From: Aggregatilineales bacterium
GTDB taxonomy: Bacteria > Chloroflexota > Anaerolineae > Aggregatilineales > Ch27
NCBI GenBank assembly: GCA_029976025.1
Contig: JARKNX010000036.1
Location: 70,353-134,352, forward strand
Length of the DNA stretch: 64,000 nt
Reading direction: 5' to 3'
The notes beneath the pieces were generated by a model. It did no database searches. It saw nothing but the letters and a program-made list of their open reading frames with translations, and was not told the origin of the DNA. The translations under genes and the position numbers were made by a program. Below are positions 1 through 64,000 of the stretch, one piece after another. Each line of letters opens with the position of its first letter. The stretch's first letter is position 1.

Positions 1-1330
1 TTGCTCCACGGATGGCCCAGGCCAGAATGCCTACACTCTCCCTTGCTAGAGTTACCGCTAACACCGGATCGCGCTCCTCTGCCCTGAATGACCTGGTGAA
101 AGGAATCAGGTGGACCCTTCGCCACATTCCTTCGTCATCGCTCGTGATCACTGGCTTATGATTAGCGGCCAGCCACAGCTTGAAAACAGGCACGAAGGTG
201 ACACTGTACCGGTCATAGAGCCGGCGCGCTGTGATCGGATCGCTACCGGTGATAGCCTTGACTCGCGCTTCATTGAGCCGCGCGCCTTCATTTGTTTCAC
301 TCGATAACACCAAACGTCGACCGCGCAGATCAAGCAACTCCTGGCCGCTGGAGGACTGCTTGTTGTATTCGAACGTGTTGAAGGGGGCATTGGCCGCGTA
401 GTCTCCGGCAGTAGCCTTGAGGACGTTCAGAAACGTGCTCTTGCCATTGGCACCGGTGCCGCAACACAGGAAGAAGCACTGTTCGGAGACCTCGCCGGTC
501 AGGCTATAGCCTACCGCCCGCTGCATGAATGCGATAAGCTCCGTATTATTCCTGAAGATCTCCTGCATGAAGCGGTCAAACCGTGGACATTGGGCATCGG
601 GGAAATAAGGAAGGGTTGTACTCTTACTGATGTACTCATATCGCCTGCTGTCCCTCAAGAGGCCAGTCCGCAGGTCAACCACTCCATTCCTCACACCCAG
701 GACGTGCGGATCACTGTCGAATTGCTCTGCCGCCACAATCAGGGTTGCCTGGGTGCGAGCCATCTCCAGAGTGTTGATCAGCCTTGACCGATTTTCCGCT
801 AGGTCAGCCCAGGCGATGTGCTGCTCCTTCTTCCGCTGCAGGCTCTTCTGTTGGCTCTCATCTATCTGCTCAGGAATGGCCCGATTTCGTGCAGCCTTCT
901 GGCGTTCACGTGCTGCTTTCACGGCGTACTGCATCACAGCTTCGCGATCATCGTTTCGCCACCGCTGTCCCGACCAGATAAGCCACCCGATTCCCGGCAC
1001 ATAGCAGAGTGACTCTCGCCACAGCTCGGCGAAGGCTTCGCCCTGGCCGGCGTCGGAATAGGGATACGCATCAAGCTGGCGCAACGCTCTCTCATCCAGA
1101 TCGAGAGCAGCAGGGTAAAGTGGCCGTTCATCAGGGTTCAACTCATTCAGGGCCGGATCGGCGCTGGTCATGGCATCCCATGCCCGGCGAGCTGCTTCCG
1201 ATCCGTTAGTCGCATACTGCTCATAGAGAGCGGATATGGCATCCCAGTGGCCATTGAAGGCAACTGGGTCCGGCGCCTTCACCGGGCATCCTGACAATAT
1301 CCGCAGCACGAAGTCGGCTGTAGTTGGCAT
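1..1330 (-). CDS. Phage/plasmid primase P4-family C-terminal domain / D5-like SF3 helicase (3' end runs off the window)
   Basis: Absent from the ORF track because no stop lies in the window. Hand translation of the minus strand from ATG at 1330 (GGAGAG RBS just upstream) stays open to position 1. It contains DAGQGEAFAELW, CPRFDRFMQEIF..LIAFMQRAVGYSLTG and Walker A CCGTGANGKSTFLNVL (around 420-470), the motif order typical of P4/D5 primase-helicases. Confidence 0.85.
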   Translation of the reverse strand, partial: MPTTADFVLRILSGCPVKAPDPVAFNGHWDAISALYEQYATNGSEAARRAWDAMTSADPALNELNPDERPLYPAALDLDERALRQLDAYPYSDAGQGEAFAELWRESLCYVPGIGWLIWSGQRWRNDDREAVMQYAVKAARERQKAARNRAIPEQIDESQQKSLQRKKEQHIAWADLAENRSRLINTLEMARTQATLIVAAEQFDSDPHVLGVRNGVVDLRTGLLRDSRRYEYISKSTTLPYFPDAQCPRFDRFMQEIFRNNTELIAFMQRAVGYSLTGEVSEQCFFLCCGTGANGKSTFLNVLKATAGDYAANAPFNTFEYNKQSSSGQELLDLRGRRLVLSSETNEGARLNEARVKAITGSDPITARRLYDRYSVTFVPVFKLWLAANHKPVITSDDEGMWRRVHLIPFTRSFRAEERDPVLAVTLARESVGILAWAIRGA

Positions 1331-1363
1331 AGACTCTCCTTCTTCTTTGTTGCCTACGGCCAT

Positions 1364-1564
1364 CTATACTGCATCGTCATGGCGTACAGGATGCTCGAAA
1401 TACTGGCGAGCCATTTCCAGCAGGACGTGGCGCACAACATGTGAAGTTGTCACTTCTAGCGCACTGGCCAGCGCCTTGATCTCCCGCATTTCCTGGGCGG
1501 TCATGCGCACGGTGAGTATCTCAGTACGGGGCAGGGTCCTTGTTGGCAGAGTGATGTTTGTCAT
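1364..1564 (-). CDS. Small ribbon-helix-helix (CopG/MetJ-like) DNA-binding protein
   Basis: 66-aa ORF immediately upstream of and co-oriented with the primase-helicase. LTVRMTAQEMREIKALASALEVTTSHVVRHVLLE fits a beta-strand/helix/helix RHH pattern. Confidence 0.55.
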   Translation of the reverse strand: MTNITLPTRTLPRTEILTVRMTAQEMREIKALASALEVTTSHVVRHVLLEMARQYFEHPVRHDDAV

Positions 1565-1688
1565 ACTTGGCGCCTTTCGACTGTGGTACAGTTGAACACC
1601 ACAACGATACAGTCACGGGCTGGCAAAAGGCTCGAGGTTTTCTTCGCAGGTTTTTCGAATCTGTTGCATCCAGAGGGAGTGACTCTCA

Positions 1689-2648
1689 GTGGATAGCGCC
1701 TATGTCTTGGAACTGAGAAAGTCGTTCAAAGGCAGAACTGACGCGGAAGTTGCTGAGACTGTTAGGGAACGACTCCAGTCGCCTACCAAGTATAACGCTC
1801 TGTGGTTTGAACTGATCGCAGAGGTAAGTTTCACCAGAGTGCGGGAGACCTTCATCAACAAGCCAGGTACTGCCAAGTGGTGGATCGCCTTTGCAGTCAG
1901 ATACTTGGAGCCCGCGCTGAGCGGCAAAGAAAAACCGGTCACTGAGATCGATCTGGGCGATGTTCTGAATGACCTGTCAGAAGACCAGGTTGCTCTGCTG
2001 CTCTATGGCACACACGGGGATTTCTTACTGGCTGTGAAGAACTGGAAGCAGATGTGTTTTGACCTGTCTGATCCTGAGGGCAGCAAGAAAGCTCTGATCG
2101 ACAAAGTGCGAGAACATGAAATGCGTGAGTCAAGGACTCTCGTGGAGTGGACTTACAGGGTTACCAGGCGGCTGGGGCTTGAAATGGCCCGGCTGCTGAT
2201 CGAACCTGAAGTGTCGTTCAGCGCGGGATCTGGGGGGACGCACCAGGAGTACCTGGCCAGCAGCATTGGCGGTTATCTTGCCGAATTCGAGTCCTACATG
2301 CATTCCAAGCCTTATCCAGTGAGGATGCAGGCGATAGCATTCTACAATGAGCTCAATGCAAGGATGAAGCTCGACACACTGTATGAGGCGTGGATAGGGA
2401 AGCAAGACTGGCTGTTCAGGGGAATACCCGTTCTCGGGATGATCGTCCTGATAGCCAGTCGCACTGGGAGAAGCGGCCAGTCCAGGATCGCCAGGCTTCT
2501 TGTCCCCCTGACCAGCTTGATGATCAGCGGGCCGCTCATAGCCAGACTCTTACTTGAATTCAATCGGGGCATGGGGCAGAACAACACGCTGGTCTGGTGT
2601 CGCTCCGCTCTGGACACGCTTCAGCAGATCGAGATTGAAAGCGGGTAG
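1689..2648 (+). CDS. Hypothetical protein with hydrophobic C-terminal segments
   Basis: 319-aa ORF (GTG start) divergent from the RHH gene. No motif recognised. The C-terminal stretches GIPVLGMIVLIAS and LLVPLTSLMISGPLIARLLL look membrane-spanning. Confidence 0.5.
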   Translation: MDSAYVLELRKSFKGRTDAEVAETVRERLQSPTKYNALWFELIAEVSFTRVRETFINKPGTAKWWIAFAVRYLEPALSGKEKPVTEIDLGDVLNDLSEDQVALLLYGTHGDFLLAVKNWKQMCFDLSDPEGSKKALIDKVREHEMRESRTLVEWTYRVTRRLGLEMARLLIEPEVSFSAGSGGTHQEYLASSIGGYLAEFESYMHSKPYPVRMQAIAFYNELNARMKLDTLYEAWIGKQDWLFRGIPVLGMIVLIASRTGRSGQSRIARLLVPLTSLMISGPLIARLLLEFNRGMGQNNTLVWCRSALDTLQQIEIESG

Positions 2649-2710
2649 GTCTCTTTTCTATGTCTCTGTATTACAGCACAATGGGCATCGTGATCAGGGA
2701 GGTAACCGCG

Positions 2711-2965
2711 ATGCCCAGGAAAAGACCCGGACCGCCAATCCAGAGCCAGGGCTGGCTAGTTATCTGCCGGCCCAGGAAGGGCAGCCTCACGCTGCGCCTT
2801 CGCTATTCCACGCCAGAAGGCAGGAAGGAAGTCTGGCTGGGCTATCTGTACATCTCCAACACCCCTGTTTTGGATACTATCCTGAGCAGTACCGGCAAGC
2901 TCAGCGTGGATGAACTTATGCGGATTCGCGATTGCGACAAGTCGTGGAGCCGGATACACCCCTAG
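2711..2965 (+). CDS. Hypothetical small protein
   Basis: An internal ATG at 2711 in the 2660..2965 ORF is preceded by GGGAGG about 8 nt upstream. No recognisable domain. Confidence 0.4.
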   Translation: MPRKRPGPPIQSQGWLVICRPRKGSLTLRLRYSTPEGRKEVWLGYLYISNTPVLDTILSSTGKLSVDELMRIRDCDKSWSRIHP

Positions 2966-3153
2966 AAATCACACCGGTGGCCGCACACACACGCCCCAGG
3001 TCACTGAGTCACCCGGTTTATGCCCCCTTCCCGATAGTTAGGTTCTGCTAACTGTAGTTCAGTTCTCAGTGATAAGATAAAGGATGTTATTCCCAGCCAG
3101 TAGTTGGATGTTGTATACTGAGCTGTAAGTTAGTTCAGACATAGCAGGAATCG

Positions 3154-3274
3154 ATGACCGAAATTGACTACAACGAAGCACAAACGCGTACTCGCTACAT
3201 TACACCCAAGATCGTTGAGGCTGGTTGGGACAATCAGCCCCACACATTCCGGGAAGAAGTTACATTCACTGATG
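3154..3274 (+). pseudogene. hsdR: N-terminal stub of a type I restriction enzyme R subunit (HsdR_N-like), truncated by IS insertion
   Basis: ATG at 3154 gives MTEIDYNEAQTRTRYITPKIVEAGWDNQPHTFREEVTFTD. This matches the conserved HsdR N-terminal pattern (EA-TR..I.P.L..AGW....I.RE..FT.G). The reading frame ends exactly at the IS inverted repeat at 3275. Confidence 0.6.
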
Positions 3275-3337
3275 TGACCTTACCCCAGTTTGGCGGACAG
3301 CAGAAATGTCCGATAGACTGAGGGTAAGGAGAGAACG

Positions 3338-3622
3338 ATGGGCTACAAGAGATACAGCGACGAGTTCAAACGGGATGTGCTGGCGATGGTGGCGGAAGGC
3401 AGCCGCAGCGTGGCCCAGTTGGAGCGTGATCTGGGGATCACAGCGGGACTGGTCTACAAGTGGCAGCAGCGCTACCGGGTGAAAGATGACAGCCTGCAAC
3501 CGAGTGAGGAACGGGCGGAACAAGCCGAGTTGCGACGACTGCGGCGGGAGCTGGAGGTCGTCCGGCAGGAGCGGGACATCCTAAAAAAAGCCATTCAGGT
3601 GTTCTCGCGGGGGGAGTTGTGA
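3338..3622 (+). CDS. IS3-family transposase OrfA (HTH)
   Basis: 94 aa. YSDEFKRDVLAMVAEGSRSVAQLERDLGITAGLVYKWQQRY is an HTH, followed by a leucine-zipper-like tail (LRRLRRELEVVRQERDILKKA) typical of IS3 OrfA. Confidence 0.9.
   Translation: MGYKRYSDEFKRDVLAMVAEGSRSVAQLERDLGITAGLVYKWQQRYRVKDDSLQPSEERAEQAELRRLRRELEVVRQERDILKKAIQVFSRGEL
3583..3590 (+). promoter_or_regulatory. Putative programmed -1 ribosomal frameshift site (AAAAAAAG) of the IS3 element
   Basis: An A7 run followed by G at 3583..3590 lies inside the orfA 3' end, just upstream of the orfA/orfB overlap. A AAA AAG is the classic IS3-family slippery heptamer. Confidence 0.6.
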
Positions 3623-4473
3623 GCCGCTACCGTTTCATCGCCGAAGAGCGTGCTCATTATGCGGTACGGCGGTTGTGCGCGGTGCTGCAGGTTTCAGCCA
3701 GCGGCTTCTATGACTGGCTGAAACGAACACCGAGCCGCCGTGCCGAGACCAACGCGGCCTTGTCGGACCGCATCCGACAGGTGCATGAGCGCAGCCACCA
3801 GACCTATGGCTATCTGCGGGTTCATGCCGAGCTGTGTGCCAACGGCGAGCGTGTGGGCAAACATCGCGTCGCCCGCCTGATGCGCCAGATGGCGCTGCGA
3901 ACCAGGGGGCAGCGGCGTTTTCGGGTGACAACGCAGCGCGATGCCCGCCATCGTCGTGCACCGAACCTACTCAACGGTGATTTCAAGGCCACACGTCCTC
4001 ATGACAAATGGCTCTCCGACATCACCTACATCCCAACCAACGAGGGCTGGTTGTATCTGGCTGGCATCCAGGATGCTTTTTCCCGTCGGATCGTCGGCTG
4101 GTCGTTGAGTGAGCGCCTGACCAAAGCCCTGGTCTGCGCGGCCTGGCGTATGGCGGTGGGGCGGCATGGCACACCGCGCCTGCACCACTCCGACCAGGGC
4201 AGTCAGTACACCAGTGACGACTACCTGAAGCTGCTGGAAGCGGCTGACGTGCAGATCAGCATGAGCGCTGTGGGACGCTGCTACGACAATGCCATGCAGG
4301 AAAGCTTCTGGGGTACATTGAAAACCGAGTGTGCTGACCGTCCGTTTCCTTCACGCGGCGCGGCCCGCAGGGCGATCTTCGAGTACATCGAAATCTGGTA
4401 CAACCGTCAGCGGCGGCATTCAGCACTGGGTTATCTCAGCCCCGCCCAGTACGAGCTGCTTGCCTGCCCCTGA
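3619..4473 (+). CDS. IS3-family transposase OrfB (DDE/integrase core domain)
   Basis: 284 aa. WLSDITYIPT, HHSDQGSQYTS and the C-terminal YNRQRRHSALGYLSPAQYE are canonical rve/DDE integrase-core motifs. Normally expressed as an OrfAB fusion by -1 frameshifting. Confidence 0.9.
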   Translation: MSRYRFIAEERAHYAVRRLCAVLQVSASGFYDWLKRTPSRRAETNAALSDRIRQVHERSHQTYGYLRVHAELCANGERVGKHRVARLMRQMALRTRGQRRFRVTTQRDARHRRAPNLLNGDFKATRPHDKWLSDITYIPTNEGWLYLAGIQDAFSRRIVGWSLSERLTKALVCAAWRMAVGRHGTPRLHHSDQGSQYTSDDYLKLLEAADVQISMSAVGRCYDNAMQESFWGTLKTECADRPFPSRGAARRAIFEYIEIWYNRQRRHSALGYLSPAQYELLACP

Positions 4474-4509
4474 CATTCTTTCTGTCCGTCAAATCGGGGT
4501 AGGGTCATT

Positions 4510-4743
4510 AGCCAGAACGCAAAGGGAAGTAGTCCGACGATGAAAAAAGTCTCTCAAAAGACAGTGATGTCTATTCCTTTCCCTAAATTGATTCCACTAT
4601 CTGAACAACGTGAGATCATCGCCTTCCTTGATGCCCTCAAGTTTCGTATCAATGAACTAGAGCAGCTTCAGGCCGCCACGACCGCCGAACTTGACGCGCT
4701 GCTGCCCTCCATCCTGGACAGGGCGTTCAAAGGGGAGTTGTAG
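4510..4743 (+). pseudogene. hsdS: C-terminal stub of a type I R-M specificity subunit (HsdS), truncated by the IS
   Basis: The frame is open from the IS right end: SQNAKGSSPTMKKVSQKTVMSIPFPKLIPLSEQREIIAFLDALKFRINELEQLQAATTAELDALLPSILDRAFKGEL. The pattern (P.L.EQ..I..L...coiled coil...L..S.L..AF.GEL) is the conserved HsdS C-terminus. Confidence 0.65.
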
Positions 4744-4777
4744 TTGCTTCTATAGTCCCGCTCAGAAAGACCATACC

Positions 4778-5545
4778 ATGTTTCTGATGTATGTCGATGA
4801 AAGTGGTGACGCTGGGTTGGTGAATTCCCCGACACGCTACTTCGTGTTATCTGGTCTGGTGCTTCACGAGTTGCGTTGGGCGGATTATCTGGACCAGTTG
4901 ATCGATTTTCGGCGCTATCTTCGGCAAGAGTACGATCTCAAGCTCCGGGAAGAACTCCATGCTTCAGCCTTGATAAACAACCCCGGTCCACTGTTCCGGA
5001 TCAGGCGCCATGACAGGTTAGCGATCATGAGACTCTTTGCTGACCAACTGGCCGGTATGAAGGACTTCAGCCTCATCAATATCGTTGTTGACAAGCAATC
5101 GAAGACAGTCGGTTATGACCCATTTGAGGTTGCGTGGAAGGCACTAATCCAGAGGTTTGAGAACACGATCTCGCATAAGAACTTCCCAGGGCCGACAAAT
5201 CCTGATGAGCGTGGCTTGTTGATTCCTGACGCGACAGACGACAAGAAGCTGGTATCTCTGATAAGAAGAATGAGACGCTACAATCCGATACCGAATCAGG
5301 CGCAATATGGTATAGGATCACGCAACCTGAGACTCCAGACGGTGATTGAAGACCCGTTCCTGAAGGATTCGGCACACTCATTCTTCATACAGGCAGCAGA
5401 CCTCGCCGCATACTTGCTATATCAGAATCTGGTTCCCAATAGCTATATTCGGAAAAAGGGAGGTCAGAACTACTTTAGTCGTCTGGAACCCATACTGTGC
5501 AAGGTGGCTTCTTCGAGCGATCCATTGGGGATTGTACGCCTATAA
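4778..5545 (+). CDS. DUF3800 domain-containing protein
   Basis: The internal ATG at 4778 gives MFLMYVDESGDAGLVNSPTRYFVLSGLVLHE. The YVDESGD start and later FIQAADLAAY match DUF3800 family signatures. The 5' extension in the ORF track (from 4691) overlaps the hsdS stub and is unlikely to be translated. Confidence 0.75.
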   Translation: MFLMYVDESGDAGLVNSPTRYFVLSGLVLHELRWADYLDQLIDFRRYLRQEYDLKLREELHASALINNPGPLFRIRRHDRLAIMRLFADQLAGMKDFSLINIVVDKQSKTVGYDPFEVAWKALIQRFENTISHKNFPGPTNPDERGLLIPDATDDKKLVSLIRRMRRYNPIPNQAQYGIGSRNLRLQTVIEDPFLKDSAHSFFIQAADLAAYLLYQNLVPNSYIRKKGGQNYFSRLEPILCKVASSSDPLGIVRL

Positions 5546-5554
5546 AAAGGATAA

Positions 5555-5572
5555 GGGGGCGTTTCCGCCCCC
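5555..5572 (+). terminator. GC-rich hairpin downstream of the DUF3800 gene (terminator-like, no U-tract)
   Basis: GGGGGCG-TTTC-CGCCCCC is a perfect 7-bp stem 10 nt after the stop at 5545. No T-run follows, so its function as an intrinsic terminator is uncertain. Confidence 0.4.
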
Positions 5573-6312
5573 GGTTGAATCCTACTACTCAGACGAGCTG
5601 AGGTTCAGATTCACATTCAGTATAGCACGAATTCGTGTTATGGACTCAATTTGTCACAAACTCATTCGCACTGAAAGATCGTGATTATCGTCCTGCCTGG
5701 TCTCCAGTTACAGTACGCAGGAGCACATCAGAGGACACAATGAACATTTCACGATCAACTCAGAATGCTTACCGGTGTCTTGTTCCTGTTGACCGCCCTT
5801 CCTACAGTAACAAACGCCTACTGGGCGACCTACTGGAGTATGGTTGATAACACGAGTGAACCCTGGGCAACAGCGGTCTCTTCGACAGAAACGCCCGTGC
5901 TGATAGTTGCAGGCCTGCTGCTCGCCGTTTTCAGCATTGCGATGTATGAGAGGCTCCAGCCTTGCGGCGGGCGGCCTATTGTGTGGGAGGGGTGTCGATT
6001 CTGCTGGGATACACTGCAAACCTGGTGGTAATCACTCCTGAGAAGGTGGCGCAGTGGCTGTTTGCCCTGTTGCCGTTCAGTATTTCTCTGGGTGTGTTGT
6101 ACACCATGAGGCGCCAGCTTGCGCATTACCTTGCAGCATGCCGGCAGATGCCTACGCAGTAGGTTATCTTGCCCATATAAAATTTTGAAGGGCTTCTGTA
6201 ATGCCGCAAAAACCCACCTATGTGTCATCTTATCCGCACTGGCCCCAGGGAATCGGCCTCTTGCTCCTGGGATGCTAGGCTTCTTTATTAGAGGTCTGAA
6301 TAAGAAGTAATC

Positions 6313-6720
6313 ATGGCCGCCAAGAAACAAGACAAGCGTAGGCCTTACAAGAAAATGCTGTCAGTCTTTGAGCTGGATGACAAGAGTCATCAGCGTCAAG
6401 ACCGCCGCGAGCGTGATGCCTTCGTGGATCAGGTTTTCAAGGCGGCTGGTCTGCCGCTGCTCCATGTACCGGCCAGACGCGGATATGTGGCTGCAGACCT
6501 TGCTGCCAATCTCGCGCCATTTATCGGTGGCATAGCACCCTCATCTGTCCCTGCAGAAGCTCCTGACCAGCCAGTTTCTACAGAGAAATCACCACAGTGC
6601 CCGAAGTGTGGCGACGAGATGATATTGAGAATAGCCAGGAGCGGAGCGAATGCTGGCAGCCGTTTCTGGGGCTGTTCAAACTATCCTACCTGTCGCGCGA
6701 TTCTGCCGCATCAAGGGTAA
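6313..6720 (+). CDS. 5'-truncated DUF2726-like protein fused to a topoisomerase-type C4 zinc ribbon
   Basis: FELDDKSHQRQDRRERDAFVDQVFKAAGLPLLHV resembles only the C-terminal half of DUF2726 domains. The C-terminus CPKCGDEMILRIARSGANAGSRFWGCSNYPTC is a zf-C4 topoisomerase-like ribbon. The N-terminal part expected for DUF2726 is missing. Confidence 0.6.
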   Translation: MAAKKQDKRRPYKKMLSVFELDDKSHQRQDRRERDAFVDQVFKAAGLPLLHVPARRGYVAADLAANLAPFIGGIAPSSVPAEAPDQPVSTEKSPQCPKCGDEMILRIARSGANAGSRFWGCSNYPTCRAILPHQG

Positions 6721-6812
6721 CTCAGACATAGGAAGAGCCGAAACGCTGACGAATAGGCTGTGGCCGTTATAGATTCACAATTCCCGGCACCAACATAGTC
6801 AGGAATCTGCGC

Positions 6813-7053
6813 CGCTACTATCCCCGATTCGTGGTGTGGACTACACTATCTTGTGGGGGCCAAAGAACGCGAAGACGCCGATGTAATCAAGAAGGATCGG
6901 GTCGCCGCTGTCTGGTCCGAAAGCGCCACATGGCTGACTGGGGTCGAATGGCGCTGTGTCAAAGTCATGCAGCGGAACTTTGAGCAGCTTGCTCCGGCCA
7001 CTTTTGAGGAGTGCGCCACGCTGGGCATGGTCCAGATGTCCATGTTCGCCTGA
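6813..7053 (+). pseudogene. Frameshifted C-terminal remnant of a restriction-enzyme Res/helicase-type protein
   Basis: One frame reads RYYPRFVVW (like the Y.PDF.V motif). A shifted frame then reads LVGAKEREDADVIKKDRVAAVWSESATWLTGVEWRCVKVMQRNFEQL (like ..E.KG.ED.D...K..AA..W.....G.W.Y..V....F, the C-terminus of type III/type I R-subunit-like proteins). There is no upstream helicase body. Confidence 0.4.
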
Positions 7054-7146
7054 GGTGTCGCGTTTCCGTGCAGCAGTGGGGGCGGGGTGTATCGGTGGTT
7101 ACAGGAAAACGGCCTGGACTTCAAATACACTATTGGGAGGTCCGTC

Positions 7147-7485
7147 ATGGAGGATCGGAAGTCAAGCAGGGAGTACCTGTTTCGAGTCACGAACGGCCAC
7201 AGCGAGTCCTGTGGCGTACCGCCCAGCATCGACGGAGACACACCGGGACATCGCTACAGCTACTTCCAGAATGAATATGGCGAGCAGTTCATCTTTGCTT
7301 ACAGCGTGGATGGTAAGCGTGGCTCCCTCTGGATGGGTGATGCTGGCTGGGAGCGTAGCTTCGATGTGGTGGACGGGTTTGTACCCGAGCTAGCGCTCTC
7401 GGAAACGGAGTTTCTGTGGCTGGCGGCCTGCTGGAAGGCCGCTACTGGGCAGCTCCCCACGGCGTCAAAAGGCGGCTCAGAGTAG
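7147..7485 (+). CDS. Hypothetical protein (112 aa)
   Basis: ATG at 7147 is preceded by GGGAGG 7 nt upstream (in frame with the 7087 ORF). No recognisable domain. It sits directly upstream of the NTPase-TPR gene, and a hairpin CGCCCCG..CGGGGCG follows the stop. Confidence 0.45.
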   Translation: MEDRKSSREYLFRVTNGHSESCGVPPSIDGDTPGHRYSYFQNEYGEQFIFAYSVDGKRGSLWMGDAGWERSFDVVDGFVPELALSETEFLWLAACWKAATGQLPTASKGGSE

Positions 7486-7608
7486 CTTGAACGCCCCGCT
7501 CAGCGCTGCACGGTAACGGGGCGCAACCCGTAACCGTGAGCATACCAGGGCCAGTGCTCCGCTTCGGTACTCATCAGCCCATAAGGCTCTAAGAAGCCGG
7601 ATAACGTA

Positions 7609-9918
7609 ATGAGATCAATAATCACAGCATCTGCAAACTATATCTTAGTATTCGTGATCACTTTTCTTGCCACAGCTGGGGCACTCTGGGGAGCGATTGA
7701 TGGGATTACCTACTTCACAGGGGAGAAGGTGAAGCAACTCCTAGGTCCTTACTGGTCTCTGGTGATTTTGCTGATACCACTCTTAATAGCACTCTTGGCG
7801 GTTCTCCGAACCAGAAGAAAGGAAATCTCACTTGCTTGCTTCGACCTGATTAATCCAAGATTCCTGAGACAGTTTAGGGGTAGGAGACACCACTCATCTT
7901 TCTTTGATGGAAGTGTACCCACATGGGAGGATATTGTTAATGATTTGGATATTCCTCGCGACATAGCACGTGATATTCTTGCCACATCGACACAATGGAC
8001 TAACGGCAAACTCCTTATTCCGGTTCTTGCCAGTGCAGGCGAAGGAAAGTCAACCTTCTTGCGTCGGTTGGCCGTGGAACTTGCAGTTAGAGGAAAGGTC
8101 ACGGTTTTTCGACGTCGAGATGCATTGAGACTTGATTCTAAGGAAGTTGCAGATCTTGCGCGTAATACCAAAAAGTGTGTCTATGTGCTGGTGGATGATG
8201 CTGGGCAAGTCCTGAATTTCTGCGAATTCATACGTTCCCTTGCGGACGATTCGTATCCATTAGTCGTAGTTGCCGCTTCTCGACCATACGACTGGCTATC
8301 TCTCCGTTCGGAGTTGTCGAACAGCGGCTTTGAGATCAAGTTGGCGAGCTCGGGAACTGAATACTCACTCGATAACCTAAGTGATGGGGAGATTGCGCTT
8401 CTCTTTGGCAAGCTAGCCAACGAGCACCTCATTCAGCAGGTTGAGGACGAGGCGCTTCCCCGTATTGTGGAGCATTACAGTTCTACTATTGGTCGCAGTC
8501 TCATAGTGCTGGTTCTATCCCTTACGCGAGCCGAAGAGATCAAGGAGGTCATTCGTCAGGAGATCGCACGAATTCAGGCGATGGGCCAGCAATTTCTTGT
8601 CGCCTACCGTTACGTATGTCTTTTTGCGAGCATCGATTCCTATATGCCTCTCTCAGTTCTGAGTGGGCTTGTGAGTTTCAACAACGTCAGACTTGACTTC
8701 ATCAATAGACTGCCTGGACTTGTCGAATGTGTTGGCAACCGAGTATATGCTCGCCATAACAGAATAGGGGAAATCGCGACTGATATTCTTTTTGAAGGGG
8801 CAGACGATGAAAGGGGCAATGCGCTCTGCGAACTTATCGCTCTTGCATTTGGAAAAGGTGAAATCGAAGCCGTGAGCTCTGTTCCTGTGCGTGCTGTTCC
8901 GGAATCGCAGCGGCTACGAGTGCTCGGCTGCGTAGTGGATCAAGCTTTTTGCACTGGCCAATACCAACTCATAGTAGACAGTTTCGATGAGTGGGTAACG
9001 TTCAGTGCGGAACCGCCTGTTGCTGAGCTACTTGCCCAGAAAACCCCGCTTCTTTTCGAAATGCTGGCGTTCTACCCTAAACGAATTAGGCCGGTCGGCG
9101 GGTGGCAAGCACTACAGGGCAATCCAGCAAACTTCCCATGGCCGAATTGCCCTGACAATACCCCTGTCGCTCCCGATTTTAGAGGCGGGTATGACAACAG
9201 TCGTAGATGGGCAGAAATCTATGAGCGGGCAACCTTCTGTAGCGAAGCGAGTAGGATGTATTCAGTTTCTCTGCAGTCGGTTGTCCGCATGATATATGCG
9301 GTAATGCTAGAACTCTACCAAGCCCAGAGGGCGGACATCTACTACAGCCATGCTGAGTATCTGTGTAGTCCCATCTCGGTTGCGGATGACGACGAAGTAA
9401 TCACACTGTACGAACTGGCTCTCAAAGAGAATCCTGACCATGCCGAAGCACATGCTGGGCTTGCAGAAATGCTGTACTTTGTCCATCGCTATGAGGAAGC
9501 GTATCGTCACTACAAAACTTCACGACGGCTGAACCCTAGAGCCGTCTATCACATAGGCAAAGAGGATAGTCTGGTGGAGATGTTAACCGGGCTTGGTGAG
9601 TTACGAGAAGCAATCGAATTGCAGCTAGAAAGCTCGCGTAACTTAACCATGGCTCTTCGTAGTATGTACGAGATATTGGGTCCTGAAATCTCGGTGGATA
9701 TCAGACTCCCAACTGAAATGAGCGGGCCGGAAACACGCACAAGGACGAATTTGGTCGCGATGGCCGAGGACGAACGCCAACTGGAAGCCGAAGACGCTGC
9801 CCGCATACTCGCGTTCATTGATAGGCTTTCACCTGAGGAGATCCGCGTGTTTGGCAAGAAGGTTCTGGGCGAGCAGTTTGGTGAGTTACGTAATGCGCCC
9901 ACAGGAAACCTTGAATAG
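7609..9918 (+). CDS. Membrane-anchored P-loop NTPase with C-terminal TPR repeats (STAND-like architecture)
   Basis: 769 aa. There are two N-terminal hydrophobic helices (ILVFVITFLATAGALWGAI and SLVILLIPLLIALLAVL). Walker A is LASAGEGKSTFLRRLA and Walker B is VYVLVDDAGQ. TPR-like repeats lie near the C-terminus (ALKENPDHAEAHAGLAEMLYFVHRYEEAYRHYKTSRRLNP). Confidence 0.7.
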   Translation: MRSIITASANYILVFVITFLATAGALWGAIDGITYFTGEKVKQLLGPYWSLVILLIPLLIALLAVLRTRRKEISLACFDLINPRFLRQFRGRRHHSSFFDGSVPTWEDIVNDLDIPRDIARDILATSTQWTNGKLLIPVLASAGEGKSTFLRRLAVELAVRGKVTVFRRRDALRLDSKEVADLARNTKKCVYVLVDDAGQVLNFCEFIRSLADDSYPLVVVAASRPYDWLSLRSELSNSGFEIKLASSGTEYSLDNLSDGEIALLFGKLANEHLIQQVEDEALPRIVEHYSSTIGRSLIVLVLSLTRAEEIKEVIRQEIARIQAMGQQFLVAYRYVCLFASIDSYMPLSVLSGLVSFNNVRLDFINRLPGLVECVGNRVYARHNRIGEIATDILFEGADDERGNALCELIALAFGKGEIEAVSSVPVRAVPESQRLRVLGCVVDQAFCTGQYQLIVDSFDEWVTFSAEPPVAELLAQKTPLLFEMLAFYPKRIRPVGGWQALQGNPANFPWPNCPDNTPVAPDFRGGYDNSRRWAEIYERATFCSEASRMYSVSLQSVVRMIYAVMLELYQAQRADIYYSHAEYLCSPISVADDDEVITLYELALKENPDHAEAHAGLAEMLYFVHRYEEAYRHYKTSRRLNPRAVYHIGKEDSLVEMLTGLGELREAIELQLESSRNLTMALRSMYEILGPEISVDIRLPTEMSGPETRTRTNLVAMAEDERQLEAEDAARILAFIDRLSPEEIRVFGKKVLGEQFGELRNAPTGNLE

Positions 9919-10074
9919 AAACCGGGCTAATCTGGTTTGGGCGGAATCTACAGGAGATCATCTCTTTTCTAACTACACAGAGGGCGCAAGTAGCTATAGG
10001 CACTTCGGCACTCGCGTAGATCGTCAAAAAGTGTGTAGCGAACGAGTATGCAAGCCCAACTTTTCCGCTAGTTG

Positions 10075-10470
10075 TTACTCCAAGAACTGCCCGTTGTCTT
10101 CTTGTAGAATCTGACGGACCCGCTGCTCTGAAATCTGGAAGATAAGGGCAAGGTGTGGAACGCTCTGGCCAAGCGCGTAGCGTTCGTGAATCGCGCGGTT
10201 GCGTTCTTGTTTACTGGGTGTGCGGTAGTTGAAGGACTCATCAGGTTCAGGCTGATCAGCATATAGCTGGGCGATCAGGCGGCCAGCTGCCTCGTGGATA
10301 TCCAGAATTTGCCGCAATACTGATGTGTCCTCAAGGCCCCTATGGGGCACAGGCTGCCACCTGCCTTTAGAGCTGATGGCAGCTTTATTTTTACCTTTGA
10401 AAACGCTATTTCTTCTCTGGTCAGCCGCCTCTATATCAACCTGCCCGTTCCGACTACGCCGCAATCTCAA
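10075..10470 (-). CDS. Mor/sigma-70 region-4-like HTH protein (start uncertain)
   Basis: The C-terminus QERNRAIHERYALGQSVPHLALIFQISEQRVRQIL is an R-N-x-x-I-x-x-R-Y..G.S...LA....IS...V.QIL helix-turn-helix, as in Mor-family activators. The N-terminal part of the ORF overlaps the divergent paralog, so the true start is probably internal. Confidence 0.45.
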   Translation of the reverse strand: MRLRRSRNGQVDIEAADQRRNSVFKGKNKAAISSKGRWQPVPHRGLEDTSVLRQILDIHEAAGRLIAQLYADQPEPDESFNYRTPSKQERNRAIHERYALGQSVPHLALIFQISEQRVRQILQEDNGQFLE

Positions 10471-10608
10471 GCAACTCCCAAACAGGTTAATCGCAATGCT
10501 GAAATTCGCGATAGATACCAGACTGGAACCAGTGTGCCTGACCTCGCCGGGGAGTATGGCATATCCACGAAGCGGGTCTACCAGATATTACGGGGAAAGC
10601 GGAAGTAA
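10342..10608 (+). CDS. Mor/sigma-70 region-4-like HTH protein, paralog of the divergent neighbour (start uncertain)
   Basis: The C-terminus QVNRNAEIRDRYQTGTSVPDLAGEYGISTKRVYQILRGKRK aligns residue-for-residue with the HTH of the 10075..10470 minus-strand ORF. Confidence 0.4.
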   Translation: MGHRLPPAFRADGSFIFTFENAISSLVSRLYINLPVPTTPQSQATPKQVNRNAEIRDRYQTGTSVPDLAGEYGISTKRVYQILRGKRK

Positions 10609-10661
10609 TCCTTCCATAGTCTCAAAAAGCGAGCGAGGATTCTCTGAGCTGCCCCCGATAA

Positions 10662-11533
10662 TTAGGCCAGAGTCAAAGTTAGGCTCTGGGCACTGAGCGG
10701 GTCGAGGAGCGCCACGGGTGCTGGGGGCCGGTAGTCCAAGGCACTGTGAGGACGCACCTGATTGTAGTACACCCGCCAGGCTTCGATCAAGATTTGCGCT
10801 TCCCTGAGAGAGAGTAGAAGATCTCTCGCGCGAGCAACTCATCCCACATTTTGCCGTTGAAGGATTCCACATAGCCATTCTCCCACGGGCTGCCGGGTTC
10901 AATGAACAACGGAGCGACGTCCAGGCGTTTGAGCCACAGCCGAACTGCTGTGGCCGTGAATTCTGACCCATTGTCGGAGCGGAGGTGCGCCGGAACTCCG
11001 TGTTGGCAGAACAGCGCGGTCAAGCACAGTAGCACATCGTCATGGATCAGTGTGCGCTTGACCACGCTCGCCAGGCACTCACGGGTATACTCATCGATCA
11101 CATTCAAAATGCGAAAGGACCGGCCATCATGGGGGCGGTCATACATGAAATCGTAGCTCCAAACATGGTTCGGATACTCGGGCCGCAGCCGCACGCACGA
11201 GCCATCGTTGAGCCACAAGCGCCCGCGTTTGGGCTGTCGGGCCGGAACCTTCAAACCCTCTTGCCGCCAGATCCGTTCTACCCGTTTGTGATTCACTAGC
11301 CATCCTTCACCCTGCAAGAGCGCTGTGATCCGGCGATAGCTCTACCGTCCGTACTCACTGGCGAGCGCCACTATCCGCGCGGTCAGCTGTGCTTCGTCAT
11401 CCGCCACTTGAGCCCGATAGCGCTGCGTGGCGCGTGGTTGCCCCACCACCCGGCAGGCTCGGCGCTCGGACACCCCCAGCGCGGCCTGGACATGCTCGAC
11501 TACGGCGCGTCGCCGGGCGGGGTTGATCAGTTT
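10662..11533 (-). pseudogene. IS3-family transposase OrfB, disrupted (in-frame stop plus frameshift)
   Basis: Hand translation gives LINPARRRAVVEHVQ...EYGR*SYRRITALLQGEGWLVNHKRVERIW... with TAG at 11342..11344. The DDE core is present (HVWSYDFMY, LRSDNGSEFT). The frame is lost in the (GA)n run at 10805..10814, after which REAQILIEAWRVYYNQVRPHSALDYRPPAP continues in another frame to the stop at 10662. Confidence 0.8.
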
Positions 11534-11802
11534 TTTGACAGGGCCTCTTTCAAGATGGCCTTATCCAGCGTCAAATCGGCGACGACCCGTCTCAACCGTG
11601 CGTTCTCTTGCTCCAACTCTTTCAAGCGCCGGGCCCGACTTTTGTCCATACCGCCGTAGTCTTTGCGCCAGCGATAGTAGGTTTGCTCGCTGATCTCCAG
11701 CGCCCGCGCGGTTTGTTGGACCGTTTTCCCCTGGCTGAGCAACACTTCTGCTTCGCGCAGTTTCAGTATGATCTCTTCCGCCGTGTATCGTTTTCTTGCC
11801 AT
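11527..11802 (-). CDS. IS3-family transposase OrfA (HTH_Tnp_1-like)
   Basis: 91 aa. MARKRYTAEEIILKLREAEVLLSQGKTVQQTARALEISEQTYYRWRKDYGG plus a leucine zipper (RRLKELEQENARLRRVVADLTLDKAILKEAL). The slippery A6C run at 11530..11537 directly precedes the stop. Confidence 0.85.
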   Translation of the reverse strand: MARKRYTAEEIILKLREAEVLLSQGKTVQQTARALEISEQTYYRWRKDYGGMDKSRARRLKELEQENARLRRVVADLTLDKAILKEALSKN

Positions 11803-12063
11803 TGGACCTGCCTCCTTTTGGGCCTGATTCTAACTTATTTCTTGGATCAGTTTTTGGGGGGGCAGGTCAGAGGCACTACAGCGCTTGGTTGCCTAGCTCA
11901 TTCACCACAATACTGCATATTCGTATCACACGGCTATCGCAACCTGGGCAAGTGCCCGATCGAGACTGTCAATGCCTACTTAGAAACTATCCGCCAAGAA
12001 ATCTAGTAGTACGTAGAGAGATATAAAACGTTTTCTGGATAAGTTGACTCCACATCTAGATTA

Positions 12064-13197
12064 TTGTATTCTACGAACAGTAAAACGATTTATCATGAAG
12101 ATGATATTCTGTTTTCTGCAGAGGAAGATTTGAGTCAGAAAATTTCGTCCTCCCGCATAACTATACGAGACGTTGCACAACTGGCTGATGTCTCACCGGC
12201 AACCGTATCCAAGGTGATTAACGGAGTGCCATATGTGAGTGAGAGCGCTCGCCAACGCGTGCTTGAAGCCATCGGCAAACTCAACTACCGTCCGAACACG
12301 ATCGCTCGCAGCTTACGCAAGAGCCATACGGTAACTATCGGCTTGATCACTGATGATCTCGAAGGTGTTTTTACGATGGCGATGATGCGCAGCATCGAAG
12401 AAGCAGCCAGCGCCTGTGGATTCAGTGTATTCCTCTGTAACAGTTATGGTGAGATGTCCCGCGAGCGTGCTCACCTGGAGGTTCTTCTGGCTAAACAGGT
12501 CAGCGGGATCATTCTCATGAGCGGCTATAAGGTACGCGAACGAGGGGCTCCCGCTATGGATCTAGGTGGCGTACCGGTCGTCTATCTCTATCAATATACC
12601 TGGGATGTCCCTGTTCCGTGTGTCATTCCGGATGATGAGGGCGGAGGTAATCTGGGCACTAAACATCTGATCGATCTTGGGCGTCGGCGGATCGCCTTAA
12701 TCAATGGTCCGATGCATTTCGAAGCCAGCCAGCTACGTCTCCTTGGTTACCAGCAAGCATTGAAGAATGCCGGGCTGCCGTTCGATCCGGCTCTAGTGCG
12801 CACTGGCAAATGGAACGAGCAGAGCGGCTATGAACTCGCCCACGAATTGTTGACGCTCCCGACTCCTCCTGATGCTATCTTCTGTGCTAGCGACAGCCTG
12901 GCGGCCGGTGCACTTGACGCACTACATGAACTTCAGATACATGTTCCGAAAGATATCTCAGTTGTCGGATTCGATAACCGTTATTTCTCGGGTTATCAAC
13001 GGCCTCCATTGAGTTCTGTGGCTTTGCCTCTCTATGAGATGGGTCTCCTGGCGGGGGAGATCCTGCTCAATGCGATCCAGGGAGCGCCTGTAAATGTCAA
13101 GATCCATCGAGTGCCCTGCACACTCGTGAAGCGCAAGTCATGTGGAGCATTGTCAGACCAGATCGCGCCGGTGCATCAAGAGAGGAGATATTCGTGA
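12064..13197 (+). CDS. LacI-family transcriptional regulator
   Basis: The N-terminal HTH is ITIRDVAQLADVSPATVSKVINGVPYVSESARQRVLEAIGKLNYRPNTIARSLR, followed by a periplasmic-binding-protein-like sugar-binding core. The start may be the in-frame TTG at 12130, behind GAGGAAG. Confidence 0.9.
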   Translation: MYSTNSKTIYHEDDILFSAEEDLSQKISSSRITIRDVAQLADVSPATVSKVINGVPYVSESARQRVLEAIGKLNYRPNTIARSLRKSHTVTIGLITDDLEGVFTMAMMRSIEEAASACGFSVFLCNSYGEMSRERAHLEVLLAKQVSGIILMSGYKVRERGAPAMDLGGVPVVYLYQYTWDVPVPCVIPDDEGGGNLGTKHLIDLGRRRIALINGPMHFEASQLRLLGYQQALKNAGLPFDPALVRTGKWNEQSGYELAHELLTLPTPPDAIFCASDSLAAGALDALHELQIHVPKDISVVGFDNRYFSGYQRPPLSSVALPLYEMGLLAGEILLNAIQGAPVNVKIHRVPCTLVKRKSCGALSDQIAPVHQERRYS

Positions 13198-14906
13198 CCA
13201 TTTATGATCTCAGCTACGATCCCCATGATCCCTACTACGATATCCCCGGACTGTCCGGCGCACAGTGGGGTATCCAGATCTTCACGACCCGTAACTTATA
13301 CGGGCTGGATCCCGCCCGAGTCACGATGACAACTGTGGGTGACACTACCCATCTGACGTGCGATGGGCTGAGCTGGGGAGGGCAGCAGCAACACTGTGAG
13401 GGACGCGTTGAAGCTGATCTTTCCTACCAGCACGGAGTCTGGAACTGGCGAATCTCTGCCAGGCACACTGAACCTCTGAAAGCTATCAAGCTCTTGCTGC
13501 GCGGGCTGCCACAGGAGGCACTTTCGCAAGGATGGTGGCAGCCTACATCGAGAACCCAGGAAGTGGTGGACGCAGATACTTCGAAGTTCTCAAAGGCCGG
13601 ATTCGGTGCTGAGCATATCGACGCGGCCAATGAAGTGTGGAAGACAAATCCGCTCAGGCCACTTCTCTGGCGGTATCCCTGGCCGGAGGGGTTGACTCCC
13701 TGGGCGTGCGCCGGTGAAAAAGGCGGAACAGCCTTCGTTTGCATCAGTGTCCGTGAGCCCGAAATCCGGGCCAAACGGCTCTACGTTCACCAGCCTCCCT
13801 ACAACAACGAACAGCCGATTGTCGAGCTGATCTTCGAGGAAGATGCTGCTAGGTGGGGCAGTCAGATGGAAACGCCTGTTATGCGACTGCGTATATGCAG
13901 CACATTCGCTGAGGTTGAGGCTGATTTTGAGGAGCATCTGGCATTTCTGGAAGATACATATGGGTTGCTGCCATGGGAAACCCGACCTGATGTACCAGCC
14001 TGGATGCGGAAGATCAGATTGGTGCTCAATCTGCACGGGCAGCACTGGACAGGTTATGTCTTTAATTCATTCGATCGGATGGCGGAAGCCATCAAGCTGG
14101 TGGCCCAGCATATCCCCGGAGATCAGGTCCTGGCCTACATTCCCGGTTGGGAGGGCCGCTACTACTACGCTTATCCTAACTATCGGCCCGGCCTGGAGAT
14201 GGGCGGAGAGCCGGCCTTTCGTCGACTTCTGGCGACAGCACGCGATCTGGGCGTCAAGGTGATGCCTATGTTTGGGATGCACGGTGCCAACACACAAGTC
14301 TACCCAGACTGGGAACGGTCGGCCTTTCGCAGTCGCACCGATTCATACGTGAAGCTGGTCAACTGCCCAGACTGGGACACTGATCGCGCCGGCGAAGACG
14401 ATCAGGTGTTCCTCAACCCAGGAGAGCCGGTCTTTCGGCAGCATCTGTTGGAACAGGTCAGTGCCGTGGTACGCGACTTCGGCGTATCCGGCGTTTTTCT
14501 CGATACATCCGCCTGCTGGTTCAATGACCCGCATTACAATCTATACGAAGGCTATCGGACGCTAATAGAAGAGCTTCACCAACGCCACCCTGACTTGCTG
14601 ATCGCAGGAGAAGGCTGGTGGGATGGCCTGTTAGCCATTCTGCCAGTTAATCAGAGTTGGATGGGTGTCGACCGGCAATATCGTTTTCCACAGTTCTTAA
14701 CCCGCTATGCTCGGGCGCTCGGGCATCTCTCCGAAGGGGCGCCCGGTCCGGTCAGCACCGGCGTGCATGAACGTGGGTTCCTCTATTCTCAGTTGCCAAA
14801 CCCAGTACCCGGCCATATCCGGGCACTTGGGATTGTGGATGATACCCTCTCACTTTACCGAGAGGAGATTATCCGGATATGCCGTACTGCAGCAGAGGGC
14901 GATTAA
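13194..14906 (+). CDS. Uncharacterised 570-aa protein, possibly a TIM-barrel glycoside-hydrolase-like enzyme
   Basis: GTG at 13194 overlaps the LacI stop and follows AGAGGAG. The gene is co-operonic with a sugar ABC transporter. Segments such as VFLDTSACWFND and LLIAGEGWWDG resemble beta-strand-end acidic motifs of (beta/alpha)8 hydrolases, but I could not assign a family. Confidence 0.6.
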   Translation: MTIYDLSYDPHDPYYDIPGLSGAQWGIQIFTTRNLYGLDPARVTMTTVGDTTHLTCDGLSWGGQQQHCEGRVEADLSYQHGVWNWRISARHTEPLKAIKLLLRGLPQEALSQGWWQPTSRTQEVVDADTSKFSKAGFGAEHIDAANEVWKTNPLRPLLWRYPWPEGLTPWACAGEKGGTAFVCISVREPEIRAKRLYVHQPPYNNEQPIVELIFEEDAARWGSQMETPVMRLRICSTFAEVEADFEEHLAFLEDTYGLLPWETRPDVPAWMRKIRLVLNLHGQHWTGYVFNSFDRMAEAIKLVAQHIPGDQVLAYIPGWEGRYYYAYPNYRPGLEMGGEPAFRRLLATARDLGVKVMPMFGMHGANTQVYPDWERSAFRSRTDSYVKLVNCPDWDTDRAGEDDQVFLNPGEPVFRQHLLEQVSAVVRDFGVSGVFLDTSACWFNDPHYNLYEGYRTLIEELHQRHPDLLIAGEGWWDGLLAILPVNQSWMGVDRQYRFPQFLTRYARALGHLSEGAPGPVSTGVHERGFLYSQLPNPVPGHIRALGIVDDTLSLYREEIIRICRTAAEGD

Positions 14907-14979
14907 CTGTTGTGATCGTCCTGGCTTCACCCAACGATGGAAGGCTAGTAATTTTCTGGAGTAAAAAGGAGAGAACAAA

Positions 14980-16245
14980 ATGAAATATCTGTTCCGCCAT
15001 GCCAGATTAGTGAGTGTGCTTGTGCTCATCCTGGCCACATTTGCGCTTTCGCTTCCGTCCTCTGCACAGGAGCCTGTGACCGTTCAGTTCTGGTCGCGCG
15101 ATTCCGCAGCCACACTTGTGCAATCACTTGCCGACGCGTATAACGCCACACATGACAACCAGGTCGAAGTCACTCTTATCCCGGCCGCCGAATATATCAC
15201 AAAGCTCGGGACTGCTATTGCCGCTGGCGAGCCACCAGATCTGCTAGCTATTGACCTGATCTATGTGCCGCAATTCGCGGCTGCAGATCAGTTGACCGAG
15301 ATCAGCGATCTTGCCTCTCAACTGCCTTTCTTTGATACACTCAGCCCTTCGCACATCCGGCTGGCGACCTACGAAGATGGTCTGTACGCGCTGCCATTCA
15401 ACGCCGAGGCCTCGGTTCTACTGTACAACAGGGACTTGTTCCGGCAGGCCGGTCTGGACCCTGAACAGCCTCCGACTACCTGGCAAGAAATCTATGATGA
15501 CGCGGTAGCGATCTCTGCTCTAGGCGAGGATATCGACGGCTTCTACTTCTCCGGTGCGTGTGCAGGCTGCAATGCCTTCACCTTCCTGCCCCTGATCTGG
15601 GCCAGTGGCGGAGATGTGCTGAGCGAGGATGGTTCAGAAGCAACCCTGACCGATCCCGCTGTTAAGGCAGCGCTAGAATTTTATCACCAGATGTGGGCCG
15701 AAGGTCTGATACCTGAAACATCTCAGACAGATACGGGTGCGGAATTCCTAAGTGCTATCTTCTCCGGGAATGTCGCGATGCTGGGATCTGGCGCGTTTTC
15801 CATCAGCACCATCAAGAACGAGCACCCGGAGATCGATTTTGGGATAACCTTCCTGCCAGGACAGGAGGGGGGTGTTTCGTCCTTCGCGGGTGGAGACTCA
15901 ATCGGCATTCCCTCTGGCTCAGCTCATCCTCAGGAGGCGTTTGACTTCATCGAATGGGCACTTTCTGACGAAGTCCAGCTTGAGATGTATGCGGCCACTG
16001 CGTCCCTGCCAGTGCGGACCGATCTGGTACAGAATAAGTATTTCGACGAAGATCCACGCCTGCAGACGAGTGCCGAGGCGATGGCATTCGGACGAACACC
16101 CTACAGCCTCGTGTACAATCAGCTCTTCAATGATGCGAATGGTCCTTGGCTGGCCATGATTCAGCAAGCCGTGTTCGATGGCGAGATCGATGAGGCTATC
16201 GCCGCTGCTCAAGAGCAGTTCACGGAAATCATCGAAGGGCAGTAA
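14980..16245 (+). CDS. Sugar ABC transporter substrate-binding protein (family 1 SBP)
   Basis: A signal peptide (LVSVLVLILATFALSLPSSAQE) and typical extracellular solute-binding protein sequence. RBS is AAGGAGAG. Confidence 0.9.
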   Translation: MKYLFRHARLVSVLVLILATFALSLPSSAQEPVTVQFWSRDSAATLVQSLADAYNATHDNQVEVTLIPAAEYITKLGTAIAAGEPPDLLAIDLIYVPQFAAADQLTEISDLASQLPFFDTLSPSHIRLATYEDGLYALPFNAEASVLLYNRDLFRQAGLDPEQPPTTWQEIYDDAVAISALGEDIDGFYFSGACAGCNAFTFLPLIWASGGDVLSEDGSEATLTDPAVKAALEFYHQMWAEGLIPETSQTDTGAEFLSAIFSGNVAMLGSGAFSISTIKNEHPEIDFGITFLPGQEGGVSSFAGGDSIGIPSGSAHPQEAFDFIEWALSDEVQLEMYAATASLPVRTDLVQNKYFDEDPRLQTSAEAMAFGRTPYSLVYNQLFNDANGPWLAMIQQAVFDGEIDEAIAAAQEQFTEIIEGQ

Positions 16246-16356
16246 ATCAGTAGATTCCTGGCACTCTACCAGGACATGTAATATAACTGGGTTTGGCTCA
16301 CCGATGGGCCAAACCCAGCTCGCCCATCGAAACCAGACAGAAGTAAGAAGGACGTA

Positions 16357-17286
16357 ATGATTGAGACATCGGGGACATCTACCGAAGCCATGCTGACTGC
16401 TCAACCCCGCTCAAGAAACCGCACAATCAGGCGACATACCGGCCTGCTATTCGTCCTACCTGCGGTTACGTTCACCACGATCTTCTTCATCCTTCCGCTC
16501 CTGATGACTATCTGGATGTCACTCCATAATTGGCCCTTGTTAGGTCAATCCACGTTCATTGGCTTCGAGAACTACTCCAGCCTTACATCCGATCGGCAGT
16601 TCTGGTCCAGTCTGGGTTTCACCATAAGATACACGTTGTTGATAACGCCGCCGATCTTTGTACTGGCCTTTGTACTGGCACTCTTGGTCAATTTGCCGCT
16701 TCGCTGGATTGGAATATTCCGGACAGCCTATTTCATTCCGGTAGTGATTGGTCTTGGCGCATCGAGTTTGCTATGGGTATGGTTACTCAATGATCGCGTC
16801 GGAGCAATCAATACACTCTTACGCCAAGCAAACATCATTGAAGGCTCTCTCATCTGGCTGGGGAGCATTGATACTGCGATATTCGCAATCATCGTCTCTG
16901 TGACCTGGAAGACCGTCGGCTTCACTATGGTGCTCCTGCTCACCGGTATGCAGGCAATCCCTCAAGAGATATATCAAGCAGCTATGGTCGACGGTGCTAG
17001 CTTTCTGGGACGCCTCCGGTTTATCACGCTTCCCTTACTTCGATCGACTATTGCGCTGGCTCTGGTATTGTCAGTTATCGGCTCGTTCTTGGCCTTCGAC
17101 CAGTTTTATATCATGACCCGCGGTGGCCCACGCAACCAGACTATCACTGCAGTCTACTGGATATTCAACAACTCCTTTACATATTTCAAGATGGGATATG
17201 GCTCAGCGCTCTCGATAGTCTTGCTGGGCATTCTAGTCATCCTGAGCATGCTCCAACTGCGCCTCCTGCGCCGAGACGTTGGTTGA
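16357..17286 (+). CDS. Sugar ABC transporter permease (MalF/UgpA-like)
   Basis: Multi-pass membrane protein with the EAA-type loop QEIYQAAMVDGASFLGRLRFITLPLL. Confidence 0.9.
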   Translation: MIETSGTSTEAMLTAQPRSRNRTIRRHTGLLFVLPAVTFTTIFFILPLLMTIWMSLHNWPLLGQSTFIGFENYSSLTSDRQFWSSLGFTIRYTLLITPPIFVLAFVLALLVNLPLRWIGIFRTAYFIPVVIGLGASSLLWVWLLNDRVGAINTLLRQANIIEGSLIWLGSIDTAIFAIIVSVTWKTVGFTMVLLLTGMQAIPQEIYQAAMVDGASFLGRLRFITLPLLRSTIALALVLSVIGSFLAFDQFYIMTRGGPRNQTITAVYWIFNNSFTYFKMGYGSALSIVLLGILVILSMLQLRLLRRDVG

Positions 17287-17311
17287 TCCAGGCAGCAGAT
17301 AGGACTTAGCT

Positions 17312-18187
17312 GTGAACATAATCTCGAGCCCCACCATCCAGACCAAACGAGTACGGCCTACCATCTCGAAATCACTGCTCTATATACTGTGTATCATCCT
17401 GGCGATTGTGTTTCTCTTTCCCATCACCTGGTCGATCATCACTTCGTTCAAACCACCTGCGGAGGCTGCTGCAATTCCCCCGACAGGCCTTCCATCATAT
17501 ATCTCCTGGGAGAACTACCAGAAGTTCAATGGATTCGGTGATGGGGCGGGCCGGTATTTGTTCAATAGCGTCTCTGTAGCGATCATGACAGTCGCAGGCA
17601 CTGTCATACTCAGTACTCTGGCAGGCTACGGATTCTCTCGTTTTGACTTCCCGGTCAAGAATCTCCTCTTTCTGATGATCTTGACTACGTTGATGATCCC
17701 GTTCCAGATGATCTTGACGCCATTGTTTCTTATTCTGGGAGCATTGGGGTTGCAGAACACATTGCCCGGTCTTGCGCTGGTCTACATCACATTTCAGCTT
17801 CCATTTGGCGTATTCATTATGAGGAACTCGTTCGATACAGTGCCGCGCGAGCTAGAGGAGGCAGCTCTGCTCGACGGCTGCTCATCAGTTAGCCTCCTCT
17901 ATAGGGTAATGCTGCCTATCGTGCTACCAGGGGTTATTACGGCGGGGATCTACGCTTTCCTCAATTCGTGGAATGAGTTTCTCGCTGCATTGATCTTTAT
18001 GAATCACCAGAATATGTTTACGTTCCCAATCCTGCTCAACAGCGTCAACTACGGTCTTTATGGCGCAGTGGACTGGGGTGCACTTCAGGCCGGAGTCACG
18101 ATCTCGATACTACCTAGCATCCTGATCTTTCTGCTGTTTCAGCGCTATTATATGCAGGGGTTAACTGGCGGATCAGTGAAGGCATAG
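17312..18187 (+). CDS. Sugar ABC transporter permease (MalG/UgpE-like)
   Basis: Multi-pass membrane protein with the EAA loop RELEEAALLDGCSSVSLLYRVMLPIVLPG. Confidence 0.9.
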   Translation: MNIISSPTIQTKRVRPTISKSLLYILCIILAIVFLFPITWSIITSFKPPAEAAAIPPTGLPSYISWENYQKFNGFGDGAGRYLFNSVSVAIMTVAGTVILSTLAGYGFSRFDFPVKNLLFLMILTTLMIPFQMILTPLFLILGALGLQNTLPGLALVYITFQLPFGVFIMRNSFDTVPRELEEAALLDGCSSVSLLYRVMLPIVLPGVITAGIYAFLNSWNEFLAALIFMNHQNMFTFPILLNSVNYGLYGAVDWGALQAGVTISILPSILIFLLFQRYYMQGLTGGSVKA

Positions 18188-18250
18188 CCCGTACTGGTCT
18201 CCCAAACCAATCTATTCGCCAGATCGGTATCTGCGTGCAGGCACAATTGC

Positions 18251-18296
18251 AGATTCATAATAGCCTTGCTCCAATTTGATAGGCGGTAAAAATATC
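18251..18296 (+). repeat. Left copy of an imperfect ~46-bp direct repeat bracketing the defence operon
   Basis: agattcataatagccttgctccaatttgataggcggtaaaaatatc aligns with 34144..34189 in the same orientation (about 37/46 identical by hand). The core TTTGATAGGCGGTAAAAATATC against TTTGATAGACGGTAAAAATGTC matches at 20/22. Confidence 0.6.
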
Positions 18297-18445
18297 AGAG
18301 GGCGGCAAGCCACCCCAATTATGTCAGGCTGAAAGCCCAGAGCTGAATACAGCCCCTGCCAGCATAGATATGCGTCTCCTCGATATCCTTGAAAAGACTG
18401 AACCTGGGGATGAAACATCCGTGAGCTGCCTATGAGCGAGTGCAT

Positions 18446-19597
18446 TCAGAGCAGGCTTCTGTATGCGTTAGTAACGGCGCTCGCCGCTATCTCAATCTGT
18501 TCAATAGTAGTAAAGCGTCCTACACTCGCTCTCACCGTGCGGAACGCGTCTTCGCGCCCCAGACCCATCGCTTCCAGCACATGAGAGGGGGAGATTGCTC
18601 GAGACGTACAGGCAGCCCCCGTTCCTAACATTACCTCAGGGCAATTCAACAACAGGGCATCAGCGTCTACCTCAGGAAAAGTGATGCTACTGGTATTGGG
18701 AAGGCGCTGGTTCAGGCTGCCATTAATTCGAACGTCGGGCAACTCATGCAGTAATCTGCTCTCAAATAGATCGCGCAGAGACGCCAGTCTTGCTGACTCT
18801 TCGATGAGCTGTGCTGAACTGATGTCACAGGCTTCTCCCAAACCAGCTATAGCAGGGACGTTCAGCGTCCCGGGGCGAAGCCCTCTCTCCTGCCCTCCTC
18901 CAACGAAGACAGGCTCAAGCCGAACCAGGTCAGGATCGCCCCGCACATATAAAGCTCCTATCCCTTTCGGGCCATAGAGCTTATGTCCACTCAGCGAGGC
19001 AAAGTCCACTCCCCACTCAGTGACATTCACCGCAATCTTTCCAACGGTTTGTGCTGCGTCACAATGTACAAGTGCCCCGAATTGATGTGCGATCTCCGCG
19101 ATCTCAGCAACTGGCTGGATAGTGCCTACTTCGTTATTCGCCCCCTGGACAGACACCAGAAAGGTTCTATCGTCGATTGCTTTTTCTGCACTATCGAGTC
19201 GAACGCGCCCGTTATTGTCAACTGGCAGGATGATGACCTCAAAACCTTCCTCCTGCAGCTTCTCACACGGAGCCAATACCGACTTGTGTTCAACTGCCGA
19301 CGTGACGATCCGATTTCTAGCGGGGTTCGGCCGCCTGCCTGCAATGCCCAGGATGGCCAGATTATTACTCTCAGTAGCCCCGGCAGTGAAGACGATCTCC
19401 GCTGGACGTGCTCCGATGAGGGCGGCTACCTTCTCTCGCGCTACTTCCACGTGTTCAGCAGCCAGACGCCCCTGAAGGTGAAGACCGTTTGCCGGATTAC
19501 CGTAGATTTCACGGAAAAACGGCAACATGGCTTCCAGCACCCGGGAATCGCAAGGTGTCGTAGCATTGTAATCCAGATAGACCGCCGCTTGCTTCAT
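18446..19597 (-). CDS. sspA: Cysteine desulfurase (NifS/IscS class V aminotransferase), SspA/DndA-like, last gene of the defence operon
   Basis: 383 aa. YLDYNATTP start, PLP-lysine motif SGHKLYGPKGIGALYVR and catalytic-cysteine loop GAACTSRAISPSHVLEAMG. Its start lies 6 nt after the stop of the BrxL-like gene. Confidence 0.9.
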   Translation of the reverse strand: MKQAAVYLDYNATTPCDSRVLEAMLPFFREIYGNPANGLHLQGRLAAEHVEVAREKVAALIGARPAEIVFTAGATESNNLAILGIAGRRPNPARNRIVTSAVEHKSVLAPCEKLQEEGFEVIILPVDNNGRVRLDSAEKAIDDRTFLVSVQGANNEVGTIQPVAEIAEIAHQFGALVHCDAAQTVGKIAVNVTEWGVDFASLSGHKLYGPKGIGALYVRGDPDLVRLEPVFVGGGQERGLRPGTLNVPAIAGLGEACDISSAQLIEESARLASLRDLFESRLLHELPDVRINGSLNQRLPNTSSITFPEVDADALLLNCPEVMLGTGAACTSRAISPSHVLEAMGLGREDAFRTVRASVGRFTTIEQIEIAASAVTNAYRSLL

Positions 19598-19603
19598 GCC
19601 ATC

Positions 19604-21052
19604 TCAGTCCAGAGTTAGTCGGTAGCTGATCGCACTTTCATATTGTCGATATTCAGAATCGAGACTCTGCAATTGCTCCCAGACAAGCTGCCTGAGATCC
19701 CTGGCGGGTTGCACACAATAGTGTTCAAACTCCTCAGGGGACAGTTCGCCATGAGGAAACTGTAATTTCATCATGCCTGTGGAAATAGCAAGAAGCGCAT
19801 CCTCGTTTCGTTTGTATCTCCGACCGCCAGCGAGATGAACCATTCGAGAGCAATGCTCATCGAGCGATAGATCATCACGGAGGGCCAACAGCGCATCTCC
19901 CAAGAAATCAGACTTTAATCCTGTGCCCACAGCAAAGCATTCGTTACTCAGCTTCCTGATGCGCCAGCCAGGAATAATGCCCCGAATACGATCAAGAAAA
20001 GCTGGTTCCTGAAGAAATTCTGGCAGTTCTCCTACCAGAGGGCTGGCGATTGGCTTTTGATGGGCATCGAGCAAGATATTTGCCAACAACACCAGGCCGC
20101 AGTCACTGGCAGTTTCATGGAGACCGCCTCGAGTGAGGCGGCCATTAGCCAAGTATCCCTTTAGCCCGCCGACGATTTCCTGAGGCTTTTCGAACTTCAG
20201 AGTTTGGACCTCATCCAGTACAACAACCTTATAACGCGCCAGCAGACCCCATTGCCCGCTCGCGTTGTTCACAAAGAGAACTGCTGGAGAGACATTTCCC
20301 CCACTGAGTAAGCGTACACGCGGGCTGATATTCTCATATATATAACTCTTGCCAGTGCCCTTTGGGGCCAGTTCAATCAGATGCATGTTCTTCTGTACTA
20401 CTGGAAGCAACCGACACAGCAACAATGTTTGTTCTTCTTCAGAGAAGCTGTGTGGGTTATATCCCATAGAGTTGAGCAGCAATGATCGCCACTCGCTCAG
20501 TGAGAACTGACATCTTGCTTCCTTATACAGATTCAGATCGACCACTGCCTGCATCGGCTTGAACCCCGCAACGGCTGGGCCTCCGGACGTGTTGACTAAA
20601 TCAACGACTCCCCACAGACCCTGGTTCAGCAGATCTGGATACTGGTTGACCAAACTGTCAGAGATCTGAGCATCGGAGATTTGCAGCAGGCTCAACGCAG
20701 CCAGTCGTTCTTGGCGCTGCCGATTCAACACAACATTGACCTGCACTGACGTCAGAACTCTAACCGTCTCCCCGTTGAGCAAGCGATTCTTGATGAGATT
20801 GGCGTCTTCAGGACGTGGCAGGAAACGATCAGCCCACCGAAGGACGCTCGAAGCATCATCCTGTGAAAGCGGGCCTATGCCTGGCGCGATAGTGTCGAGT
20901 AGCCATTCGGCTACGTAGGCCGGCACACCTCGCTTATCCAGCTGGCTCATCCGCAGGCGGCGTTTATCAATCGCTAAAGCCCCAAAGACCTGCCTGATCT
21001 TGTCTTCCATATCCTGGGCTAACTGAACTGAGGATGTATCGCTCACAGACAT
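19604..21052 (-). CDS. brxL: BrxL-family ATPase (putative Lon-type-protease ATPase family), short form without an evident Lon protease domain
   Basis: 482 aa. Walker A is IELAPKGTGKSYIY and Walker B is KVVVLDEVQTLKF. The N-terminal region VPAYVAEWLLD..ANLIKNRL resembles BrxL. It is adjacent to a PglZ gene. The ~130 aa after the ATPase core are too short for a Lon proteolytic domain and carry no Ser-Lys dyad motif. Confidence 0.75.
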   Translation of the reverse strand: MSVSDTSSVQLAQDMEDKIRQVFGALAIDKRRLRMSQLDKRGVPAYVAEWLLDTIAPGIGPLSQDDASSVLRWADRFLPRPEDANLIKNRLLNGETVRVLTSVQVNVVLNRQRQERLAALSLLQISDAQISDSLVNQYPDLLNQGLWGVVDLVNTSGGPAVAGFKPMQAVVDLNLYKEARCQFSLSEWRSLLLNSMGYNPHSFSEEEQTLLLCRLLPVVQKNMHLIELAPKGTGKSYIYENISPRVRLLSGGNVSPAVLFVNNASGQWGLLARYKVVVLDEVQTLKFEKPQEIVGGLKGYLANGRLTRGGLHETASDCGLVLLANILLDAHQKPIASPLVGELPEFLQEPAFLDRIRGIIPGWRIRKLSNECFAVGTGLKSDFLGDALLALRDDLSLDEHCSRMVHLAGGRRYKRNEDALLAISTGMMKLQFPHGELSPEEFEHYCVQPARDLRQLVWEQLQSLDSEYRQYESAISYRLTLD

Positions 21053-21058
21053 ACTTTC

Positions 21059-23263
21059 TCACAATTCGAGTCCATCAAGAAGCGAAGTGTCACGCGAGTA
21101 CAACTCTTCGCTTTCAAGCTCCATACTCACGCGAATTTCCACACGCTCTCCACTAGGCCAACGCAGATATGCAGTTGCCTTAGAATGCTTGATTTCTTCT
21201 TTCGATGGCCAGAATCGCAATTCAAGGGTTTTGTTTTGTTTGGTGAGAGCGAGAATCTCCCACCCACATTGGAGCGTCTCCGATGATCGCTTTACACCGA
21301 ATTCTATTTCTACAGAATTCAGCACAATCGGGATTTCATCTGAATTGATGATCTCCACGTGCAACGTCCCCGCCTGACCTGCCCTATTTTTACCAGTGAT
21401 TCGTACTTCCACCATGGGGATACGTTGTTCTTTTGGCATAGCATCACGTACCAGGACAATCCAGGGAACTATCACTTCTTCCGGGAACAGTCCGCCATGT
21501 GTATACCATTCTTGCCCTTGTTTTCCGTCATTCATTCGAAATGCTGCCTCATCCAAAATTACTGCAGCATCTTCTGTAAGGCCATAGCTTTCGCCGTGGA
21601 GATACACCACATTGTCTTCAATAGTGTATCCGGCTGCCGGAAACTCCCGTTTGACTTCGCTAGCAGGTCCTGACGCAGCACGGCCGTGCGTTTCCATCCC
21701 CGCGGGAATTGGAATAGATCGCTGCGATGAAGCGAGCAAGCGCCCGTGATCAGTTGTGAGCACCAGCTTTAGGGGAATAGTGACTGGTAACTGTTCCACG
21801 AGTTCAGCGATCTTCTGGGCCACTGTATTCAACTGGCCTTCAACTTCGTGCTTGAGGGAATCATAGTTGTTACGCGCATGATACGTATGATCAGGCTCCT
21901 GAATACGCCAGATAAATAGATCATCAATATGTGCTGTCTGTAGCAACTCATTCGGAGACTTACGTTCCGAGATGTCCACAGCAAGCGGAGGTAGACCCGC
22001 AGCATGAAGCTCCGGCACACCTTTCAACAGTGCTTCCTTCGCAAATCGGGTAATCGTCGGGATTGGCGCAAAGACGAGGCGATCTTCCTGAATCTCCAGA
22101 CGCCTGGTAGCCACCTGCAAAGCCCGAAGAAACTGTCGAGCGTCCGGAAGATGCAATCCGTCCAAAACGATTAACAGTGTCACGAATTCCGTGTCCTGCC
22201 CCCTCAAGAACCCCGTCTCTCGAAAACTAAGGTGTTCTTTGTCTTTCGAATTCAGCGCTCGCCGGTAGAAGTCCAGATACCATGTGGCAAAACACCTGGC
22301 AAGGTCAACGATACGGTGTCGAACCTGAATATTACGGTCATCGCCCTGCTGCCACTCGCGAAGTGGCAGATACTCATTCCTGAACCAGGCCAGGACCTCC
22401 GCGGGCGCTTCCGGCACATCTGAAGGTTCTGGTGGTCGCAACAATCCGCGCAGTTGTTCCCATTGTGACCCTGAGACACCGGGAGCCAGCGTTGCAAGGT
22501 ATCCTTCGGTCAACTGCTGAGGGTTAACCGTAAAATAGTCAAAGGCTACTCCAACCGCGATCTGCTTAAGCTCTGGAGATAGAGGAAGTGCCATTAATTG
22601 CTCAAAGAAATCCCCGTGTGTGTCCACCATAGAGTGCCGCCAAGCGCTTAAGGCTCTGTCACTCCAAGGGGCTGGCACTTTCACCGGAAACTCCTCTAGC
22701 CCATCGATTCGTTGATCTGCCTTGATACCGAGCCAGATGTCAAGCATACTCTGTGCCGACTCAGAATCTGTAGCTTCGTATAAGGGCTTGAGACTCCTCG
22801 ATGCATCTCGCTGCCATCCCTCTGATACCGCCCGGAGAAGCGGTTGCTCCACCTGGTCAGGGGTTTGTAGGTCAAGCCAGAGTAGCCACTCAGCGGCGTG
22901 CTCCAGCGAAGGAGTGCCTGCCCATCGAAAATCCGGATGCAAGGCTTGCAGTATCCCTGGTGCAGAGATAGGACGGCGCAGACTGAAGTATTTACTCTCC
23001 AGGCGGGAGTAAAGGGCGTCAGCCTGATCCTCACTGAGATCAGGAATAGCTGTTAGTATCTCTCTTCGAGGTGAAGGCGCATCCTGAAACCGAAGATGGC
23101 GGCCCCGAAGGAACGTCCTGGCCCACTCACACAGGCGCTGACCACGGATGAACCACCTTCCCTCGCCGTCAACAATCCTGAGAAAACCTACTTCATCCTC
23201 AATCAGTACGTATCCGCCGGGAATCAGAGCATCTCCGTGATAATCGAGCAGGAAGTTCTCCAT
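21059..23263 (-). CDS. pglZ: PglZ domain-containing protein (alkaline-phosphatase-fold)
   Basis: 734 aa. The central region has VTLLIVLDGLHLPDARQF and LKLVLTTDHGRLLAS, the D...T/DHG metal-ligand pattern of PglZ domains. It is flanked by BrxC-like and BrxL-like genes, as in BREX loci. Confidence 0.75.
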   Translation of the reverse strand: MENFLLDYHGDALIPGGYVLIEDEVGFLRIVDGEGRWFIRGQRLCEWARTFLRGRHLRFQDAPSPRREILTAIPDLSEDQADALYSRLESKYFSLRRPISAPGILQALHPDFRWAGTPSLEHAAEWLLWLDLQTPDQVEQPLLRAVSEGWQRDASRSLKPLYEATDSESAQSMLDIWLGIKADQRIDGLEEFPVKVPAPWSDRALSAWRHSMVDTHGDFFEQLMALPLSPELKQIAVGVAFDYFTVNPQQLTEGYLATLAPGVSGSQWEQLRGLLRPPEPSDVPEAPAEVLAWFRNEYLPLREWQQGDDRNIQVRHRIVDLARCFATWYLDFYRRALNSKDKEHLSFRETGFLRGQDTEFVTLLIVLDGLHLPDARQFLRALQVATRRLEIQEDRLVFAPIPTITRFAKEALLKGVPELHAAGLPPLAVDISERKSPNELLQTAHIDDLFIWRIQEPDHTYHARNNYDSLKHEVEGQLNTVAQKIAELVEQLPVTIPLKLVLTTDHGRLLASSQRSIPIPAGMETHGRAASGPASEVKREFPAAGYTIEDNVVYLHGESYGLTEDAAVILDEAAFRMNDGKQGQEWYTHGGLFPEEVIVPWIVLVRDAMPKEQRIPMVEVRITGKNRAGQAGTLHVEIINSDEIPIVLNSVEIEFGVKRSSETLQCGWEILALTKQNKTLELRFWPSKEEIKHSKATAYLRWPSGERVEIRVSMELESEELYSRDTSLLDGLEL

Positions 23264-23266
23264 CGC

Positions 23267-26200
23267 CTAGCTTGCAGCCTCTTTATCCCGCATTTCTTCG
23301 GACATGAGCCGCTGGAGCAAATCCAGACAATCCTGTCGCCTGTCTGTTGATCCCAGGGCCCGGAATAATTCCTCGATCCGGGCGATCTGATCTTGGTCCA
23401 GACATTCCTGCACTCTCGTATGCAGCGCTTTCAGTCGGTCTCGATAGTCCAAAGGTAAGAAGGCTGGCGGACGTTCTAGCTTTCGCTTCAGTTCGCCCGG
23501 CGATGCTTTCCTCCCAAATTCAGATTCACGCTCCTCAAGCCACTGAATAGCGTCTTGCTGCCTGCTTTTCAGTTGATTTGCCTTCTGCTCACGAACCCGA
23601 TCCAACTCCTTCAGATGGTGCCGGCTCAACATCTGCCCATAATGGCTGGACATCTGAGCCAGCACCTTCTCCGCGGCCTCGACATCCGCTGGTGTGTCGG
23701 GGATATGCTTTGCTCCTTCTAGTTCTCTTACGAACTTGCGAAGAGCATCCAAATACTCCAGCGCTTCCTCTAGTTGGTTTTGGAACTCTGTGTCCTGGTA
23801 TCGACTTTGCTGACGCAGGATGGTATCTCGCTCCTCCGATATAGCGGCCAGATCCAGGTTATACGCGCGATCGTTAATGCTCTCCGCATACGCCTCTAAA
23901 ACCCGAATCTCGTCCTGAACCTCACGGAGTTTAGTTTCCTGCAACGATTTAATATCGGGAGATATCACCTCGATCTCCTGCAGGCGGGTCTCATAGCGGC
24001 GAAGCTCTGCCAGGCCGGCTCTGGTATTCATCACATCGATTTCATTGCGGATGAACGCCTCGCTCTCCTTGGCCTTCAGAATATCTGCCCGCTTATTCAG
24101 CTTACCCTGGATCTCGGCGACCTCCGCCGCGAGTGAAGTCAAGCCCTGTTGCTCCAATTGCTTCTTCAGGCCCGCCAGATCCCGGCGGAAGCTACCTGCC
24201 TGATCGCTGTCGGTCAGTCCGTCTACCCTCAAGAAAAGTCTGCGGAGGGCCTGTTCAAGCGCCGTGTTCAGGTGTATCTCGATCTCGTTGGGGGCCGACT
24301 GAGTGACATGCACCTGGTTTCCGACGGGTAGATTCCGCAGCTTGTCACGCAGCTTGAGCAGGTTGGCGATGTCCCGCTCGCTGTCAAGTTGTCGCAAGAC
24401 ATTGCCGGCCTCACGGTCATATTCTTGTGCTTCTCTGAGAGCCTTCTCCAATCTGTCAACAGCTCTTGATGCCCGTTGGACAATATCTGGAGATTGGTTG
24501 TCAAGGGCGGCGAACTCTTCTAGATTCTGTAGAGCCGCCTGGGCTTCTTCCTGAGTGAACAACTCATCCTTGTTGATTTTGCGGATGATCTCCTGTGCTT
24601 CGCGTTGGGCGGCGTCAGGATCGCGCCGTGTGATTGTCAAAGGCGTGCGGCAAGCCCAGTCGAGAAAACCCCGGGATGTTTTAGTCGTCTCGATCTGCCG
24701 CTCCAATTGGTTAAGTGTTATATACTGTCCCCAGGCGCTGAGCCGCAACTCGTTCCGGAAATAGCCAATCCAGCCACATAGCAGCAAGGTTGCCGTGTTG
24801 TAGTCAAAGCCATAGGGAGGATTGAGCAAGGTCGGAACAATCACCGCGACCCTGCCGTCCTTCACACCAGGTTCGAAAGTGCGGTTGAGCAGCTTCCAGG
24901 CTTCCGAGAGTTTCATCGATGTTGGCTGTTGCAGAGCGTAGTCTCGCACCGACAACAGACCCCACTTCCGGGGAGGGGAGAGATACTTCTCGCACAAATC
25001 TCTGGATACAGAATCCATGCCATTAAAGGCCCCCTCTACACGGTCGTAGATGAGATTCTTGGCTACCGTTTTGACTGCGGTACGCAGCCTATTTTGTCCC
25101 CTGACCTGGACAGCGGAATACTGTGTGAAGAACTCAGGCGGTCGTATCGGGTACGCATACTCATACAACGCCTTAAGCACATGTTTAATAGGCCGCTCTG
25201 ACAGAGTAGCGACCACCGTTCGATATGCCTTTGGCACAACGAATTCGGAAGAGTCGCGACGTATCTCCCATACATTTTCATAGTCACCACGAAGTCGCTT
25301 TAATGCCTTGTGGAGCGCTATCCGAGTTCGCTGAACCTCGAGCTCATACGTCTGTTGCCCAACTTCCTTTATTAGATCTTTGTCCCTGCCAACTGCCTCA
25401 AGCGCCTGATAACGCCGATACAGCTCCTTCATCTCCGGTACGGTATCCCTCGGAATCATTACGATAACTGGCAGCGGCGGATCCTGAAGCCCCACCGCAG
25501 CTTCCAGAATATCCTGAGCCTGTTCGCGCAAATCTTCGCGAGCAGCATCATCGAGAGTCACCAGCCACAACACTGCGCCGCGGATTCCATCTGATAGCCC
25601 GCTATCAGGGGATAAGCTGAATAGTGGTAGCACAGAAATGGGTGCGTCGGGGATGATTATGTGCTCCTCAGCCGCCCAATCTGATGCATGTCCCCACTCA
25701 ATTTCCAGCGGAATACTGCCAAATTTGGGATCCTCTCGGAGCCATCTGTTGAGTCCGTTGATATAGGCGCCCGGATCAAATTCTGTCGCCTCAAGCTGTT
25801 CCTGAACCGCTTTTTCAAGCCGCCGGGGATCAGCTCCAACCGGGAGAAAACCGTTGATACGTTGAATAGAGTCATAACGCGTGACTCCATTCCGACTCAG
25901 GTCCTTCAATACCTCCCGGATCGTCTTCTCATCTGAACCGCACATGGATGCCAGCAGCTCAGTCTGCTTCTCCCCTGCGGCTGAAAGACGGGCGATCTCC
26001 TGAAGGAGGAGGGCCTTCAACACGGCCCGCTGTATTTCAGTAACATTTTCGCCAAAAATCTGTTCGAGGTCGCGCTGGGCTTTGTCGTATGCAGTGTATA
26101 GGTTTCCGGCGTCTCCCGCCAGACGACGCTCGAAATAGTCAACCAGTGCGACAGGTAGAACCCAGTTGACACGGCCATCCCTTTGCGCCGGTTCATTAGC

Positions 26201-27538
26201 GCGAGCATCAAGCTGGTCGCGCACAAACCCGAGTGCTGTACGCGCTGTGCCAATATCCTCCCCCTGCTGCACTTTGATCTGGCACAACAGCGCTGTGGTC
26301 ATAGGATGAAGTGGGAAACATCCTTCGGTTACGACCTGTCGGAACTTCTGATAGCTCCAATCCAGTTCCGCATCGTAGTATTTCTGGAAGGCGCCCCACG
26401 TATGCTCTGTAGCTTGAAATATTGCCCCCTTGATACTGAAATCCCGGAGGAATTCTTCCCACGCCTCTTGATCTTGCTTGAGATAAGAATCGAGCACGCC
26501 TTCCATCAGAGAATAGAGCGCCCACCGCCTCGGTATGCGCTGGAGCTCCTTCCTCAAGTTCTGGAGGCTCTGCCCACCATGTAACGTCTGGTCCGCGACT
26601 AGCTCAGGATCGTGCTGAGCAAAAGCCAGGAAGGCAGCCTTTGTTCTGTGATCTTCCACCCCTTGTAATAAGTCCTGCAGCTCGCCGACTGCCCTGCTAC
26701 GCGCATATCGCTGCACGTACATGCTGAACTCATCAAACAGGATAAGAAGGCCAGCCAGCGGCTTCTTCTCCCCGCAGAATTCCCCCACCACCCAGCGGAC
26801 GGCCTCGCGCAAGCTGGCATTCCCTTCAGCGCTGGGCCGGACACCATGACTCAGGTGTTCGAATAACTCTACGTACAACTCATAGGCGCGGTATTGCTCA
26901 ACTTCATCGAGCAATGCGGGAACATCCATAGCATGGGACTGCAGAAACGCATCCGCTTTGATGACCATCTCTGGTGTCAGGTTACGCAAATAATTCAACG
27001 CGGTATCGACCCAGAAAGGCAGCTCTACATCACGAGTTGGGGCGTGCTCCGAAAGCGCCTTTTTAAGCGCGAGGAAGAACTGCTCACGAAGCGACCGTGG
27101 GCTATCCCCACGCAGCCGCACCACAAGGTATTCCCCATGTTCTTTCTTGAATTCCCGGTAGCCTTCTGCTTTTGCTGGATCTGATACAGCCTGACCAATT
27201 CGGTCCAGAACTATCTTCACTTCAGGCGAGTCATACGGCCTGGAGAAATAGTTTGCCAGCACTACCGCCAGGTGACTCTTGCCATAGCCGTAGTTGGCAA
27301 TAGCAAGCATGCGGTTTTCGAACCGGTCGAACTTGAGCGCCTTGAGCAGTTCGTCGAGCAGGCCCAGAGCAGCAATAGCCTGTGTCTGAGCACCCCGACT
27401 GCCCGGTGTTGTCACAGAGAAAATATACGCCTGCAACAGAGCCAGATTAGAATCCCGATCGTCGAAATTGCTGATCTGAACATCGCTGCGAAACTGTCCC
27501 TTGGTATCGAGCTGAACAATTTCCCCCAGAGTAAACAT
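23267..27538 (-). CDS. brxC: BrxC/PglY-like giant P-loop ATPase with a long C-terminal coiled-coil
   Basis: 1423 aa. The N-terminus is FRSDVQISNFDD...LLQAYIFS. Walker A is ANYGYGKSHLAVVLANYF and Walker B is LLILFDEFSMYV. There is an FPLHPMT motif. The last ~420 aa are E/R/L/Q-rich heptad-like sequence. RBS is GAGGTGGGGGA. Confidence 0.7.
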   Translation of the reverse strand: MFTLGEIVQLDTKGQFRSDVQISNFDDRDSNLALLQAYIFSVTTPGSRGAQTQAIAALGLLDELLKALKFDRFENRMLAIANYGYGKSHLAVVLANYFSRPYDSPEVKIVLDRIGQAVSDPAKAEGYREFKKEHGEYLVVRLRGDSPRSLREQFFLALKKALSEHAPTRDVELPFWVDTALNYLRNLTPEMVIKADAFLQSHAMDVPALLDEVEQYRAYELYVELFEHLSHGVRPSAEGNASLREAVRWVVGEFCGEKKPLAGLLILFDEFSMYVQRYARSRAVGELQDLLQGVEDHRTKAAFLAFAQHDPELVADQTLHGGQSLQNLRKELQRIPRRWALYSLMEGVLDSYLKQDQEAWEEFLRDFSIKGAIFQATEHTWGAFQKYYDAELDWSYQKFRQVVTEGCFPLHPMTTALLCQIKVQQGEDIGTARTALGFVRDQLDARANEPAQRDGRVNWVLPVALVDYFERRLAGDAGNLYTAYDKAQRDLEQIFGENVTEIQRAVLKALLLQEIARLSAAGEKQTELLASMCGSDEKTIREVLKDLSRNGVTRYDSIQRINGFLPVGADPRRLEKAVQEQLEATEFDPGAYINGLNRWLREDPKFGSIPLEIEWGHASDWAAEEHIIIPDAPISVLPLFSLSPDSGLSDGIRGAVLWLVTLDDAAREDLREQAQDILEAAVGLQDPPLPVIVMIPRDTVPEMKELYRRYQALEAVGRDKDLIKEVGQQTYELEVQRTRIALHKALKRLRGDYENVWEIRRDSSEFVVPKAYRTVVATLSERPIKHVLKALYEYAYPIRPPEFFTQYSAVQVRGQNRLRTAVKTVAKNLIYDRVEGAFNGMDSVSRDLCEKYLSPPRKWGLLSVRDYALQQPTSMKLSEAWKLLNRTFEPGVKDGRVAVIVPTLLNPPYGFDYNTATLLLCGWIGYFRNELRLSAWGQYITLNQLERQIETTKTSRGFLDWACRTPLTITRRDPDAAQREAQEIIRKINKDELFTQEEAQAALQNLEEFAALDNQSPDIVQRASRAVDRLEKALREAQEYDREAGNVLRQLDSERDIANLLKLRDKLRNLPVGNQVHVTQSAPNEIEIHLNTALEQALRRLFLRVDGLTDSDQAGSFRRDLAGLKKQLEQQGLTSLAAEVAEIQGKLNKRADILKAKESEAFIRNEIDVMNTRAGLAELRRYETRLQEIEVISPDIKSLQETKLREVQDEIRVLEAYAESINDRAYNLDLAAISEERDTILRQQSRYQDTEFQNQLEEALEYLDALRKFVRELEGAKHIPDTPADVEAAEKVLAQMSSHYGQMLSRHHLKELDRVREQKANQLKSRQQDAIQWLEERESEFGRKASPGELKRKLERPPAFLPLDYRDRLKALHTRVQECLDQDQIARIEELFRALGSTDRRQDCLDLLQRLMSEEMRDKEAAS

Positions 27539-27552
27539 GATCCCCCACCTCG

Positions 27553-28035
27553 CTAATCGGAATAAGACCCAACCAGGCGGCTATCATGTTCCAGTGCCGC
27601 CCACAGCCTGTCATCAGGCAGTAGCTCTGTCGCGGTCTCTGGAACAGCCACTACCAGAGCACGGGAACGATACGGCATCCCGTCAAAAAGGCCCCGCCAT
27701 ACCTCCTGGCGCTCATCACGCTTCAGCCCTGCCAGCAACAGGTCTACGTTGAAGATAAGGGCGCAATCCGTCTTGCCGCTGCTACTGGCTATAGCGTCTA
27801 ACGCCTCCAACACCTTTTCAGATGTCAGCCGGACAAACCGCGTCCCGGCAGGGAGTCGTTCCAGGATGACATCCCGCACATCGATCGCCTCGATCCCCAG
27901 TCGCGCCGCAACATCCAACTCGCGGCCAACATGTCCAGGGGGCATCCGCCAGACCCCGACACGGGTCCGCAGCGTCGGTCGACGCAGCAGTACGATAAGC
28001 TCCCTGACGGGCTTGAGAGGATCAGGCTGTTCCAT
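27553..28035 (-). CDS. Unknown 160-aa protein (possibly a BREX accessory, BrxB/BrxF-like position)
   Basis: ATG at 28035 overlaps the upstream gene by 14 nt, and the stop lies 12 nt before the brxC-like RBS/start. There is no canonical Walker A (IASSSGKTD lacks the first glycine). The motif CALIFNVDLLLAGLKRDERQEVWRGLF was not recognised. Confidence 0.5.
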   Translation of the reverse strand: MEQPDPLKPVRELIVLLRRPTLRTRVGVWRMPPGHVGRELDVAARLGIEAIDVRDVILERLPAGTRFVRLTSEKVLEALDAIASSSGKTDCALIFNVDLLLAGLKRDERQEVWRGLFDGMPYRSRALVVAVPETATELLPDDRLWAALEHDSRLVGSYSD

Positions 28036-28876
28036 AGAGCTTCTCTAACAAGGGTCCCGTTTCCTGCCGCAGCAGCACGACCTGCTCCGGCGGAGCAACC
28101 CGATAGACATCAACATAGTGTTCACCCTGAAGCACACGCAGTACTTCGTTAAACTCCCGACGCCCCAACAAGAATAACGGAGCAAACCCGCCTGGCTCCT
28201 GCAACGAGTCCAGGGTCACAGTCAGGCGTCCTTCGAACTGCGCTGCCCAATAATCGAGGAGCGCGTACGCGACGGCCCATACAGGCGGGGGCACAGGCTC
28301 CATAACCCGGTAACGCTCGCCATCCGCACTCAGAATACTCAGCTTGCCAAGCGCGTCTGACTTAGTGTACGTTCCCAGGAACACGGTCGCCGTGCTGCGC
28401 ACCGTTCGTTCGGCAAGGCTGCGGCCTTCAGTTTCCTCTATAAATTCACCCAGATGCTGACTGATCTCGCCTGCTGTGAACTCTCGCCCCACGTAAAAAT
28501 AGGTGTTCACCAGATCGTGCCAGAAGGCCGGTCCGGGGCCATGTGGCGCGCTAAGATAATAGTGCATCAGCCACTGTGTGCCGTGCTGTTCCAGGAGGGG
28601 ATCATGGGCCAGACTCATTCGGCCAAAATCAGTGAGCTGGCGATCAAAATCAAGCAGCCCCGCACCCATTGCGTAACGAGGCATGGACTCGGCATATATG
28701 GAGCCGAGAGACGTATTCTGTCTGATCGTCTCCTTATTCAGCTCTCCCTCACTACTGGTGCTGATCTGTTCTGCAAGCTCCAGTACCTGTATCACAGCGG
28801 GCCGAATTAGCGAGAATGTGCGGTGAAAGGAAAATCCGGGTCTACCCTCCTGTTTGGAGTTCTTTCTCTGTTCCAA
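28022..28876 (-). CDS. Divergent DUF4007-like protein (second SspB-like paralog)
   Basis: 284 aa, TTG start behind AGGGGAAGAG. FSFHRTFSLIRP parallels FGGHEKFVFRQGW of the first DUF4007 gene, and HGTQWLMHYYLSAPHGP parallels IGTLWLLHWQLVSGP. Lengths are similar. Confidence 0.55.
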   Translation of the reverse strand: MEQRKNSKQEGRPGFSFHRTFSLIRPAVIQVLELAEQISTSSEGELNKETIRQNTSLGSIYAESMPRYAMGAGLLDFDRQLTDFGRMSLAHDPLLEQHGTQWLMHYYLSAPHGPGPAFWHDLVNTYFYVGREFTAGEISQHLGEFIEETEGRSLAERTVRSTATVFLGTYTKSDALGKLSILSADGERYRVMEPVPPPVWAVAYALLDYWAAQFEGRLTVTLDSLQEPGGFAPLFLLGRREFNEVLRVLQGEHYVDVYRVAPPEQVVLLRQETGPLLEKLYGTA

Positions 28877-28891
28877 TTCTCTTCCCCTAAC

Positions 28892-29731
28892 TTAGAGATG
28901 ACATATCAGGCAACTATCATCGTCGTCCATTGCATCTAGTTCTAGACCCAAAGTCTGAATAAGCGTCTGCTGTGGTTTATGCCTGCTCGACGATCGTAGC
29001 TGGAATTCTTGATGTTCTTTTTTCACTTGCTCGATCCTAAGGGGTTCTTGCAACTCCTGCAGACTTTCTCTTGAAACCCAGGTATATCGCTCACCAGTTT
29101 CGGGATCTTCTCGTTCGTACGCCATAGCCTGCATGTAGAGATCAGGATGATTTTCTAACAGGCCAATCCATTCAATACGTTGCTGAAAGAAGCAGAAATA
29201 GCAGCCAGAGCGAGATCGCCAGTTATAGTATTCTGGTAGACCAAGTCCGCTCTCATCCAGAATCCTTAGCACATCTTCCTTGGCGATTCCGGCTTCAACA
29301 AATGGATAGCGCGGTACTATGTTTGGTTTGCTTGAGATATATCCTTTACGATTAGGTTCGTCAGCTCGTATCCCGATGTAGCTATAACAGAGATCCTCCC
29401 CTATATATTTCTCAAAAGGCTTGATCTTCAGATATTCGGTGCACCATCTAACTTTCGGAGATGGTAGAAATCCCCGGCGCATTTGCAAAAGTTCGTCGAA
29501 CCCTTTTCCTTCATGTTTGAGATAGACAATGGGCTTATTGAGGTAGGCTTCAAGACGATTCAAATATTCGTAGGTCTCCGCGAGCTCCTTCTCTGTATCG
29601 CAGAAGACGTATTCCAGATCAGTAATCTTGTCGCGCAGGTAGATTGCTAAGGCGGTGCTATCCTTGCCGCCAGAGAGGGAAACGATGTGTCGGGCAGGCT
29701 TGCTGCCGGCGGGATGCTGAGATGGGGACAT
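28892..29731 (-). CDS. sspD: PAPS reductase / PP-loop ATP pyrophosphatase family protein (SspD / BrxP-like)
   Basis: 279 aa. PP-loop VSLSGGKDSTALAIYL. Cysteine motifs are RWCTEYLK, SGCYFCFF and the C-terminal CLICHL. Sampled lines are markedly AT-richer than the flanking genes. Confidence 0.9.
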   Translation of the reverse strand: MSPSQHPAGSKPARHIVSLSGGKDSTALAIYLRDKITDLEYVFCDTEKELAETYEYLNRLEAYLNKPIVYLKHEGKGFDELLQMRRGFLPSPKVRWCTEYLKIKPFEKYIGEDLCYSYIGIRADEPNRKGYISSKPNIVPRYPFVEAGIAKEDVLRILDESGLGLPEYYNWRSRSGCYFCFFQQRIEWIGLLENHPDLYMQAMAYEREDPETGERYTWVSRESLQELQEPLRIEQVKKEHQEFQLRSSSRHKPQQTLIQTLGLELDAMDDDDSCLICHL

Positions 29732-29768
29732 TGAGTTAGCTTCCTATAAATCTGGCTATATGGACACT

Positions 29769-32700
29769 TTACTTTCTGCGGAGTAACGCACGTAAGGCAG
29801 CACGAACTACCCGCTGATTCTTATTGTAGTATGGTTGAAGGATATCCGCCACCTGCGAGCTCAAGAGATCGGTAAGAGCCTGTTCTTCGGATGTCAACAG
29901 GGCGTCACCGTCGGCACTCAGGTGTTCAGACTGGAACAGCCTCCCAAGCGTTTGAGCATATGCGGGGAACCGATCCACGTCGGTATCGGCCCACGTGCGC
30001 AATGGTCGGGAAGCCGCGAAAGCCAGCACGCTATCGACGGAGCCTTGCAGGTCAGGGGCGCCCACAGCCCGCTGCAACATCGGCAGGAGTCTCGGGTGGG
30101 TGACATAGTCGGCCATGACCTCGGCTGCGGCTATAAGCTGCCGCCATCCCGCCTCCTCGCCCGGCAGGCCACAAGCGGCCAGCAGCTCATCCCTCGCCCA
30201 GGCGCGCAATCGGGGCGTTGCCTCGCTCAGGGTTTGCAAGGCATCGTTGAGACGGTCAAAGAACAGAGTCGTCTGTTCGGGTTCTGCCTCCTGATCCCCG
30301 AAGGGCGGCAAGTTCAGCGCCGCTGGCAAATCGTTGAATAACAGTTGCTCCGGTGAATGCGCACGCTCCATCGCCGTACGTACGCGCAGGGCGTGGTCAG
30401 GCAGGCGCTGTGTCCGCCAGGCATATTCTGGTAGCGCTTTCACCTGCCGCAAAAGCTCACGCACAACTGGCATTACAGCAACCTCAACGCCCAGATTGTG
30501 CGCGAAACGCTCCAGGACGGTGCGACGAGGTCCGACCAGGCGACAACCAGCCAGCCCGAAAAGATCCGGGCGCCGCAACAACACCTCCCAGTCAGCGATG
30601 CCTGGCTCCGGCAGCAGCGATCCCTCACGGTAGAACGTCATCTCAGCCTGGTGTACCAGATAGAACGCACAGAGCAAGACGGGCAGGACACCGTCGCTTA
30701 TGCCGTAAGGCGGCGCCTTCAGCCGCCTGAATAGCTCTTCCGTCGAACGTATCTCAACAGGGGCGGCGAAGATATAGTCAGCAATTGCATCCCATACCGG
30801 GCCTAAGCCCAATGAGTCTGCTGCAGCGGGCGCGAGGAAACGCCATTCGCCAGAGGCATCCTGTCGGTGGAGACCTCCCGCATGGAGCAGGCTCTCATAC
30901 ATACTCCGTTCCGGGGGGTAACCTTCAATGCCCAGGGTCGGCTCGGACGATCGGCTGAGCATGGCCTCGATCAAATTACGGCGAGCAGCAGCAGCCTGCG
31001 AGGAAAGGGCGCGGCGGTTGAGCAGTTCGTTCCACACCCGGGGGGTCGCCTTATAGATGACATCGCATACTGTGGATAGATAGGAAGTCAGATTCCGCCC
31101 CACCTGGCCTGTGACGTCCACACCACAATGATACCAGCGGCAGGCAGCCGATCGGGTCAACTGGTGCGGGCCGAAAGCCTCATCCAGGTGTCGCCGGATC
31201 AGTGTCTCCACCGCGTCAATGCGCGCCCGCCACTCCTGGCGTGCAACAGTATCATCGCGCAGCTCTGGCGTCTGCTCATAGACCCACTGAAGGGCATCCA
31301 GCTCATGTAACAACTCGGTGAGTCGCGGGATCGGGTGTGCGATGCCGATCACGATATCTGAGCGGGCCTGTAGCGAGGCCTCCCTCGCCCATTCGGCGAG
31401 CTGGTATTCATCCGCTGTAGTGAGAGGCAGGCAAAGGACGACGACACCGCTCGCCTGTTCCGGCTGAGTGAGCAGTTCATGCCGGTCTGTACGGACGTCA
31501 GCGTAACGCACATCGAAGAAGCGGGTCGTGCCACTCTGGTAACTGTGCCGCCGGGCTACAAGTGGACGCGGCGGCAGATATCTGTGCAGCACCTCTACTG
31601 AGCTGGTAATTCCGCCAAGGTGTTGGTGAGCTTGCTGAAGGCGCTCTTCAATATCAACATCGCTGCCCTGCCAGATAACGTAGGTATGGTTGAACCGCCG
31701 GTAAACCAGCATCGAACGCTTGCAGAGCGCTTCGAGCGCCTGGCGGATCTCTTTCTTGCGATAGCTCGATCCGCCTAAAGCTACCAGAAGCGCTTCCTCC
31801 GTTGCCTGAAGATGGCTGGTCTCTCCCAGCCAGTTGAGAAGGCCAACGCTCTTAAATATGGCGGCTTCCAGAGGCGTGAGGAGCGTGGTGCTGTTAAGGC
31901 GATCGAGCGTTTCGGCGAGGATCCGCCCGCGTCCAGAAGCGTAGAGCCGTCCCTGGAAGTTGGCTGCCACGTAGTCGAACAAATCAGCGAGGCCGACGAA
32001 ATCAGGTGTCTGATGCTGCTGAATAAACTCCTGAAAGCCCTTCGGTTCATAGGAGGTGAGATAGGCAAAGACCGAGCGCTCATTCTGAGCCAGACGCCGG
32101 AAGATCAACGGCAGCGCGACCAGGGTGGTCGGGTGCAGCGGGTAGGTGCGTTCGGCTAAATCGATAAACTCGCCATCGTGCATTCCAGGCGGGCGCCACC
32201 CGCTTGTTGCGGTCAGTTGAGCGTAATTGCGGAGCAGGGGTGTCACATCCTGCGGCATCTCGCCCTTATGAGTGATTGCGCGCGCCAGCAAATGAAGCTG
32301 TTGAACAGGTGGTTCCTGGAAAGGGATATCCTCAAATCGGCCCTGAACTTTGGCCCACTCCTGCTGTGTCAGGCTGTCAAGGAACACTGCATAACGTTCA
32401 AACGCCTGATGCAGTACTCCGATTATGACAAGCGGGTGTTCCGTGCTACGGTTGGCGAATTCAGCAAGCTCCTGAAGGAAATAGACGTCTGCCTCATCAG
32501 GATGTGCGGCCGCGAACTCGAGGGGTTTGCCCAGTTCATCGACGACCAGCAGGATGCCGCGATATTCTTCTTCGGCAATAACTTCCAGCAGGCGGGCTAA
32601 TCTATGTAAAAATGCCCTGCTTGTCTCTGGAGCAGCTTTCGCCATTACCTCGGCCAGTTTCTTAGCAGGCACCCCCTCGGCCTCCAGACGGCGCACCGCG

Positions 32701-33128
32701 TGGTGCAGCCCATCGGCCAGACACTGCTGTAGTGATGCGCGATAACCCGTTATTGGGATGGGGAAGAAGCCCCGGCTTCCATCCAGTTGGGTTTCTACGA
32801 CTTCGAGCGCAAGCAAAGGATCAGCCTGCTGCAGTGTATGTATCGTTGTAGCGTGATCTGCTTGGCCCCGCCCCAGTAGATTCAGCAAAAACAAGCTGAA
32901 GTACGATTTGCCGGATCCGTATGGACCGGTCAGCGTCCAGGCGCGGGTCTTGCGCCTGTTGTCTAGCCCCGACAGGATACGCCCCAGGCTGAGAAGAGCC
33001 TGGGAGGTGAGCATATAACCTTGAATAAGCCCGGCAGACTGCAGATCGCTATCAAGTCGGATAGCCCGTATAGCGGTTTGCCGGATCTCCACCAGCGAAT
33101 CCAGGGAAGTAGAAGAGGTTTCATTCAT
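29769..33128 (-). CDS. sspC: SspC-like giant P-loop ATPase (BrxC/DUF499-type paralog)
   Basis: About 1119 aa from the ATG at 33128. That ATG forms an ATGAATGA overlap with the upstream DUF4007 stop, whereas the ORF track starts at 33155. Walker A is LTGPYGSGKSYFSLFLLNLL and Walker B is ILLVVDELGKPLEF. There is a YPLHPTT motif. The gene sits between DUF4007 and PAPS reductase, as in sspB-sspC-sspD. Confidence 0.75.
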   Translation of the reverse strand: MNETSSTSLDSLVEIRQTAIRAIRLDSDLQSAGLIQGYMLTSQALLSLGRILSGLDNRRKTRAWTLTGPYGSGKSYFSLFLLNLLGRGQADHATTIHTLQQADPLLALEVVETQLDGSRGFFPIPITGYRASLQQCLADGLHHAVRRLEAEGVPAKKLAEVMAKAAPETSRAFLHRLARLLEVIAEEEYRGILLVVDELGKPLEFAAAHPDEADVYFLQELAEFANRSTEHPLVIIGVLHQAFERYAVFLDSLTQQEWAKVQGRFEDIPFQEPPVQQLHLLARAITHKGEMPQDVTPLLRNYAQLTATSGWRPPGMHDGEFIDLAERTYPLHPTTLVALPLIFRRLAQNERSVFAYLTSYEPKGFQEFIQQHQTPDFVGLADLFDYVAANFQGRLYASGRGRILAETLDRLNSTTLLTPLEAAIFKSVGLLNWLGETSHLQATEEALLVALGGSSYRKKEIRQALEALCKRSMLVYRRFNHTYVIWQGSDVDIEERLQQAHQHLGGITSSVEVLHRYLPPRPLVARRHSYQSGTTRFFDVRYADVRTDRHELLTQPEQASGVVVLCLPLTTADEYQLAEWAREASLQARSDIVIGIAHPIPRLTELLHELDALQWVYEQTPELRDDTVARQEWRARIDAVETLIRRHLDEAFGPHQLTRSAACRWYHCGVDVTGQVGRNLTSYLSTVCDVIYKATPRVWNELLNRRALSSQAAAARRNLIEAMLSRSSEPTLGIEGYPPERSMYESLLHAGGLHRQDASGEWRFLAPAAADSLGLGPVWDAIADYIFAAPVEIRSTEELFRRLKAPPYGISDGVLPVLLCAFYLVHQAEMTFYREGSLLPEPGIADWEVLLRRPDLFGLAGCRLVGPRRTVLERFAHNLGVEVAVMPVVRELLRQVKALPEYAWRTQRLPDHALRVRTAMERAHSPEQLLFNDLPAALNLPPFGDQEAEPEQTTLFFDRLNDALQTLSEATPRLRAWARDELLAACGLPGEEAGWRQLIAAAEVMADYVTHPRLLPMLQRAVGAPDLQGSVDSVLAFAASRPLRTWADTDVDRFPAYAQTLGRLFQSEHLSADGDALLTSEEQALTDLLSSQVADILQPYYNKNQRVVRAALRALLRRK

Positions 33129-34053
33129 AGTAGGATCGCAACAAAGCCAGCGCATGCTGTGGCGCGTCGGAGAGATGGAAGCTATGCAAATAGAGTTGTC
33201 GGAGTCCTGCTGTCTCCTGCAAGCGGATGCTTCCTGACGTCAGCTCCTCTAGATCTTCCAGATAGGCCACCACGCTATTTTCATCGAGCTTAAAAGCCTG
33301 TCCCGGGCTTCCGGGATGGTAAATGCACTCATCAACCGCGACGGTGCGCCTATGCCGGGCAATATCCGACAGAAAGTATATCAGAGCGTAGCCGAAAATA
33401 TGCACCGGCAAAAGAGGTTTGGGGCCAATTGTGAACGTGAAAAGGCGATCTTCTCTCGTCGGTCGTATCAGCCCCAGATCAACTAATGGACAGTCCAAAC
33501 TATCGTCGAAGAGTCCGGTACCTCTGGTTTTGACAGTAACATAGGTCCGAAGGCACACATCCACCTCTCGATCAACCATCTGGGGGGTTGTCCGAACGCC
33601 TTCCAGCGCCAGTTGCCGACTGACGAACTCGGTTAACCGTTGCCTGGAGAATTCGCGGTCGAGAAACATGTTGAAGACCAGCCACCATACAAAACTATAT
33701 GGGCCCGAAACAAGTTGCCAGTGGAGCAACCACAAGGTTCCAATATCCTCCAGATACGGGTCGCCCTGCTCATTACCAAACAAAAGATTCCCCAAATGAG
33801 TAGGCTGCAACGCAGTTCTAGGTCCGGCGGGCGCGATTTCAAGGATGCCAGTAGCCAGACACCAATGGCGTATAGACCTAACCATGTTCTTGCCAACACC
33901 CAGACTTACCAGAGCATCATCACGAGTGAATATAGCTGGATCCTGTGCAACGAGATCCACTCCTTTTTTCAGCCAGCCCTGGCGGAACACGAATTTCTCA
34001 TGTCCTCCGAAAACCGAACGTTTGTGGTCCGCGGCTACAGGGAATATCGTCAC
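33121..34053 (-). CDS. sspB: DUF4007 family protein (SspB-like), first gene of the defence operon
   Basis: 310 aa, GTG start with AGGAG 8 nt upstream. The N-terminal FGGHEKFVFRQGWLKKGVDLV matches the F.GHE.F..R.GWLKK signature of DUF4007/SspB. Confidence 0.75.
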   Translation of the reverse strand: MTIFPVAADHKRSVFGGHEKFVFRQGWLKKGVDLVAQDPAIFTRDDALVSLGVGKNMVRSIRHWCLATGILEIAPAGPRTALQPTHLGNLLFGNEQGDPYLEDIGTLWLLHWQLVSGPYSFVWWLVFNMFLDREFSRQRLTEFVSRQLALEGVRTTPQMVDREVDVCLRTYVTVKTRGTGLFDDSLDCPLVDLGLIRPTREDRLFTFTIGPKPLLPVHIFGYALIYFLSDIARHRRTVAVDECIYHPGSPGQAFKLDENSVVAYLEDLEELTSGSIRLQETAGLRQLYLHSFHLSDAPQHALALLRSYYE

Positions 34054-34143
34054 AGATCAGTCTCCTGCTTAAGATAAGGTCAGCATCTCTTAGATTAGCA
34101 TGAGGTACGGCTGAAAACCATCCAGACCCAGTTGTCGTAGGGT

Positions 34144-34189
34144 AAGTTCATAATGGTCTTGCCCCGCTTTGATAGACGGTAAAAATGTC
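34144..34189 (+). repeat. Right copy of the imperfect ~46-bp direct repeat bracketing the defence operon
   Basis: aagttcataatggtcttgccccgctttgatagacggtaaaaatgtc lies 91 nt upstream of the operon's first start codon. See 18251..18296. Confidence 0.6.
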
Positions 34190-34392
34190 TAGACCCGTGA
34201 CGGAACGGTTCTGTGGAGCAAGTTGCCAAAGCTGTCGCTCAGGACATCCAGGAATTTGCGGCGGGAATTGATCAGGCGACCTTTCGCTGATCCAGAGCAC
34301 GGTGATGCGCGAGGCACACGATTCAAAGCTACTTTCAGAACGCTATCAAATAAGGAAAATTAACAACGGATACAGCGGTGGCCCGTTCCTAA

Positions 34393-34596
34393 AGAGACAG
34401 ATTCGTAACCGCTTCGGCATCGAGCGATGCGCCTCTCTTTGAGAACCTGGTAGATATGATCGCCCCGCTGGACGGTCGCGCCGGCATGGTAGCTGCCAGC
34501 AGCGCCAGGGTCTACCGGGACACATTCGCACAGTGGAGCGAACACGGCGCCCGCCTCGTCGCCAAAGCGCGCGCCGCCTTCCTCAGTGGCCAGTAG
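34393..34596 (+). pseudogene. Possible orphan 3' gene fragment at the low-GC/high-GC junction
   Basis: A 67-codon open frame with very GC-rich third positions (..APLFENLVDMIAPLDGRAGMVAASSARVYRDTFAQWSEHGARLVAKARAAFLSGQ*) begins right after a TAA, with no start codon or RBS. The longer minus-strand ORF 34360..34785 is its codon-on-codon shadow. Confidence 0.3.
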
Positions 34597-34832
34597 GATA
34601 CCCTCTGTGCCTGTGCAGCCTGGTTTGCCTGTCAACCTTTGCTCGCCCCCTGACTTTTGACAACTGCTTGCATTCCGCCCGGATAGTTGATATGTTATCT
34701 TCGTCACTCGCACTGCCCATTGAAGCCGCGATCTGAGGAGGCGGCTTTTCGCGAGTGACGAGTTCGTGCGTATCCAGATTGCCACCTGCTGCTACAGGAT
34801 CATACGCCTGTTAATTCAAGGAGACTGGATTG

Positions 34833-35489
34833 ATGTCGCACCTGACTTTTACGGAATCACTCACCTTACTCTCCAGACTCGCTGACGACACTATTGCGGC
34901 CAAAGATGAGCTGACCACCCTGGATGCAGCGCTGGGCGATGGCGACCTCGGGCGCACGGTGGAACGGGGTTTTCGCGCCATCCAGAACATGCTGCAGGAC
35001 GATCCAGGGGCGGAGCCTGACCTGGGCAAGCTGTTCTTCAGGACGGGCAAGGTATTCTCCGAGGCGGCAGCGTCGAGCTTCGGGGCCTTGCTCGGCACCG
35101 CGTTCATGAAGGGCGGCATGGCCCTCAAGGGCAAGTCAGAAGCCTCGGCTGCTGATCTCATCGCAGCTATGCAGGCGGCTTTGACGGCGCTCATGGAGCG
35201 CGGCAAAGCGAATATCGGCGACAAGACGATGCTTGACGCGCTGCATCCTGCTATTGAAGCGATGAGCGCCTATACGGCTGAACAACAGGGTGATCCGGCA
35301 CTGGCACCCTGTTTTCGTGCCGGGGCGGAGGCGGCCCAGGCGGGCGCGGTGCGCACGCAGTCGATGCAGTCGCAGATCGGTCGCGCCAGCTGGCAGGGCG
35401 CGCGCTCGATCGGGCAGATGGATCCCGGCGCGCGCGCTGTCGCCATCATGCTCGATTCGGTCGCACGATATCTGGAGCAGGAGTCTTGA
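34833..35489 (+). CDS. dhaL: Dihydroxyacetone-kinase L subunit-like (Dak2 domain) protein, orphan
   Basis: ELTTLDAALGDGDLGRTVERGF and GDKTMLDALHPA are Dak2 signatures. ATG at 34833 follows AAGGAG. There is no adjacent DhaK partner. Confidence 0.85.
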   Translation: MSHLTFTESLTLLSRLADDTIAAKDELTTLDAALGDGDLGRTVERGFRAIQNMLQDDPGAEPDLGKLFFRTGKVFSEAAASSFGALLGTAFMKGGMALKGKSEASAADLIAAMQAALTALMERGKANIGDKTMLDALHPAIEAMSAYTAEQQGDPALAPCFRAGAEAAQAGAVRTQSMQSQIGRASWQGARSIGQMDPGARAVAIMLDSVARYLEQES

Positions 35490-35549
35490 GGGCAGGCGGC
35501 GCGACAGCCCTCACTTTATCAGCGTAGCGCAGGAACAAGGATCTTCATC

Positions 35550-36638
35550 ATGCAATATCGTCGGCTTGGGAACTCGGGATTGATCGTCAGCGCCCTGTCG
35601 CTGGGCACCATGCAGTTCGGAAAAGCGATGAATATGGGCCAGCTTGACCAGGCAGCGACCAGCGAGATGGTCAAATTCGCCCTCGATCGCGGCATCAACT
35701 TCATCGATACCGCCAACGTTTACAGCCTGGGAGAAAGCGAAACTCTGCTCGGGCACGCGCTCAAAGGCATCCGCCAGGATATCGTGCTGGCGACCAAAGC
35801 GCGGCTGCCCATGGACGAAGGCAATGTCAACCGCAGCGGCGCGAATCGCGTCAACATCATGCGCGAAGTGGAAGACAGCCTGCGCCGCCTGCAGACTGAC
35901 TATATCGATCTGTACCAGATGCATGGCTGGGACAGCAACACGCCGCTTGAAGAGACGCTGCGCACGCTGGATGATCTGGTCCGGCAGGGCAAGGTGCGTT
36001 ATATCGGCCTCAGCAACTATCTCGCCTGGCAGGCCGCTGAGGCGCTGAGCATCCAGAAGCAGCATAACCTGGAGCCGTTCATCACGGCCCAGTTGTACTA
36101 CAGCCTGGTCGGGCGCGATCTGGAGCATGACTGGTTCTCGTTTGCTGAATACAGCAAGCTGGGCATCCTGATCTGGAGTCCGCTGGCGGGCGGGTTCCTG
36201 AGCGGCAAATACAGGCGCAACAGCAGGCCGCAGGAAGGCACGCGCTTCGCCGAAGCCGGGCAGTTCGTGATGTTCGACAGGGAAAGGGCCTACGACGTTG
36301 TTGATGTTCTGCACAGCGTGGGTGATAAACACGGGGCCAGCCCGGCGCGTGTCGCGCTGGCCTGGACCCTGGCTCACCCCGTCATCAGCAGCGTGATCAT
36401 CGCTGCCCGCAACCTCAAGCATCTTGAGGACAATATCCTGGCCGCCGATCTGAAGCTCGACGAGGAGGACTTCGCCGCCCTCAATAAGGTTTCCGATCCG
36501 GGCACGCCATATCCCAAATGGATGGTTCTCCAGCTTGATCAGGCTGAGGATCCGCGCCCCAGAATTCTGGAGCCTGAGCGTTTCGCGGATGGTGGTCCGT
36601 GGGAAGATCTGCGCTATCGCGAAGGCAGGACAGACTGA
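35550..36638 (+). CDS. Aldo/keto reductase
   Basis: MQYRRLGNSGLIVSALSLGTMQFG, GINFIDTANVYSLGESE, VLATKA and IDLYQMHGWD are canonical AKR motifs. Confidence 0.9.
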   Translation: MQYRRLGNSGLIVSALSLGTMQFGKAMNMGQLDQAATSEMVKFALDRGINFIDTANVYSLGESETLLGHALKGIRQDIVLATKARLPMDEGNVNRSGANRVNIMREVEDSLRRLQTDYIDLYQMHGWDSNTPLEETLRTLDDLVRQGKVRYIGLSNYLAWQAAEALSIQKQHNLEPFITAQLYYSLVGRDLEHDWFSFAEYSKLGILIWSPLAGGFLSGKYRRNSRPQEGTRFAEAGQFVMFDRERAYDVVDVLHSVGDKHGASPARVALAWTLAHPVISSVIIAARNLKHLEDNILAADLKLDEEDFAALNKVSDPGTPYPKWMVLQLDQAEDPRPRILEPERFADGGPWEDLRYREGRTD

Positions 36639-36763
36639 GCGCGGTCGGATAAGCGAAAGGAGGTGCTCATCATAGCATTCGCAGCAATGGCTCTCGTGAG
36701 CCACCTCTGTAGTAGCAGCAAGATTGCACCGGAGCATGTTTTTAAGGAGAATGGAAGACTGCA

Positions 36764-37849
36764 ATGGCCAAGAAAGAAAGAATGAATCGTCGCGAGTTTA
36801 TGATGAGCAGCCTGCTGCTCAGCGCCGGGATTGCGGCACCGACTGTGCTGTCGCTGCTTGAGCACCGCCGCGTCAGCGCCCAGGATCGCCCGCTCCGCGC
36901 GGCCATGTCGAACACTGGCCTGTCCATCTCGTGGTGCGCGCAGGGCAAGGATGCCGCCGAGATGTGGGGCGAATTTCTGGGTGTTGAGATCGTATGGATG
37001 GATAGCCAGGTTGACGCCAGCATTCAGCGCGGCGTGACCGACCAGATGGCCACCCAGGATTGGGACTTCGTCGCTATCCAGCCGGTGAGCATCGGCACTC
37101 TGGTTGAGCCTGTGAAGGCTATGATCGATCGGGGCATCCCGTTCATCGGCATGGACACGCTGATTTCCCCCATTGACGAAATGGAAGAGATGGGCGTGCT
37201 CAGCTTTGTCTCCCCGGACAATGTGTTCATGTCCGAAGCGGTCGTGACCGAAGTCGTCAAGAAGATGGGCGGCCGGGGCAAGATCGTTCACACCTGGGGC
37301 GTCGAAGGCCACACCGGCTCGCAGGGCCGCGGACAGGGCTTCCGCAACATCATGGCCCAGTACCCGGATATCGAAGTTGTCGACGACCAGCCTGGCGACT
37401 GGGATCCCGCCCGCGTTGCCGCGATCTGGGAAGCTGCGCTGAACCGTCACCCGGACATCACCGGTGGCTTCCTGCACAACGACGATATGGCTCTGGCCGC
37501 TCGCCAGGTAGTTGAGAACGCCGGCCTCGGGGACCAGATCTTCATCGGTGGCGTGGATGCGATGCTGCCGGCTATCGATGCGGTGAACGAAGGCCGCCTG
37601 GTAGCTACCGCCCGCAACTCCGCCGTCCGCGTGCACGGTCATGCGATGGTGGTCGGCTGGGCAGCCGCCACGCTGGGCCTCGATGTAATCCGGGAGCAGG
37701 TGCCCTTCTTCCTGCTGGCGGATGGCCCGGCGGTGACTGCGAATATCGACGCCAATCCCGCGCTCGCCGCTGAGCCCTGGAAGCTGCGTGGCTACGGCCG
37801 CAACACCGCGCTGGGCCTGCGCTGGCTGGAAGAGCAATTGCTGTTCTAG
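36764..37849 (+). CDS. Sugar ABC transporter substrate-binding protein (type I periplasmic-binding fold, RbsB-like) with a Tat-like signal
   Basis: NRREFMMSSLLLSAGIAAP signal and a Peripla_BP-type core (GIPFIGMDT, GKIVHTWGVEGHTGSQGRGQGF, FIGGVDAMLPAIDAV). Confidence 0.85.
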   Translation: MAKKERMNRREFMMSSLLLSAGIAAPTVLSLLEHRRVSAQDRPLRAAMSNTGLSISWCAQGKDAAEMWGEFLGVEIVWMDSQVDASIQRGVTDQMATQDWDFVAIQPVSIGTLVEPVKAMIDRGIPFIGMDTLISPIDEMEEMGVLSFVSPDNVFMSEAVVTEVVKKMGGRGKIVHTWGVEGHTGSQGRGQGFRNIMAQYPDIEVVDDQPGDWDPARVAAIWEAALNRHPDITGGFLHNDDMALAARQVVENAGLGDQIFIGGVDAMLPAIDAVNEGRLVATARNSAVRVHGHAMVVGWAAATLGLDVIREQVPFFLLADGPAVTANIDANPALAAEPWKLRGYGRNTALGLRWLEEQLLF

Positions 37850-37928
37850 TTTCAGCCTGTCGATTGGAGAAGGGGGCGGACCGGTCCGTCCCCTTCCAAC
37901 CTCGCCGGTTGTGCAGGAGAAACACCTG

Positions 37929-39416
37929 ATGAGTGATACCCCCCCTATCCTTGAACTGAGACAGATCACCAAGCGCTTTGGTGGGCTTACGGCGCTTGAG
38001 GATGTTAACTTTGACCTGCACGTAGGCGAGACGCACGCGCTGGTCGGTGAAAACGGGGCCGGAAAATCCACTCTCATGCGCATTCTGTCCGGGGTCTATA
38101 ACGAGTACGACGGAGACTACATCCTGGATGGGCAGCATATCCGTCTTGCTTCCCCCCGTGATGCGCTCAGCCGCGGCATCGGCATGATCCACCAGGAGCT
38201 GAATGTCATGCCGGAGCTTTCGGTGGCGGAGAATATCTTTCTTGGCCGGCAGCCACTGACCGCTATGGGCTCTGTTGACTGGCGCACGATGAACCGGGTG
38301 GCTGAGGAAGAGCTGCGTAAACTCGGGTTCAATATCAACGTGCGCCTGCCGCTTGAGCAGTATCCCCTGGGCATTCAGCAGGTGACGGAAGTGCTGCGCG
38401 TGATTCTCTCAGGCGCGCGCATCCTCATTATGGATGAGCCTACTTCGGCGCTGTCCCCGGCTGAAGTGGAACGCCTTATCCAGCTTGTCAATGATCTGCG
38501 CAGCCGCCACAAGCGCAGCATTATCTACATTTCTCACTTCCTGGATGAAGTCATGCGTGTCGCGGATCGCGTAACCGTGTTGCGTGACGGGCGCAACGTG
38601 GCAACGGTGAATGCGACCGAGACATCAAAGACGCAGTTGATCTCTCTCATCCTGGGCCGGGAGATGGACGCTGTGCTCCCCTCCGCCAGCGAGTCAACCG
38701 CGAAGAGGACCTTGCTTTCCATCAAGGACCTGAGCGGCGGCGCTTTTGAAAATGTGAACCTGGATCTTGATGCCGGGGAGATCGTAGGGCTGTACGGCCT
38801 GTTCGGAGCCGGTCACTTCGACCTGGCGCGCGCGCTCTTCGGCATGTTCCGTTTCGATTCAGGCACGATTACAATTGATGGCTACTCTTTCCCCACCAAC
38901 TTCACAGCCCGCGACGCCATCAAAAAGGGCCTTGCGTATGTGAGCGAATCGCGCCGCAAAAGCCTGTTTATGGACGAAGCAAATTACCGCAATATCACGC
39001 TACCGCACCTCGGCCATATCGGCGGGTTCTGGCCCAGTTACGCCAAAGAAGTTGCTGCTGCTCGCCCCGTGATGGAAATGGTGAACGTCCAGCCCTGCAA
39101 ACCGGATAACCCTGTGGGCACCCTGAGCGGCGGCAACCAGCAGAAAGTAGCCATCGCGCGGTGGATCACCTACCCGCCGAAGGTATTTGTGGTTAGCGAA
39201 CCCACCCGCGGCATGGATGTGGGCGCCAAGAATGAGGTGCTCAGCATCCTGGTTAACTTCCGCAATCAGGGGTACGGGGTGCTCGTGGTTTCTTCTGAGC
39301 CAGAGACGGTCCTGGCGGTGTCAGATCGGATCGTTGTCATGTCTCGTGGGAAGATCGTCTCAGAACTTGCAAACACCGGCGATCTGCAAAAAGAGGCGCT
39401 GATGAGGTTAATATGA
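37929..39416 (+). CDS. Sugar ABC transporter ATP-binding protein, duplicated ATPase (RbsA/MglA-like)
   Basis: The start was moved to ATG 37929 (MSDTPPILELRQITKRFGG). First Walker A is GENGAGKST, the signature is LSGGNQQKV in the second half, and Walker B is ILIMDEPTSAL. Confidence 0.9.
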   Translation: MSDTPPILELRQITKRFGGLTALEDVNFDLHVGETHALVGENGAGKSTLMRILSGVYNEYDGDYILDGQHIRLASPRDALSRGIGMIHQELNVMPELSVAENIFLGRQPLTAMGSVDWRTMNRVAEEELRKLGFNINVRLPLEQYPLGIQQVTEVLRVILSGARILIMDEPTSALSPAEVERLIQLVNDLRSRHKRSIIYISHFLDEVMRVADRVTVLRDGRNVATVNATETSKTQLISLILGREMDAVLPSASESTAKRTLLSIKDLSGGAFENVNLDLDAGEIVGLYGLFGAGHFDLARALFGMFRFDSGTITIDGYSFPTNFTARDAIKKGLAYVSESRRKSLFMDEANYRNITLPHLGHIGGFWPSYAKEVAAARPVMEMVNVQPCKPDNPVGTLSGGNQQKVAIARWITYPPKVFVVSEPTRGMDVGAKNEVLSILVNFRNQGYGVLVVSSEPETVLAVSDRIVVMSRGKIVSELANTGDLQKEALMRLI

Positions 39417-40426
39417 CACAGACTGATGCGGTTACAAGCCACCTGCATGAAGAGAAGCGTTCGACGGTTCTGAAGCGCAGCCTGCGGACGCTTGCTCCCC
39501 TGTGGACGCTGCTGGCTCTGATGCTTTTCTTCAGTCTGGCGTCAGAGAGCTTCCTACGGCCGATCAATCTCAACAACATCCTGGTTCAGATTTCAACGCT
39601 GGCCATCCTGGGGGCCGGGATGACCTTCGTGCTCCTGACGGGCCAGATCGATCTGAGCATTGCTTCCATGGTCACGCTGGTCGGCATTATCAACGCCCAC
39701 ATGTTCGTGAACATGGGCATCCCTGAGCCGTGGCCTTCGCTGGCGGCGGTTGGTGTGGCTACCCTGCTCGGGCTGCTCAGCGGGCTGGCTACTACCCGGT
39801 TCCGCATCCCGTCATTCATGTCCACGCTGGCAATGTCGCTGATTGCGTCCGGCCTGGCGACCTGGATCAGCCAGGGCCGCACCTTCTTCAAGATTTCTGA
39901 AGTCGCGGCATTTCTGGGCAGCGGGCGCATTGGCGGGCCGGATGGCCTCCGCGTGCTCACGGTTGTTGCGGCCCTGTGCCTGCTGGTGAGCTTCCTCGTG
40001 CTGCGCTATACCCGCTTCGGTCGCTACATCTATATGACCGGGGCGAATCCATCCGGGGCGCGGCTGGCCGGCGTCAATACCAATCTGATCTTCACTGCCG
40101 CGCTGGCGATCAGCGGCTTCTGCGGGGGGCTGGCCGGTCTGGTCAACATGGGCCGCCTGGGGAGCGCGCAGCCGCAGGTTATCGACAGCTTCATGATCGA
40201 CACTATTGGCGCGGTAGTCCTCGGCGGCACGTCACTTAACGGCGGTCGCGGCGGCATCATTCAGACCGTCATCGGGTTGCTGATCTACGGCACGCTGCGT
40301 AACGGGCTGGATAACATCCAGCAGCTTGATCCGTTCATGAAGGAATTCATCACGGGCGTTGTGCTGATGGGCGCGCTGATCATCAACCTGCTGTTCTCAG
40401 GCCGCTCGGTGCGCGACCGCACGTAA
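39413..40426 (+). CDS. Sugar ABC transporter permease (RbsC/AraH-like)
   Basis: A 337-aa polytopic membrane protein whose ATGA start overlaps the ATPase stop. It has typical BPD_transp_2 composition. Confidence 0.9.
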   Translation: MTQTDAVTSHLHEEKRSTVLKRSLRTLAPLWTLLALMLFFSLASESFLRPINLNNILVQISTLAILGAGMTFVLLTGQIDLSIASMVTLVGIINAHMFVNMGIPEPWPSLAAVGVATLLGLLSGLATTRFRIPSFMSTLAMSLIASGLATWISQGRTFFKISEVAAFLGSGRIGGPDGLRVLTVVAALCLLVSFLVLRYTRFGRYIYMTGANPSGARLAGVNTNLIFTAALAISGFCGGLAGLVNMGRLGSAQPQVIDSFMIDTIGAVVLGGTSLNGGRGGIIQTVIGLLIYGTLRNGLDNIQQLDPFMKEFITGVVLMGALIINLLFSGRSVRDRT

Positions 40427-40487
40427 GAGCCTGAATTCTCTGCCGTGGTGTACAGAAGCTCAGTACTTCATTTACGGCAGGCGGGCG

Positions 40488-40542
40488 ATCCGGGCAGGCG
40501 ATCTTTCAGAGTCGGGCGACTCTTGAGATCGTCTGCCCGGAT
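40488..40542. terminator. Long GC-rich hairpin between convergent genes (candidate bidirectional terminator)
   Basis: ATCCGGGCAGGCGATCT...AGATCGTCTGCCCGGAT has an inner AGAGTCG-GGC-GACTCT stem. It lies between the permease stop (40426) and the convergent mtnA-like stop (40600). Confidence 0.45.
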
Positions 40543-40599
40543 TGTATTGTCCGGGGTGCGGCGGATCCACTTTTCTCCCGGCAGGCTCACGCCAGGGCG

Positions 40600-41715
40600 T
40601 TACTGGCGCCGCTTTTCAGGATAGAGGCCGAGGATGCCTTCTTCGGAGGCTTCGCAAATGCCCCGTTCAGTGATCAGACCGGTCACCAGACGGGCCGGCG
40701 TCACATCAAAGGCGTAGTTAGCTGCCGGGCTGTCCTCAGGAGTTAACAGGACCGTCACCAGCTCGCCATCATGCAGGCCGGTAATGTAGCGGACTTCATC
40801 ACCATCACGCTGTTCAATAGGGATTTGAAGGCCGTCACGCTGTTCCCAGTCGAAAGTTGACGAAGGCAGCGCCGCATAGAACGGCACGTTGTTGTCTCTG
40901 GCAGCCAGGGCTTTGAGATACGTGCCGATTTTATTGCCGACGTCGCCGGTATAGGTGGTGCGGTCTGACCCCGTGATCACCATATCGACCAGCCCGTGCT
41001 GCATCAGATGCCCGCCTACATTGTCAACGATGACGGTGTGCGGGACGCCGTGCTGACCAAGCTCCCAGGCGGTCAGGCTTGCGCCCTGATTGCGCGGGCG
41101 GGTTTCATCAACCCAGACGTGCACCTTCAGGCCCCTGTTATGGGCGGCGTAGATGGGCGCTGTGGCCGTGCCGTAATCGACGAACGCCAGCCACCCGGCA
41201 TTGCAGTGTGTCAGGATGTTGACAACATCCCCATGTTTACGCCGGCTGATCTCCTCGATGATGTGCACCCCGTGGTCGCCAATGCGGCGGCAGAAGTCGG
41301 CGTCTTCGTCAGCGATGAGCTGCGCCGTGGACAGCGCCGCCTCAATCTTGCCCGGGATGCCGGCAGCGGCTTCAATAGCTGCCAGCTGGCGTCTGACGGC
41401 CCATTCGAGATTGACGGCCGTGGGGCGGGTTGCCTTCAGGGTTTCCCCGGCTGCTTCCAGGGCTTTCATGAAGGCCTTTTCATCACCCTGCGGGGCGTGC
41501 AGCGCTGCCAGGTACATGCCATAACCGGCCGCAGCGCCGATCAGGCCAGCGCCGCGCACATGCATATCCTTAATGGCTACGGCCATTTCATCAACAGTTC
41601 GCAAGTCTTCGATCACAAAGTGATGGGGCAGGGGGCGCTGATCGATGATCTGTACCACCGACTGATCGCCCGGCATGAGCCAGATAGTTCGGTAATGTTC
41701 GCCATGAACTCGCAT
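40600..41715 (-). CDS. MtnA/eIF-2B-family sugar-phosphate isomerase (S-methyl-5-thioribose-1-phosphate isomerase-like)
   Basis: 371 aa. QIIDQRPLPHHFVIEDLRTVDEMAVAIKDMHVRGAGLIGAAAGYG, NILTHCNAG, VWVDETRPRNQGA..TAWEL and VITGSDR are family signatures. Confidence 0.85.
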   Translation of the reverse strand: MRVHGEHYRTIWLMPGDQSVVQIIDQRPLPHHFVIEDLRTVDEMAVAIKDMHVRGAGLIGAAAGYGMYLAALHAPQGDEKAFMKALEAAGETLKATRPTAVNLEWAVRRQLAAIEAAAGIPGKIEAALSTAQLIADEDADFCRRIGDHGVHIIEEISRRKHGDVVNILTHCNAGWLAFVDYGTATAPIYAAHNRGLKVHVWVDETRPRNQGASLTAWELGQHGVPHTVIVDNVGGHLMQHGLVDMVITGSDRTTYTGDVGNKIGTYLKALAARDNNVPFYAALPSSTFDWEQRDGLQIPIEQRDGDEVRYITGLHDGELVTVLLTPEDSPAANYAFDVTPARLVTGLITERGICEASEEGILGLYPEKRRQ

Positions 41716-41729
41716 AGAACGTACTCCCT

Positions 41730-42359
41730 TTAAGGGGTATTGAGTGTGTCCGCAACTGCTCGAAGCATATAATAGGCGGAGACCGCGCCGGGATCCAGCC
41801 CGCCCCGGCTGCGCTCCCCCAGACGAGAGGACCGGCCCCGGCCGCTCACCATATCGGCGGTCGCTTCCATGCCGCTTTTGGCGGCGGGCAGCGCATATGA
41901 CCAGGCTTCAACCGGCGTCAGACCCTGCTGCGCCGCTTCCTCAAGCGCCCTGACGAACGGCATCAGCGTGTCGATCATGGTTTTGTCGCCCACTTTGGTC
42001 TTGCCGAGTTTGCACACAACGTTGACCCCGGCTTCGACCGCGCGGCAGACATTTTCCGTGTCGGGGGCGGCATTGAGCGACTGGCCGACCGTGGCGATGA
42101 ACATGCCGAACAGCGCGCCGGACGCCCCGCCCGCCGCATTGGTGAACGCGGTCCCGGCGGCGGCAATCACCGGCCCGGCGAGGTCGCCTTCAGCGGTCTG
42201 GGCGGCTTCGTGGGCGGCGCGCATCCCGCGCACCATCCCCGCGCCGTGATCGCCGTCGCCGGCGAAGGCGTCGAGCCGCGCCAGCTCATCTTCGGCCTGC
42301 TCAATAGCGGCCAGGATATTCGCTACACATTGTTTAGCCAGTTTGGCTTGAGTAGACAT
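41730..42359 (-). CDS. dhaL: Dihydroxyacetone-kinase L subunit-like (Dak2) protein
   Basis: LARLDAFAGDGDHGAGMVRGM and VGDKTMIDTLMPF are Dak2 motifs. It lies immediately downstream of a DhaK gene. Confidence 0.85.
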   Translation of the reverse strand: MSTQAKLAKQCVANILAAIEQAEDELARLDAFAGDGDHGAGMVRGMRAAHEAAQTAEGDLAGPVIAAAGTAFTNAAGGASGALFGMFIATVGQSLNAAPDTENVCRAVEAGVNVVCKLGKTKVGDKTMIDTLMPFVRALEEAAQQGLTPVEAWSYALPAAKSGMEATADMVSGRGRSSRLGERSRGGLDPGAVSAYYMLRAVADTLNTP

Positions 42360-42371
42360 AACGTGCGCTCC

Positions 42372-43370
42372 CTAAAGGTGCGTGAAGGCAGGCGTGGAGG
42401 CGGGGGCGTCGTACAGAGCCTGAAGCTCGTCATCCAGCCACAGCAGGGACAGCGAGCACCCGGCCATATTCAGCGACCCGGCAAATTCCCCGACCAGCGG
42501 ATTGTGCAGGGCCAGGCCGCTGGCTTCGAGCTGCGCATGGATATCCTTGTACAGCACGAACAGCTCTTCATATTTGGTGCTCCCCAGCCCGTTGAGGAGG
42601 ACGGCGACCTTATGGCCGGCATCTGCCGGAGCATCGGCCAGGACAATATCGACCATCATCCGGGCGATCTCGCTGGCGCTGGCCATGTCAGCGGATTTGA
42701 TCCCCGGCTCGCCGTGCAGCCCCAGCCCTAGCTCCATTTTCCCGGGGTCAACGGTGAACAGCGGCTCGCTCTGGCCGGGCAGGGTGCATCCGCCAAAAGC
42801 GATGCCAAACGAGCGGGTCCGATCGTTGGCGCGGCGGGTGAGCGCTTCCACGTCATCCAGCGAATCGCCGCGCGCCGCGCTGGCTCCGGCGGTCTTGATC
42901 ATGAAGAAATCCCCCGCGATGCCGCGCCGGTCCTCGACGTCCTCCGCGGAGGCCACGTCATCGGTGACCGTCACCGTCCGCACATCAATGCCCTCATTCT
43001 GGCAGCGCATTTCGGCCATGCCGAAGTTCAGCACGTCCCCGCTGTAGTTGCCGTAAGTGTACAGCACGCCAGCGCCGCCATCGACGGCTTTGGTGCAGCG
43101 GTAGATTTGCTCGCCCGAGGGGCTGGTGAACACGTCGCCGATCACGGCTACATCAGCCATGCCTTTGCCGACATAACCTGCGAAGACCGGATAATGCCCG
43201 GAGCCGCCGCCGATCAGGACGGCGACTTTGCCCGGCTGCGGAGCGCCGAGCGCCATCACCCCGGCAGCATCCGGCACGCGCCGCAGGTAGCGGCTGTAGG
43301 CCAGCGTGAATCCGCCAATCATTTCTTCCTTGAACTGCGTCGGATCGTTAAACAGTCTGGTCATTTTCAA
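42372..43370 (-). CDS. dhaK: Dihydroxyacetone-kinase K subunit-like (Dak1) protein
   Basis: KVAVLIGGGSGHYPVFAGYVGKGMADVAVIGDVFTSPS and GNYSGDVLNFGMA are Dak1 motifs. Confidence 0.9.
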   Translation of the reverse strand: MKMTRLFNDPTQFKEEMIGGFTLAYSRYLRRVPDAAGVMALGAPQPGKVAVLIGGGSGHYPVFAGYVGKGMADVAVIGDVFTSPSGEQIYRCTKAVDGGAGVLYTYGNYSGDVLNFGMAEMRCQNEGIDVRTVTVTDDVASAEDVEDRRGIAGDFFMIKTAGASAARGDSLDDVEALTRRANDRTRSFGIAFGGCTLPGQSEPLFTVDPGKMELGLGLHGEPGIKSADMASASEIARMMVDIVLADAPADAGHKVAVLLNGLGSTKYEELFVLYKDIHAQLEASGLALHNPLVGEFAGSLNMAGCSLSLLWLDDELQALYDAPASTPAFTHL

Positions 43371-44173
43371 TTGCCTCCCCTTTTGCGCTTCCAGGCGTTA
43401 TACCCGGTCTGCATAACTTCCATGAAGCCTTCCGGCTGCCAGGCGGCGCGCCCCACGAATAAGCCGTCAACCGTCGCATGTTGGACATACCCCCCGCAAT
43501 TGTCGCGGTTGACGCTACCCCCGTAGAGCACCGGGATGTGGAGGGCGCGATCCTGGCCGAACAGCGTCTCAAGCGTGTGCCGAATCTGGTCGATGCTGGG
43601 TGCAATGTCCTCCGGGAGGGCTTCCTGACTGCCGGCGCCGATGGCCCACACCGGCTCGTAGGCCACCATGAGCCGCTCGAGGCAGTCCGCCGGGTAGCCT
43701 GACAGGGCGATCTTGAGCTGCATGGCAAGCACTTCGTCAGTCACGCCGTACCGCCGCTGTTCCGCCGTCTCACCTACGCACAGCAGCACGCGCAACTGGC
43801 TGGCGGCTGCGCTGATAGCCTTTTTGTTCAGCTCGATATCAGTCTCGCCGAAATTGTGACGGCGTTCGGCGTGGCCCAGCATGATCAGGTCCACCCCAAT
43901 GCTGCGCAGCATCAGGGCCGAGATTTCACCGGTGAACGCTCCGCTGTTGGCCCAGTGCATGTTCTGTGCGCCAATCCACAGATTGCGGGGGCGGGGGGTG
44001 TCCTGCAGCCCGCCCAGAGAAGTGAAGGCGGGGATGATAAAAAGCTGAAGGTCAAACTGGCTTGCGTTTAAGTCGAGCAGAGTCTGTATGAAGGCTCTGT
44101 CTTCCGCGAGGGTCTTGTGCATCTTGAAATTAGACCCGAAGTAAAAATGTCTGGCCGGGGCTTCAACTGTCAT
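43367..44173 (-). CDS. Triosephosphate-isomerase-family protein (TIM-like sugar-phosphate isomerase)
   Basis: The start was set at ATG 44173 behind GGAGGAG. FGSNFKMH, GAQNMHWANSGAFTGEISALML, LGHAERR and YEPVWAIGAG are TIM catalytic-region motifs. Confidence 0.8.
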   Translation of the reverse strand: MTVEAPARHFYFGSNFKMHKTLAEDRAFIQTLLDLNASQFDLQLFIIPAFTSLGGLQDTPRPRNLWIGAQNMHWANSGAFTGEISALMLRSIGVDLIMLGHAERRHNFGETDIELNKKAISAAASQLRVLLCVGETAEQRRYGVTDEVLAMQLKIALSGYPADCLERLMVAYEPVWAIGAGSQEALPEDIAPSIDQIRHTLETLFGQDRALHIPVLYGGSVNRDNCGGYVQHATVDGLFVGRAAWQPEGFMEVMQTGYNAWKRKRGGN

Positions 44174-44396
44174 CGCTCCTCCATCCACTCCCAATTATCC
44201 TGAGCCAGTCCTGTGCTTCTCAGCCGCGCCCTCGCCGGAACGCGCGCCGCCTGGCGGGGGGAGACGCTCCGCCTTTCAATATCTCCGCCGCGATGCCAGA
44301 TACGGCAGGAGGCGCTCAACTCCGGCCGCCGGGAGGGCGCGGCAAGTCAGGAGGAGAGCGGCGGCGGGCATATCCCCGTCCTCCGAGCGTGCCGGC

Positions 44397-44861
44397 CTAT
44401 TCTCCGCCGGGAGCGCGGTGGTACAGAGCGTCGATCTCGTTGATGCGCTGCACTTTGGGCGTCGAGCCGCCCCCCTGGAAATCGACTTCCAGCCAGGCGT
44501 CGAGGATGGTTTTCGCCAGCTCAGTGGCGATCACACGGGCGCCCATAGTGATAATCTGGGCGTTGTTGCTGGTCCGCGACTTCCGGGCGGAATATACGTC
44601 ATGGCAGAGCGCGGCGCGGATGCCGGGCACTTTGTTGGCGACAATCGACATGCCGATGCCTGTCCCGCAAATGAGAATGCCCCGTTCATGGTTGCCAGCG
44701 GCGACCGCTTCAGCAACCTTCAAAGCGACATCCGGGTAAAGCACGGGCGTCGTGTCATAGACCCCGTAATCTTCGACTTGCTGCCCCTGCGCAATCAGGT
44801 ATGCCTTAATGACTTCCTTGAATTCAAATGCCGCTTCGTCACAGCCAATTGCGATTGTCAT
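44397..44861 (-). CDS. rpiB: Ribose-5-phosphate isomerase B family (RpiB/LacAB)
   Basis: The start was set at ATG 44861 (MTIAIGCDEAAFEFK) behind GGGAGAG. GILICGTGIGMSIVANKVPGIRAA and NAQIITMGARV are RpiB signatures. Confidence 0.9.
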   Translation of the reverse strand: MTIAIGCDEAAFEFKEVIKAYLIAQGQQVEDYGVYDTTPVLYPDVALKVAEAVAAGNHERGILICGTGIGMSIVANKVPGIRAALCHDVYSARKSRTSNNAQIITMGARVIATELAKTILDAWLEVDFQGGGSTPKVQRINEIDALYHRAPGGE

Positions 44862-45057
44862 AGCGCTCTCCCGCGTTATCACCCGGCGCGATCTGCCGGA
44901 TCAGGCTGATACTTCTGGATCAAGCCGCCGGGCCAGCGCCGGCGGCTGTGGGCCTGCTCCGAAAATCCGATGCGCCAATGGTGCCGGGCATCGGATTCTC
45001 GGATGTTTGCAGGCGCTCCCTCACGCCTTATCTTCCTCCGGACGGCGCACCGCCGGA

Positions 45058-46068
<1,011 letters not shown>

Positions 46069-46557
46069 TATTCTCTCGGCCTTAGTAAGTTCGCCGGCGG
46101 TCGCGCCGGCCAGGTAAGGATGATACGAGTATAACGCAGCCGGGGCGGGTTGAACAACAATCGCGCTCGCCCGCCGGGCGCGAGCAAAGACTGGCCGGCA
46201 ATCCAGGCGATCTGGGGGAGGATGAATTCCGCCGCCGGCTGCCAGCCGAATTTTGCCCATATTTCGTCGTATTTTGCTTGACAGAATAGAAAATCAATCC
46301 TATCCTGAACGTAATCGATTGCAGCCGGTATTACAACGCCTACGGATTGTTGTTCTGGCTCGGGAAGAATTCGTTTTCTGGAACTGATTCAGGCAAGGAT
46401 TCCGTACCCTGAACGGATTGCCTGATAATTCTGCAGATAGCCTGCAGACATGCCCGATAAAACAGATCTCAGCCCCGTTCTGACGGAGTTCCATCTTTGC
46501 GTTCGCTTTATTGCCGTCATAAACGGTAATAATTAATTAATATATATTATGAGGATA

Positions 46558-46566
46558 TGTTAAAAT
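46558..46566 (+). promoter_or_regulatory. Candidate extended -10 promoter element (TGtTAAAAT)
   Basis: TGTTAAAAT lies in the very AT-rich stretch 46520..46566 of the divergent intergenic region, about 240 nt upstream of the SBP start at 46805. No good -35 was seen. Confidence 0.3.
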
Positions 46567-46580
46567 GCCCGATCCGAAGT

Positions 46581-46653
46581 GCCGCGATGTGAATGGGGGA
46601 TATCTGTGAGTCTGGCGGCTGCTTAACCCCGCCGACCTGTTCGCGGCTTTTTT
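46581..46653 (+). promoter_or_regulatory. Structured leader ending in a U-tract (candidate attenuator or small RNA)
   Basis: GCCGCGA (46581-87) can pair perfectly with TCGCGGC (46641-47). The inner GGCGG (46614-18) pairs with CCGCC (46629-33). CCGCCGA (46629-35) can alternatively pair with TCGCGG (46641-46). A T6 run at 46648-53 follows, about 150 nt before the SBP start codon. Confidence 0.3.
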
Positions 46654-46804
46654 CTATAGGAACGACCCGGCCCCGGCCGGCGCGTTGAAGTCACCATCTA
46701 TAAGCGCAGGTTTTCGTTCGGGACAAGGAGGTGCTACTGCAGAATCAACTGTCTGCCTGATTTATTCGTATCGTTCGCGGCTAAAAATAAAGGAGCCAAC
46801 AGTG

Positions 46805-48088
46805 ATGAAGAAGAGTCGGTTTTTCATCTTCATGATGATCATGGCGCTCTTGATCAGCGCTATAGGGAGCGGCCTGGCCGCTGCCCAGGGCGGTGAGACT
46901 GTCACATTGGAGATCTGGCAGCATGAGAGCGGCGGCAAGATTCAGGCGATTGCCCGCGTAATTGAAGGCTTCCAGGAACTGTATCCTAATGTCGAGGTTA
47001 TTCAATCCAGCTTCCCCTATGAAGAGTACCAGACCAAGATTGCCGCAGCCGTGCCAGCCGGCACAGGCCCGGATGTCGTCATGATCTACTTCGGCTGGGC
47101 TCCTTTCTGGATGCAGTCCGGTTTTATCGCTCCGCTGCCTGAAGTCGTCCAGACTGAGCTTGAGAATGAGTTCGCGCCATTTGTTCAGGCCACATTCCTG
47201 CAAGGCAATCACTACTCAGTCCCGACTTCAATCCGTAACTTCGCCCTGGTCTATAACGTCGATTATCTGGCGGAATCGGGCTGGGACGAGCCACCGGCGA
47301 CCTGGGATGAGTTCGTCCAGGCTGCGAAAGACTGCACTCAGTACGACGACAACGGCAACATTACGCGGGCGGGCTACTACCTGGAATGGGGTAGCGACGG
47401 TTGGAACTGGTGGCGCCCGTTGATGCAGGCCTTTGGCGGACAGGCCTTCAGCGACGACAACAGGACCACGCTCTGGGACCAGGGCGGCGCTGTCGATGCC
47501 TGGAACTACATGCTGGACTTCCCGCTCGTCCACCACACCTCAGTCGAGGGGTTCTATGAGGGCGAGCTTGAGGCCTTTGCCGCCGGGCTGAGCTGCATGA
47601 CTCCGCAGCTCACCTTTGGCATTGGCTTCCTGCGGGACAATGCGGCCCCCGATGTGAACTGGGCTGTGGCTGTGATGCCCGAAGGCCCGGCCGGTCGCTT
47701 CACCACCGGATCATCCTGGCCGATGGCGCTGACCACCAAGGGGACTCAGGACCCGGCCGTCCTCGAAGCGGCTACCAACTTCCTGATGTACATGGCTTCC
47801 GCAGAGGGTCAGGAAATCTATGCCGACGTGACCGGGGAACTCCCCAGCCGCCTCGACATGATCGAGTGGGAGAAGTACGCTGACGATCCGGCCCTGGCGC
47901 CATTTATCGAACAGCTCGAGCAGACCGATGGCGCATTCTGGGCGGATGAGCTGGCCGAGCGGCAGTGTGCGCTTGACATGTGGGATGCCGTGGTAGTCGG
48001 CGATATGGATCGTATCGAGGCGCTGGAGATGGGCACCGCCTGCGATCAGGCTATCCGCGATGCCTTTTTCGCCAACTGGGAAGAATAA
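46805..48088 (+). CDS. Sugar ABC transporter substrate-binding protein
   Basis: The start was set at ATG 46805 behind AAAGGAG. There is a signal peptide (FFIFMMIMALLISAIGSGLAAAQG) and a family-1 SBP body. Confidence 0.9.
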   Translation: MKKSRFFIFMMIMALLISAIGSGLAAAQGGETVTLEIWQHESGGKIQAIARVIEGFQELYPNVEVIQSSFPYEEYQTKIAAAVPAGTGPDVVMIYFGWAPFWMQSGFIAPLPEVVQTELENEFAPFVQATFLQGNHYSVPTSIRNFALVYNVDYLAESGWDEPPATWDEFVQAAKDCTQYDDNGNITRAGYYLEWGSDGWNWWRPLMQAFGGQAFSDDNRTTLWDQGGAVDAWNYMLDFPLVHHTSVEGFYEGELEAFAAGLSCMTPQLTFGIGFLRDNAAPDVNWAVAVMPEGPAGRFTTGSSWPMALTTKGTQDPAVLEAATNFLMYMASAEGQEIYADVTGELPSRLDMIEWEKYADDPALAPFIEQLEQTDGAFWADELAERQCALDMWDAVVVGDMDRIEALEMGTACDQAIRDAFFANWEE

Positions 48089-48314
48089 CCCCGCCTGACT
48101 GAATCTGGCTGCTCCGGCAGGAGGGTCTGAAAAGACTCCCCTGCCGGACTACTGTAGCTGTACAGCCGGGGTGCGATGCATGCCTCACGGATCGCACGTC
48201 ACAGGTCGATATCCGCGCCGGGCCTCACGGGATGATTCGGCTGAAAATCCAGAGGCATATCTCCGTCTTAAGAAAAGAAACTGCGGTTTATACTCGGGAA
48301 CTGCGGGGGAAACC

Positions 48315-49250
48315 ATGGCAACGACTGTAACCCCACCAAAGAAGCGCCAGTTCTTCAGTTTCAGGCTATCTCTTGCACAGAAACGCATGGTATGGGCCTA
48401 CATCTTTGTCGCTATACCCCTGGCGTATTTCCTGCTGGTTAATTTCTCAGCAATGTTTTCGTCTTTCCTGTTCAGCTTCGAGGACTATGTGACAATCCGG
48501 GCGAGTCGCACCTTCATCGGCCTGGAAAATTACCAGCGCGTTTTCGAAATGAAGCCTTTCCTGGACGCGCTACGCAATACCTTCGTGCTGGCTGCTGTGC
48601 GCGTGCCCCTTCTGACTGTATTGTCGCTGGGCGTCGCCCTGATGCTGCACAACATCCGCCGGGCGAAAGGCGCCTTCCGGATGCTCTACTTCATCCCCTT
48701 TGTGACATCGGGGGTCGCGATTGCCTGGGTTTTCAAGTTCATGTTCCTGCCCAACTTCGGGTTGTTCACCCATCTTTTTGATCTGCTGGGGATGAAGCGG
48801 GTGTTCTTCCTGGGCGATCCCAAAACGGCGCTGGGCAGTATCATCAGCGTCACCATCTGGGCCGGGCTGGGCTATTACGCCCTGATCTTCCTGGCCGGGC
48901 TGGAAGAAATTCCGCAGGTATTCTACGAAGCCGCGCGTGTGGACGGCGCCAATTCATGGCAGTGCTTCCGGCACATTACCATCCCGCTGTTGAATCGCAC
49001 GCTTGTGCTCGTCATCCTGCTGGCCATGATTTCATCGCTCCAGAGCTTCACATTTGTGCGAATGATGAGCAAGGATGGTTTTGGGGGGCCGCTGAACTCT
49101 ACCATCACCATGCCGCTTCTCATTTACAAAGAAGCATTCTTCTCCATGCAAATGGGTCGGGCGTCCGCAATTGCCGTCATCTTCTTCATCATCGTTCTCA
49201 TCATTACTGTCATCCAACGTAAGCTGGTCTCCAGGGAGGTGGATTACTGA
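48315..49250 (+). CDS. Sugar ABC transporter permease (MalF-like)
   Basis: The start was set at ATG 48315. The EAA loop is PQVFYEAARVDGANSWQCFRHITIPLL. Confidence 0.9.
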   Translation: MATTVTPPKKRQFFSFRLSLAQKRMVWAYIFVAIPLAYFLLVNFSAMFSSFLFSFEDYVTIRASRTFIGLENYQRVFEMKPFLDALRNTFVLAAVRVPLLTVLSLGVALMLHNIRRAKGAFRMLYFIPFVTSGVAIAWVFKFMFLPNFGLFTHLFDLLGMKRVFFLGDPKTALGSIISVTIWAGLGYYALIFLAGLEEIPQVFYEAARVDGANSWQCFRHITIPLLNRTLVLVILLAMISSLQSFTFVRMMSKDGFGGPLNSTITMPLLIYKEAFFSMQMGRASAIAVIFFIIVLIITVIQRKLVSREVDY

Positions 49251-50095
49251 TGAGGAATGAAGCGCGGGCGGTCCAACCCGGGGCCGTTTTCAGGCAGGGG
49301 TTGCAGTATTTGCTGCTGGGGTTCGGCGGCCTCATCATGCTGTTCCCCTACCTGTGGATGATCTCCACGTCTCTCAAGGCTCGTGGCACCTGGTACAACA
49401 TAAGCCTGTTGCCGGACCCGTTGAGTCTGGAGCACTACGAGCTGCTGCTCAGCACCAGCCTGCTGCCGCGGTGGTACCTGAACACGCTGATTATCGCCAT
49501 AACCGCCACGGCGAGTGTCGCGTTTTTCTCCGCCCTGACCGGTTTTGTATTCGCCAAGTATCGCTTCCCCGGACGCGAGATTCTGTTTGTGGCGATCCTG
49601 TCAACCATCATGATCCCGACGGAGATGTTGATCATTCCCTGGTACGTGGGCATCGCCCAGCTTGGCTGGATCGATTCCTTTCAGGGGATTCTGATGCCGG
49701 GCATGCTTACCGCTTTTGGCATTTTCGTGATGCGCCAGTTCATGGCCAACATCCCGAACGAACTGCTGGACGCCGGTCGTATTGATGGCGTATCGGAGTT
49801 CGGGCTGTTCTGGCGTATCTGCCTGCCGCTGGCCAAGCCGGCCCTGGCCGTGGTGATCATCTTCACGTTTCTGGGGCAGTGGAATGATTTTCTCTGGCCT
49901 CTTATCGTGGTGAATTCCGACAATATGCAGACGCTGCAGGTGGGGCTGTCGCGTATGTCTTCGCTGGAGACAGGCGCTGACTGGGGCGGCACGATGTCCG
50001 GCGCGGCTCTGGCCAGCATCCCGATGCTGATCATCTTCCTGTTCTTCCAGCGCCAGATTGTCCAGGGGTTGACCCTGACCGGCCTCAAGGGCTGA
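49250..50095 (+). CDS. Sugar ABC transporter permease (MalG-like)
   Basis: The TGATG start overlaps the upstream stop. The EAA loop is NELLDAGRIDGVSEFGLFWRICLPLAKPA. Confidence 0.9.
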   Translation: MRNEARAVQPGAVFRQGLQYLLLGFGGLIMLFPYLWMISTSLKARGTWYNISLLPDPLSLEHYELLLSTSLLPRWYLNTLIIAITATASVAFFSALTGFVFAKYRFPGREILFVAILSTIMIPTEMLIIPWYVGIAQLGWIDSFQGILMPGMLTAFGIFVMRQFMANIPNELLDAGRIDGVSEFGLFWRICLPLAKPALAVVIIFTFLGQWNDFLWPLIVVNSDNMQTLQVGLSRMSSLETGADWGGTMSGAALASIPMLIIFLFFQRQIVQGLTLTGLKG

Positions 50096-50134
50096 GATCG
50101 ACCGTTTATCGCTCATAAAACAGGAGGAGCAGGC

Positions 50135-51226
50135 ATGAAGAATAACATGTGGTTTGACTTTGTGCGGGTTGATCCCACGCGCCATACCCGGCGGGCGTCG
50201 AGCTGGGACCCGACCGGAGGCAACCGCGACCGGCTGTCCATCATCCGGGGCGAGACGGTCACCTTGCTGGATGTGGAGGGGCCGGGCTGCATCACACATA
50301 TCTGGTTCACCTGCCATAGCATTGAGGCGTTTTACCTGCGCAAGCTGGTCCTGCGGATATACTGGGATGGCGAAAGCGAGCCCAGCATCCTGGTCCCGGT
50401 GGGCGATTTCTTCGGCGTCGGCCATGCGACCACCACAAATTACAGCTCCCTCCCGATGGTCATGGCTCCCCGGGACGGCACGGGGCTAAACTGCTACCTG
50501 CCGATGCCCTTCAGCAAAGGGGCGCGCATCGAGGTCACCAATGAGAACTTCGCCAGTGAAACGCGCCTGTATTACAACATTGATTACGAAGTCTGGGACG
50601 ACCCCCGCGAAGACCTGGGGCGATTACACGCGTGCTGGCGCCGGGAAAACCCGACCGACGGCATCGTTGAGCCGCCTGAAATGGATGATCACTACTTCCA
50701 GCACGGCGGCACCAACCTGAGCGACGCCGGAAACTACCTGATCCTGGAGGCGGAGGGTCAGGGGCAGTTTATAGGCTGCAACCTCAATATCCACCCGCTG
50801 CGCTATAGCAAGGCTGAACTCTACAACTGGTACGGCGAAGGGGATGAGATGATCTTCGTTGACGATGACAACGAAGGGCAGCGCTGGCCCCCCACCTTAC
50901 ACGGCACCGGGACGGAAGACTATTTCAATACCGCCTGGGGGACAGACGAGAAATTCGATTCGCCGTTCTTCGGGCTGACTCTGCCAGGGCAGTATAACTG
51001 GACCGGTTTTATTTCCTGGTATCGCTGGCATCTTCTCGATCCGGTGCGTTTCAACCGGTCAATCCGGGTTTCGATTGAACACGGCCATGCCAACCGCCGC
51101 AGCGATGACTTCTCCAGCACCGCTTACTGGTATCAGCTTGAGCCGCACAAGCCCTTTGATATCCTGCCTGTGGAACAACGCCTGCCACGCGCCGACTTCC
51201 CACCCCTGGAGGCACCAGAATCGTGA
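50135..51226 (+). CDS. DUF2961 / glycoside hydrolase family 172 protein (copy 1)
   Basis: RRASSWDPTGGNRDRL, GPGCITHIWFT, LRIYWDGE..PSILVPVGDFFG, NCYLPMPF and GTGTEDYFNTAWG are DUF2961 signatures. Confidence 0.85.
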   Translation: MKNNMWFDFVRVDPTRHTRRASSWDPTGGNRDRLSIIRGETVTLLDVEGPGCITHIWFTCHSIEAFYLRKLVLRIYWDGESEPSILVPVGDFFGVGHATTTNYSSLPMVMAPRDGTGLNCYLPMPFSKGARIEVTNENFASETRLYYNIDYEVWDDPREDLGRLHACWRRENPTDGIVEPPEMDDHYFQHGGTNLSDAGNYLILEAEGQGQFIGCNLNIHPLRYSKAELYNWYGEGDEMIFVDDDNEGQRWPPTLHGTGTEDYFNTAWGTDEKFDSPFFGLTLPGQYNWTGFISWYRWHLLDPVRFNRSIRVSIEHGHANRRSDDFSSTAYWYQLEPHKPFDILPVEQRLPRADFPPLEAPES

Positions 51227-52299
51227 TGAATGATTTTGCGTGGTTTGACTTTGTGCGCATCCAGGACCGCCGACACACGCAGCGATCGTCGAGCTGGGAC
51301 TCGACCGGGGGCAACCGCGACCGTCTGAATATCGCCGAGGGCGAATCCTACACACTGCTGGAGGTGGACGGGCCGGGCTGTATCACGCATATCTGGTTCA
51401 CCTGTCACAGCATCTACCCGCTTTTTCTCCGCACCCTGTTACTCAGAATCTACTGGGATGGGGAAGAATCGCCCAGCGTGATCGCCCCGGTCGGAGATTT
51501 CTTCGGGGTCGGCCATGCCACCGCCGTCACCTACAGCGCCCTGCCGATGGTGATGGCTCCGCGCGATGGACTCGGGTTGAACTGCTACCTGCCAATGCCT
51601 TTCAGCAAAGGGGCGCGCATCGTTGTCAGTAACGAATTCGGCAGCGATGTGCGTCTGTACTACAACATCGACTATGAACGCTGGGACGCTCCGCAGGACT
51701 CTCTGGGCCGATTACACGCGTGTTGGCGGCGGGAGAACCCCACCGTGGGCATTCAGGAACCGGCCGAAATGGCAGATGCCACTTACCGATCGGCCGGGAC
51801 GAATACCTCCGACGCCGGGAATTACCTCCTGCTGGAGGCCGAGGGGCAGGGCCAGTATATCGGTTGTAACCTGAACATCCACACCCTCAGGCGCGGGAAG
51901 TCCGCCAGCAACTGGTACGGCGAGGGTGATGAGATGATCTTCATCGACGACGATGTCGGGCGCTGGCCGCCGACACTTCACGGCACGGGCACTGAGGACT
52001 ACTTTAATACCGCCTGGGCGCCCCAGCAGAAATTCTCCTCTCCGTTCTTCGGGCTGACGCTCACCGGCGGAGCTGACTGGTCGGGTTTCTACTCGTGGTA
52101 CCGCTGGCATCTGCTCGATCCGGTGCGTTTCAGCTCATCAATCCGGGTCACCATCGAGCACGGTCACGCTAACCGGCGGAGCGACGATTTTTCCAGCACC
52201 GCTTACTGGTATCAGCTTGAGCCGCATCGGCCATTCGGGATACTCCCGGTTGAAGCGCGCTTTCCTCGCGCCGATTTCCCGGAGCTTCCGGCAAAGTAA
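51226..52299 (+). CDS. DUF2961 / glycoside hydrolase family 172 protein (copy 2, tandem paralog)
   Basis: ATG at 51226 overlaps the copy-1 TGA. The same motif set is present (QRSSSWDSTGGNRDRL, GPGCITHIWFT, GTGTEDYFNTAWA), with long identical stretches shared with copy 1 at both protein and DNA level. Confidence 0.85.
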   Translation: MNDFAWFDFVRIQDRRHTQRSSSWDSTGGNRDRLNIAEGESYTLLEVDGPGCITHIWFTCHSIYPLFLRTLLLRIYWDGEESPSVIAPVGDFFGVGHATAVTYSALPMVMAPRDGLGLNCYLPMPFSKGARIVVSNEFGSDVRLYYNIDYERWDAPQDSLGRLHACWRRENPTVGIQEPAEMADATYRSAGTNTSDAGNYLLLEAEGQGQYIGCNLNIHTLRRGKSASNWYGEGDEMIFIDDDVGRWPPTLHGTGTEDYFNTAWAPQQKFSSPFFGLTLTGGADWSGFYSWYRWHLLDPVRFSSSIRVTIEHGHANRRSDDFSSTAYWYQLEPHRPFGILPVEARFPRADFPELPAK

Positions 52300-52311
52300 G
52301 GTACTTAGACA

Positions 52312-53538
52312 ATGTCTACCCCCGCTGAAAATCAACGAAAAAGCATCGACACAATCAATGCCCTGGTGCCGGAGAAGGTTGAACAGGCCCTCGGCATCCT
52401 GGATGAAGTCGGCGTCGATATGTGGATCACCTTTGCCGACAAAAAAGGGCCGGGCCAGGGCGACCCGATACACGAGATCATTTTCGGGGAACGGGACCTG
52501 GGCGGCGGCATTCTGATTCTCACCAGGCGCGGCGAGCGAATCGCGCTGGTCAGCGGCCTGGATGTCGCCATCCCGCCCATGACCGGCGTATGGGATCAGG
52601 TCGTGGCATGCCACAGGGACGAGCGGCAGAAGCTGGTGGAGACAATCGAACGTCTGAAGCCGCAGACTATCGCCCTGAACTATTCCACCCGATTCCCCAA
52701 GGCGGACGGCCTCTCGCACGGCAAGTATCTCTGGCTCGCCGAAACCCTGCAGGGCACACCCTACGCCGGGCGGCTGTGCAGCGCCGAAGATATCATCGTA
52801 CGGTTGCGAGGGCGCAAGTCGCCGGGGGAAGTCGCCGGAATCAAGGCCGCCATCGCCAGGACAGATGAAATCTTTCAGGCAGTGCGGCCATATGTTCGCG
52901 CGGGGCGCACCGGGCGCGAACTTTACAACTTCATGCTGGCCGAGGTTGACCGCCAGGGGCTGGCAACATCCTGGAGCCGTGATTACTGCCCGATTGTCAC
53001 GGTTGGCCCGGTGGCACCTATCGGCCATACCCCGCCCAATGACGCCGCCCTGCAGCCTGGCTGGACGCTGCAGATCGACTTTGGTGTCCAGTATATGGGG
53101 TTCTGTGGGGACTTCCAGCGGATGTGGTATTTGCTGGAGGATGGTGAGACGGCCCCGCCGGTAGATGTTCAGCACCTTTTCGAGACGGTCAGGCGCGGCG
53201 TGGACGCAATCATCGAGACTCTTGGGCCGGGGGTGCCGACGTGGAAGCCGGCGGAAGCGGCGCTCGAAGTGCTCACCGGGGCCGGCTACCCTCCCTTCCA
53301 GTATGGTGTTGGTCACGCGCTGGGGCGGTCCGTTCACGACGGCACGCCGGGTCTGGGACGCCGGCAGCCCGATTCTCCCGAGTGGCTGATGGAACCCGGC
53401 AACGTGTTCACCGCTGAGGGGCTGGAGACGCTGGTCGAAGGACGCGGCTGGGTCAGCCTTGAGGACGATGTGCTGATCACAGACTCCGACCGTGTGGTGC
53501 TCACGCCGCAGCAGCGGGAATTCTGGCTTGTGTCGTAG
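52312..53538 (+). CDS. M24-family metallopeptidase-like protein (Xaa-Pro peptidase/creatinase fold)
   Basis: The C-terminal pita-bread motifs are LQIDFGVQYMGFCGDFQRMW, GVGHALGRSVHDG, VFTAEG and SLEDDVLIT. Confidence 0.8.
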   Translation: MSTPAENQRKSIDTINALVPEKVEQALGILDEVGVDMWITFADKKGPGQGDPIHEIIFGERDLGGGILILTRRGERIALVSGLDVAIPPMTGVWDQVVACHRDERQKLVETIERLKPQTIALNYSTRFPKADGLSHGKYLWLAETLQGTPYAGRLCSAEDIIVRLRGRKSPGEVAGIKAAIARTDEIFQAVRPYVRAGRTGRELYNFMLAEVDRQGLATSWSRDYCPIVTVGPVAPIGHTPPNDAALQPGWTLQIDFGVQYMGFCGDFQRMWYLLEDGETAPPVDVQHLFETVRRGVDAIIETLGPGVPTWKPAEAALEVLTGAGYPPFQYGVGHALGRSVHDGTPGLGRRQPDSPEWLMEPGNVFTAEGLETLVEGRGWVSLEDDVLITDSDRVVLTPQQREFWLVS

Positions 53539-53754
53539 ACAGGGGCGCAGGAGTAGGATGCCAGCGCTATCCGGCGGACAGATACGCGGAGGCTGAGCCT
53601 CACGGCATTGTGGGGAGGCCTGCTGGCGGGTGCGGAGAGCTATGCTCCGCGGCCAGGAGATCGGGGGCGCGGCTTCTGCGCCACAAAAAGCAACATCTGC
53701 CGCTCCCGGGAAGGCCTCCCCATGATACCCGGCAGCGGCTTCTTCATCTCCCGC

Positions 53755-54738
53755 CTATCTGAAAAGAGGCATCAGGTAGCGGATGTATTCATCGAGACAG
53801 GTGGGATCGCCGTCCAGAGGCAGGAGAATGACGGCATCCGCCCCGGCTTCGCCCAGGCGCTGAATAAAAGCCGCCGCCTGTTCCGGCGTGCCGGAAGCGG
53901 TGAGTTCATCAAGCCAGGCGTCTGGCATGTGATTCACCATGTCCGCGCCATACTTCTGATGTAAGGCATGGGCTTCCTCAAAGATCCCCAGCGCTTTGAG
54001 GTGCACATCAACCCACGGGAAGCGGCTGGCAAGGAGCTGGCGCACGACCCGGCGTGCTGCCACGCCATCCGGGCTGACTTTGGTATGGGCGTATACGACC
54101 ACCCGATTGGGCCTGAGGTCTGCCGTGCGCTCCTGCACGCCGGCTTCGATATGTTCTTTGGCCGATCGCACATAAGCGGGGGAGGACATCTCGGTCAGGA
54201 TTGTGCCATCGGCTATGCGCCCGGCCAGCCGGAATGTCTTCTCGCGCATCGCCCCGATGTACAGCGGAGGCTGCTGCGCCGGGTAAAGCTCCATCTGTAC
54301 GTTATCCAGATGCACTCCGTGTTCGTGTACAGTCACGCGATCCCCGCGCAGGAGCGCGCGAACGGTGAGCGCCGTCCGCTCGAGCGTTTTCATTGTGGAT
54401 CGCGGGGCTGCCCCGATCTGCTTCATCCAGACATCCACCCCGTGGCCAAAGCCAGGCAGAAAACGTCCGGGAAAGGCGCAGGCGAGCGTGGTGATTTCCA
54501 TCGCGGCGAACAGGGGGTTGTAGGCTGTGGCGGGCAGCAAACCGATCCCGACCTTGAGTTGTTCCGTTGCTGCCAACGCCATCCCCGCTGAGGTGAACGC
54601 GCCCGGCAGGAAACAGTCATCCCACAGCCAGAGCTCGCCGAACCCGGCCGCCTCTGCGCGACGCGCATAATCCATCAGAGTTTCGGGGGGGAGGCGGGGG
54701 TGAAAAATAACACCGAGCGCGGGCATCCGTGTGGACAT
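53755..54738 (-). CDS. LLM-class (luciferase-like) flavin/F420-dependent oxidoreductase
   Basis: The start was set at ATG 54738 behind AGGAGGG. AEAAGFGELWLWDDCFL, KVGIGLLPATAYNP and PGRFLPGFGHG are typical of bacterial luciferase-like monooxygenases. Confidence 0.8.
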   Translation of the reverse strand: MSTRMPALGVIFHPRLPPETLMDYARRAEAAGFGELWLWDDCFLPGAFTSAGMALAATEQLKVGIGLLPATAYNPLFAAMEITTLACAFPGRFLPGFGHGVDVWMKQIGAAPRSTMKTLERTALTVRALLRGDRVTVHEHGVHLDNVQMELYPAQQPPLYIGAMREKTFRLAGRIADGTILTEMSSPAYVRSAKEHIEAGVQERTADLRPNRVVVYAHTKVSPDGVAARRVVRQLLASRFPWVDVHLKALGIFEEAHALHQKYGADMVNHMPDAWLDELTASGTPEQAAAFIQRLGEAGADAVILLPLDGDPTCLDEYIRYLMPLFR

Positions 54739-54861
54739 TGGTCGATCCCTCCTTTTGTCAGGGTCACTGACAATACTATTACATAACCAGGTCATATTAT
54801 ACCCGGGGGTATCGTAATGTCCACCGCACCCTCCTCAGGTCCTGCGCCAGTCGAGCGGTCG

Positions 54862-55018
54862 CCACCCTACCGGCTCGCCGCGTTCTGGTTTGACGGGCAT
54901 CGAAAATGTCCGATAGACTATGTATAGAGAGCACGAGGTACGTCTACAAGAAATACAGTAACGAATTCGAGCGGGACGTATCGGTGGGATAGTGAAGAGG
55001 GATGTCGCAGCACTGCGT
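54862..55018 (+). mobile_element. Degenerate 5' fragment of an IS3-family element related to the copy at 3275..4507
   Basis: tttgacgggcatcgaaaatgtccgatagact...ctacaagaaatacagtaacgaattcgagcgggacgta aligns with tttggcggacagcagaaatgtccgatagact...ctacaagagatacagcgacgagttcaaacgggatgtg (the left IR plus the first orfA codons). There is no ORF and no right end. Confidence 0.55.
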
Positions 55019-55088
55019 AGCTAGCGTGTTCTACTTCTGGCTATTTCAGCTCCGCTCAATTTGAGCGGCCTACCGCCCTCTGACATAT

Positions 55089-56375
55089 TTGCTGTCCGCC
55101 GAGTCAAGGCAAGATTGGTCGTTGTTGAAGGGAACGAAAGACGTGGATAATATTTCAGATGCCGAACAAAATGTCACGTCGGGCTCTCTGCCAGTTGAGT
55201 TTATAGAGACAGTGCGACTGCTTCTTGAGCACCTCTACGATTTGCCCTTTCTTCAGCAGCACCCACTGGCCTCACACCCTGTTGTGCGACAACTTGAGAT
55301 TGCGGAAACACCCAGCCAGAATCTGCGGACAGTGCTCATGAGCACGCTCGACACCTTCAGGACTTCGGTTGAGAATGTGGCGAAGCCGCCCAGTCGATAT
55401 TGCAGCCTTGTATACCTGCATTACGTGGATGGCATGACAATTCAGGAGGCCGCTCACCAACTCGGGGTGTCGTTGCGGCAAGCTTATCGCGATTTGTTGC
55501 GCGGTATTGAGAGTATCGCGAGTCTGCTATGGGAGCAACTCAATGCCACACCCCTGGATAGTGTAGTGCCTTACGAATCATCGCTGATGTCGGTTCAGGC
55601 GGAAGTGGCGCGGCTGATTCCCCATACTGCTAAAATCGAACTTGGGGCGTTGCTGTTCTACGCCGGACAAGCAGTTCAACGCCTGGCCACTCAAAAAGGA
55701 ATAGTCCTGAAGATTGATGCCCCTGATAGCCCGGTAACTCTACATACCGATGTTGGCATCGCCCGACAGGCCCTTGTGCGCGTGCTTAGTCAGGTAATTC
55801 AGGCAGTTGATTCGCAGGTTATTACGGTTACTGGCACGCGTGATGGGCAGATTGTACGGGTACAGATTGTTCCTATCTCGCAGCCAGAGCCCGGCGCGGT
55901 TGTGATTTCGGATATGTTTTCGGCTCAGTTGTTGGCCCGACTCGGCTGGGCGATCGAGACGCAGGTGAGATTGGACGGCCGGGCTATGCTAAATATCGTC
56001 ATCCTCACTGATTTACAGGTCTTGCTGGTGATTGACGATAATGAAGGCATGGCGGAACTTCTGGAGCGTTACCTGACTGATACACCTTGTCGGGTTATCG
56101 CGGCAACTAACGCATCTGATGGGTTGCGCCTGGCGCATGAGATCGTACCAAACATCATTATGCTGGATATTATGATGCCTGAAATGGATGGCTGGGGACT
56201 CCTGCAACGACTGCAGAATGATCCGGAGACATCTCAGATTCCGATTATTGTCTGTTCGGTATTCAACGACCCTGAGCTGGCGTTTTCGCTGGGGGCGTCC
56301 TCATTTTTGCCTAAACCCCTTAGCCGCGATCTTCTTCTGGAAGCGCTGCTTCAGGTGCAGCATTCTGACGATTAG
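55089..56375 (+). CDS. Atypical response regulator: sigma-70 region-4-like HTH + degenerate HATPase-like segment + C-terminal receiver
   Basis: The HTH is YLHYVDGMTIQEAAHQLGVSLRQAYRDLLRG. The middle segment has an N-box-like ARQALVRVLSQVIQAV but no DxGxG. The receiver is VLLVIDDNEGMAELL..NIIMLDIMMPEMDGW..PIIVCS..FLPKP. The TTG start is uncertain. Confidence 0.75.
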   Translation: MLSAESRQDWSLLKGTKDVDNISDAEQNVTSGSLPVEFIETVRLLLEHLYDLPFLQQHPLASHPVVRQLEIAETPSQNLRTVLMSTLDTFRTSVENVAKPPSRYCSLVYLHYVDGMTIQEAAHQLGVSLRQAYRDLLRGIESIASLLWEQLNATPLDSVVPYESSLMSVQAEVARLIPHTAKIELGALLFYAGQAVQRLATQKGIVLKIDAPDSPVTLHTDVGIARQALVRVLSQVIQAVDSQVITVTGTRDGQIVRVQIVPISQPEPGAVVISDMFSAQLLARLGWAIETQVRLDGRAMLNIVILTDLQVLLVIDDNEGMAELLERYLTDTPCRVIAATNASDGLRLAHEIVPNIIMLDIMMPEMDGWGLLQRLQNDPETSQIPIIVCSVFNDPELAFSLGASSFLPKPLSRDLLLEALLQVQHSDD

Positions 56376-56405
56376 CGATCTGGTTATCAGGACATTGCAG
56401 GCACA

Positions 56406-58550
56406 ATGAACAATATACCGATGGGTAGCCAGAACCCGGATACGGGAGTGGCTATTAACCTTGCCTCTTTACGCACTGAGCTTGCACAACGCTTCACTCT
56501 ACTCTTGATTGTGAGCGGGGGTATTGGGCTGTGGATCTGTATCCCACAGTCACCTTTCCCCTCACAGATTTTTGGGCTGTTGACCGTGCTGGTGATCTAC
56601 AGCTATGCTGTGCGCAATCTGCTTGCAGTACAGCCTGTAGTAGGGCGCCGGCTATTAATCGGGGGACTGCTCTGCCTGCTCATTGCCGCAATGCTGGTGT
56701 TGGATACAGTATGGTTGCCGTTTTTAGGTTCACTACTGGTTTTTGCTTCAGCAATCCTGATTCGTCACGCTGAAATAGTAGTAGCAGGATGTATCTGCCT
56801 GGCTGTACTAGTCGCCGGAGTAGGGATGGACAGGGGCTATCCCATGCCCGGTCTACTTATCTTTCTTGGATTCAGTGCGATTTTCTCCAGCCTTGTGAGC
56901 AATACGGTTTTTACTGCATTGAGCTGGGAATCACAGATGCGCCAACAGTCGCTGATATTGCTCTCCGAGATTCGTGAGCACCGTGGGCGGCTCAGTCAGG
57001 TGGTGAAGTCGCTTAACCACGCTTACGAACAACAAAAATATATGCAGCAGGAACTTATTCAGGCGCGTCGGGTTGCGGAGGAGGCGCGTCGACTCAAGGA
57101 GCAGTTTGCGGCTAACATCAGCCATGAGCTGCGAACTCCGTTGAATCTGGTGCTTGGCTTCACCGAGGTTATGTATAGGAATCCGGAGGTATATGGCACC
57201 CTGACATGGCCGACAAAGCTGCGCCGCGATATTGCGCAGGTTTATCGAAATACGCAGCACTTAGTCGGCATGATCGACGACATTTTGGATTTGTCGCGCA
57301 TCGAGATTGCCTCTTTTGCTCTGAATATTGAACCAACATTGTTAACCCCATTTGTTAGAGAAGTTGCTCAGATTGCGAAGAGCCTGTTCACGAATCGTGC
57401 TGTGTACTTCATAGCGGATATTCCGGAAGAATTACCAACGATTGAATTAGATCGGACCCGTGTACGGCAGGTAATCCTGAATCTCCTGAATAATGCTGCG
57501 CGCTTTACGGAACAGGGGAGTGTACGCCTGTCTGTGTGGCCGGAAGATAGCGCGATTGTTTTTCAGGTACAGGATACGGGAATCGGTATTCCTTCTGAGA
57601 AGTTGCCCCAACTGTTCAGTGAATTTTTTCAAGTGGATTCTTCGGTCAGACGCAGCCGGAGCGGAGCTGGCCTGGGGCTGGCGATCAGCAAGAAGTTCGT
57701 AGAAGCGCATGGCGGTCGAATATGGGCTGAGAGTATCGAGGATGAAGGAACAACCTTCTCATTCACACTCCCGGTAGAAAGCATCCCTGGCCGGCTGGCG
57801 AGACCCCGGCCTGCTTCATCAGAAGTGCCAGATCAGCGCCGCCTATTGCTTGTTGGCGTCCAAGCTCCGGTAGCCGCTCACATCATGCGTTATCTCAAAG
57901 AGTTTGAAGTGGTTGCAGTACAGAGTCCTGGTGAGATCGATCAGGCTATCAAAGAATGGGAGCCTGCTGCTGTGCTGTGGAATAACTCCATAGAGACTGT
58001 AGATAGTACTCACATTTTGGATGATGTGCCGATTCCAGTAATTGAGTGTCCTTTGTCGTTCGTGCTTGATGAACAGCCGCAGCCATTGCTATTTGACACG
58101 CTGGCCAAGCCTGTGACGTCGAGACAGTTGCTGGACAAGCTCGACCTTCATCGGAATGTTTCGCACATTCTAGTAGTTGATGATGATATTGGCTTTATTC
58201 AGTTGATGGAGCGCTTTATTGAAGCTAGCACATACCAATACACCATCACCTATGCCTTCACCGGATATGACGCCCTGAGTGCTATGCGAGAACAACAGCC
58301 AGATATTGTTTTGCTGGGTACTACCCTGTCAGATCTGAGCGCGACTGAAATCATGGCGGTTATGGCCAGCGAGAAAATCCTGCATGCTATCCCGATTATT
58401 CTAGTGACAGCTAGCGAGCCCGCCAGAATGTTGGATGTCGTGCTTACCGGGCCAGTTACTATTCATTATATGCTTGGCTTCAAGCCTGGCGAGTTGCTTC
58501 ATCTTTTGAGCAGAATCCTGGAAAGCCTTGTCTATCCTCGCACACGGTGA
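56406..58550 (+). CDS. Membrane sensor histidine kinase with C-terminal receiver-like domains
   Basis: About 5 N-terminal TM helices. HisKA H-box FAANISHELRTPLN. HATPase motifs are LNLLNNAARFT, VQDTGIGIP and GAGLGLAISKKFVEAHGGRIWAES. The C-terminal ILVVDDD...PDIVLLGTTLSDLS has Gly where the phospho-acceptor Asp is expected. Confidence 0.85.
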   Translation: MNNIPMGSQNPDTGVAINLASLRTELAQRFTLLLIVSGGIGLWICIPQSPFPSQIFGLLTVLVIYSYAVRNLLAVQPVVGRRLLIGGLLCLLIAAMLVLDTVWLPFLGSLLVFASAILIRHAEIVVAGCICLAVLVAGVGMDRGYPMPGLLIFLGFSAIFSSLVSNTVFTALSWESQMRQQSLILLSEIREHRGRLSQVVKSLNHAYEQQKYMQQELIQARRVAEEARRLKEQFAANISHELRTPLNLVLGFTEVMYRNPEVYGTLTWPTKLRRDIAQVYRNTQHLVGMIDDILDLSRIEIASFALNIEPTLLTPFVREVAQIAKSLFTNRAVYFIADIPEELPTIELDRTRVRQVILNLLNNAARFTEQGSVRLSVWPEDSAIVFQVQDTGIGIPSEKLPQLFSEFFQVDSSVRRSRSGAGLGLAISKKFVEAHGGRIWAESIEDEGTTFSFTLPVESIPGRLARPRPASSEVPDQRRLLLVGVQAPVAAHIMRYLKEFEVVAVQSPGEIDQAIKEWEPAAVLWNNSIETVDSTHILDDVPIPVIECPLSFVLDEQPQPLLFDTLAKPVTSRQLLDKLDLHRNVSHILVVDDDIGFIQLMERFIEASTYQYTITYAFTGYDALSAMREQQPDIVLLGTTLSDLSATEIMAVMASEKILHAIPIILVTASEPARMLDVVLTGPVTIHYMLGFKPGELLHLLSRILESLVYPRTR

Positions 58551-58723
58551 GGAGTGACAGGTGTTTCTGCCTTACCTACGGAAGAGTCTGCAACCTATAT
58601 TTTGCTGTCGATGCCACTCTGACCGACTGAATTGACACCTTTATGTCACCTTCTTGGCGTCCTGATTCATATAGAATGAACTTACCTGCAGTCTGTCAAG
58701 CCAGTCAATATGGAGGTAACAAT

Positions 58724-60025
58724 ATGCGGTCTCGCTTTTCGTCTGTTTCACAGAAGAGTTTCAAGCCTGTGACCATGGTGCTGGTATTAGCGCTGATTCT
58801 GAGCACAGTGGGAATGTCGTTCGCCCAGTCCGGTAAAGGATTGGAGGGTGAGTTGACATTCTACTGGTATGAAGATCGGTTTGCTGAGACCATGCAGTCG
58901 TATATTGCCCAGTTTGAGGAGGCGAATCCAGGAGTGACGGTCAACCTCGAGATTCTGCCTTTCGGCACTTACTTTGAGAGGCTGCCTGTTCAAATTGCCT
59001 CCGGCAATGCGCCTGATGTGTTCTTCCTGGTTTCCGGCCAGGTGCAGAACTACGCTCGGATGGACGTGTTGGCAGATCTCGGTGCCTGTGTGACGCCGGA
59101 GGAGCTTGAGCCATATCGTTCTGCTCAGATTGACTTCTCGACCTATGATGGAACACTGATCGCACTACCGTTCACGACAACTGTGTTGACGCTTCTGGTT
59201 AATGAGGATCTGTTCAACGCGGCCGGAATTGAGATCCCGCGTACGTTTGAGGAAGCTTGGACCTGGGAAGAATTCGCTGATGTGCTGCGTACGCTCAAGG
59301 CCAACAACAATCTGGTAAGCGCCATGTATAATGGCGGGCGTGATTTCTGGTGGCTGCCCTGGTTCTATGGTAACGGCGCTAGCCTGTTCAATGAAACGCT
59401 TGACGAGCCAGCGTTTAATTCTCCGGAGGCCCTCGAAACCTTTGAGTATCTGAAAGCACTCACTGATGAAGGGTTGATTGCGGTCCCGCCGACAGCGGGG
59501 GCTAGCGCACAGGAAGTTCAGCAACTCTTTGTGCAGGGTCGCCAGGCCGTGTTCAGCGGAGGGCACTGGGACCTCACGGGCCTTGTGGACGCCATTGGCG
59601 ACAGCTTTGTGCTAAACGCAGCCATGTTTCCGGTTTCGTCTTCCAACTCTCTGGCCCTCGGTGGCGATTATCTTGTAGTTTCCAGAGACACTGCTAATCC
59701 GGAGCTTGCCTGCGAATTCATCAAGTTCCTCACCTCTGCTGAGGTTACGCAGGACTATTCTGAACGATACTACTATCTGCCGCCGCGTTCCGATGTAACA
59801 CCGGAATATACGGAACATGCCGCTATTATGGAGCTGGTGGCATCTCAGGCGGATGCGCTGGCTTCATCGCAACTCACACTGCATCGTGGCCTGCCGTTCT
59901 ACTCCACTGTGAACAGCGTATTCGGTGCTGAATACCAGCTAGTCATGCTGGGCGAAAAGTCTCCTGAAGAGGCGCTCGAAGCTATCGATGCGGCGATTGC
60001 CCAAGTGTTAGCTGAAGCTGAATAG
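58724..60025 (+). CDS. Sugar ABC transporter substrate-binding protein
   Basis: The start was set at ATG 58724 behind GGAGG. There is a signal peptide (VTMVLVLALILSTVGMSFAQS) and a family-1 SBP body. Confidence 0.9.
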   Translation: MRSRFSSVSQKSFKPVTMVLVLALILSTVGMSFAQSGKGLEGELTFYWYEDRFAETMQSYIAQFEEANPGVTVNLEILPFGTYFERLPVQIASGNAPDVFFLVSGQVQNYARMDVLADLGACVTPEELEPYRSAQIDFSTYDGTLIALPFTTTVLTLLVNEDLFNAAGIEIPRTFEEAWTWEEFADVLRTLKANNNLVSAMYNGGRDFWWLPWFYGNGASLFNETLDEPAFNSPEALETFEYLKALTDEGLIAVPPTAGASAQEVQQLFVQGRQAVFSGGHWDLTGLVDAIGDSFVLNAAMFPVSSSNSLALGGDYLVVSRDTANPELACEFIKFLTSAEVTQDYSERYYYLPPRSDVTPEYTEHAAIMELVASQADALASSQLTLHRGLPFYSTVNSVFGAEYQLVMLGEKSPEEALEAIDAAIAQVLAEAE

Positions 60026-60144
60026 CGCCTGGATAGTATGAGTCAGGTGAAGGTCCAGGGAGCCAGATATTCGGTTTCCTGGACCGTTCTTTGCCCCGTT
60101 AACGACCCTGAAATAGGTAGCGAAAAGAGCTCGGAATTTTCGTA

Positions 60145-61017
60145 ATGTCTTACCGTATCAATCGCCGGATAATTCCATATTTGTTTCTGTTGCCCTGCTT
60201 TGTTGCTTTGATTCTATTTAGCTTCATCCCATTTTTACAGGGGCTATATTTTGCACTTACGAGCTATCCGCTTTTGAAGAGTCCGGAGTTCATTGGCTTC
60301 AAAAACTTTGAGCGGCTAACCCGGGATCCATTGTTTCTCGCATCTTTGCGAAATACGCTTGTCTACATGATTACCACAGTTACGTTACGGGTCATCATAG
60401 GTCTGATCTTGGCGGTATTACTGAATATCCGGTTGCGCGGGAGGATCCTTTTTAGAACGATCTTTTACCTACCAGTGATTGCGCCGCTGGTAACTGTCTC
60501 AGTAGTCTGGCGGATCATCTTCGATACTTACTCAGGTGTACTGAATGCCGGTCTTGATCTCCTGGGCATTGCCCCGGTACCATGGCTGACCAGCACGGCC
60601 TGGGCTATGCCAGCAATTGTGATTATGAGCGTTTGGAAAACGTTCGGCTGGAATATCGTCGTATTTCTGGCTGGCTTACAAAGCATTCCCGGCTCGCTTC
60701 AGGAGGCGGCGCTGATCGATGGCGCGTCTCGATGGCAGGCTTTTCGGCATGTGACACTTCCTCTGTTACGCCCTACCGTACTGTTGGCGGTGGTGATGTC
60801 AACGATCAGTGCTTCGCAGGTTTTCGATCAAGTTTATGTCATGACTGGCGGCGGTCCAGGATACAGCACGATGACTTTAGGGCAGATGGTATACACAGCC
60901 GGGTTCCAGGACTATGAAATGGGCTATGCATCCGCCGTGTCAGTTGTATTACTACTCATTACGTTGATTTTTACAATGATCCAGTTCAAAGGCTTCGGGC
61001 AGGAAGTTGAATACTGA
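60145..61017 (+). CDS. Sugar ABC transporter permease (MalF-like)
   Basis: The EAA loop is GSLQEAALIDGASRWQAFRHVTLPLLRPT. The protein has six predicted TM stretches. Confidence 0.9.
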   Translation: MSYRINRRIIPYLFLLPCFVALILFSFIPFLQGLYFALTSYPLLKSPEFIGFKNFERLTRDPLFLASLRNTLVYMITTVTLRVIIGLILAVLLNIRLRGRILFRTIFYLPVIAPLVTVSVVWRIIFDTYSGVLNAGLDLLGIAPVPWLTSTAWAMPAIVIMSVWKTFGWNIVVFLAGLQSIPGSLQEAALIDGASRWQAFRHVTLPLLRPTVLLAVVMSTISASQVFDQVYVMTGGGPGYSTMTLGQMVYTAGFQDYEMGYASAVSVVLLLITLIFTMIQFKGFGQEVEY

Positions 61018-61067
61018 CCTCATCTGGACGAAGACGAGGCAAAACTTATGGCGGTGATAGTTATAGC

Positions 61068-61949
61068 TTGAAGCCGAGGAGACGAATATCTGTGACGGAA
61101 GTAAAACACAGTGGCAGCCAGAGATCGTGGGAATATTACCTCGGTAGAATCACAGTTATCATTGTACTGGTTCTGCTGGCGTTGATCACGCTCTTCCCGT
61201 TTATTTGGATGTTTGTGACAGCGTTGAAATCCTCAAGTGAGGTCTTCAAGTGGCCGATCGTGCTTTTCCCGGCTAATCCGCAGTGGGGAAATTTTGTAGA
61301 AGCCTGGAATCGTCAACCTTTCACCCGATTTCTTCAAAACACTATCTTCATCACCATTGGAACGACATTGCTGACGTTGTTCACCAGCTCAACAGCGGGC
61401 TTTGCCTTTGCCAAGTACGAATTCCGGGGAAAACGTATTCTCTTCATATTGATTCTACTGTTATTGATGCTACCTCCGCAGGTCACTCTTGTGCCGACTT
61501 ATCTGATGGTGCGTTCACTCGGCCTAGTCAATTCCTACTTCGGGTTGATGATTCCTGGCATTACCAGTGTGTTTGGCGTATTTCTGATTCGCCAATATCT
61601 GCAGTCCATCCCTAATGAACTCATCGATGCGGCACGAATTGATGGTAGCAACGATTGGGGAATCTACCTGCAAATTATTCTTCCATTGCTGAAGCCAGCA
61701 CTGGCAGTGCTGGCGATCTTCACATTCACCGGGAGCTGGAATTCGTTCTTGTGGCCGCTTATTATCGCAGATTCATCTACTATGTATACGTTACAGGTCG
61801 GGATCGCGTTCTTTTCTGGCCAGACGGGAACTGAATATCAGTTGATGATGGCAGTTGCTGTGGTGAGCATGTTGCCTGTAATTCTTATGTATCTCATGTT
61901 CCAACGGTATTTTGTAGCCAGTGTCGCACTCTCTGGAATGAATTATTGA
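61068..61949 (+). CDS. Sugar ABC transporter permease (MalG-like)
   Basis: The EAA loop is NELIDAARIDGSNDWGIYLQIILPLLKPA. The start codon is uncertain (TTG 61068 or GTG 61092). Confidence 0.9.
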   Translation: MKPRRRISVTEVKHSGSQRSWEYYLGRITVIIVLVLLALITLFPFIWMFVTALKSSSEVFKWPIVLFPANPQWGNFVEAWNRQPFTRFLQNTIFITIGTTLLTLFTSSTAGFAFAKYEFRGKRILFILILLLLMLPPQVTLVPTYLMVRSLGLVNSYFGLMIPGITSVFGVFLIRQYLQSIPNELIDAARIDGSNDWGIYLQIILPLLKPALAVLAIFTFTGSWNSFLWPLIIADSSTMYTLQVGIAFFSGQTGTEYQLMMAVAVVSMLPVILMYLMFQRYFVASVALSGMNY

Positions 61950-61964
61950 GTACTGGAGGCCATT

Positions 61965-63452
61965 GTGGATTTTGTACACGAATCGGAGCGGAAGATCCCT
62001 GTTGTCGCACATCCAGATATCCTTGTTATTGGTGCCGGCCCGGCTGGTATTGGCGCTGCCGTTGCAGCGGCCAGAAATGGGGCTCGCGTGCTGTTGGTGG
62101 AACGCTATGGCTTCCTGGGTGGCAATCTGACTGTGGCCATGGTCAATCCGATGTTCACTTTTCATGATATTGAAGGGCGCCAGGTCATTCGCGGCATCGC
62201 CGGAGAACTTGTGGATCGCTTGGTTGAGTTGACTGCATCACCCGGCCATGTACGAGACTTGACGTTTGACAATGCGTCGATGACTCCATTTGATCCGGAG
62301 GGGATGAAATACACCCTGTTTCAGATGGTTTGTGAGGCGGGGGTGGAGTTGTTGCTCCACACGTGGGTTGTCGATGTCGTAGTTACCGGCTCCACTATTC
62401 AGAGCGTCATTATCGAGAATAAATCGGGTCGGCAAGCAATTCAGCCGGGCATAGTCATCGACTGCTCAGCTGATGGTGACGCAGCGGCCAGAGCCGGCGC
62501 GCCATTTACGAAGGGACGTGAAGGTGATGGGATGATGCAGCCGGTAACGTTGTTCTTTCGGATTGCAGATGTGGATGATCAGCGTCTTCGTGTCTGGATG
62601 AAGGCCAACCGCGATCTGTTGAAAGATTCACCAACCGATGAAGAGATTGATAGCAGTGATGTGCTGGCGTTTCTGGGCCTGCAGAGTCTGGTGGTGAAAG
62701 CGATGGAACGCGGAGAATTCCCTGCGTCAGCGGCCCCTCGCATTTTATTGTATCAGCTTCCGCGGAAGGGGCAGGTTGCTGTTAACACAACCCGGCTACA
62801 GGGGATTGATGGCACCAATGCCGATGATCTGACGCGCGCAGAAGTACTGACTCGCGAACAGGCCTGGCAGATTCATCGCTTCCTGAAAGCGAACATTGGC
62901 GGTTTTGAAGAGTCCTATATTCTCGATACCGGAATTCAGGTTGGTGTGCGCGAGACACGGCATATTGTGGGTGACTATACCCTGACTGAAGACGATGTAC
63001 TTTCTGGCCGGAGATTTTCGGATGGTATCGCCTGTGGAACTTTCGCTATTGATATTCACCCGCCGGACGGTCAGCAACAGATTTATACCGGCTCGGGCAA
63101 GGCGGTGTACGAGATTCCCTATCGCTGCTGTACGCCGGTCGGGTTCGATAATCTTCTGGTAGCCGGACGTTGTATATCTGCCACGCACGCGGCATTTGGT
63201 TCGGCACGTGTTATGGCTACCAGCATGGCAATTGGGCAGGGGGCGGGCACTGCAGCGGCGCTTGCCGTCCGTGCCGGGCAGATTACACGGCAAGTTTCGA
63301 TTCAGGCGGTCCGCACCACCTTGCTGGAGCAGGGTCAGTATCTGCTTGATGACCGGGCCGAGGAGATTCGGGATGACGACTTGAAGCTGCAGAAGGGTGA
63401 GAGCTCCGGTGCGGCTGCTTCACATTACAACCCATTTGCTGACAAACAGTAA
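61965..63452 (+). CDS. FAD-dependent oxidoreductase
   Basis: The Rossmann dinucleotide motif DILVIGAGPAGIGAAVAAARNGARVLLVERYGFLGGN is at the N-terminus. The gene is 495 aa and sits in a glycan-utilisation context. Confidence 0.8.
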   Translation: MDFVHESERKIPVVAHPDILVIGAGPAGIGAAVAAARNGARVLLVERYGFLGGNLTVAMVNPMFTFHDIEGRQVIRGIAGELVDRLVELTASPGHVRDLTFDNASMTPFDPEGMKYTLFQMVCEAGVELLLHTWVVDVVVTGSTIQSVIIENKSGRQAIQPGIVIDCSADGDAAARAGAPFTKGREGDGMMQPVTLFFRIADVDDQRLRVWMKANRDLLKDSPTDEEIDSSDVLAFLGLQSLVVKAMERGEFPASAAPRILLYQLPRKGQVAVNTTRLQGIDGTNADDLTRAEVLTREQAWQIHRFLKANIGGFEESYILDTGIQVGVRETRHIVGDYTLTEDDVLSGRRFSDGIACGTFAIDIHPPDGQQQIYTGSGKAVYEIPYRCCTPVGFDNLLVAGRCISATHAAFGSARVMATSMAIGQGAGTAAALAVRAGQITRQVSIQAVRTTLLEQGQYLLDDRAEEIRDDDLKLQKGESSGAAASHYNPFADKQ

Positions 63453-63470
63453 AGGTGAATCTACGCCCCC

Positions 63471-64000
63471 ATGTCATTACATGCTGAGATCAGAGTCCAT
63501 ACTGACAATATAACGGGCGAGATCGACCCGCGTATCTATGGCCAATATATCGAAAACGTAGAGCCGGATGATCGGGTGATCTACGGTGGTGTATGTGATG
63601 AGAATGGTGAATTGCGTGCGTCAGTGGTGGAAGCTCTGCACCGCATGAAGGTCCCGGTGATTCGCTGGGGCGGCAACTATGGCGATGTGTACCAGTGGAA
63701 AGATGGGGTGGGGCCAAAGGCGTTGAGGCCGCGCCGCCCCAATTACTTCTGGGGCGGAGAAGAATCGAATCGCTTTGGAACACATGAATTTCTTGAACTA
63801 TGTAACGTGCTCTCCGCCCAACCCTATATCAACATCAATATGGGAACTGGCGGTCTACTGGAGGCGTTAGCCTGGCTTGAATACTGTAACTATGGCGGCC
63901 ACACCTTTTATACCGAGCTGCGCCATGAACACGGCCAGGATGATCCCTGGAAAGTACCGATCTGGGGTATTGGTAATGAAGCATGGGGACACTGGGAGGC
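63471..64000 (+). CDS. Alpha-L-arabinofuranosidase, GH51-like (3' end runs off the window)
   Basis: Hand translation from ATG 63471 gives IDPRIYGQYIENV, VIRWGGNYGDVYQWKDGVGP, NRFGTHEFLELC, EALAWLEYCNY and IWGIGNEAWGHWE (the catalytic acid/base GNE region), as in GH51 enzymes. It is not in the ORF track because there is no stop in the window. Confidence 0.85.
   Translation, partial: MSLHAEIRVHTDNITGEIDPRIYGQYIENVEPDDRVIYGGVCDENGELRASVVEALHRMKVPVIRWGGNYGDVYQWKDGVGPKALRPRRPNYFWGGEESNRFGTHEFLELCNVLSAQPYININMGTGGLLEALAWLEYCNYGGHTFYTELRHEHGQDDPWKVPIWGIGNEAWGHWE

Follow-up and report, generated by a model that had tools for sequence, protein, structure and literature searches.

Direct repeats around a nine-gene phage-defence operon are probably decayed ends of IS3-family insertion sequences

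What are the two short repeats that bracket a phage-defence operon in this Anaerolineae-like genome, and do they play any part in it? The window analysed here, a stretch of 64,000 nucleotides, carries on its minus strand a nine-gene operon (18446..34053) resembling Ssp and BREX type 4 systems. The gene order is SspB (DUF4007), SspC/BrxC-like, SspD (PAPS reductase), DUF4007, a 160-aa protein, a 1423-aa protein, PglZ, BrxL and the SspA/DndA cysteine desulfurase, and it is identical in three loci of other Anaerolineae (L015-L017). An association of sspD with BREX genes, and phosphorothioation in BREX type 4, have been described (PMC12914056). A sequence-only reading of this DNA had noticed repeats of about 46 bp in the same orientation at the two ends of the operon, and had offered three explanations: att-like scars of a site-specific insertion, a recombination hotspot through which the cassette could be gained or lost, or repeated regulatory sites. 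Our analysis makes it highly probable that the repeats are decayed ends of IS3-family insertion sequences (ISs) of one sub-lineage, mobile-element scars at a variable hotspot.

The repeat itself proved real on computational alignment. The two copies match at 37 of 46 positions over the span first described, and in register the similarity covers 43 nt (18254-18296 and 34147-34189, both on the plus strand), of which 36 are identical (84%); the 22-nt core agrees at 20 of 22 positions. No identical run exceeds 10 nt (CGGTAAAAAT), and 7 of the 43 bases differ. A local alignment of the two copies scores 51, against 10.8 +/- 2.1 for shuffled sequences, and none of 2000 shuffles scored as high. With up to three mismatches allowed, the core occurs at only two sites in the 64 kb on both strands, where 100 shuffles give an expectation of 0. 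The similarity has sharp edges at both sides, and the flanks, outer as well as inner, resemble each other no more than shuffled sequences do. The distances that had been reported hold: 150 nt separate the left copy from the sspA stop (18446), and 91 nt lie between the right copy and the sspB start (34053). The claim that exactly the nine genes are enclosed needs a small correction: all nine are inside, but part of a decayed transposase gene lies there too, between the left copy and the last of them. The same arrangement of the locus is present in contigs of two sequencing runs.

Is there a mobile element in the window to which such sequences could belong? An intact IS3-family element, taken here as the reference, lies at 3275..4507 on the plus strand, with its left terminal inverted repeat (IRL) at 3275-3315 and its right one (IRR) at 4467-4507. 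Its orfA starts at 3338 and its orfB occupies 3619-4473, and an A7G motif, AAAAAAAG, lies at about 3583-3590 inside the orfA/orfB overlap, in the frameshift window. The Pfam domains are HTH_Tnp_1 in OrfA (1.8e-12) and rve (8.7e-27) with HTH_21 and rve_3 in OrfB, and the homologues in Chloroflexi/Anaerolineae are annotated as IS3 family transposases. The ends read TGACC...GGTCA (IRL TGACCTTACCCC..., IRR ...GGGGTAGGGTCA) and are 81% identical over 36 nt; two further family members, L018 and L019, have the same tips. A target-site duplication of 3-5 bp is absent at the reference element, whose left flank reads ATG and whose right flank reads TTA, and L019 likewise has none. A miniature internal-deletion derivative of the reference element lies at 54875..55115 (plus strand), where IRL and the start of orfA are joined to the end of orfB and IRR.

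The IRs of the reference element and its miniature were combined into a four-IR profile from which the repeat copies were left out, and 128 kb were searched with it. The left copy (E=0.0066) and the right copy (E=0.015) were the best non-self matches, the next best having an E-value of 0.7. When two external family members were added and the repeat copies again left out, the resulting seven-IR profile matched the right copy at 34154-34189 with E=7.3e-4 and the left copy at 18263-18300 with E=3.7e-3, followed by 0.93 for the next best. Both matches lie on the same strand and begin at the IS tip. The IRR motif of L018 and L019, TTTTACTGTC, is close to the TTTTTACCG(C/T)C of the two repeat copies, and the similarity between the copies ends where the left and right ends of the IS cease to resemble each other. 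What this shows is that the repeats are IS ends and that both have the tip on their left side and the former IS interior to the right; the copies are direct and not inverted.

Each copy consists of the seven bases TTCATAA, identical in the two, followed by an IS3-family terminal IR. In the left copy the IR match extends to about 18301; the tip is at 18261, of the IRR (right-end) type and with the IS interior to its right, and it reads TAGCC, a one-base change giving TA for the usual TG. The right copy, with its tip at 34154 (TGGTC), has the 5'-TG. Two independent insertions do not predict a shared TTCATAA outside the tip, unless elements of this sub-lineage have longer ends or prefer certain targets. 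The bases to the left of the right tip (AGGGTAAGTTCA-TAA-) were also considered as a second, abutted IS end, as in a circle junction; they match the IRR tip at 9 of 12 positions, with no support from the profile, and this reading was set aside.

What remains of the transposase genes? Contiguous with the left IR, between it and the sspA stop, lies a frameshifted remnant of the 3' end of orfB (18303..18394, minus strand). A DNA profile of the interior only, with the IR excluded, finds it as the best non-self match (E=8.8e-4) in register with the IR, and a profile of IR and interior together gives E=1.3e-9 at the left copy. Its peptide, ...YSALGF.QP..IGVACRP, may be compared with the C-terminus of the family, ...HSALGYLSP..YELLACP. 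The 77-aa ORF lying over the left copy showed no significant BLASTP similarity to OrfB; because of the frameshift, the homology is visible only at the level of DNA profiles. At the right copy, neither orfA nor orfB gave a signal to its right, and a profile of IRL and orfA matched the IR alone. A candidate transposase remnant on that side was rejected: its tblastn matches are collinear but arginine-rich and not above shuffles, and its profile-HMM score is not significant against 200 shuffles. The assignment of the right copy therefore rests on the IR profile and on its 84% identity to the left copy.

How far is this sequence dispersed? The sequence-only reading had named a generic repeat with many dispersed copies as what would speak against it, and in part this is the case: the repeats belong to a dispersed family of IS ends, of which the window holds four further, more distant members. 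Only two close copies are present, and they share no more than about 60-66% identity with any other IS end encountered. No intact IS with exactly these IRs was found in 185,579 reference genomes, a set that does not include the host genome, or in the JGI metagenomes. Scans of the same two collections with the 22-nt core returned four stretches each, all of them matches of the core only with unrelated flanks, which is roughly the chance level for 20 fixed bases. The ends themselves indicate a previously uncatalogued IS3-family sub-lineage of Chloroflexi.

A scenario for the origin of the pair can be proposed. The sub-lineage is related to the intact IS that the window holds at a distance of about 15 kb, and two of its copies would once have stood in the same orientation, one at each border of the operon. 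The left repeat, a right-end IR, keeps about 90 nt from the 3' end of the transposase gene, and the right repeat is a solo IR. The two copies may have landed independently in tolerant intergenic borders of a hotspot rich in mobile elements. Alternatively, they may be what is left of an IS-cargo-IS arrangement in direct orientation, a product of homologous recombination or of replicon fusion that would have let the cassette be gained or lost through RecA. On both accounts, later deletions would have taken away almost the whole of the two ISs. An inversion that split one IS in two was considered and rejected: it needs an orfA on the right side of the right copy, where none was found, and a palindromic duplication to account for the shared TTCATAA, which is not palindromic.

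Do the repeats have any function today? DDE transposases require inverted ends, not direct ones. Since both tips point to the left, the copies cannot serve as a transposon's two ends, and an 84% identical stretch of 43 nt is too little for efficient homologous recombination; for these reasons the pair is inert. An inverted partner end is absent from the window when searched with six- and seven-IR profiles, the sole candidate (34285-34305, minus strand) being at chance level with E=0.93. The proposal of a recombination hotspot is plausible only for the past, when the ISs may have been full length, but with identical runs of at most 10 nt the present pair is a poor substrate. On the operon strand, at the end of the old transposase gene and 130 nt past sspA, there is a terminator-like GC-rich hairpin (18299..18316, minus strand) followed by the T-run of the IR. 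It has a 7-bp stem in the minimum free energy structure, and its fold energy is no better than that of shuffles (z=0.12). This predicted structure may act as an incidental terminator of operon transcription, which seems the only present-day role possible for the repeats.

The surroundings of the operon are variable. The variable region extends from just past the stop of a permease gene at 18187 to a Dak2 gene at 34833. The closest permease homologues have only 81-85% amino-acid identity (about 82% in the nearest relatives), and the DNA after their stop codon is unalignable and holds other genes. Each relative examined has something different downstream of the permease, in one case a TIR-NACHT and DGR defence island. 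A pseudogene fragment of a phage-integrase-family tyrosine recombinase also lies in this region (34363..34593, plus strand), diverging from the operon. It encodes about 77 aa from roughly the first 100 residues of the protein, with no start codon and no catalytic domain. It matches by tblastn with 56-68% identity (E=6e-9), and its relatives in the representative search are proteins of 345-371 aa with Phage_integrase and Phage_int_SAM_1 domains; a strain variant (L021) differs in a stop codon and a 4-nt indel. The fragment surfaced only in this exhaustive representative search, and no Pfam match came from any stop-free fragment between 34190 and 34835. Viral contigs scanned for its integrase family gave only distant catalytic-domain matches.

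Could this recombinase be the agent behind the repeats? In such a scenario, which we consider unlikely, the 43-nt units would be its att sites, each being or deriving from an IS end. An element carrying the integrase would have arrived first and an integrase-less cassette would have been inserted in tandem at the regenerated site; the left copy would be attL and the right copy the middle att, a third att and most of the integrase having been deleted later. The sharp-edged direct repeats around a cargo, the seven common bases past the tip, and an N-terminal integrase fragment only 173 nt from the right copy would all fit. However, both copies score as IS3-family IRs, and the IS interior that follows the left one is not predicted by simple integration geometry. 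Nor is there an identical core of the kind expected, with seven differences and no run longer than the one given above; a third copy is absent from the window, and no tRNA or conserved gene end marks the site. The sequence-only reading was right that no integrase lies inside the bracket, and the recombinase outside it is a fragment only. The more specific version, in which the IS end plus seven bases is the recombination site of this truncated recombinase, IS3 ends serve an integrative element family as attachment sites, and an integrase-less phosphorothioate/BREX-like cassette was captured in tandem, is rather less credible still. What stands of the att-like proposal is that the repeats are scars of mobile DNA; they are the ends of elements moved by a DDE transposase, not att sites of a site-specific integrase.

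The proposal of regulatory sites fared worse. A cis-regulatory element, operator or promoter, might serve the operon or the neighbouring sugar-utilisation genes, and one copy does lie close upstream of the first gene. IS ends can bear outward promoter elements, as in the junction promoters of the IS3 family. But no sigma-70-like promoter match was found in or around either copy on either strand, and the left copy lies downstream of convergent genes, where there is nothing to regulate. The window contains no tRNA genes and no Rfam families, and the repeats have no Rfam match. The repeat was also not found at the ends of the homologous nine-gene operons in the three other genomes, so it is not part of the defence system. 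With the sequence fully explained by IS homology, a regulatory origin is very improbable. As for a chance match between unrelated intergenic sequences, its probability is close to nil: only the modest length of the repeat speaks for it, and it is already refuted by the alignment score, by the core counts and by the independent match of each copy to the profile of IS ends.

Reading the repeats as decayed IS3-family ends changes little in the biology of the system. The defence operon occupies a hotspot strewn with the debris of mobile elements, in the form of two IS ends and an integrase fragment, and the cassette is now fixed, not mobile. It would be wrong to annotate the repeats as att sites or as regulatory elements. 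One practical gain is that the borders of the island are defined.

How does the locus compare with known systems? IS3-family elements, such as ISSau2 of the IS150 subgroup, are about 1.2-1.4 kb long and have orfA/orfB with an AnG -1 frameshift and imperfect IRs of about 40 bp (PMC5771124); the reference element has all of these. The similarity of the two copies to its IRs reaches from the tip as far as the inner boundary, and the left copy keeps the end of orfB, but they are remnants without partner IR or transposase, one of them with a mutated tip. The window does contain a true MITE-like miniature of the related IS, the deletion derivative described above; unlike MITEs, neither copy has an inverted partner, and thus they are not MITEs and not mobilisable in trans. 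Tyrosine-integrase islands likewise have direct repeats at both borders, and an integrase fragment is nearby here, whereas these repeats are IS ends with no identical core, away from any tRNA or gene 3' end, and the fragment is outside the bracket. Composite transposons, and translocatable units or cointegrates bounded by directly repeated IS copies, are another comparison: here a cargo operon lies between two ends of a single IS sub-lineage that point the same way, which is what homologous recombination or replicon fusion acting through IS copies would be expected to leave. Unlike such IS-flanked cassettes, it has no full-length IS copies and no inverted outer ends, and the related operons elsewhere are not flanked by ISs; that the cassette once moved as a unit is something we can only infer. 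The likeness to solo IRs and IS remnants is direct, since a lone IR, as on the right, and an IR with a short interior stub, as on the left, are typical products of IS decay.

The two sequences that enclose the nine-gene defence operon (18446-34053, minus strand) form an in-register repeat of 43 nt, 18254-18296 and 34147-34189, with 36/43 identity on the same strand. The slightly wider pair of the sequence-only reading, 18251-18296 and 34144-34189, is present as it had been claimed, with 37/46 identical positions. The alignment score of the two copies is 51, compared with 10.8 ± 2.1 in shuffled sequences, and none of 2000 shuffles reaches it. Similarity is lost abruptly at both edges of the 43 nt, runs of identical bases reach at most 10 nt, and both junctions are unchanged in short contigs of two sequencing runs. 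Within the window the 22-nt core is restricted to the two copies even with up to three mismatches, where shuffles expect no occurrence; the exact core gave only chance-level matches in reference genomes and JGI metagenomes, neither of which includes the host genome.

What are these repeats? While other repeats of the window were being checked, 3288-3319 and 54888-54919 turned out to be ends of an insertion sequence (IS). An intact element lies at 3275-4507 (+), with orfA (HTH_Tnp_1) and orfB (HTH_21, rve, rve_3), an A7G frameshift site (AAAAAAAG) within their overlap, and imperfect terminal inverted repeats (IRs) of about 41 nt with tips TGACC...GGTCA. Such features define the IS3 family (PMC5771124). 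Homologues of the element's transposase number in the hundreds, and some, from Chloroflexi and Anaerolineae, are named IS3 family transposase; no target-site duplication was found at the element. A miniature internal-deletion derivative of about 240 bp, 54875-55115 (+), is intergenic between the genes at 53755-54795 (-) and 55089-56375 (+). A second, distantly related IS3-family transposase (orfB) remnant at 10704-11428 (minus; rve and rve_3) is 26% identical to the intact one, and no IR matching it was found. The intact element appears to break an ORF, whose N-terminus at 3154-3273 (...NEAQTRTRYITPKIVEAGW...) looks like a restriction-enzyme N-terminal domain; past the element, a 67-aa fragment (4540-4743) has similarity to the terminal part of a type I specificity subunit. 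Neither piece has a Pfam match. The element's neighbours include a DUF3800 gene (4691-5545, +) and a STAND NTPase gene (nSTAND_NTPase5) with TPR repeats (7609-9918, +), which may be further defence-related genes. Elsewhere, 50135-52299 (+) holds tandem DUF2961 paralogues of 363 and 358 aa, about 76% identical in DNA over about 1.09 kb.

Aligned with the ends of 3275-4507 and 54875-55115, both copies follow the layout of these ends all the way from the tip to the inner boundary. With an IR profile built from these four ends only, leaving both copies out, the two copies came out as the window's best non-self matches (E=0.0066 and 0.015, against 0.7 for the one after them). After the addition of three ends of two external family members (L018, L019), the right copy scored 7.3e-4 (34154-34189) and the left copy 3.7e-3 (18263-18300), and no other non-self match was better than 0.93; these profile searches found no further IR in any orientation across the window. 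The right ends of both external members contain TTTTACTGTC, near the TTTTTACCG(C/T)C of the two copies. The left copy, moreover, continues into homology with the last ~90 nt of the transposase gene (E=1.3e-9 for IR plus interior, 8.8e-4 for the interior alone), the interior match picking up directly at the inner edge of the IR. In translation this stretch gives ...YSALGF.QP..IGVACRP, the family C-terminus ...HSALGYLSP..YELLACP with a frameshift. Between the permease gene and sspA, the left copy is thus a right-end IR that still carries a stub of the transposase. No recognisable IS interior was found beside the right copy, which by homology is a solo IR. On the minus strand, 18316-18299 holds a GC-rich hairpin followed by the T-run of the IR, which may act as the operon terminator; its fold energy is not better than that of shuffles.

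Judged by their homology, then, the repeats are ends of IS3-family insertion sequences. The sequence-only reading was right to suspect scars of mobile DNA, but they are not the att sites it had in mind. Att sites are improbable: there is no tRNA in the window, no identical core and, as the sequence-only reading had observed, no recombinase among the nine genes (0/9). What keeps att sites in play is the stop-free fragment 34363-34593 (+), found by exhaustive search between the right copy and the Dak2 gene. Its product corresponds to roughly the N-terminal 100 residues of a tyrosine recombinase and is 56-68% identical to proteins of 345-371 aa with Phage_integrase domains. It is a pseudogene whose catalytic part is absent, and a strain variant from the same sample (L021) differs from the window by a stop codon and a 4-nt indel at about 34592-34600. 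On this reading the defence cassette would have joined an integrase-bearing element in tandem; this has a low probability, as both copies are homologous to IS ends, the left one is followed by an IS stub, and the recombinase fragment lies outside the bracket. Repeated regulatory sites, also proposed, found no favour: neither copy has a promoter-like match, and no IR-like sequence lies at the operon ends of three other Anaerolineae contigs with homologous operons, so the repeat is not part of the defence system.

Then how did IS ends come to flank the operon? Both copies point the same way, with the IS tip leftmost and what was once the interior to its right. DDE transposases require inverted ends, and therefore the copies cannot bound a single transposable unit between them. 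What is left is the trace of two like-oriented IS copies, one at each operon border. These may have inserted independently in tolerated intergenic borders of the island, or recombination or replicon fusion may have produced an IS-cargo-IS structure that homologous recombination could loop out. Present-day recombination between the copies is unlikely, since they share 43 nt at 84% identity with no more than 10 identical bases in a row. A puzzling detail is TTCATAA, seven bases that are identical in both copies (18254-18260 and 34147-34153) and lie just outside the tip set by other family members. Perhaps the ends of this sub-lineage are longer, or it prefers certain targets; perhaps both copies go back to a single end together with its flank; or a second end may once have been abutted, as is suggested by a 9/12 match to the tip of the right IS end in the 12 bases left of the 3-nt TAA abutting the right copy's tip.

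The site itself is variable. A LacI-regulated sugar ABC transporter operon ends at 18187, left of the left copy; on the right, the Dak2 gene (true start ATG 34833) is followed by more sugar genes. Homologues of the flanking permease come from Chloroflexi/Anaerolineae metagenome-assembled genomes, which puts the host in that group. In the closest relatives (81-85% amino-acid identity in the permease) the sequence past the stop codon shows no relationship and has other genes in it, among them a mechanosensitive channel and a TIR-NACHT plus diversity-generating-retroelement island, so the position is a variable hotspot. That island occupies the same position, past the sugar-transporter permease, in L003 (5807-15346, GCA_029975915.1). 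It combines TIR-NACHT-FGE-sulfatase genes with a CARF protein and a diversity-generating retroelement (bAvd + RT), which makes the site a defence-island hotspot.

The enclosed operon encodes SspB/DUF4007, an SspC/BrxC-like ATPase, SspD (PAPS reductase), a second DUF4007 protein, a 160-aa protein, a 1423-aa protein, PglZ, BrxL and the SspA/DndA cysteine desulfurase. The 1423-aa protein (23267-27538, minus) has no Pfam or PADLOC match, and more than 300 homologues of about 1400 aa each. Three other Anaerolineae contigs (L015-L017) carry the same nine-gene operon in different neighbourhoods, with the large protein 54-56% identical and the order kept: DUF4007, SspC-like, PAPS reductase, DUF4007, ~155 aa, ~1425 aa, PglZ, BrxL, cysteine desulfurase. 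IS-end repeats around such an operon are ordinary biology with little that is new, and the operon belongs to a phosphorothioate / BREX-type-4-like kind of system that has already been described (PMC12914056).

Follow-up and report, generated by a model that had tools for sequence, protein, structure and literature searches.

A nine-gene cassette of Ssp-type and BREX-type genes: a candidate phosphorothioate-based restriction-modification system

The operon and its Ssp genes

The window, by which we mean the whole 64,000-nt stretch of DNA analysed, carries nine intact minus-strand genes at 18446–34053 in its ORF listing. They encode, in order, SspB, SspC, SspD, a second DUF4007 protein, a 160-aa protein, a 1423-aa ATPase, PglZ, a short BrxL and SspA/DndA, and the junctions from g1 to g9 measure -8, +37, +15, -14, +14, +3, +6 and +6 nt. 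The original prediction, made from the sequence, had described these genes as one tight unit with gaps of -14 to +37 nt; gene content, tightness, the exact positions of the nine ORFs and the gap range were all reproduced. The features are as follows.

34054–34829, minus strand: intergenic stretch of 776 nt ahead of g1, where the operon promoter presumably lies
33121–34053, minus strand: g1, SspB (DUF4007), 310 aa, GTG start
29769–33128, minus strand: g2, SspC, P-loop ATPase of the type-4 BrxC type (DUF6079), 1119 aa
28892–29731, minus strand: g3, SspD, PAPS-reductase/PP-loop sulfurtransferase, 279 aa
28022–28876, minus strand: g4, SspB', divergent DUF4007 paralogue of g1 in the brxA position, 284 aa, TTG start
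27553–28035, minus strand: g5, occupying the brxB position, inactive P-loop/AAA+-like fold, 160 aa
23267–27538, minus strand: g6, SspC', ORC/Cdc6-type AAA+ ATPase with a BrxC fold, 1423 aa
21059–23263, minus strand: g7, PglZ, alkaline-phosphatase superfamily, divergent subfamily, 734 aa
19604–21052, minus strand: g8, short-form BrxL, 482 aa
18446–19597, minus strand: g9, cysteine desulfurase of the SspA/DndA type, 383 aa
18299–18316, minus strand: terminator-like hairpin with a T-run about 130 nt past the g9 stop, tentative end of the operon

The hairpin is weak evidence for the operon end, since 14 terminator-like sites were seen against a shuffled expectation of 12.8. The upstream region contains no credible ORF (a 141-aa ORF had no Pfam match), no Rfam family and no promoter-like site, and counts of promoter-like sites across 18000–35000 were not above chance. 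The neighbours of the cassette in the window are sugar-transport and Dak genes, with no obvious defence island.

Profile searches placed seven of the nine proteins in the families that had been predicted for them, while g5 and g6 matched no family model. The g1 protein matched Pfam DUF4007 (2.3e-79) and PADLOC SspB (8e-85); 47 of its residues are at least 95% conserved among 45 aligned orthologues, and AGGAG stands 8 nt before its GTG start. The g2 protein matched PADLOC SspC (E=0, 1047 bits), and also the PADLOC BrxC model PDLC02478 (2e-263) and Pfam DUF6079 (4.6e-6). Its longest ORF spans 29769–33155, and the public gene call is the 1119-aa form starting at 33128. The homologue of type-4 BrxC is SspC itself. 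The g3 protein matched PADLOC SspD (5e-110, 366 bits) and Pfam PAPS_reduct (1.5e-10), but the PADLOC BrxP model at just 2e-8 (30 bits), and g9 matched Pfam Aminotran_5 (1.3e-85) as well as PADLOC DndA (1.3e-145) and SspA (1.5e-144). In the orthologue alignments, the writer genes keep every catalytic motif, including Walker A (GPYGSGKS) and Walker B (DE206–207) in g2, and the PP-loop SGGKDS, Cys97, Cys177/180 and Cys274/277 in g3.

The second half of the cassette

The g4 protein matched Pfam DUF4007 (9.4e-16) and aligned with g1 at 29% identity over 116 aa (BLASTP, E 4e-7). Comparison of the g4 and SspB families with hhalign extended over the full length (probability 99.7%, E 1.9e-26), and g4 is accordingly a full-length SspB paralogue, newly recognised here. 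It retains only 17 near-invariant residues, none of them in the first 56 aa, against 47 in g1.

No sequence match to g6 was found in Pfam, PADLOC (including its SspC and BrxC models), NCBIfam or the PDB. The label “BrxC-like”, which the 1423-aa protein had received in the original prediction, comes from profile-profile and fold comparison, and both back it. The g6 and SspC families aligned over 803 columns (hhalign, probability 99.8%, E 9.3e-28). An AF2 model of residues 1–970 (pLDDT 87.7) retrieved Acinetobacter BREX-1 BrxC as all of its top six Foldseek matches in the PDB (E 8.6e-8 to 2.8e-4). When the g6 profile was compared with one sequence of each, SspC gave E 4.6e-7 and E. coli BrxC E 0.013; a family profile was used on the SspC side only, the BrxC side being a single sequence. 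Residues G84, G86, K87 and S88 of Walker A and D269 and E270 of Walker B are invariant. The C-terminal helical tail of about 450 aa varies in length through helical-repeat insertions, whereas SspC has no such tail. These comparisons show g6 to be a full-length SspC paralogue with a BrxC fold, also newly recognised here.

The g5 protein had no family match in Pfam, PADLOC or NCBIfam, but it was found in all 44 complete loci, and its homologues form 232 clusters at 50% identity, mostly of 150–165 aa with a few fragments and two longer outliers. Its AF2 model (pLDDT 90.3) shows a five-stranded alpha/beta fold without Walker A, and the best Foldseek matches in the PDB were AAA+ proteins (Vps4, NSF, RuvB, ORC/Cdc6; E about 4e-3, TM 0.44). 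An hhalign comparison with E. coli BrxB gave no sequence link (probability 0.3%), and the BrxB structures 9nv3 and 9zll_E, both present in the PDB, fell outside the top 50 matches. We regard g5 as a small conserved protein with a predicted inactive P-loop-like fold in the BrxB slot, homology to BrxB being unproven.

The g7 protein matched the PADLOC PglZ model PDLC02549 over residues 12–730 (1e-111). Its Pfam PglZ match (0.002) is below threshold, and it lies far under the cutoffs of NCBIfam BREX_PglZ_1 to _4 (20 bits against a cutoff of 140 for BREX_PglZ_4). Catalytic-type residues D368, T403, T405, D458, H462, D505, H506 and H589 are conserved in the orthologue alignment, and 77 of 80 homologues measure about 710–740 aa, two of the other three being truncated. 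The g8 protein matched Pfam BrxL_N (1e-21) and BrxL_ATPase (9e-92), the match stopping at residue 471 of 482. It passed the TIGR02688 cutoff (481 bits against 329) but not that of the long-form TIGR02653 (215 against 628). Walker A (GTGKS) and Walker B (DE280–281) are conserved among orthologues, and the protein is predicted to consist of an N-terminal DNA-binding region and an MCM-type AAA+ domain, without a Lon-like C-terminal domain. Type-4 BREX has likewise been described with short-form BrxL (PMC12839542).

The second half of the cassette keeps the type 1 BREX order brxA-brxB-brxC-[pglX]-pglZ-brxL, with the methyltransferase slot empty and with sspBCD and sspA on either side. As predicted, no homologue of a methyltransferase, PglX, SspE, SspFGH or DndFGH was found in the operon with Pfam, PADLOC, NCBIfam and further homology searches, nor did the flank searches reveal PglX or these Ssp and Dnd proteins. 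No PT-binding domain was recognised in g4–g8.

Conservation as a unit

The same gene order recurs widely: g1–g8 are colinear in 44 species-representative genomes from at least eight phyla, and cyanobacterial relatives were present in the homologue survey. Among the cultured bacteria that carry it are Levilinea saccharolytica KIBI-1, Hymenobacter glacialis and Fibrella aquatica. Median junctions across the 44 loci range from -14 to +37 nt. The distribution is patchy and flanks differ from genome to genome, no flanking family being common to more than four loci. Colinear order in 44 genomes without a conserved flanking gene indicates that the cassette is one unit, not a chance island. The position of the cysteine desulfurase after the BREX-like genes, highlighted in the original prediction, is also conserved, g9 adjoining brxL in 33 of the 44 complete loci; the presence of such a gene in the BREX-4 neighbourhood had already been reported for 56% of type-4 taxa (PMC12839542).

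The g5, g6 and g7 families are essentially confined to the cassette context among the fetched loci, L001–L003 and three g7 loci. The g7 contexts inspected (P0382, P0386 and the window copy) agree with the cassette as far as the contigs extend. Pairwise identities correlate strongly within the arms (g1-g2 0.90, g6-g7 0.87, g6-g8 0.85, g4-g6 0.80) and less strongly between them (rho 0.52–0.77). The fastest-evolving members are g4, g6 and g7, with mean identities of 31–36%, against 61–62% for SspD and BrxL. At one locus (L069), the g4-g5-g6 trio accompanies a PglW-like NERD-kinase, with sspBCD undetected in 8.6 kb upstream and without a PAPS reductase; at another (L074), g4 and g6 accompany NERD/UvrD and SNF2-like helicases, and no g5 homologue was found even by profile search. 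These companions suggest that g4–g6 may act as a modular reader.

Proposed mechanism and known systems

On balance, we favor the reading that all nine genes belong to a single horizontally mobile PT-based BREX-type restriction-modification cassette, in which an SspABCD writer is paired with SspB', g5, SspC', PglZ and BrxL restricting unmarked DNA. As expected from family membership, g9 would take sulfur from cysteine, g3 would activate and transfer it, and g1, a DUF4007 DNA-binding protein/nickase, would choose the site together with the g2 ATPase and place single-strand PT on host DNA. For the reader/effector arm, the reconstruction draws on co-evolution and gene order as well as on paralogy and fold. 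The diverged duplicates of the DNA-binding and ATPase subunits of the writer, g4 and g6, may form with g5 a scanning scaffold like BrxA/BrxB/BrxC. This scaffold would recruit PglZ, probably acting as the nuclease/phosphodiesterase effector, together with the ring-forming ATPase short BrxL, to block replication of DNA without PT. In type 1 BREX, BrxC binds BrxB:PglZ (PMC13326643), and the brxC C-terminus and brxL are required for restriction only (PMC12707154). However, BrxB, BrxC and PglZ of that system are required for modification too (PMC12707154), so a clean writer/reader split is not guaranteed here. The failure to delete brxP in B. salyersiae (PMC12914056) would fit restriction of the host's own DNA when it is unmarked.

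That same dual role of type 1 BrxB, BrxC and PglZ in methylation and restriction, together with the need for type-4 BrxC in PT formation (PMC12914056), could mean that g4 and g6 serve as an additional module for writing or specificity. SspB' and SspC' would then borrow SspD and SspA in trans and place PT at a second motif, with PglZ and BrxL as sole effectors guided by both ATPase complexes. Both proteins are true full-length paralogues, and their Walker motifs are intact. We nevertheless consider this arrangement unlikely, because the conserved block at the SspB N-terminus is missing from g4, which also has the fewer near-invariant residues given above, g6 is missed by the PADLOC SspC and BrxC models and carries a tail not found in SspC, and the L069 trio sits with other effectors without a PAPS reductase. 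Furthermore, g4 and g6 co-vary more with PglZ/BrxL (0.74–0.87) than with SspD (0.52–0.58).

The locus might instead hold two independent neighbours, an orphan SspABCD modification system and a BREX-like system that lacks a methyltransferase and follows its own logic. Yuan et al. speak of “gene islands” and caution that adjacent systems may act independently (PMC12914056), 84% of sspBCD loci have no known restriction partner (PMC8092258), and the g4–g6 unit occurs without detectable sspBCD in L069. This seems improbable, since the order is kept in all 44 complete loci, from many phyla, and sspD and g4 are a median 18 nt apart, the BREX-like genes are bracketed by Ssp genes wherever sspA lies beyond brxL, and there is neither another modification gene nor a conserved flank. 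The confinement of g5–g7 to the cassette and the co-variation of identities across the arms argue in the same direction, and without any self mark a BREX-like arm would either poison its host or be blind.

We give a similarly low rank to a role of PT as a licensing signal, with host PT activating the effector arm, rather than as a protective mark. SspE, the best-studied Ssp partner, is PT-stimulated, and PT-free mutants are unharmed (PMC8092258); all PT systems modify only a minority of motif sites, which fits simple protection by a mark poorly (PMC12914056). In contrast, the effector genes here are of the BREX type, and the known BREX systems leave modified DNA alone; SspFGH and DndFGH target DNA without the modification (PMC8092258), brxP could not be deleted in B. 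salyersiae, and neither a DUF262/SspE-like nor a sulfur-binding domain turned up. That the PT system is chiefly epigenetic or DNA-metabolic and takes no part in excluding phages or plasmids is very improbable: PT reportedly influences redox biology and transcription in certain hosts, and the cassette lies outside any obvious defence island, but PglZ and BrxL are known from defence systems only, the patchy spread over at least eight phyla with flanks differing in every genome is typical of a mobile defence cassette, and g4, g6 and g7 evolve fast.

The PT-based BREX-type reading is only partly new, since publications from 2024–2026 already contain both the PT-BREX idea and this layout of genes. 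The proposal that PT rather than methylation is the self-mark is plausible; as a novelty it is outdated, PT being the accepted reading of the BREX type 4 mark (PMC12839542). Type 4 BREX had also been thought not to be experimentally dissected, but its modification has been dissected in Bacteroides salyersiae, where BrxP and BrxC make PT, brxZ and brxL are dispensable for it, and BrxP (an SspD-SspB fusion), BrxC (an SspC homologue) and a cysteine desulfurase suffice (PMC12914056). For anti-phage activity of canonical type 4 BREX, we found no report in the literature consulted. In 40 strains, 7 of them Cyanobacteria and 3 Deinococcota, Yuan et al. (PMC12914056; Nat Commun 2026, first posted as a preprint in 2024) report islands of the “sspBCDB-brxCZL type”, with the same series of sspB, sspC, sspD, a second sspB-like gene, brxC, brxZ (pglZ) and brxL. 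The type is named and treated as an island there, not described experimentally as a subtype, and we judge the likeness from the label, which includes neither the 160-aa gene nor the cysteine desulfurase at the end. Of the two genes predicted to be on no published list, the 160-aa gene is such a gene and the second DUF4007 gene is not. New here are the paralogy of g4/g6 to SspB/SspC, the BrxC fold of g6 and the conservation at the level of the cassette. A “fusion of two modules”, as first proposed, understates the kinship of the halves, SspC being the type-4 BrxC homologue and g4/g6 SspB/SspC paralogues; with such a second ATPase and second DUF4007 protein, the cassette resembles the outcome of duplication and divergence inside a single system.

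Compared with SspABCD-SspE and SspABCD-SspFGH, the cassette shares all four modification genes with strong matches, and they are expected to work similarly; SspE, F, G and H are absent, and the partner is the PglZ/BrxL set with the paralogous SspB'/SspC'. The order g4-g5-g6-g7-g8 mirrors that of BREX type 1, the g6 model matches solved BrxC, DUF4007 has been described as BrxA-like, and the inactive P-loop fold of g5 parallels BrxB, described as an inactive STAND NTPase. Unlike type 1, the cassette lacks PglX, a sequence link between g5 and BrxB and a Lon-like domain in BrxL, and g6 is nearer to SspC than to E. coli BrxC in the single-sequence comparison. With BREX type 4 (brxP-brxC-pglZ-brxL, with or without a cysteine desulfurase), it shares PAPS-reductase and DUF4007 chemistry, a DUF6079/SspC-type BrxC, PglZ, a short BrxL without a Lon domain, the absence of PglX and a nearby cysteine desulfurase. 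It differs in that BrxP is split into SspD and SspB (30 bits for the BrxP model against 366 for SspD), in the added SspB'/g5/SspC' trio, in a PglZ that misses BREX_PglZ_4, and in an inactive P-loop module that is a free-standing gene rather than fused to the PglZ N-terminus as in 64% of type-4 taxa. The locus is an intact copy of a widespread cassette, a good specimen rather than a new kind of system.

The nine-gene cassette and its surroundings

All nine minus-strand ORFs of the original prediction are intact between 18446 and 34053, with the coordinates it had claimed (ORF listing). From g1 to g9, the junctions are -8, +37, +15, -14, +14, +3, +6, and +6 nt; these values take the 1119-aa form of g2, as in the public gene call. 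The start codon of g1 is GTG, with AGGAG located 8 nt upstream. The nine-gene cassette looks functional, since the lengths of all nine genes are orthologue-like.

Table. Genes of the cassette (18446-34053, minus strand, g1 to g9) and its flanks
g1, SspB: Pfam DUF4007 2e-79; PADLOC SspB 8e-85
g2, SspC: PADLOC SspC E=0, 1047 bits; PADLOC BrxC PDLC02478 2e-263, full length; Pfam DUF6079 weak, 4.6e-6
g3, SspD: PADLOC SspD 5e-110, 365.6 bits; PADLOC BrxP just 2.3e-8, 30.7 bits
g4, SspB' (second DUF4007 protein): Pfam DUF4007 weak, 9e-16
g5, 160-aa protein
g6, SspC' (1423-aa ATPase)
g7, PglZ: PADLOC PDLC02549 1e-111, full length; below Pfam cutoff
g8, BrxL: BrxL_N and BrxL_ATPase, ending at residue 471 of 482; TIGR02688 481 bits, cutoff 329
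g9, SspA/DndA cysteine desulfurase: PADLOC SspA 1.5e-144, DndA 1.3e-145; Aminotran_5 1.3e-85
13140-18187, flank on the 13-18 kb side: convergent ABC sugar-transporter operon
34830-39416, opposite flank: divergent Dak2 gene at 34830

Profile-HMM searches (Pfam, PADLOC, NCBIfam) placed g1-g4 and g7-g9 in the families claimed for them, and gave no match for g5 or g6 at E up to 10 with 32 and 23 orthologues, respectively. The SspABCD modification module is complete, with g9, g1, g2, and g3 as SspA, SspB, SspC, and SspD. Catalytic signatures, examined in 45 orthologues of g1-g4 and g6-g8, are conserved: in g3, the PP-loop SGGKDS together with five cysteines; in g2, g6, and g8, both Walker motifs (A and B); and in g7, the alkaline-phosphatase-type residues D368, T403, T405, D458, H462, D505, H506, and H589. 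None of the four NCBIfam models for BREX PglZ subtypes recognised g7 (BREX_PglZ_4, 20 bits vs a cutoff of 140). Its PglZ subfamily gave 80 matches, all but three of ~710-740 aa, and occurs in cassette context in the three loci inspected. The g8 protein is a short BrxL, in which an N-terminal region is joined to an MCM-type AAA+ domain and the Lon-like C-terminal domain is missing.

The original prediction described a module free of methyltransferase and of any SspE-, SspFGH-, or DndFGH-like effector, and searches with Pfam, PADLOC, and NCBIfam found no hidden methyltransferase or phosphorothioate (PT)-dependent nuclease in the nine proteins. PglX is absent from them, and no methyltransferase is conserved in the flanks of the 44 complete homologous loci described below. 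PADLOC, whose library may lack such models, gave no match of the nine proteins to SspE (DUF262/DUF1524), SspFGH, or DndFGH, and nothing beyond the Ssp/Dnd modification and BREX families.

The neighbours of the cassette are housekeeping-type genes rather than a defence island; across the two flanks, they encode a DUF6259 protein, a solute-binding protein, two ABC permeases, Dak2, and an ABC ATPase, among others. Its GC content is 0.51-0.56, except for 0.61 across sspC, which is lower than that of the 34-46 kb side (0.585-0.64) and comparable to that of the 1-18 kb side. The 776-nt gap between g1 and the Dak2 gene (34054-34829) contains no credible ORF, Rfam match, or promoter call, and no tRNA or Rfam element was found in the window. 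Scans for promoter-like and terminator-like sites gave counts not above chance; a hairpin and T-run at 18316-18299 could represent the operon end.

Conservation of the cassette and the relationships of g4, g5, and g6

A genome scan with a g6 profile yielded 76 loci, which were annotated with the nine window proteins as probes and a g5 profile. This survey showed that the cassette order recurs: g1-g8 are colinear on one strand in 44 species-representative genomes, with median junctions of -14 to +37 nt, and in 33 of the 44, g9 is the next gene after brxL. The g5 gene is present in 44/44 complete loci. Most hosts of complete loci are Chloroflexota, including the isolate Levilinea saccharolytica; the others are Armatimonadota, Acidobacteriota, Verrucomicrobiota, Planctomycetota, Bacteroidota (Hymenobacter, Fibrella, Adhaeribacter), and one Desulfuromonadaceae MAG. 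Partial or variant loci also occur in WOR-3 and Cyanobacteria, and contig fragments in Omnitrophota and Caldisericales. The closest relatives in the genome scan were Anaerolineae MAGs.

Any one flanking gene family was common to at most 4 of the 44 loci. Since the flanks are not shared, the conserved unit extends from sspB to brxL or sspA and conceals no regulator, nuclease, or methyltransferase. A search across the 44 loci for a tenth conserved gene, whether regulator or effector, found none. Two homologous loci, L002 and L003, carry a small HTH_17 gene upstream of sspB that is not conserved elsewhere. Pairwise identities co-vary among all genes (Spearman 0.52-0.90), most strongly within two blocks, g1-g2 (0.90) and g4/g6/g7/g8 (0.74-0.87). 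SspD and BrxL evolve slowly, with a mean identity of 61-62%, and g4, g6, and g7 evolve fast (31-36%). These observations speak for a cassette conserved as one unit.

The g4 protein is an SspB paralogue over its full length (BLASTP E 4e-7; hhalign probability 99.7%, E 1.9e-26). It is much less constrained than g1, with 17 near-invariant residues, none in the first 56 aa, vs 47 in g1.

Searches of g6 against PDB sequences, with a single sequence and with a profile, returned coiled-coil noise only. Its family comprises at least 365 full-length proteins of ~1400 aa, in which GxGKS and DE are invariant. A profile of 23 homologues matched the SspC of the window with a probability of 92.6%, and hhalign of the g6 family against the SspC family gave a probability of 99.8% (E 9.3e-28, 803 columns; g6 3-963, SspC 17-871). 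The AF2 model of residues 1-970 has a pLDDT of 87.7, and its six best Foldseek PDB matches are Acinetobacter BREX-1 BrxC chains (9zll, 9zdx, 9zn5; E 8.6e-8 to 2.8e-4, TMt 0.37-0.55), followed by ORC/Cdc6; hhalign with E. coli BrxC gave a probability of 3% (E 0.013). The SspC-family match and the top structural matches bear out the earlier "BrxC-like" label of this 1423-aa protein. By profile and model, g6 is a diverged SspC paralogue with a predicted BrxC fold. Its last ~450 residues (window:23267-24600) form helices with a high content of E, R, L, and Q. Among orthologues (P0032, P0072, P0120), this tail ranges from ~450 to ~900 aa and grows through extra helical repeat units inserted at 1325 and 1382 (window numbering). 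Long variants of 1670-1870 aa were considered as carriers of a hidden enzyme domain, and their extra 255-342 aa proved to be more helical repeats.

The AF2 model of g5 is confident (pLDDT 90.3) and shows a five-stranded alpha/beta P-loop-NTPase-like domain without Walker A and without the C-terminal helical bundle. Its nearest PDB structures are AAA+ proteins, with weak Foldseek scores (E ~4e-3, TM 0.44). A scan of 1.84 billion representatives found g5 homologues in 232 clusters. Most of these are free-standing proteins 150-165 aa long; some are fragments, and two outliers are longer. Identity with BrxB was not supported: 32 orthologues gave no DUF1788 match, hhalign with E. coli BrxB gave a probability of 0.3%, and the solved BrxB chains, although present in the PDB, fell outside the Foldseek top 50. 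An origin as a fragment of g2, g6, g7, or g8 was rejected (hhalign probability <0.5% each). We therefore retain for g5 that it is, as modeled, an inactive P-loop-like fold in the BrxB position, and nothing more than that.

The genome scan also revealed variant loci. In L069:8618-17522 (Spirulina sp. CCY15215), g4-g5-g6 is followed by a 968-aa NERD and Ser/Thr-kinase protein (PADLOC PglW 1.9e-74) replacing PglZ/BrxL; no sspBCD was detected in the 8.6 kb upstream of the trio. This locus is possibly a PglW-coupled variant of the reader module. L074:9029-23137 (a Pyrinomonadaceae MAG) contains g4 and a 1698-aa g6, with no g5 detected and an SspD gene 8 kb upstream. After g6 come proteins of 345 aa, 537 aa (weak DrmE_C), 578 aa (NERD and UvrD-like helicase), and 1161 aa (DEAD/Helicase_C, SNF2-like), which look like a DISARM-like effector set replacing PglZ/BrxL. 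In L073:7280-8656 and L075:8015-9412 (the cyanobacteria Spirulina subsalsa and Limnoraphis robusta), a 458-465-aa protein just upstream of g6, in the usual place of g4, has a Cas9-HNH-like segment (PADLOC Cas9 models, 1e-5 to 6e-7 over ~70-90 aa); similarity to g4 was not detected.

L061:8507-13594 (an Acidobacteriota MAG) has a rearranged order, with g4, g5, a 440-aa g6-like N-terminal ORF, a 490-aa SspC-like ORF, and SspD, without PglZ/BrxL; it could be a locus in decay or the product of recombination between the paralogous ATPases. L076-L079 (Bacillota: Desulfitobacteriia, Cellulosilyticum, Clostridium chromiireducens) match the g6 pattern weakly and are organised differently. They encode a long SspD-like protein (544-582 aa; none detected in L077), SspB, and SspC, in this order, with SspA after SspC in L076-L078. 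No PglZ/BrxL was detected in these four loci, and the L079 contig stops inside SspC.

A proposed two-arm model and its alternatives

A writer/reader model with two arms appears to be the best-supported reading. In the writer arm, SspA, SspD, SspB, and SspC would write PT on host DNA, as suggested by strong family membership and validated homologous systems. The reader scaffold would consist of g4, g5, and g6, which are BrxA/BrxB/BrxC-like and may have been duplicated from the DNA-binding and ATPase subunits of the writer. This scaffold would target PglZ and BrxL to PT-free DNA. We propose the reader/effector arm (g4-g8) because of the paralogy, the BrxC fold, the BREX-1-like gene order, the block-wise co-evolution, the fast evolution, and the rare relatives L069 and L074.

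We tentatively suggest that the cassette is a natural separation-of-function BREX. An ancestral DUF4007/BrxC pair, both writer and reader, may have been duplicated; SspB/SspC would have stayed the PT writer, and g4/g6 with the g5 adaptor would have become a reader scaffold coupling PT status to PglZ/BrxL, with PglW-like or helicase effectors taking their place in the rare relatives.

That g4 and g6, as paralogues of writer subunits, provide a second writer specificity seems improbable to us; they co-vary in identity more with PglZ and BrxL than with SspD. Two independent neighbouring systems are a still poorer prospect: Yuan et al. caution that systems side by side may be independent (PMC12914056), and here all genes co-vary and the order recurs. 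An SspE-like, PT-activated mode of action has about the same slim chance, the nine proteins having no PADLOC match to SspE. A non-defence epigenetic role of this PglZ- and BrxL-containing cassette is very improbable.

In type 1 BREX, the same proteins serve modification and restriction, which partly hampers working out how marked and unmarked DNA are discriminated and what BrxC, BrxB, PglZ, and BrxL do. The apparent split of writing and reading between paralogues would permit clean genetics, with each arm deleted separately, as well as biochemistry of a BrxC-like ATPase freed from writing. If the separation-of-function reading is true, the restriction-specific element would be the long helical tail of g6, with its variable length, and BREX-like systems would have a general route to self/non-self discrimination in which a duplicated writer gives rise to a reader. 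The cassette is widespread: it occurs in no fewer than 44 species-level genomes, and the g5 marker forms 232 clusters. As Levilinea, Hymenobacter, Fibrella, and Adhaeribacter are carriers in culture, both PT chemistry and phage exclusion can be tested directly.

Comparison with known systems

The original prediction held that type 4 BREX had not been dissected experimentally, a statement overtaken by PT genetics in B. salyersiae (Yuan et al., PMC12914056; preprint June 2024). In that work, BrxP corresponds to SspD fused to SspB, and BrxC is homologous to SspC; PT depends on brxC, and the pair of brxP and brxC suffices together with a cysteine desulfurase. Both brxZ and brxL are dispensable, and a brxP deletion was not obtained. 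A 2026 NAR survey describes type 4 BREX as PT-based and DUF4007 as BrxA-like, and makes no mention of a second BrxC/DUF4007 pair. Among type-4 taxa, it reports a cysteine desulfurase in 56% and, in 64%, a PglZ whose N-terminus is fused to an iSTAND; the type-4 BrxL is described as having no C-terminal extension (PMC12839542).

The cassette resembles BREX type 4 in its DUF6079/SspC-type BrxC (g2), its short BrxL (g8), and the lack of PglX. The type 4 BrxP is a PAPS reductase, usually fused to DUF4007; the cassette has the corresponding function in separate SspD-type and SspB-type genes. It differs from type 4 in that BrxP is split, PglZ falls outside the type-4 model, and the core has three additional genes. 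We predict that it operates as a type 4 (PT) BREX does; its Ssp writer is complete.

Unlike BREX type 1, the cassette has neither PglX nor a long BrxL. The type 1 BrxC is a DUF499-type ORC/Cdc6 AAA+ ATPase. The type 1 BrxB is described as an "inactive STAND" (PMC12839542), with which the predicted fold and the position of g5 agree, whereas hhalign and the Foldseek ranking did not link g5 to BrxB. In type 1, BrxC binds BrxB:PglZ (PMC13326643), and the brxC C-terminus and brxL are needed for restriction only (PMC12707154). The cassette differs from Ssp defence systems in lacking SspE and SspFGH, the latter being unrelated to its proteins. Approximately 84% of sspBCD loci are without SspE or SspFGH (PMC8092258), and the cassette would provide one missing restriction partner for these.

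The label "sspBCDB-brxCZL" given by Yuan et al. to islands in 40 strains matches g1-g2-g3-g4-(g5)-g6-g7-g8 in gene order. Since this gene series is already in print, the locus is of a known, barely described kind. PT-BREX as such will not surprise a specialist; it is the apparent natural split that makes an open BREX question experimentally tractable. New here are the evidence for a single conserved unit, the SspB'/SspC' paralogy with the predicted BrxC fold of g6, the recognition of g5 as a ninth component present in every complete locus, and the testable writer/reader hypothesis.

What the first reader, a model, noticed from the sequence alone, without database searches (positions are those of the whole stretch)
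23267..34053. Two tandem DUF4007 + giant ATPase pairs in the same operon (internal module duplication)
The operon contains two pairs with the same layout.

The two DUF4007 proteins share FGGHEKFVFRQGW vs FSFHRTFSLIRP, and IGTLWLLHWQLVSGP vs HGTQWLMHYYLSAPHGP.

The two giant ATPases share an N-terminal IRLDSDLQ..LIQGYMLT vs FRSDVQIS..LLQAYIFS. Their Walker A motifs are GPYGSGKSYF vs NYGYGKSHL and their Walker B motifs are LLVVDELG vs LILFDEFS. Both carry a YPLHPTT vs FPLHPMT motif.

One pair is followed by the PAPS reductase and the other by PglZ/BrxL. This suggests the modification and exclusion arms each use their own DUF4007-ATPase recognition unit, a symmetry I have not seen described for Ssp or BREX.
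Basis: seen in the sequence. Interest (0 to 1): 0.7.

Follow-up and report, generated by a model that had tools for sequence, protein, structure and literature searches.

The report
Ssp writer fused to BREX-like core
This is a conserved nine-gene anti-phage operon in which a DNA-sulfur-marking module (SspABCD) is joined to a BREX-like exclusion module, each with its own distantly related DNA-binding protein and large ATPase; it is a little-studied variant of known systems, not a new kind.

Summary
The 284-aa protein (28876..28022) is a full-length DUF4007 paralog of SspB: Pfam gives 58 bits against a cutoff of 27, and the family-profile comparison gives E 9e-28. The 1423-aa protein (27538..23267) is a true homolog of SspC over about 800 columns (profile E 1.8e-26). 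Its model's best PDB matches are BREX BrxC structures.

"Internal duplication" is misleading. The paralogs share only 17-22% identity. The second set therefore reads as a BREX core: BrxA-like DUF4007, BrxB-like protein, BrxC-like ATPase, PglZ, BrxL. It lies between sspBCD and sspA.

The nine-gene order recurs in 34 of 58 related loci; most of the rest are cut short or partly degraded. These span at least six phyla and include Thermomicrobium roseum, Pseudanabaena and Hymenobacter.

The genes co-evolve as two blocks. In Hymenobacter the BREX-like block is swapped independently of the writer block. An Abditibacteriota plasmid couples a related core to a PglX-like methyltransferase instead.

A 2026 paper already lists "sspBCDB-brxCZL" islands but does not analyse them. 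Verdict: a real, new variant of a known kind, of moderate interest.

The parts
33121..34053 (-). SspB: DUF4007 (triple winged-helix) DNA-recognition subunit of the phosphorothioate writer module
   Evidence: Pfam DUF4007 E 2.3e-79; PADLOC SspB 8e-85; solved SspB 6JUF E 3e-40. An AGGAG ribosome-binding site lies upstream of the GTG start.
29769..33155 (-). SspC: ORC/Cdc6-type AAA+ ATPase of the writer module. The start is 33155 or, more likely, the in-frame ATG at 33128 that overlaps the sspB stop codon.
   Evidence: PADLOC SspC E=0 and a BrxC model at 2e-263; Pfam DUF6079 at 4.6e-6. Walker A lysine and Walker B Asp-Glu are invariant in 42/42 orthologs.
28892..29731 (-). SspD: PAPS-reductase-family sulfur-transfer enzyme of the writer module
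   Evidence: PADLOC SspD 5e-110, against only 2e-8 for BrxP; Pfam PAPS_reduct 1.5e-10. It stays with SspB and SspC in the Hymenobacter cassette swaps.
28022..28876 (-). B2: second DUF4007 protein, in the BrxA position of the BREX-like block
   Evidence: Pfam DUF4007 58.2 bits against a cutoff of 27. Profile comparison with the SspB family: 99.8%, E 9.3e-28, 264 columns. Co-varies with Giant and PglZ (r 0.89-0.90) more than with SspB and SspC (0.69).
27553..28035 (-). X160: small P-loop-like protein without a Walker A lysine, in the BrxB position.
   Evidence: No Pfam, PADLOC or NCBIfam hit. AF2 model pLDDT 88. Foldseek finds only weak AAA+/RecA-like matches (E about 1e-3, TM 0.44-0.50). The lysine-equivalent position is not conserved (Arg in 11/43), while G37, E39 and D98 are. 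Present in 48 of the 58 related loci: 42 by phmmer and 6 more by HMM.
23267..27538 (-). Giant: BrxC-like ORC/Cdc6-type AAA+ ATPase. Residues 1 to about 963 are homologous to SspC; residues about 965-1423 form a charged, probably helical C-terminal extension not found in SspC.
   Evidence: Profile comparison with the SspC family: 99.7%, E 1.8e-26, 798 columns. AF2 model of residues 1-1020 has pLDDT 87. The top six Foldseek PDB hits are Acinetobacter BREX BrxC (E 1e-7 to 1.5e-4), followed by ORC. Walker A and B are intact in 51-52 of 52 orthologs.
21059..23263 (-). PglZ: alkaline-phosphatase-fold BREX effector. Its start overlaps the Giant stop codon by 4 nt.
   Evidence: PADLOC PglZ PDLC02549 E 1e-111 over the full length. 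Weak Pfam PglZ match, and NCBIfam BREX PglZ models score below their cutoffs. Profile comparison with E. coli PglZ: E 1e-5.
19604..21052 (-). BrxL: short form, AAA+ ATPase without the Lon protease domain
   Evidence: NCBIfam TIGR02688 481 bits against a cutoff of 329; Pfam BrxL_ATPase 9e-92 and BrxL_N 1e-21. Aligns to residues 16-472 of the 691-aa E. coli BrxL.
18446..19597 (-). SspA: cysteine desulfurase, the sulfur donor. It lies at the far end of the operon but co-evolves with SspB, SspC and SspD.
   Evidence: PADLOC DndA 1e-145 and SspA 1.5e-144; Pfam Aminotran_5 1e-85. Correlation with SspB and SspC is 0.90-0.91, against 0.58-0.67 with the BREX-like block.

Best explanation
The region 18446-34053 is one nine-gene defence operon built from two modules that share ancient ancestry.

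Module 1, the writer, is SspB + SspC + SspD + SspA. A triple winged-helix DNA reader (SspB) and an ORC/Cdc6-type AAA+ ATPase (SspC) position the sulfur-transfer enzymes (SspD and the cysteine desulfurase SspA). These put phosphorothioate marks on host DNA.

Module 2, the excluder, is B2 + X160 + Giant + PglZ + BrxL. It is a BREX core in the canonical brxA-brxB-brxC-...-pglZ-brxL order:
- a DUF4007 protein in the BrxA role;
- a degenerate P-loop protein in the BrxB role, probably bridging the ATPase and PglZ as BrxB does in type 1 BREX;
- a BrxC-like ATPase with an added C-terminal extension that is probably helical;
- PglZ and BrxL as effectors.

Module 2 scans DNA and blocks replication of DNA that lacks the mark.

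The 'two pairs' exist because both Ssp and BREX machines are built on the same ancestral unit of a DNA reader plus a Cdc6-like ATPase. Here a complete copy of each has been joined, rather than one pair serving both jobs as in canonical type 4 BREX.

Shown: the homologies, the fold, the conserved gene order, the two co-evolving blocks and the cassette exchange. Inferred: the biochemical roles, the division of labour, and phosphorothioate as the self mark.
For: - Homology of both pairs.
- Specificity control: Giant against BrxL gives E 0.14.
- Giant fold: the top six Foldseek PDB hits are Acinetobacter BREX BrxC (9zll, 9zdx, 9zn5; probability 1.0), followed by ORC/Cdc6.
- Both ATPases keep their catalytic motifs.
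- X160: confident model with a P-loop-like alpha/beta fold and no conserved Walker A lysine. This is inferred to match the published description of BrxB as an inactive STAND NTPase, and of DUF4007 as the BrxA equivalent (PMC12839542).
- A solved BrxC-BrxB-PglZ complex exists (9zll).
- Gene order: 28 of 58 related genome loci show the identical nine-gene order by phmmer, and 6 more once X160 is found by HMM. Most of the rest are cut short by contig ends. The loci come from Chloroflexota, Armatimonadota, Planctomycetota, Desulfuromonadaceae, Bacteroidota, Deinococcota and Acidobacteriota.
- The operon is also on the Thermomicrobium roseum megaplasmid and on Pseudanabaena galeata pPg_05.
- Gene junctions are tight, from a 14-nt overlap to a 15-nt gap.
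- Co-evolution: two blocks, r 0.86-0.97 and 0.88-0.97 within, 0.57-0.79 between. The blocks remain when Cytophagales are removed.
- Cassette exchange: Hymenobacter L038 against L044 has SspB/C/D/A at 90/90/95/84% identity but B2/Giant/PglZ/BrxL at 44/36/38/66%. L044 against L048 shows the opposite pattern.
- Abditibacteriota plasmid AP024153.1 carries a PglX-like methyltransferase, DUF4007, a 161-aa P-loop protein with intact Walker A and B, a 1371-aa ATPase (Giant profile 1e-22), PglZ and BrxL. Its ATPase is sister to the Giant clade in 159 of 200 bootstraps.
- No SspE or SspFGH gene, and no methyltransferase, is in the operon.
Against: - There is no functional data for any member of this architecture.
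- In type 1 BREX, BrxA, BrxB, BrxC and PglZ are also needed for modification. B2, X160, Giant and PglZ might therefore take part in phosphorothioation too, and the clean writer/excluder split could be wrong.
- X160 has no detectable sequence similarity to E. coli BrxB (E 0.097) or to the Abditibacteriota P-loop protein (E 0.09). Solved BrxB (9nv3) was not among the top 50 Foldseek hits. Its BrxB assignment rests on position, size and fold class only.
- Correlated divergence can be inflated by shared phylogeny and by rate differences.
- The tree is a neighbour-joining tree on sequences about 17-20% identical across clades.
- The PglZ scores far below NCBIfam's BREX-4 cutoff (20 bits against 140).
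Confidence: 0.6

Rival explanations
1. A recent tandem duplication inside the operon. On this view an ancestral sspB-sspC pair was copied in place, and the copy then diverged to serve PglZ and BrxL.
For: The two pairs have the same order (DUF4007, then ATPase) and are homologous over nearly their full lengths. The Giant profile is closer to SspC (E 1.8e-26) than to E. coli type 1 BrxC (E 0.003, single sequence).
Against: - Paralog identity is 17-22%, while orthologs of each protein across phyla average 33-49%. Any duplication therefore long predates the spread of the operon.
- A third gene, X160, sits inside the second 'pair' and has no counterpart in the first.
- The Giant clade groups with the ATPase of a methyltransferase-linked BREX-like system (159 of 200 bootstraps), which has no SspBCD.
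- The block moves independently of sspBCD.
Confidence: 0.1
2. Two independent defence systems that merely lie next to each other in a defence island: an orphan SspABCD modifier and a separate BREX-like system.
For: Defence genes do cluster. In Thermomicrobium roseum the operon lies beside a type III-B CRISPR locus. The two blocks recombine independently.
Against: - The order is identical in 34 loci from several phyla, with tight or overlapping junctions.
- The writer genes flank the BREX-like block, with sspBCD upstream and sspA downstream of brxL. Chance adjacency would not preserve that.
- The BREX-like block has no modification enzyme of its own, and the Ssp block has no SspE or SspFGH effector.
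- When the cassette is swapped in Hymenobacter, the replacement is another B2-to-BrxL block in the same slot.
Confidence: 0.1
3. A split type 4 BREX plus an extra pair. On this view SspD + B2 is BrxP (PAPS reductase fused to DUF4007) split into two genes. SspD-B2-X160-Giant-PglZ-BrxL would then be the type 4 system, and SspB-SspC an accessory second specificity unit.
For: SspD is followed directly by B2 with a 15-nt gap. That is the same domain order as BrxP, which the literature describes as an SspD-SspB fusion (PMC12914056). Outside Cytophagales, SspD's co-variation is intermediate between the blocks.
Against: - In the Hymenobacter swaps the breakpoint falls between SspD and B2: SspD 95% against B2 44% in L038/L044.
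- Over all loci SspD correlates at 0.86-0.87 with SspB and SspC, against 0.59 with B2.
- SspD matches the PADLOC SspD model at 5e-110 against BrxP at 2e-8, and B2 matches only SspB models.
- The SspC of this operon, not Giant, is the protein that matches a PADLOC BrxC model over its full length at 2e-263.
Confidence: 0.12

Closest known systems
Type 4 BREX (brxP-brxC-pglZ-brxL), a phosphorothioate-writing BREX (Goldfarb 2015 from my own knowledge; Yuan et al. 2026, PMC12914056; PMC12839542)
   Same: It has a PAPS-reductase writer, DUF4007, a Cdc6-like BrxC/SspC ATPase, PglZ, the short BrxL and often a cysteine desulfurase. Phosphorothioate takes the place of methylation as the presumed self mark.
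   Different: - Type 4 has one DUF4007, usually fused to the reductase as BrxP, and one ATPase. This operon has two of each, all as separate genes.
- The inactive P-loop domain is usually fused to the N-terminus of PglZ in type 4 (64% of taxa); here it is a free 160-aa protein.
- The PglZ scores 20 bits against a cutoff of 140 on NCBIfam's BREX-4 PglZ model.
- The second ATPase has an added C-terminal extension of about 460 aa.
SspABCD-SspE and SspABCD-SspFGH phosphorothioate defence systems (PMC8092258; Xiong 2020 from my own knowledge)
   Same: The SspA, SspB, SspC and SspD set is complete and matches the curated models strongly. SspB matches the solved SspB structure.
   Different: No SspE or SspFGH effector is present. 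The effector slot is filled by a five-gene BREX-like block that contains paralogs of SspB and SspC.
Type 1 BREX (brxA-brxB-brxC-pglX-pglZ-brxL)
   Same: The gene order of the second block (DNA reader, small inactive P-loop protein, BrxC-like ATPase, PglZ, BrxL) mirrors brxA-brxB-brxC-...-pglZ-brxL. The Giant model's best structural matches are type 1 BrxC.
   Different: - There is no PglX methyltransferase.
- The BrxA position holds a DUF4007 protein rather than DUF1819.
- X160 shows no sequence match to DUF1788 (BrxB).
- BrxL lacks the Lon protease domain.
'sspBCDB-brxCZL type gene islands' noted by Yuan et al. (PMC12914056, Discussion)
   Same: This is the same architecture. The paper reports it in 40 strains, including 7 cyanobacteria and 3 Deinococcota.
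   Different: It is mentioned in one sentence as a co-occurrence. The paper does not analyse the paralogy, the small P-loop gene, the modular co-evolution, the cassette exchange or the methyltransferase-coupled relative.

Membership tests
DUF4007 / SspB family (for B2, 28876..28022) | Match to Pfam PF13182 above the gathering cutoff, and full-length homology to SspB | tested here: met
   58.2 bits against a cutoff of 27, but aligned only over residues 71-271. The family-profile comparison extends this to residues 10-282, at 99.8% and E 9.3e-28.
BrxC / SspC / DUF6079 ORC-Cdc6-type ATPases (for the 1423-aa protein) | Match to a curated family model (Pfam DUF6079, or PADLOC BrxC or SspC) | tested here: not met
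   The window protein has no Pfam, PADLOC or NCBIfam hit at E <= 0.01, and none of 25 family members has a Pfam hit to DUF6079. A few homologs carry a precomputed PF19557 flag.
BrxC / SspC / DUF6079 ORC-Cdc6-type ATPases (for the 1423-aa protein) | Collinear homology beyond the P-loop, intact Walker A and B motifs, and a BrxC-like fold | tested here: met
   Profile comparison with SspC: E 1.8e-26 over 798 columns. Walker A lysine 51/52 and Walker B Asp-Glu 52/52. The top six Foldseek hits are BrxC, followed by ORC.
BrxB / inactive STAND NTPase (for X160) | Compact P-loop NTPase fold with eroded Walker motifs and no C-terminal helical bundle, encoded between the DNA reader and BrxC | tested here: inconclusive
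   The model (pLDDT 88) has five short strands alternating with helices. Its AAA+/RecA-like matches are weak (E about 1e-3, TM 0.44-0.50). The lysine position is not conserved. The gene position fits.
BrxB / inactive STAND NTPase (for X160) | Sequence similarity to DUF1788 (BrxB) | tested here: not met
   No Pfam hit in 10 family members even at E <= 10. Profile comparison with E. coli BrxB gives E 0.097. The literature says BrxB-like domains evolve fast and that the type 4 version is highly divergent.
SspABCD modification module | All four genes present: cysteine desulfurase, DUF4007, SspC ATPase and PAPS-reductase-type SspD | tested here: met
   PADLOC SspA 1.5e-144, SspB 8e-85, SspC E=0, SspD 5e-110.
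SspABCD modification module | Single-strand phosphorothioate marks on host DNA | not testable with these tools
   This needs LC-MS or PT-seq on a host such as Thermomicrobium roseum DSM 5159 or a Hymenobacter strain.
Ssp defence systems (SspABCD-SspE or SspABCD-SspFGH) | A linked SspE or SspFGH effector | tested here: not met
   No PADLOC SspE, SspF, SspG or SspH hit among the nine proteins. The neighbouring genes are ABC transporter components.
Type 4 BREX | BrxP: PAPS reductase fused to DUF4007, matching the BrxP model | tested here: not met
   The reductase is a separate 279-aa protein. It matches the SspD model at 5e-110 and BrxP at only 2e-8.
Type 4 BREX | Type 4 PglZ (NCBIfam NF033445) | tested here: not met
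   20 bits against a cutoff of 140. A PADLOC PglZ model does match over the full length at 1e-111.
Type 4 BREX | Short BrxL (TIGR02688) | tested here: met
   481 bits against a cutoff of 329.
BREX superfamily (general) | A BrxC-type ATPase together with PglZ in one operon | tested here: met
   Giant has a BrxC-like fold and PglZ follows it directly with a 4-nt overlap.

The most novel reading that the evidence does not exclude
This operon may be a natural 'separation of function' version of BREX. Writing the self mark and excluding unmarked DNA would be done by two physically distinct, paralogous scanning complexes: SspB-SspC with SspD and SspA, and B2-X160-Giant with PglZ and BrxL. Each would have its own DNA reader and its own Cdc6-like motor. 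The exclusion cassette would be free to swap and diversify against phages while the writer, and hence the host's mark, stays fixed. If so, the system would allow genetic dissection of a question that is tangled in type 1 BREX, where the same BrxA, BrxB, BrxC and PglZ proteins are needed for both methylation and restriction.
Probability: 0.4. Interest if true: 0.7.

Novelty: new variant of a known kind. Interest (0 to 1): 0.5.

Why it matters
How BREX stops phages is still unresolved. One reason is that in the well-studied type 1 systems most proteins are needed both for marking host DNA and for exclusion.

This architecture appears to give each job its own DNA reader and its own ATPase. It occurs in culturable organisms: Thermomicrobium roseum DSM 5159, Anaerolinea thermolimosa, Levilinea saccharolytica, Hymenobacter species and Pseudanabaena galeata.

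It also shows natural cassette swaps of the exclusion block against a constant writer. That is a ready-made experiment on which parts set specificity.

The family of the second ATPase is sizeable: 232 clusters at 50% identity with E <= 1e-30. The Pfam, NCBIfam and PADLOC models tested here do not recognise it. Annotation pipelines that rely on such models are therefore likely to report these loci as SspBCD plus stray PglZ and BrxL, and to miss three of the five genes of the BREX-like core.

Tried and rejected
- Curated models (Pfam, PADLOC, NCBIfam) on the 1423-aa and 160-aa proteins found nothing.
- A profile of the giant family against PDB sequences gave only coiled-coil noise, E > 0.1. SspC against PDB sequences also gave nothing.
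- X160 showed no sequence signal against E. coli BrxB, the Abditibacteriota 161-aa P-loop protein, Giant, SspC or PglZ. An apparent by-eye P-loop alignment between X160 and the Abditibacteriota protein was not reproduced by mafft or hmmsearch, so I do not rely on it.
A shallower alignment of 27 close relatives was used instead.
- Pfam scans of the long variants of the giant protein (1.7-1.85 kb of amino acids) found no extra domain.
- The first tree attempt timed out. The second used a distance formula that broke at high divergence and was discarded in favour.
- An exact-protein contig look-up to identify the source organism found nothing. The cluster look-up gave no names.
- ORFs upstream of sspB (34.3-38.1 kb) have no Pfam hits and no counterparts in the related loci, so they were not counted as part of the system.

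Full report
**What is in the window**

Nine tightly packed genes lie on the minus strand between 34053 and 18446:
- SspB, a DUF4007 protein (310 aa)
- SspC (1128 aa, or 1119 aa from the alternative start)
- SspD, a PAPS-reductase-family protein (279 aa)
- a second DUF4007 protein, here called B2 (284 aa)
- a 160-aa protein, here called X160
- a 1423-aa protein, here called Giant
- PglZ (734 aa)
- BrxL (482 aa)
- SspA, a cysteine desulfurase (383 aa)

Junctions range from a 14-nt overlap to a 15-nt gap. Curated models identify SspA, SspB, SspC, SspD, PglZ and BrxL strongly. The flanks encode ABC-transporter components. The ORFs just upstream of sspB have no family hits and no counterparts in related loci. 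The system therefore spans about 15.6 kb.

**Checking the observation**

B2 is a genuine DUF4007 protein.
- Pfam scores it at 58 bits against a cutoff of 27, although only over residues 71-271.
- BLASTP against SspB gives E 4e-7.
- I built family alignments from orthologs in 58 related genome loci. Comparing the B2 and SspB profiles gives probability 99.8%, E 9.3e-28, over 264 columns that cover both proteins end to end.

Giant is invisible to Pfam, PADLOC and NCBIfam. It is only marginally similar to SspC by BLASTP (E 0.02-0.04).
- The family profiles nonetheless align at 99.7%, E 1.8e-26, over 798 columns, Giant 2-963 against SspC 16-871.
- The alignment runs well past the P-loop, through the shared PLHP and PPYG motifs.
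- As a control, the Giant profile against BrxL, the operon's other AAA+ protein, gives E 0.14.
- An AlphaFold model of Giant 1-1020 (pLDDT 87) has Acinetobacter BREX BrxC as its six best PDB matches (9zll, 9zdx, 9zn5; E 1e-7 to 1.5e-4, probability 1.0). ORC/Cdc6 proteins follow.
- Both ATPase families keep the Walker A lysine and the Walker B Asp-Glu in 42/42 and 51-52/52 members.

X160 lies between B2 and Giant, so the second 'pair' is a triplet.
- X160 has no family hit.
- It is conserved in 48 of the 58 related loci: 42 by phmmer, and 6 Cytophagales loci by HMM.
- Its model is confident (pLDDT 88). It resembles the alpha/beta core of AAA+/RecA-type P-loop NTPases only weakly (Foldseek E about 1e-3, TM 0.44-0.50).
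- The residue where a Walker A lysine would sit is not conserved (Arg in 11 of 43), while G37, E39 and D98 are.

A recent comparative study describes BrxB as an inactive STAND NTPase. It describes DUF4007 as the structural equivalent of BrxA, and BrxC and SspC as ORC/Cdc6-type ATPases (PMC12839542). A solved complex shows BrxB together with BrxC and PglZ (9zll).

On that background, B2-X160-Giant-PglZ-BrxL reads in the same order as brxA-brxB-brxC-...-pglZ-brxL in type 1 BREX.

I could not show sequence similarity between X160 and BrxB. Solved BrxB was not in the top Foldseek list. That assignment therefore rests on inference from position, size and fold class.

**Is it a conserved system or an accident?**

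Of 58 related loci from species-representative genomes, 28 show the identical nine-gene order by phmmer. Six more do once X160 is found by HMM. Most of the rest are cut short by contig ends, and a few are degraded or variant.

The hosts span Anaerolineae and other Chloroflexota, Chthonomonadaceae, Phycisphaerae, Desulfuromonadaceae, Hymenobacter, Fibrella and Adhaeribacter, Deinococcota and Pyrinomonadaceae.

Annotated examples are the Thermomicrobium roseum DSM 5159 megaplasmid, where RefSeq already labels two 'DUF4007 family' proteins, and Pseudanabaena galeata plasmid pPg_05.

The Giant family comprises 232 clusters at 50% identity with E <= 1e-30 among 1.84 billion representatives.

**Duplication or fusion?**

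Three results argue for two modules with ancient common ancestry that were joined, not for a local duplication.

1. Divergence. The paralogs are 17-22% identical. Orthologs of each protein average 33-49% across phyla.

2. Co-evolution. Pairwise identities across 31 complete loci fall into two blocks.
   - {SspB, SspC, SspD, SspA}: r 0.86-0.97 within the block.
   - {B2, X160, Giant, PglZ, BrxL}: r 0.88-0.97 within the block.
   - Between blocks: r 0.57-0.79.
   - BrxL evolves as slowly as SspD and SspA yet tracks the second block, so this is not just an effect of evolutionary rate.
   - The blocks persist when Cytophagales are removed (Spearman 0.74-0.78 and 0.79-0.89 within, 0.21-0.37 between). 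SspD is then intermediate.
   - SspA lies downstream of BrxL yet belongs to the writer block.

3. Cassette exchange in Hymenobacter.
   - L038 against L044: 90/90/95/84% identity for SspB/SspC/SspD/SspA, but 44/36/38/66% for B2/Giant/PglZ/BrxL.
   - L044 against L048 and L039 against L041 show the reverse pattern.
   - The breakpoints fall between SspD and B2, and between BrxL and SspA.

An Abditibacteriota plasmid adds a further clue. It carries a PglX-like methyltransferase, DUF4007, a 161-aa P-loop protein with intact Walker A and B motifs, a 1371-aa ATPase, PglZ and BrxL. In a neighbour-joining tree of the N-terminal ATPase region:
- the Giant clade is recovered in 200 of 200 bootstraps;
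- the SspC clade in 191 of 200;
- the Abditibacteriota ATPase joins Giant in 159 of 200.

The tree is rough at this divergence. The same kind of core can evidently pair with a methyltransferase or with SspABCD.

**Likely mechanism**

Shown: the homologies, the folds, the gene order, the two co-evolving blocks and the cassette exchange.

Inferred:
- SspA, SspB, SspC and SspD write phosphorothioate marks.
- B2, X160 and Giant form a second scanning complex that engages PglZ and BrxL to exclude unmarked DNA.
- X160 probably bridges the ATPase and PglZ.

The main uncertainty is whether the second block also contributes to modification, as the BrxA, BrxB, BrxC and PglZ proteins do in type 1 BREX. 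In a canonical type 4 system, PglZ and BrxL were dispensable for phosphorothioation (PMC12914056).

**Comparison with known systems and novelty**

The system is closest to type 4 BREX and to Ssp. It fails several type 4 membership features: there is no BrxP fusion, its PglZ scores far below the type 4 cutoff, and it has two ATPases. It also lacks the Ssp effectors.

Yuan et al. list 'sspBCDB-brxCZL type gene islands' in 40 strains in one sentence. The large BREX survey does not mention a doubled arrangement. The architecture has therefore been sighted but not analysed.

I rate it a new variant of a known kind, of moderate interest.

Noticed in passing
L058 (Pyrinomonadaceae MAG JBPCKD010000004.1) 9005-23134; also L037 8946-14027: In L058 the B2-Giant pair occurs without PglZ and BrxL. 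It is followed instead by an unknown 357-aa protein, a weakly DrmE-like protein, a NERD-nuclease/UvrD-type helicase and a 1166-aa DEAD-type helicase. This suggests the unit of DNA reader plus ATPase can be wired to other effectors. In L037 the pair sits next to transporter genes and may be a remnant.
   Followed up: partly
L062 (Abditibacteriota plasmid AP024153.1) 1733-14383: This is a methyltransferase-coupled cousin of the BREX-like block: an Eco57I/MmeI-type N6-adenine methyltransferase, DUF4007, a 161-aa P-loop protein with intact Walker A (GPPLSGKSS) and Walker B (VVDEFD) motifs, a 1371-aa ATPase, PglZ and BrxL. The Pfam scan matched no BREX-specific model apart from DUF4007 on the small reader protein. 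It may be an undescribed BREX subtype.
   Followed up: partly
L038-L048 (Hymenobacter, Fibrella, Adhaeribacter loci): At least three deeply diverged versions of the B2-to-BrxL cassette (about 35-45% identity in Giant and PglZ) are combined with closely related writer genes (up to 95% identity). This is the pattern expected from cassette replacement or diversifying selection on the exclusion arm.
   Followed up: yes
window 23267-24640 (Giant residues about 965-1423): Giant has a C-terminal extension of about 460 aa that is rich in charged residues, probably helical or coiled-coil, and has no counterpart in SspC. Some orthologs are 1.6-1.9 kb of amino acids long with no recognisable added domain.
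   Followed up: partly
L061 (Pseudanabaena galeata pPg_05) 6596-9048: In this copy of the operon a MazF/PemK toxin-antitoxin pair is inserted between sspC and sspD, and a Uma2-family endonuclease between sspD and B2. A 'DNA phosphorothioation-associated putative methyltransferase' lies just upstream.
   Followed up: no
L059 (Thermomicrobium roseum megaplasmid NC_011961.1) 20973-28638: The operon lies directly beside a complete type III-B CRISPR (Cmr1-6, Cas10, CARF) locus, and a NERD-domain gene is nearby. This is a defence-island setting.
   Followed up: no
L007 5765-9955; L018 2628-7348; L056 9605-11504; L042 4231-9971: Several loci carry broken copies: Giant split in two (L007) or in four pieces (L056), SspC split (L018), and SspC truncated with SspD, B2 and X160 replaced by other ORFs (L042). 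These suggest decay or assembly errors in some lineages.
   Followed up: no
window 34054-37790: About 3.7 kb upstream of sspB at about 60% GC has long overlapping ORFs on both strands. None has a Pfam hit and none has a homolog in the related loci. It is unclear which, if any, are real genes.
   Followed up: partly
window 19604-21052: BrxL here is the short 482-aa form. It aligns to residues 16-472 of the 691-aa E. coli BrxL, so it lacks the C-terminal Lon-protease-like domain.
   Followed up: partly
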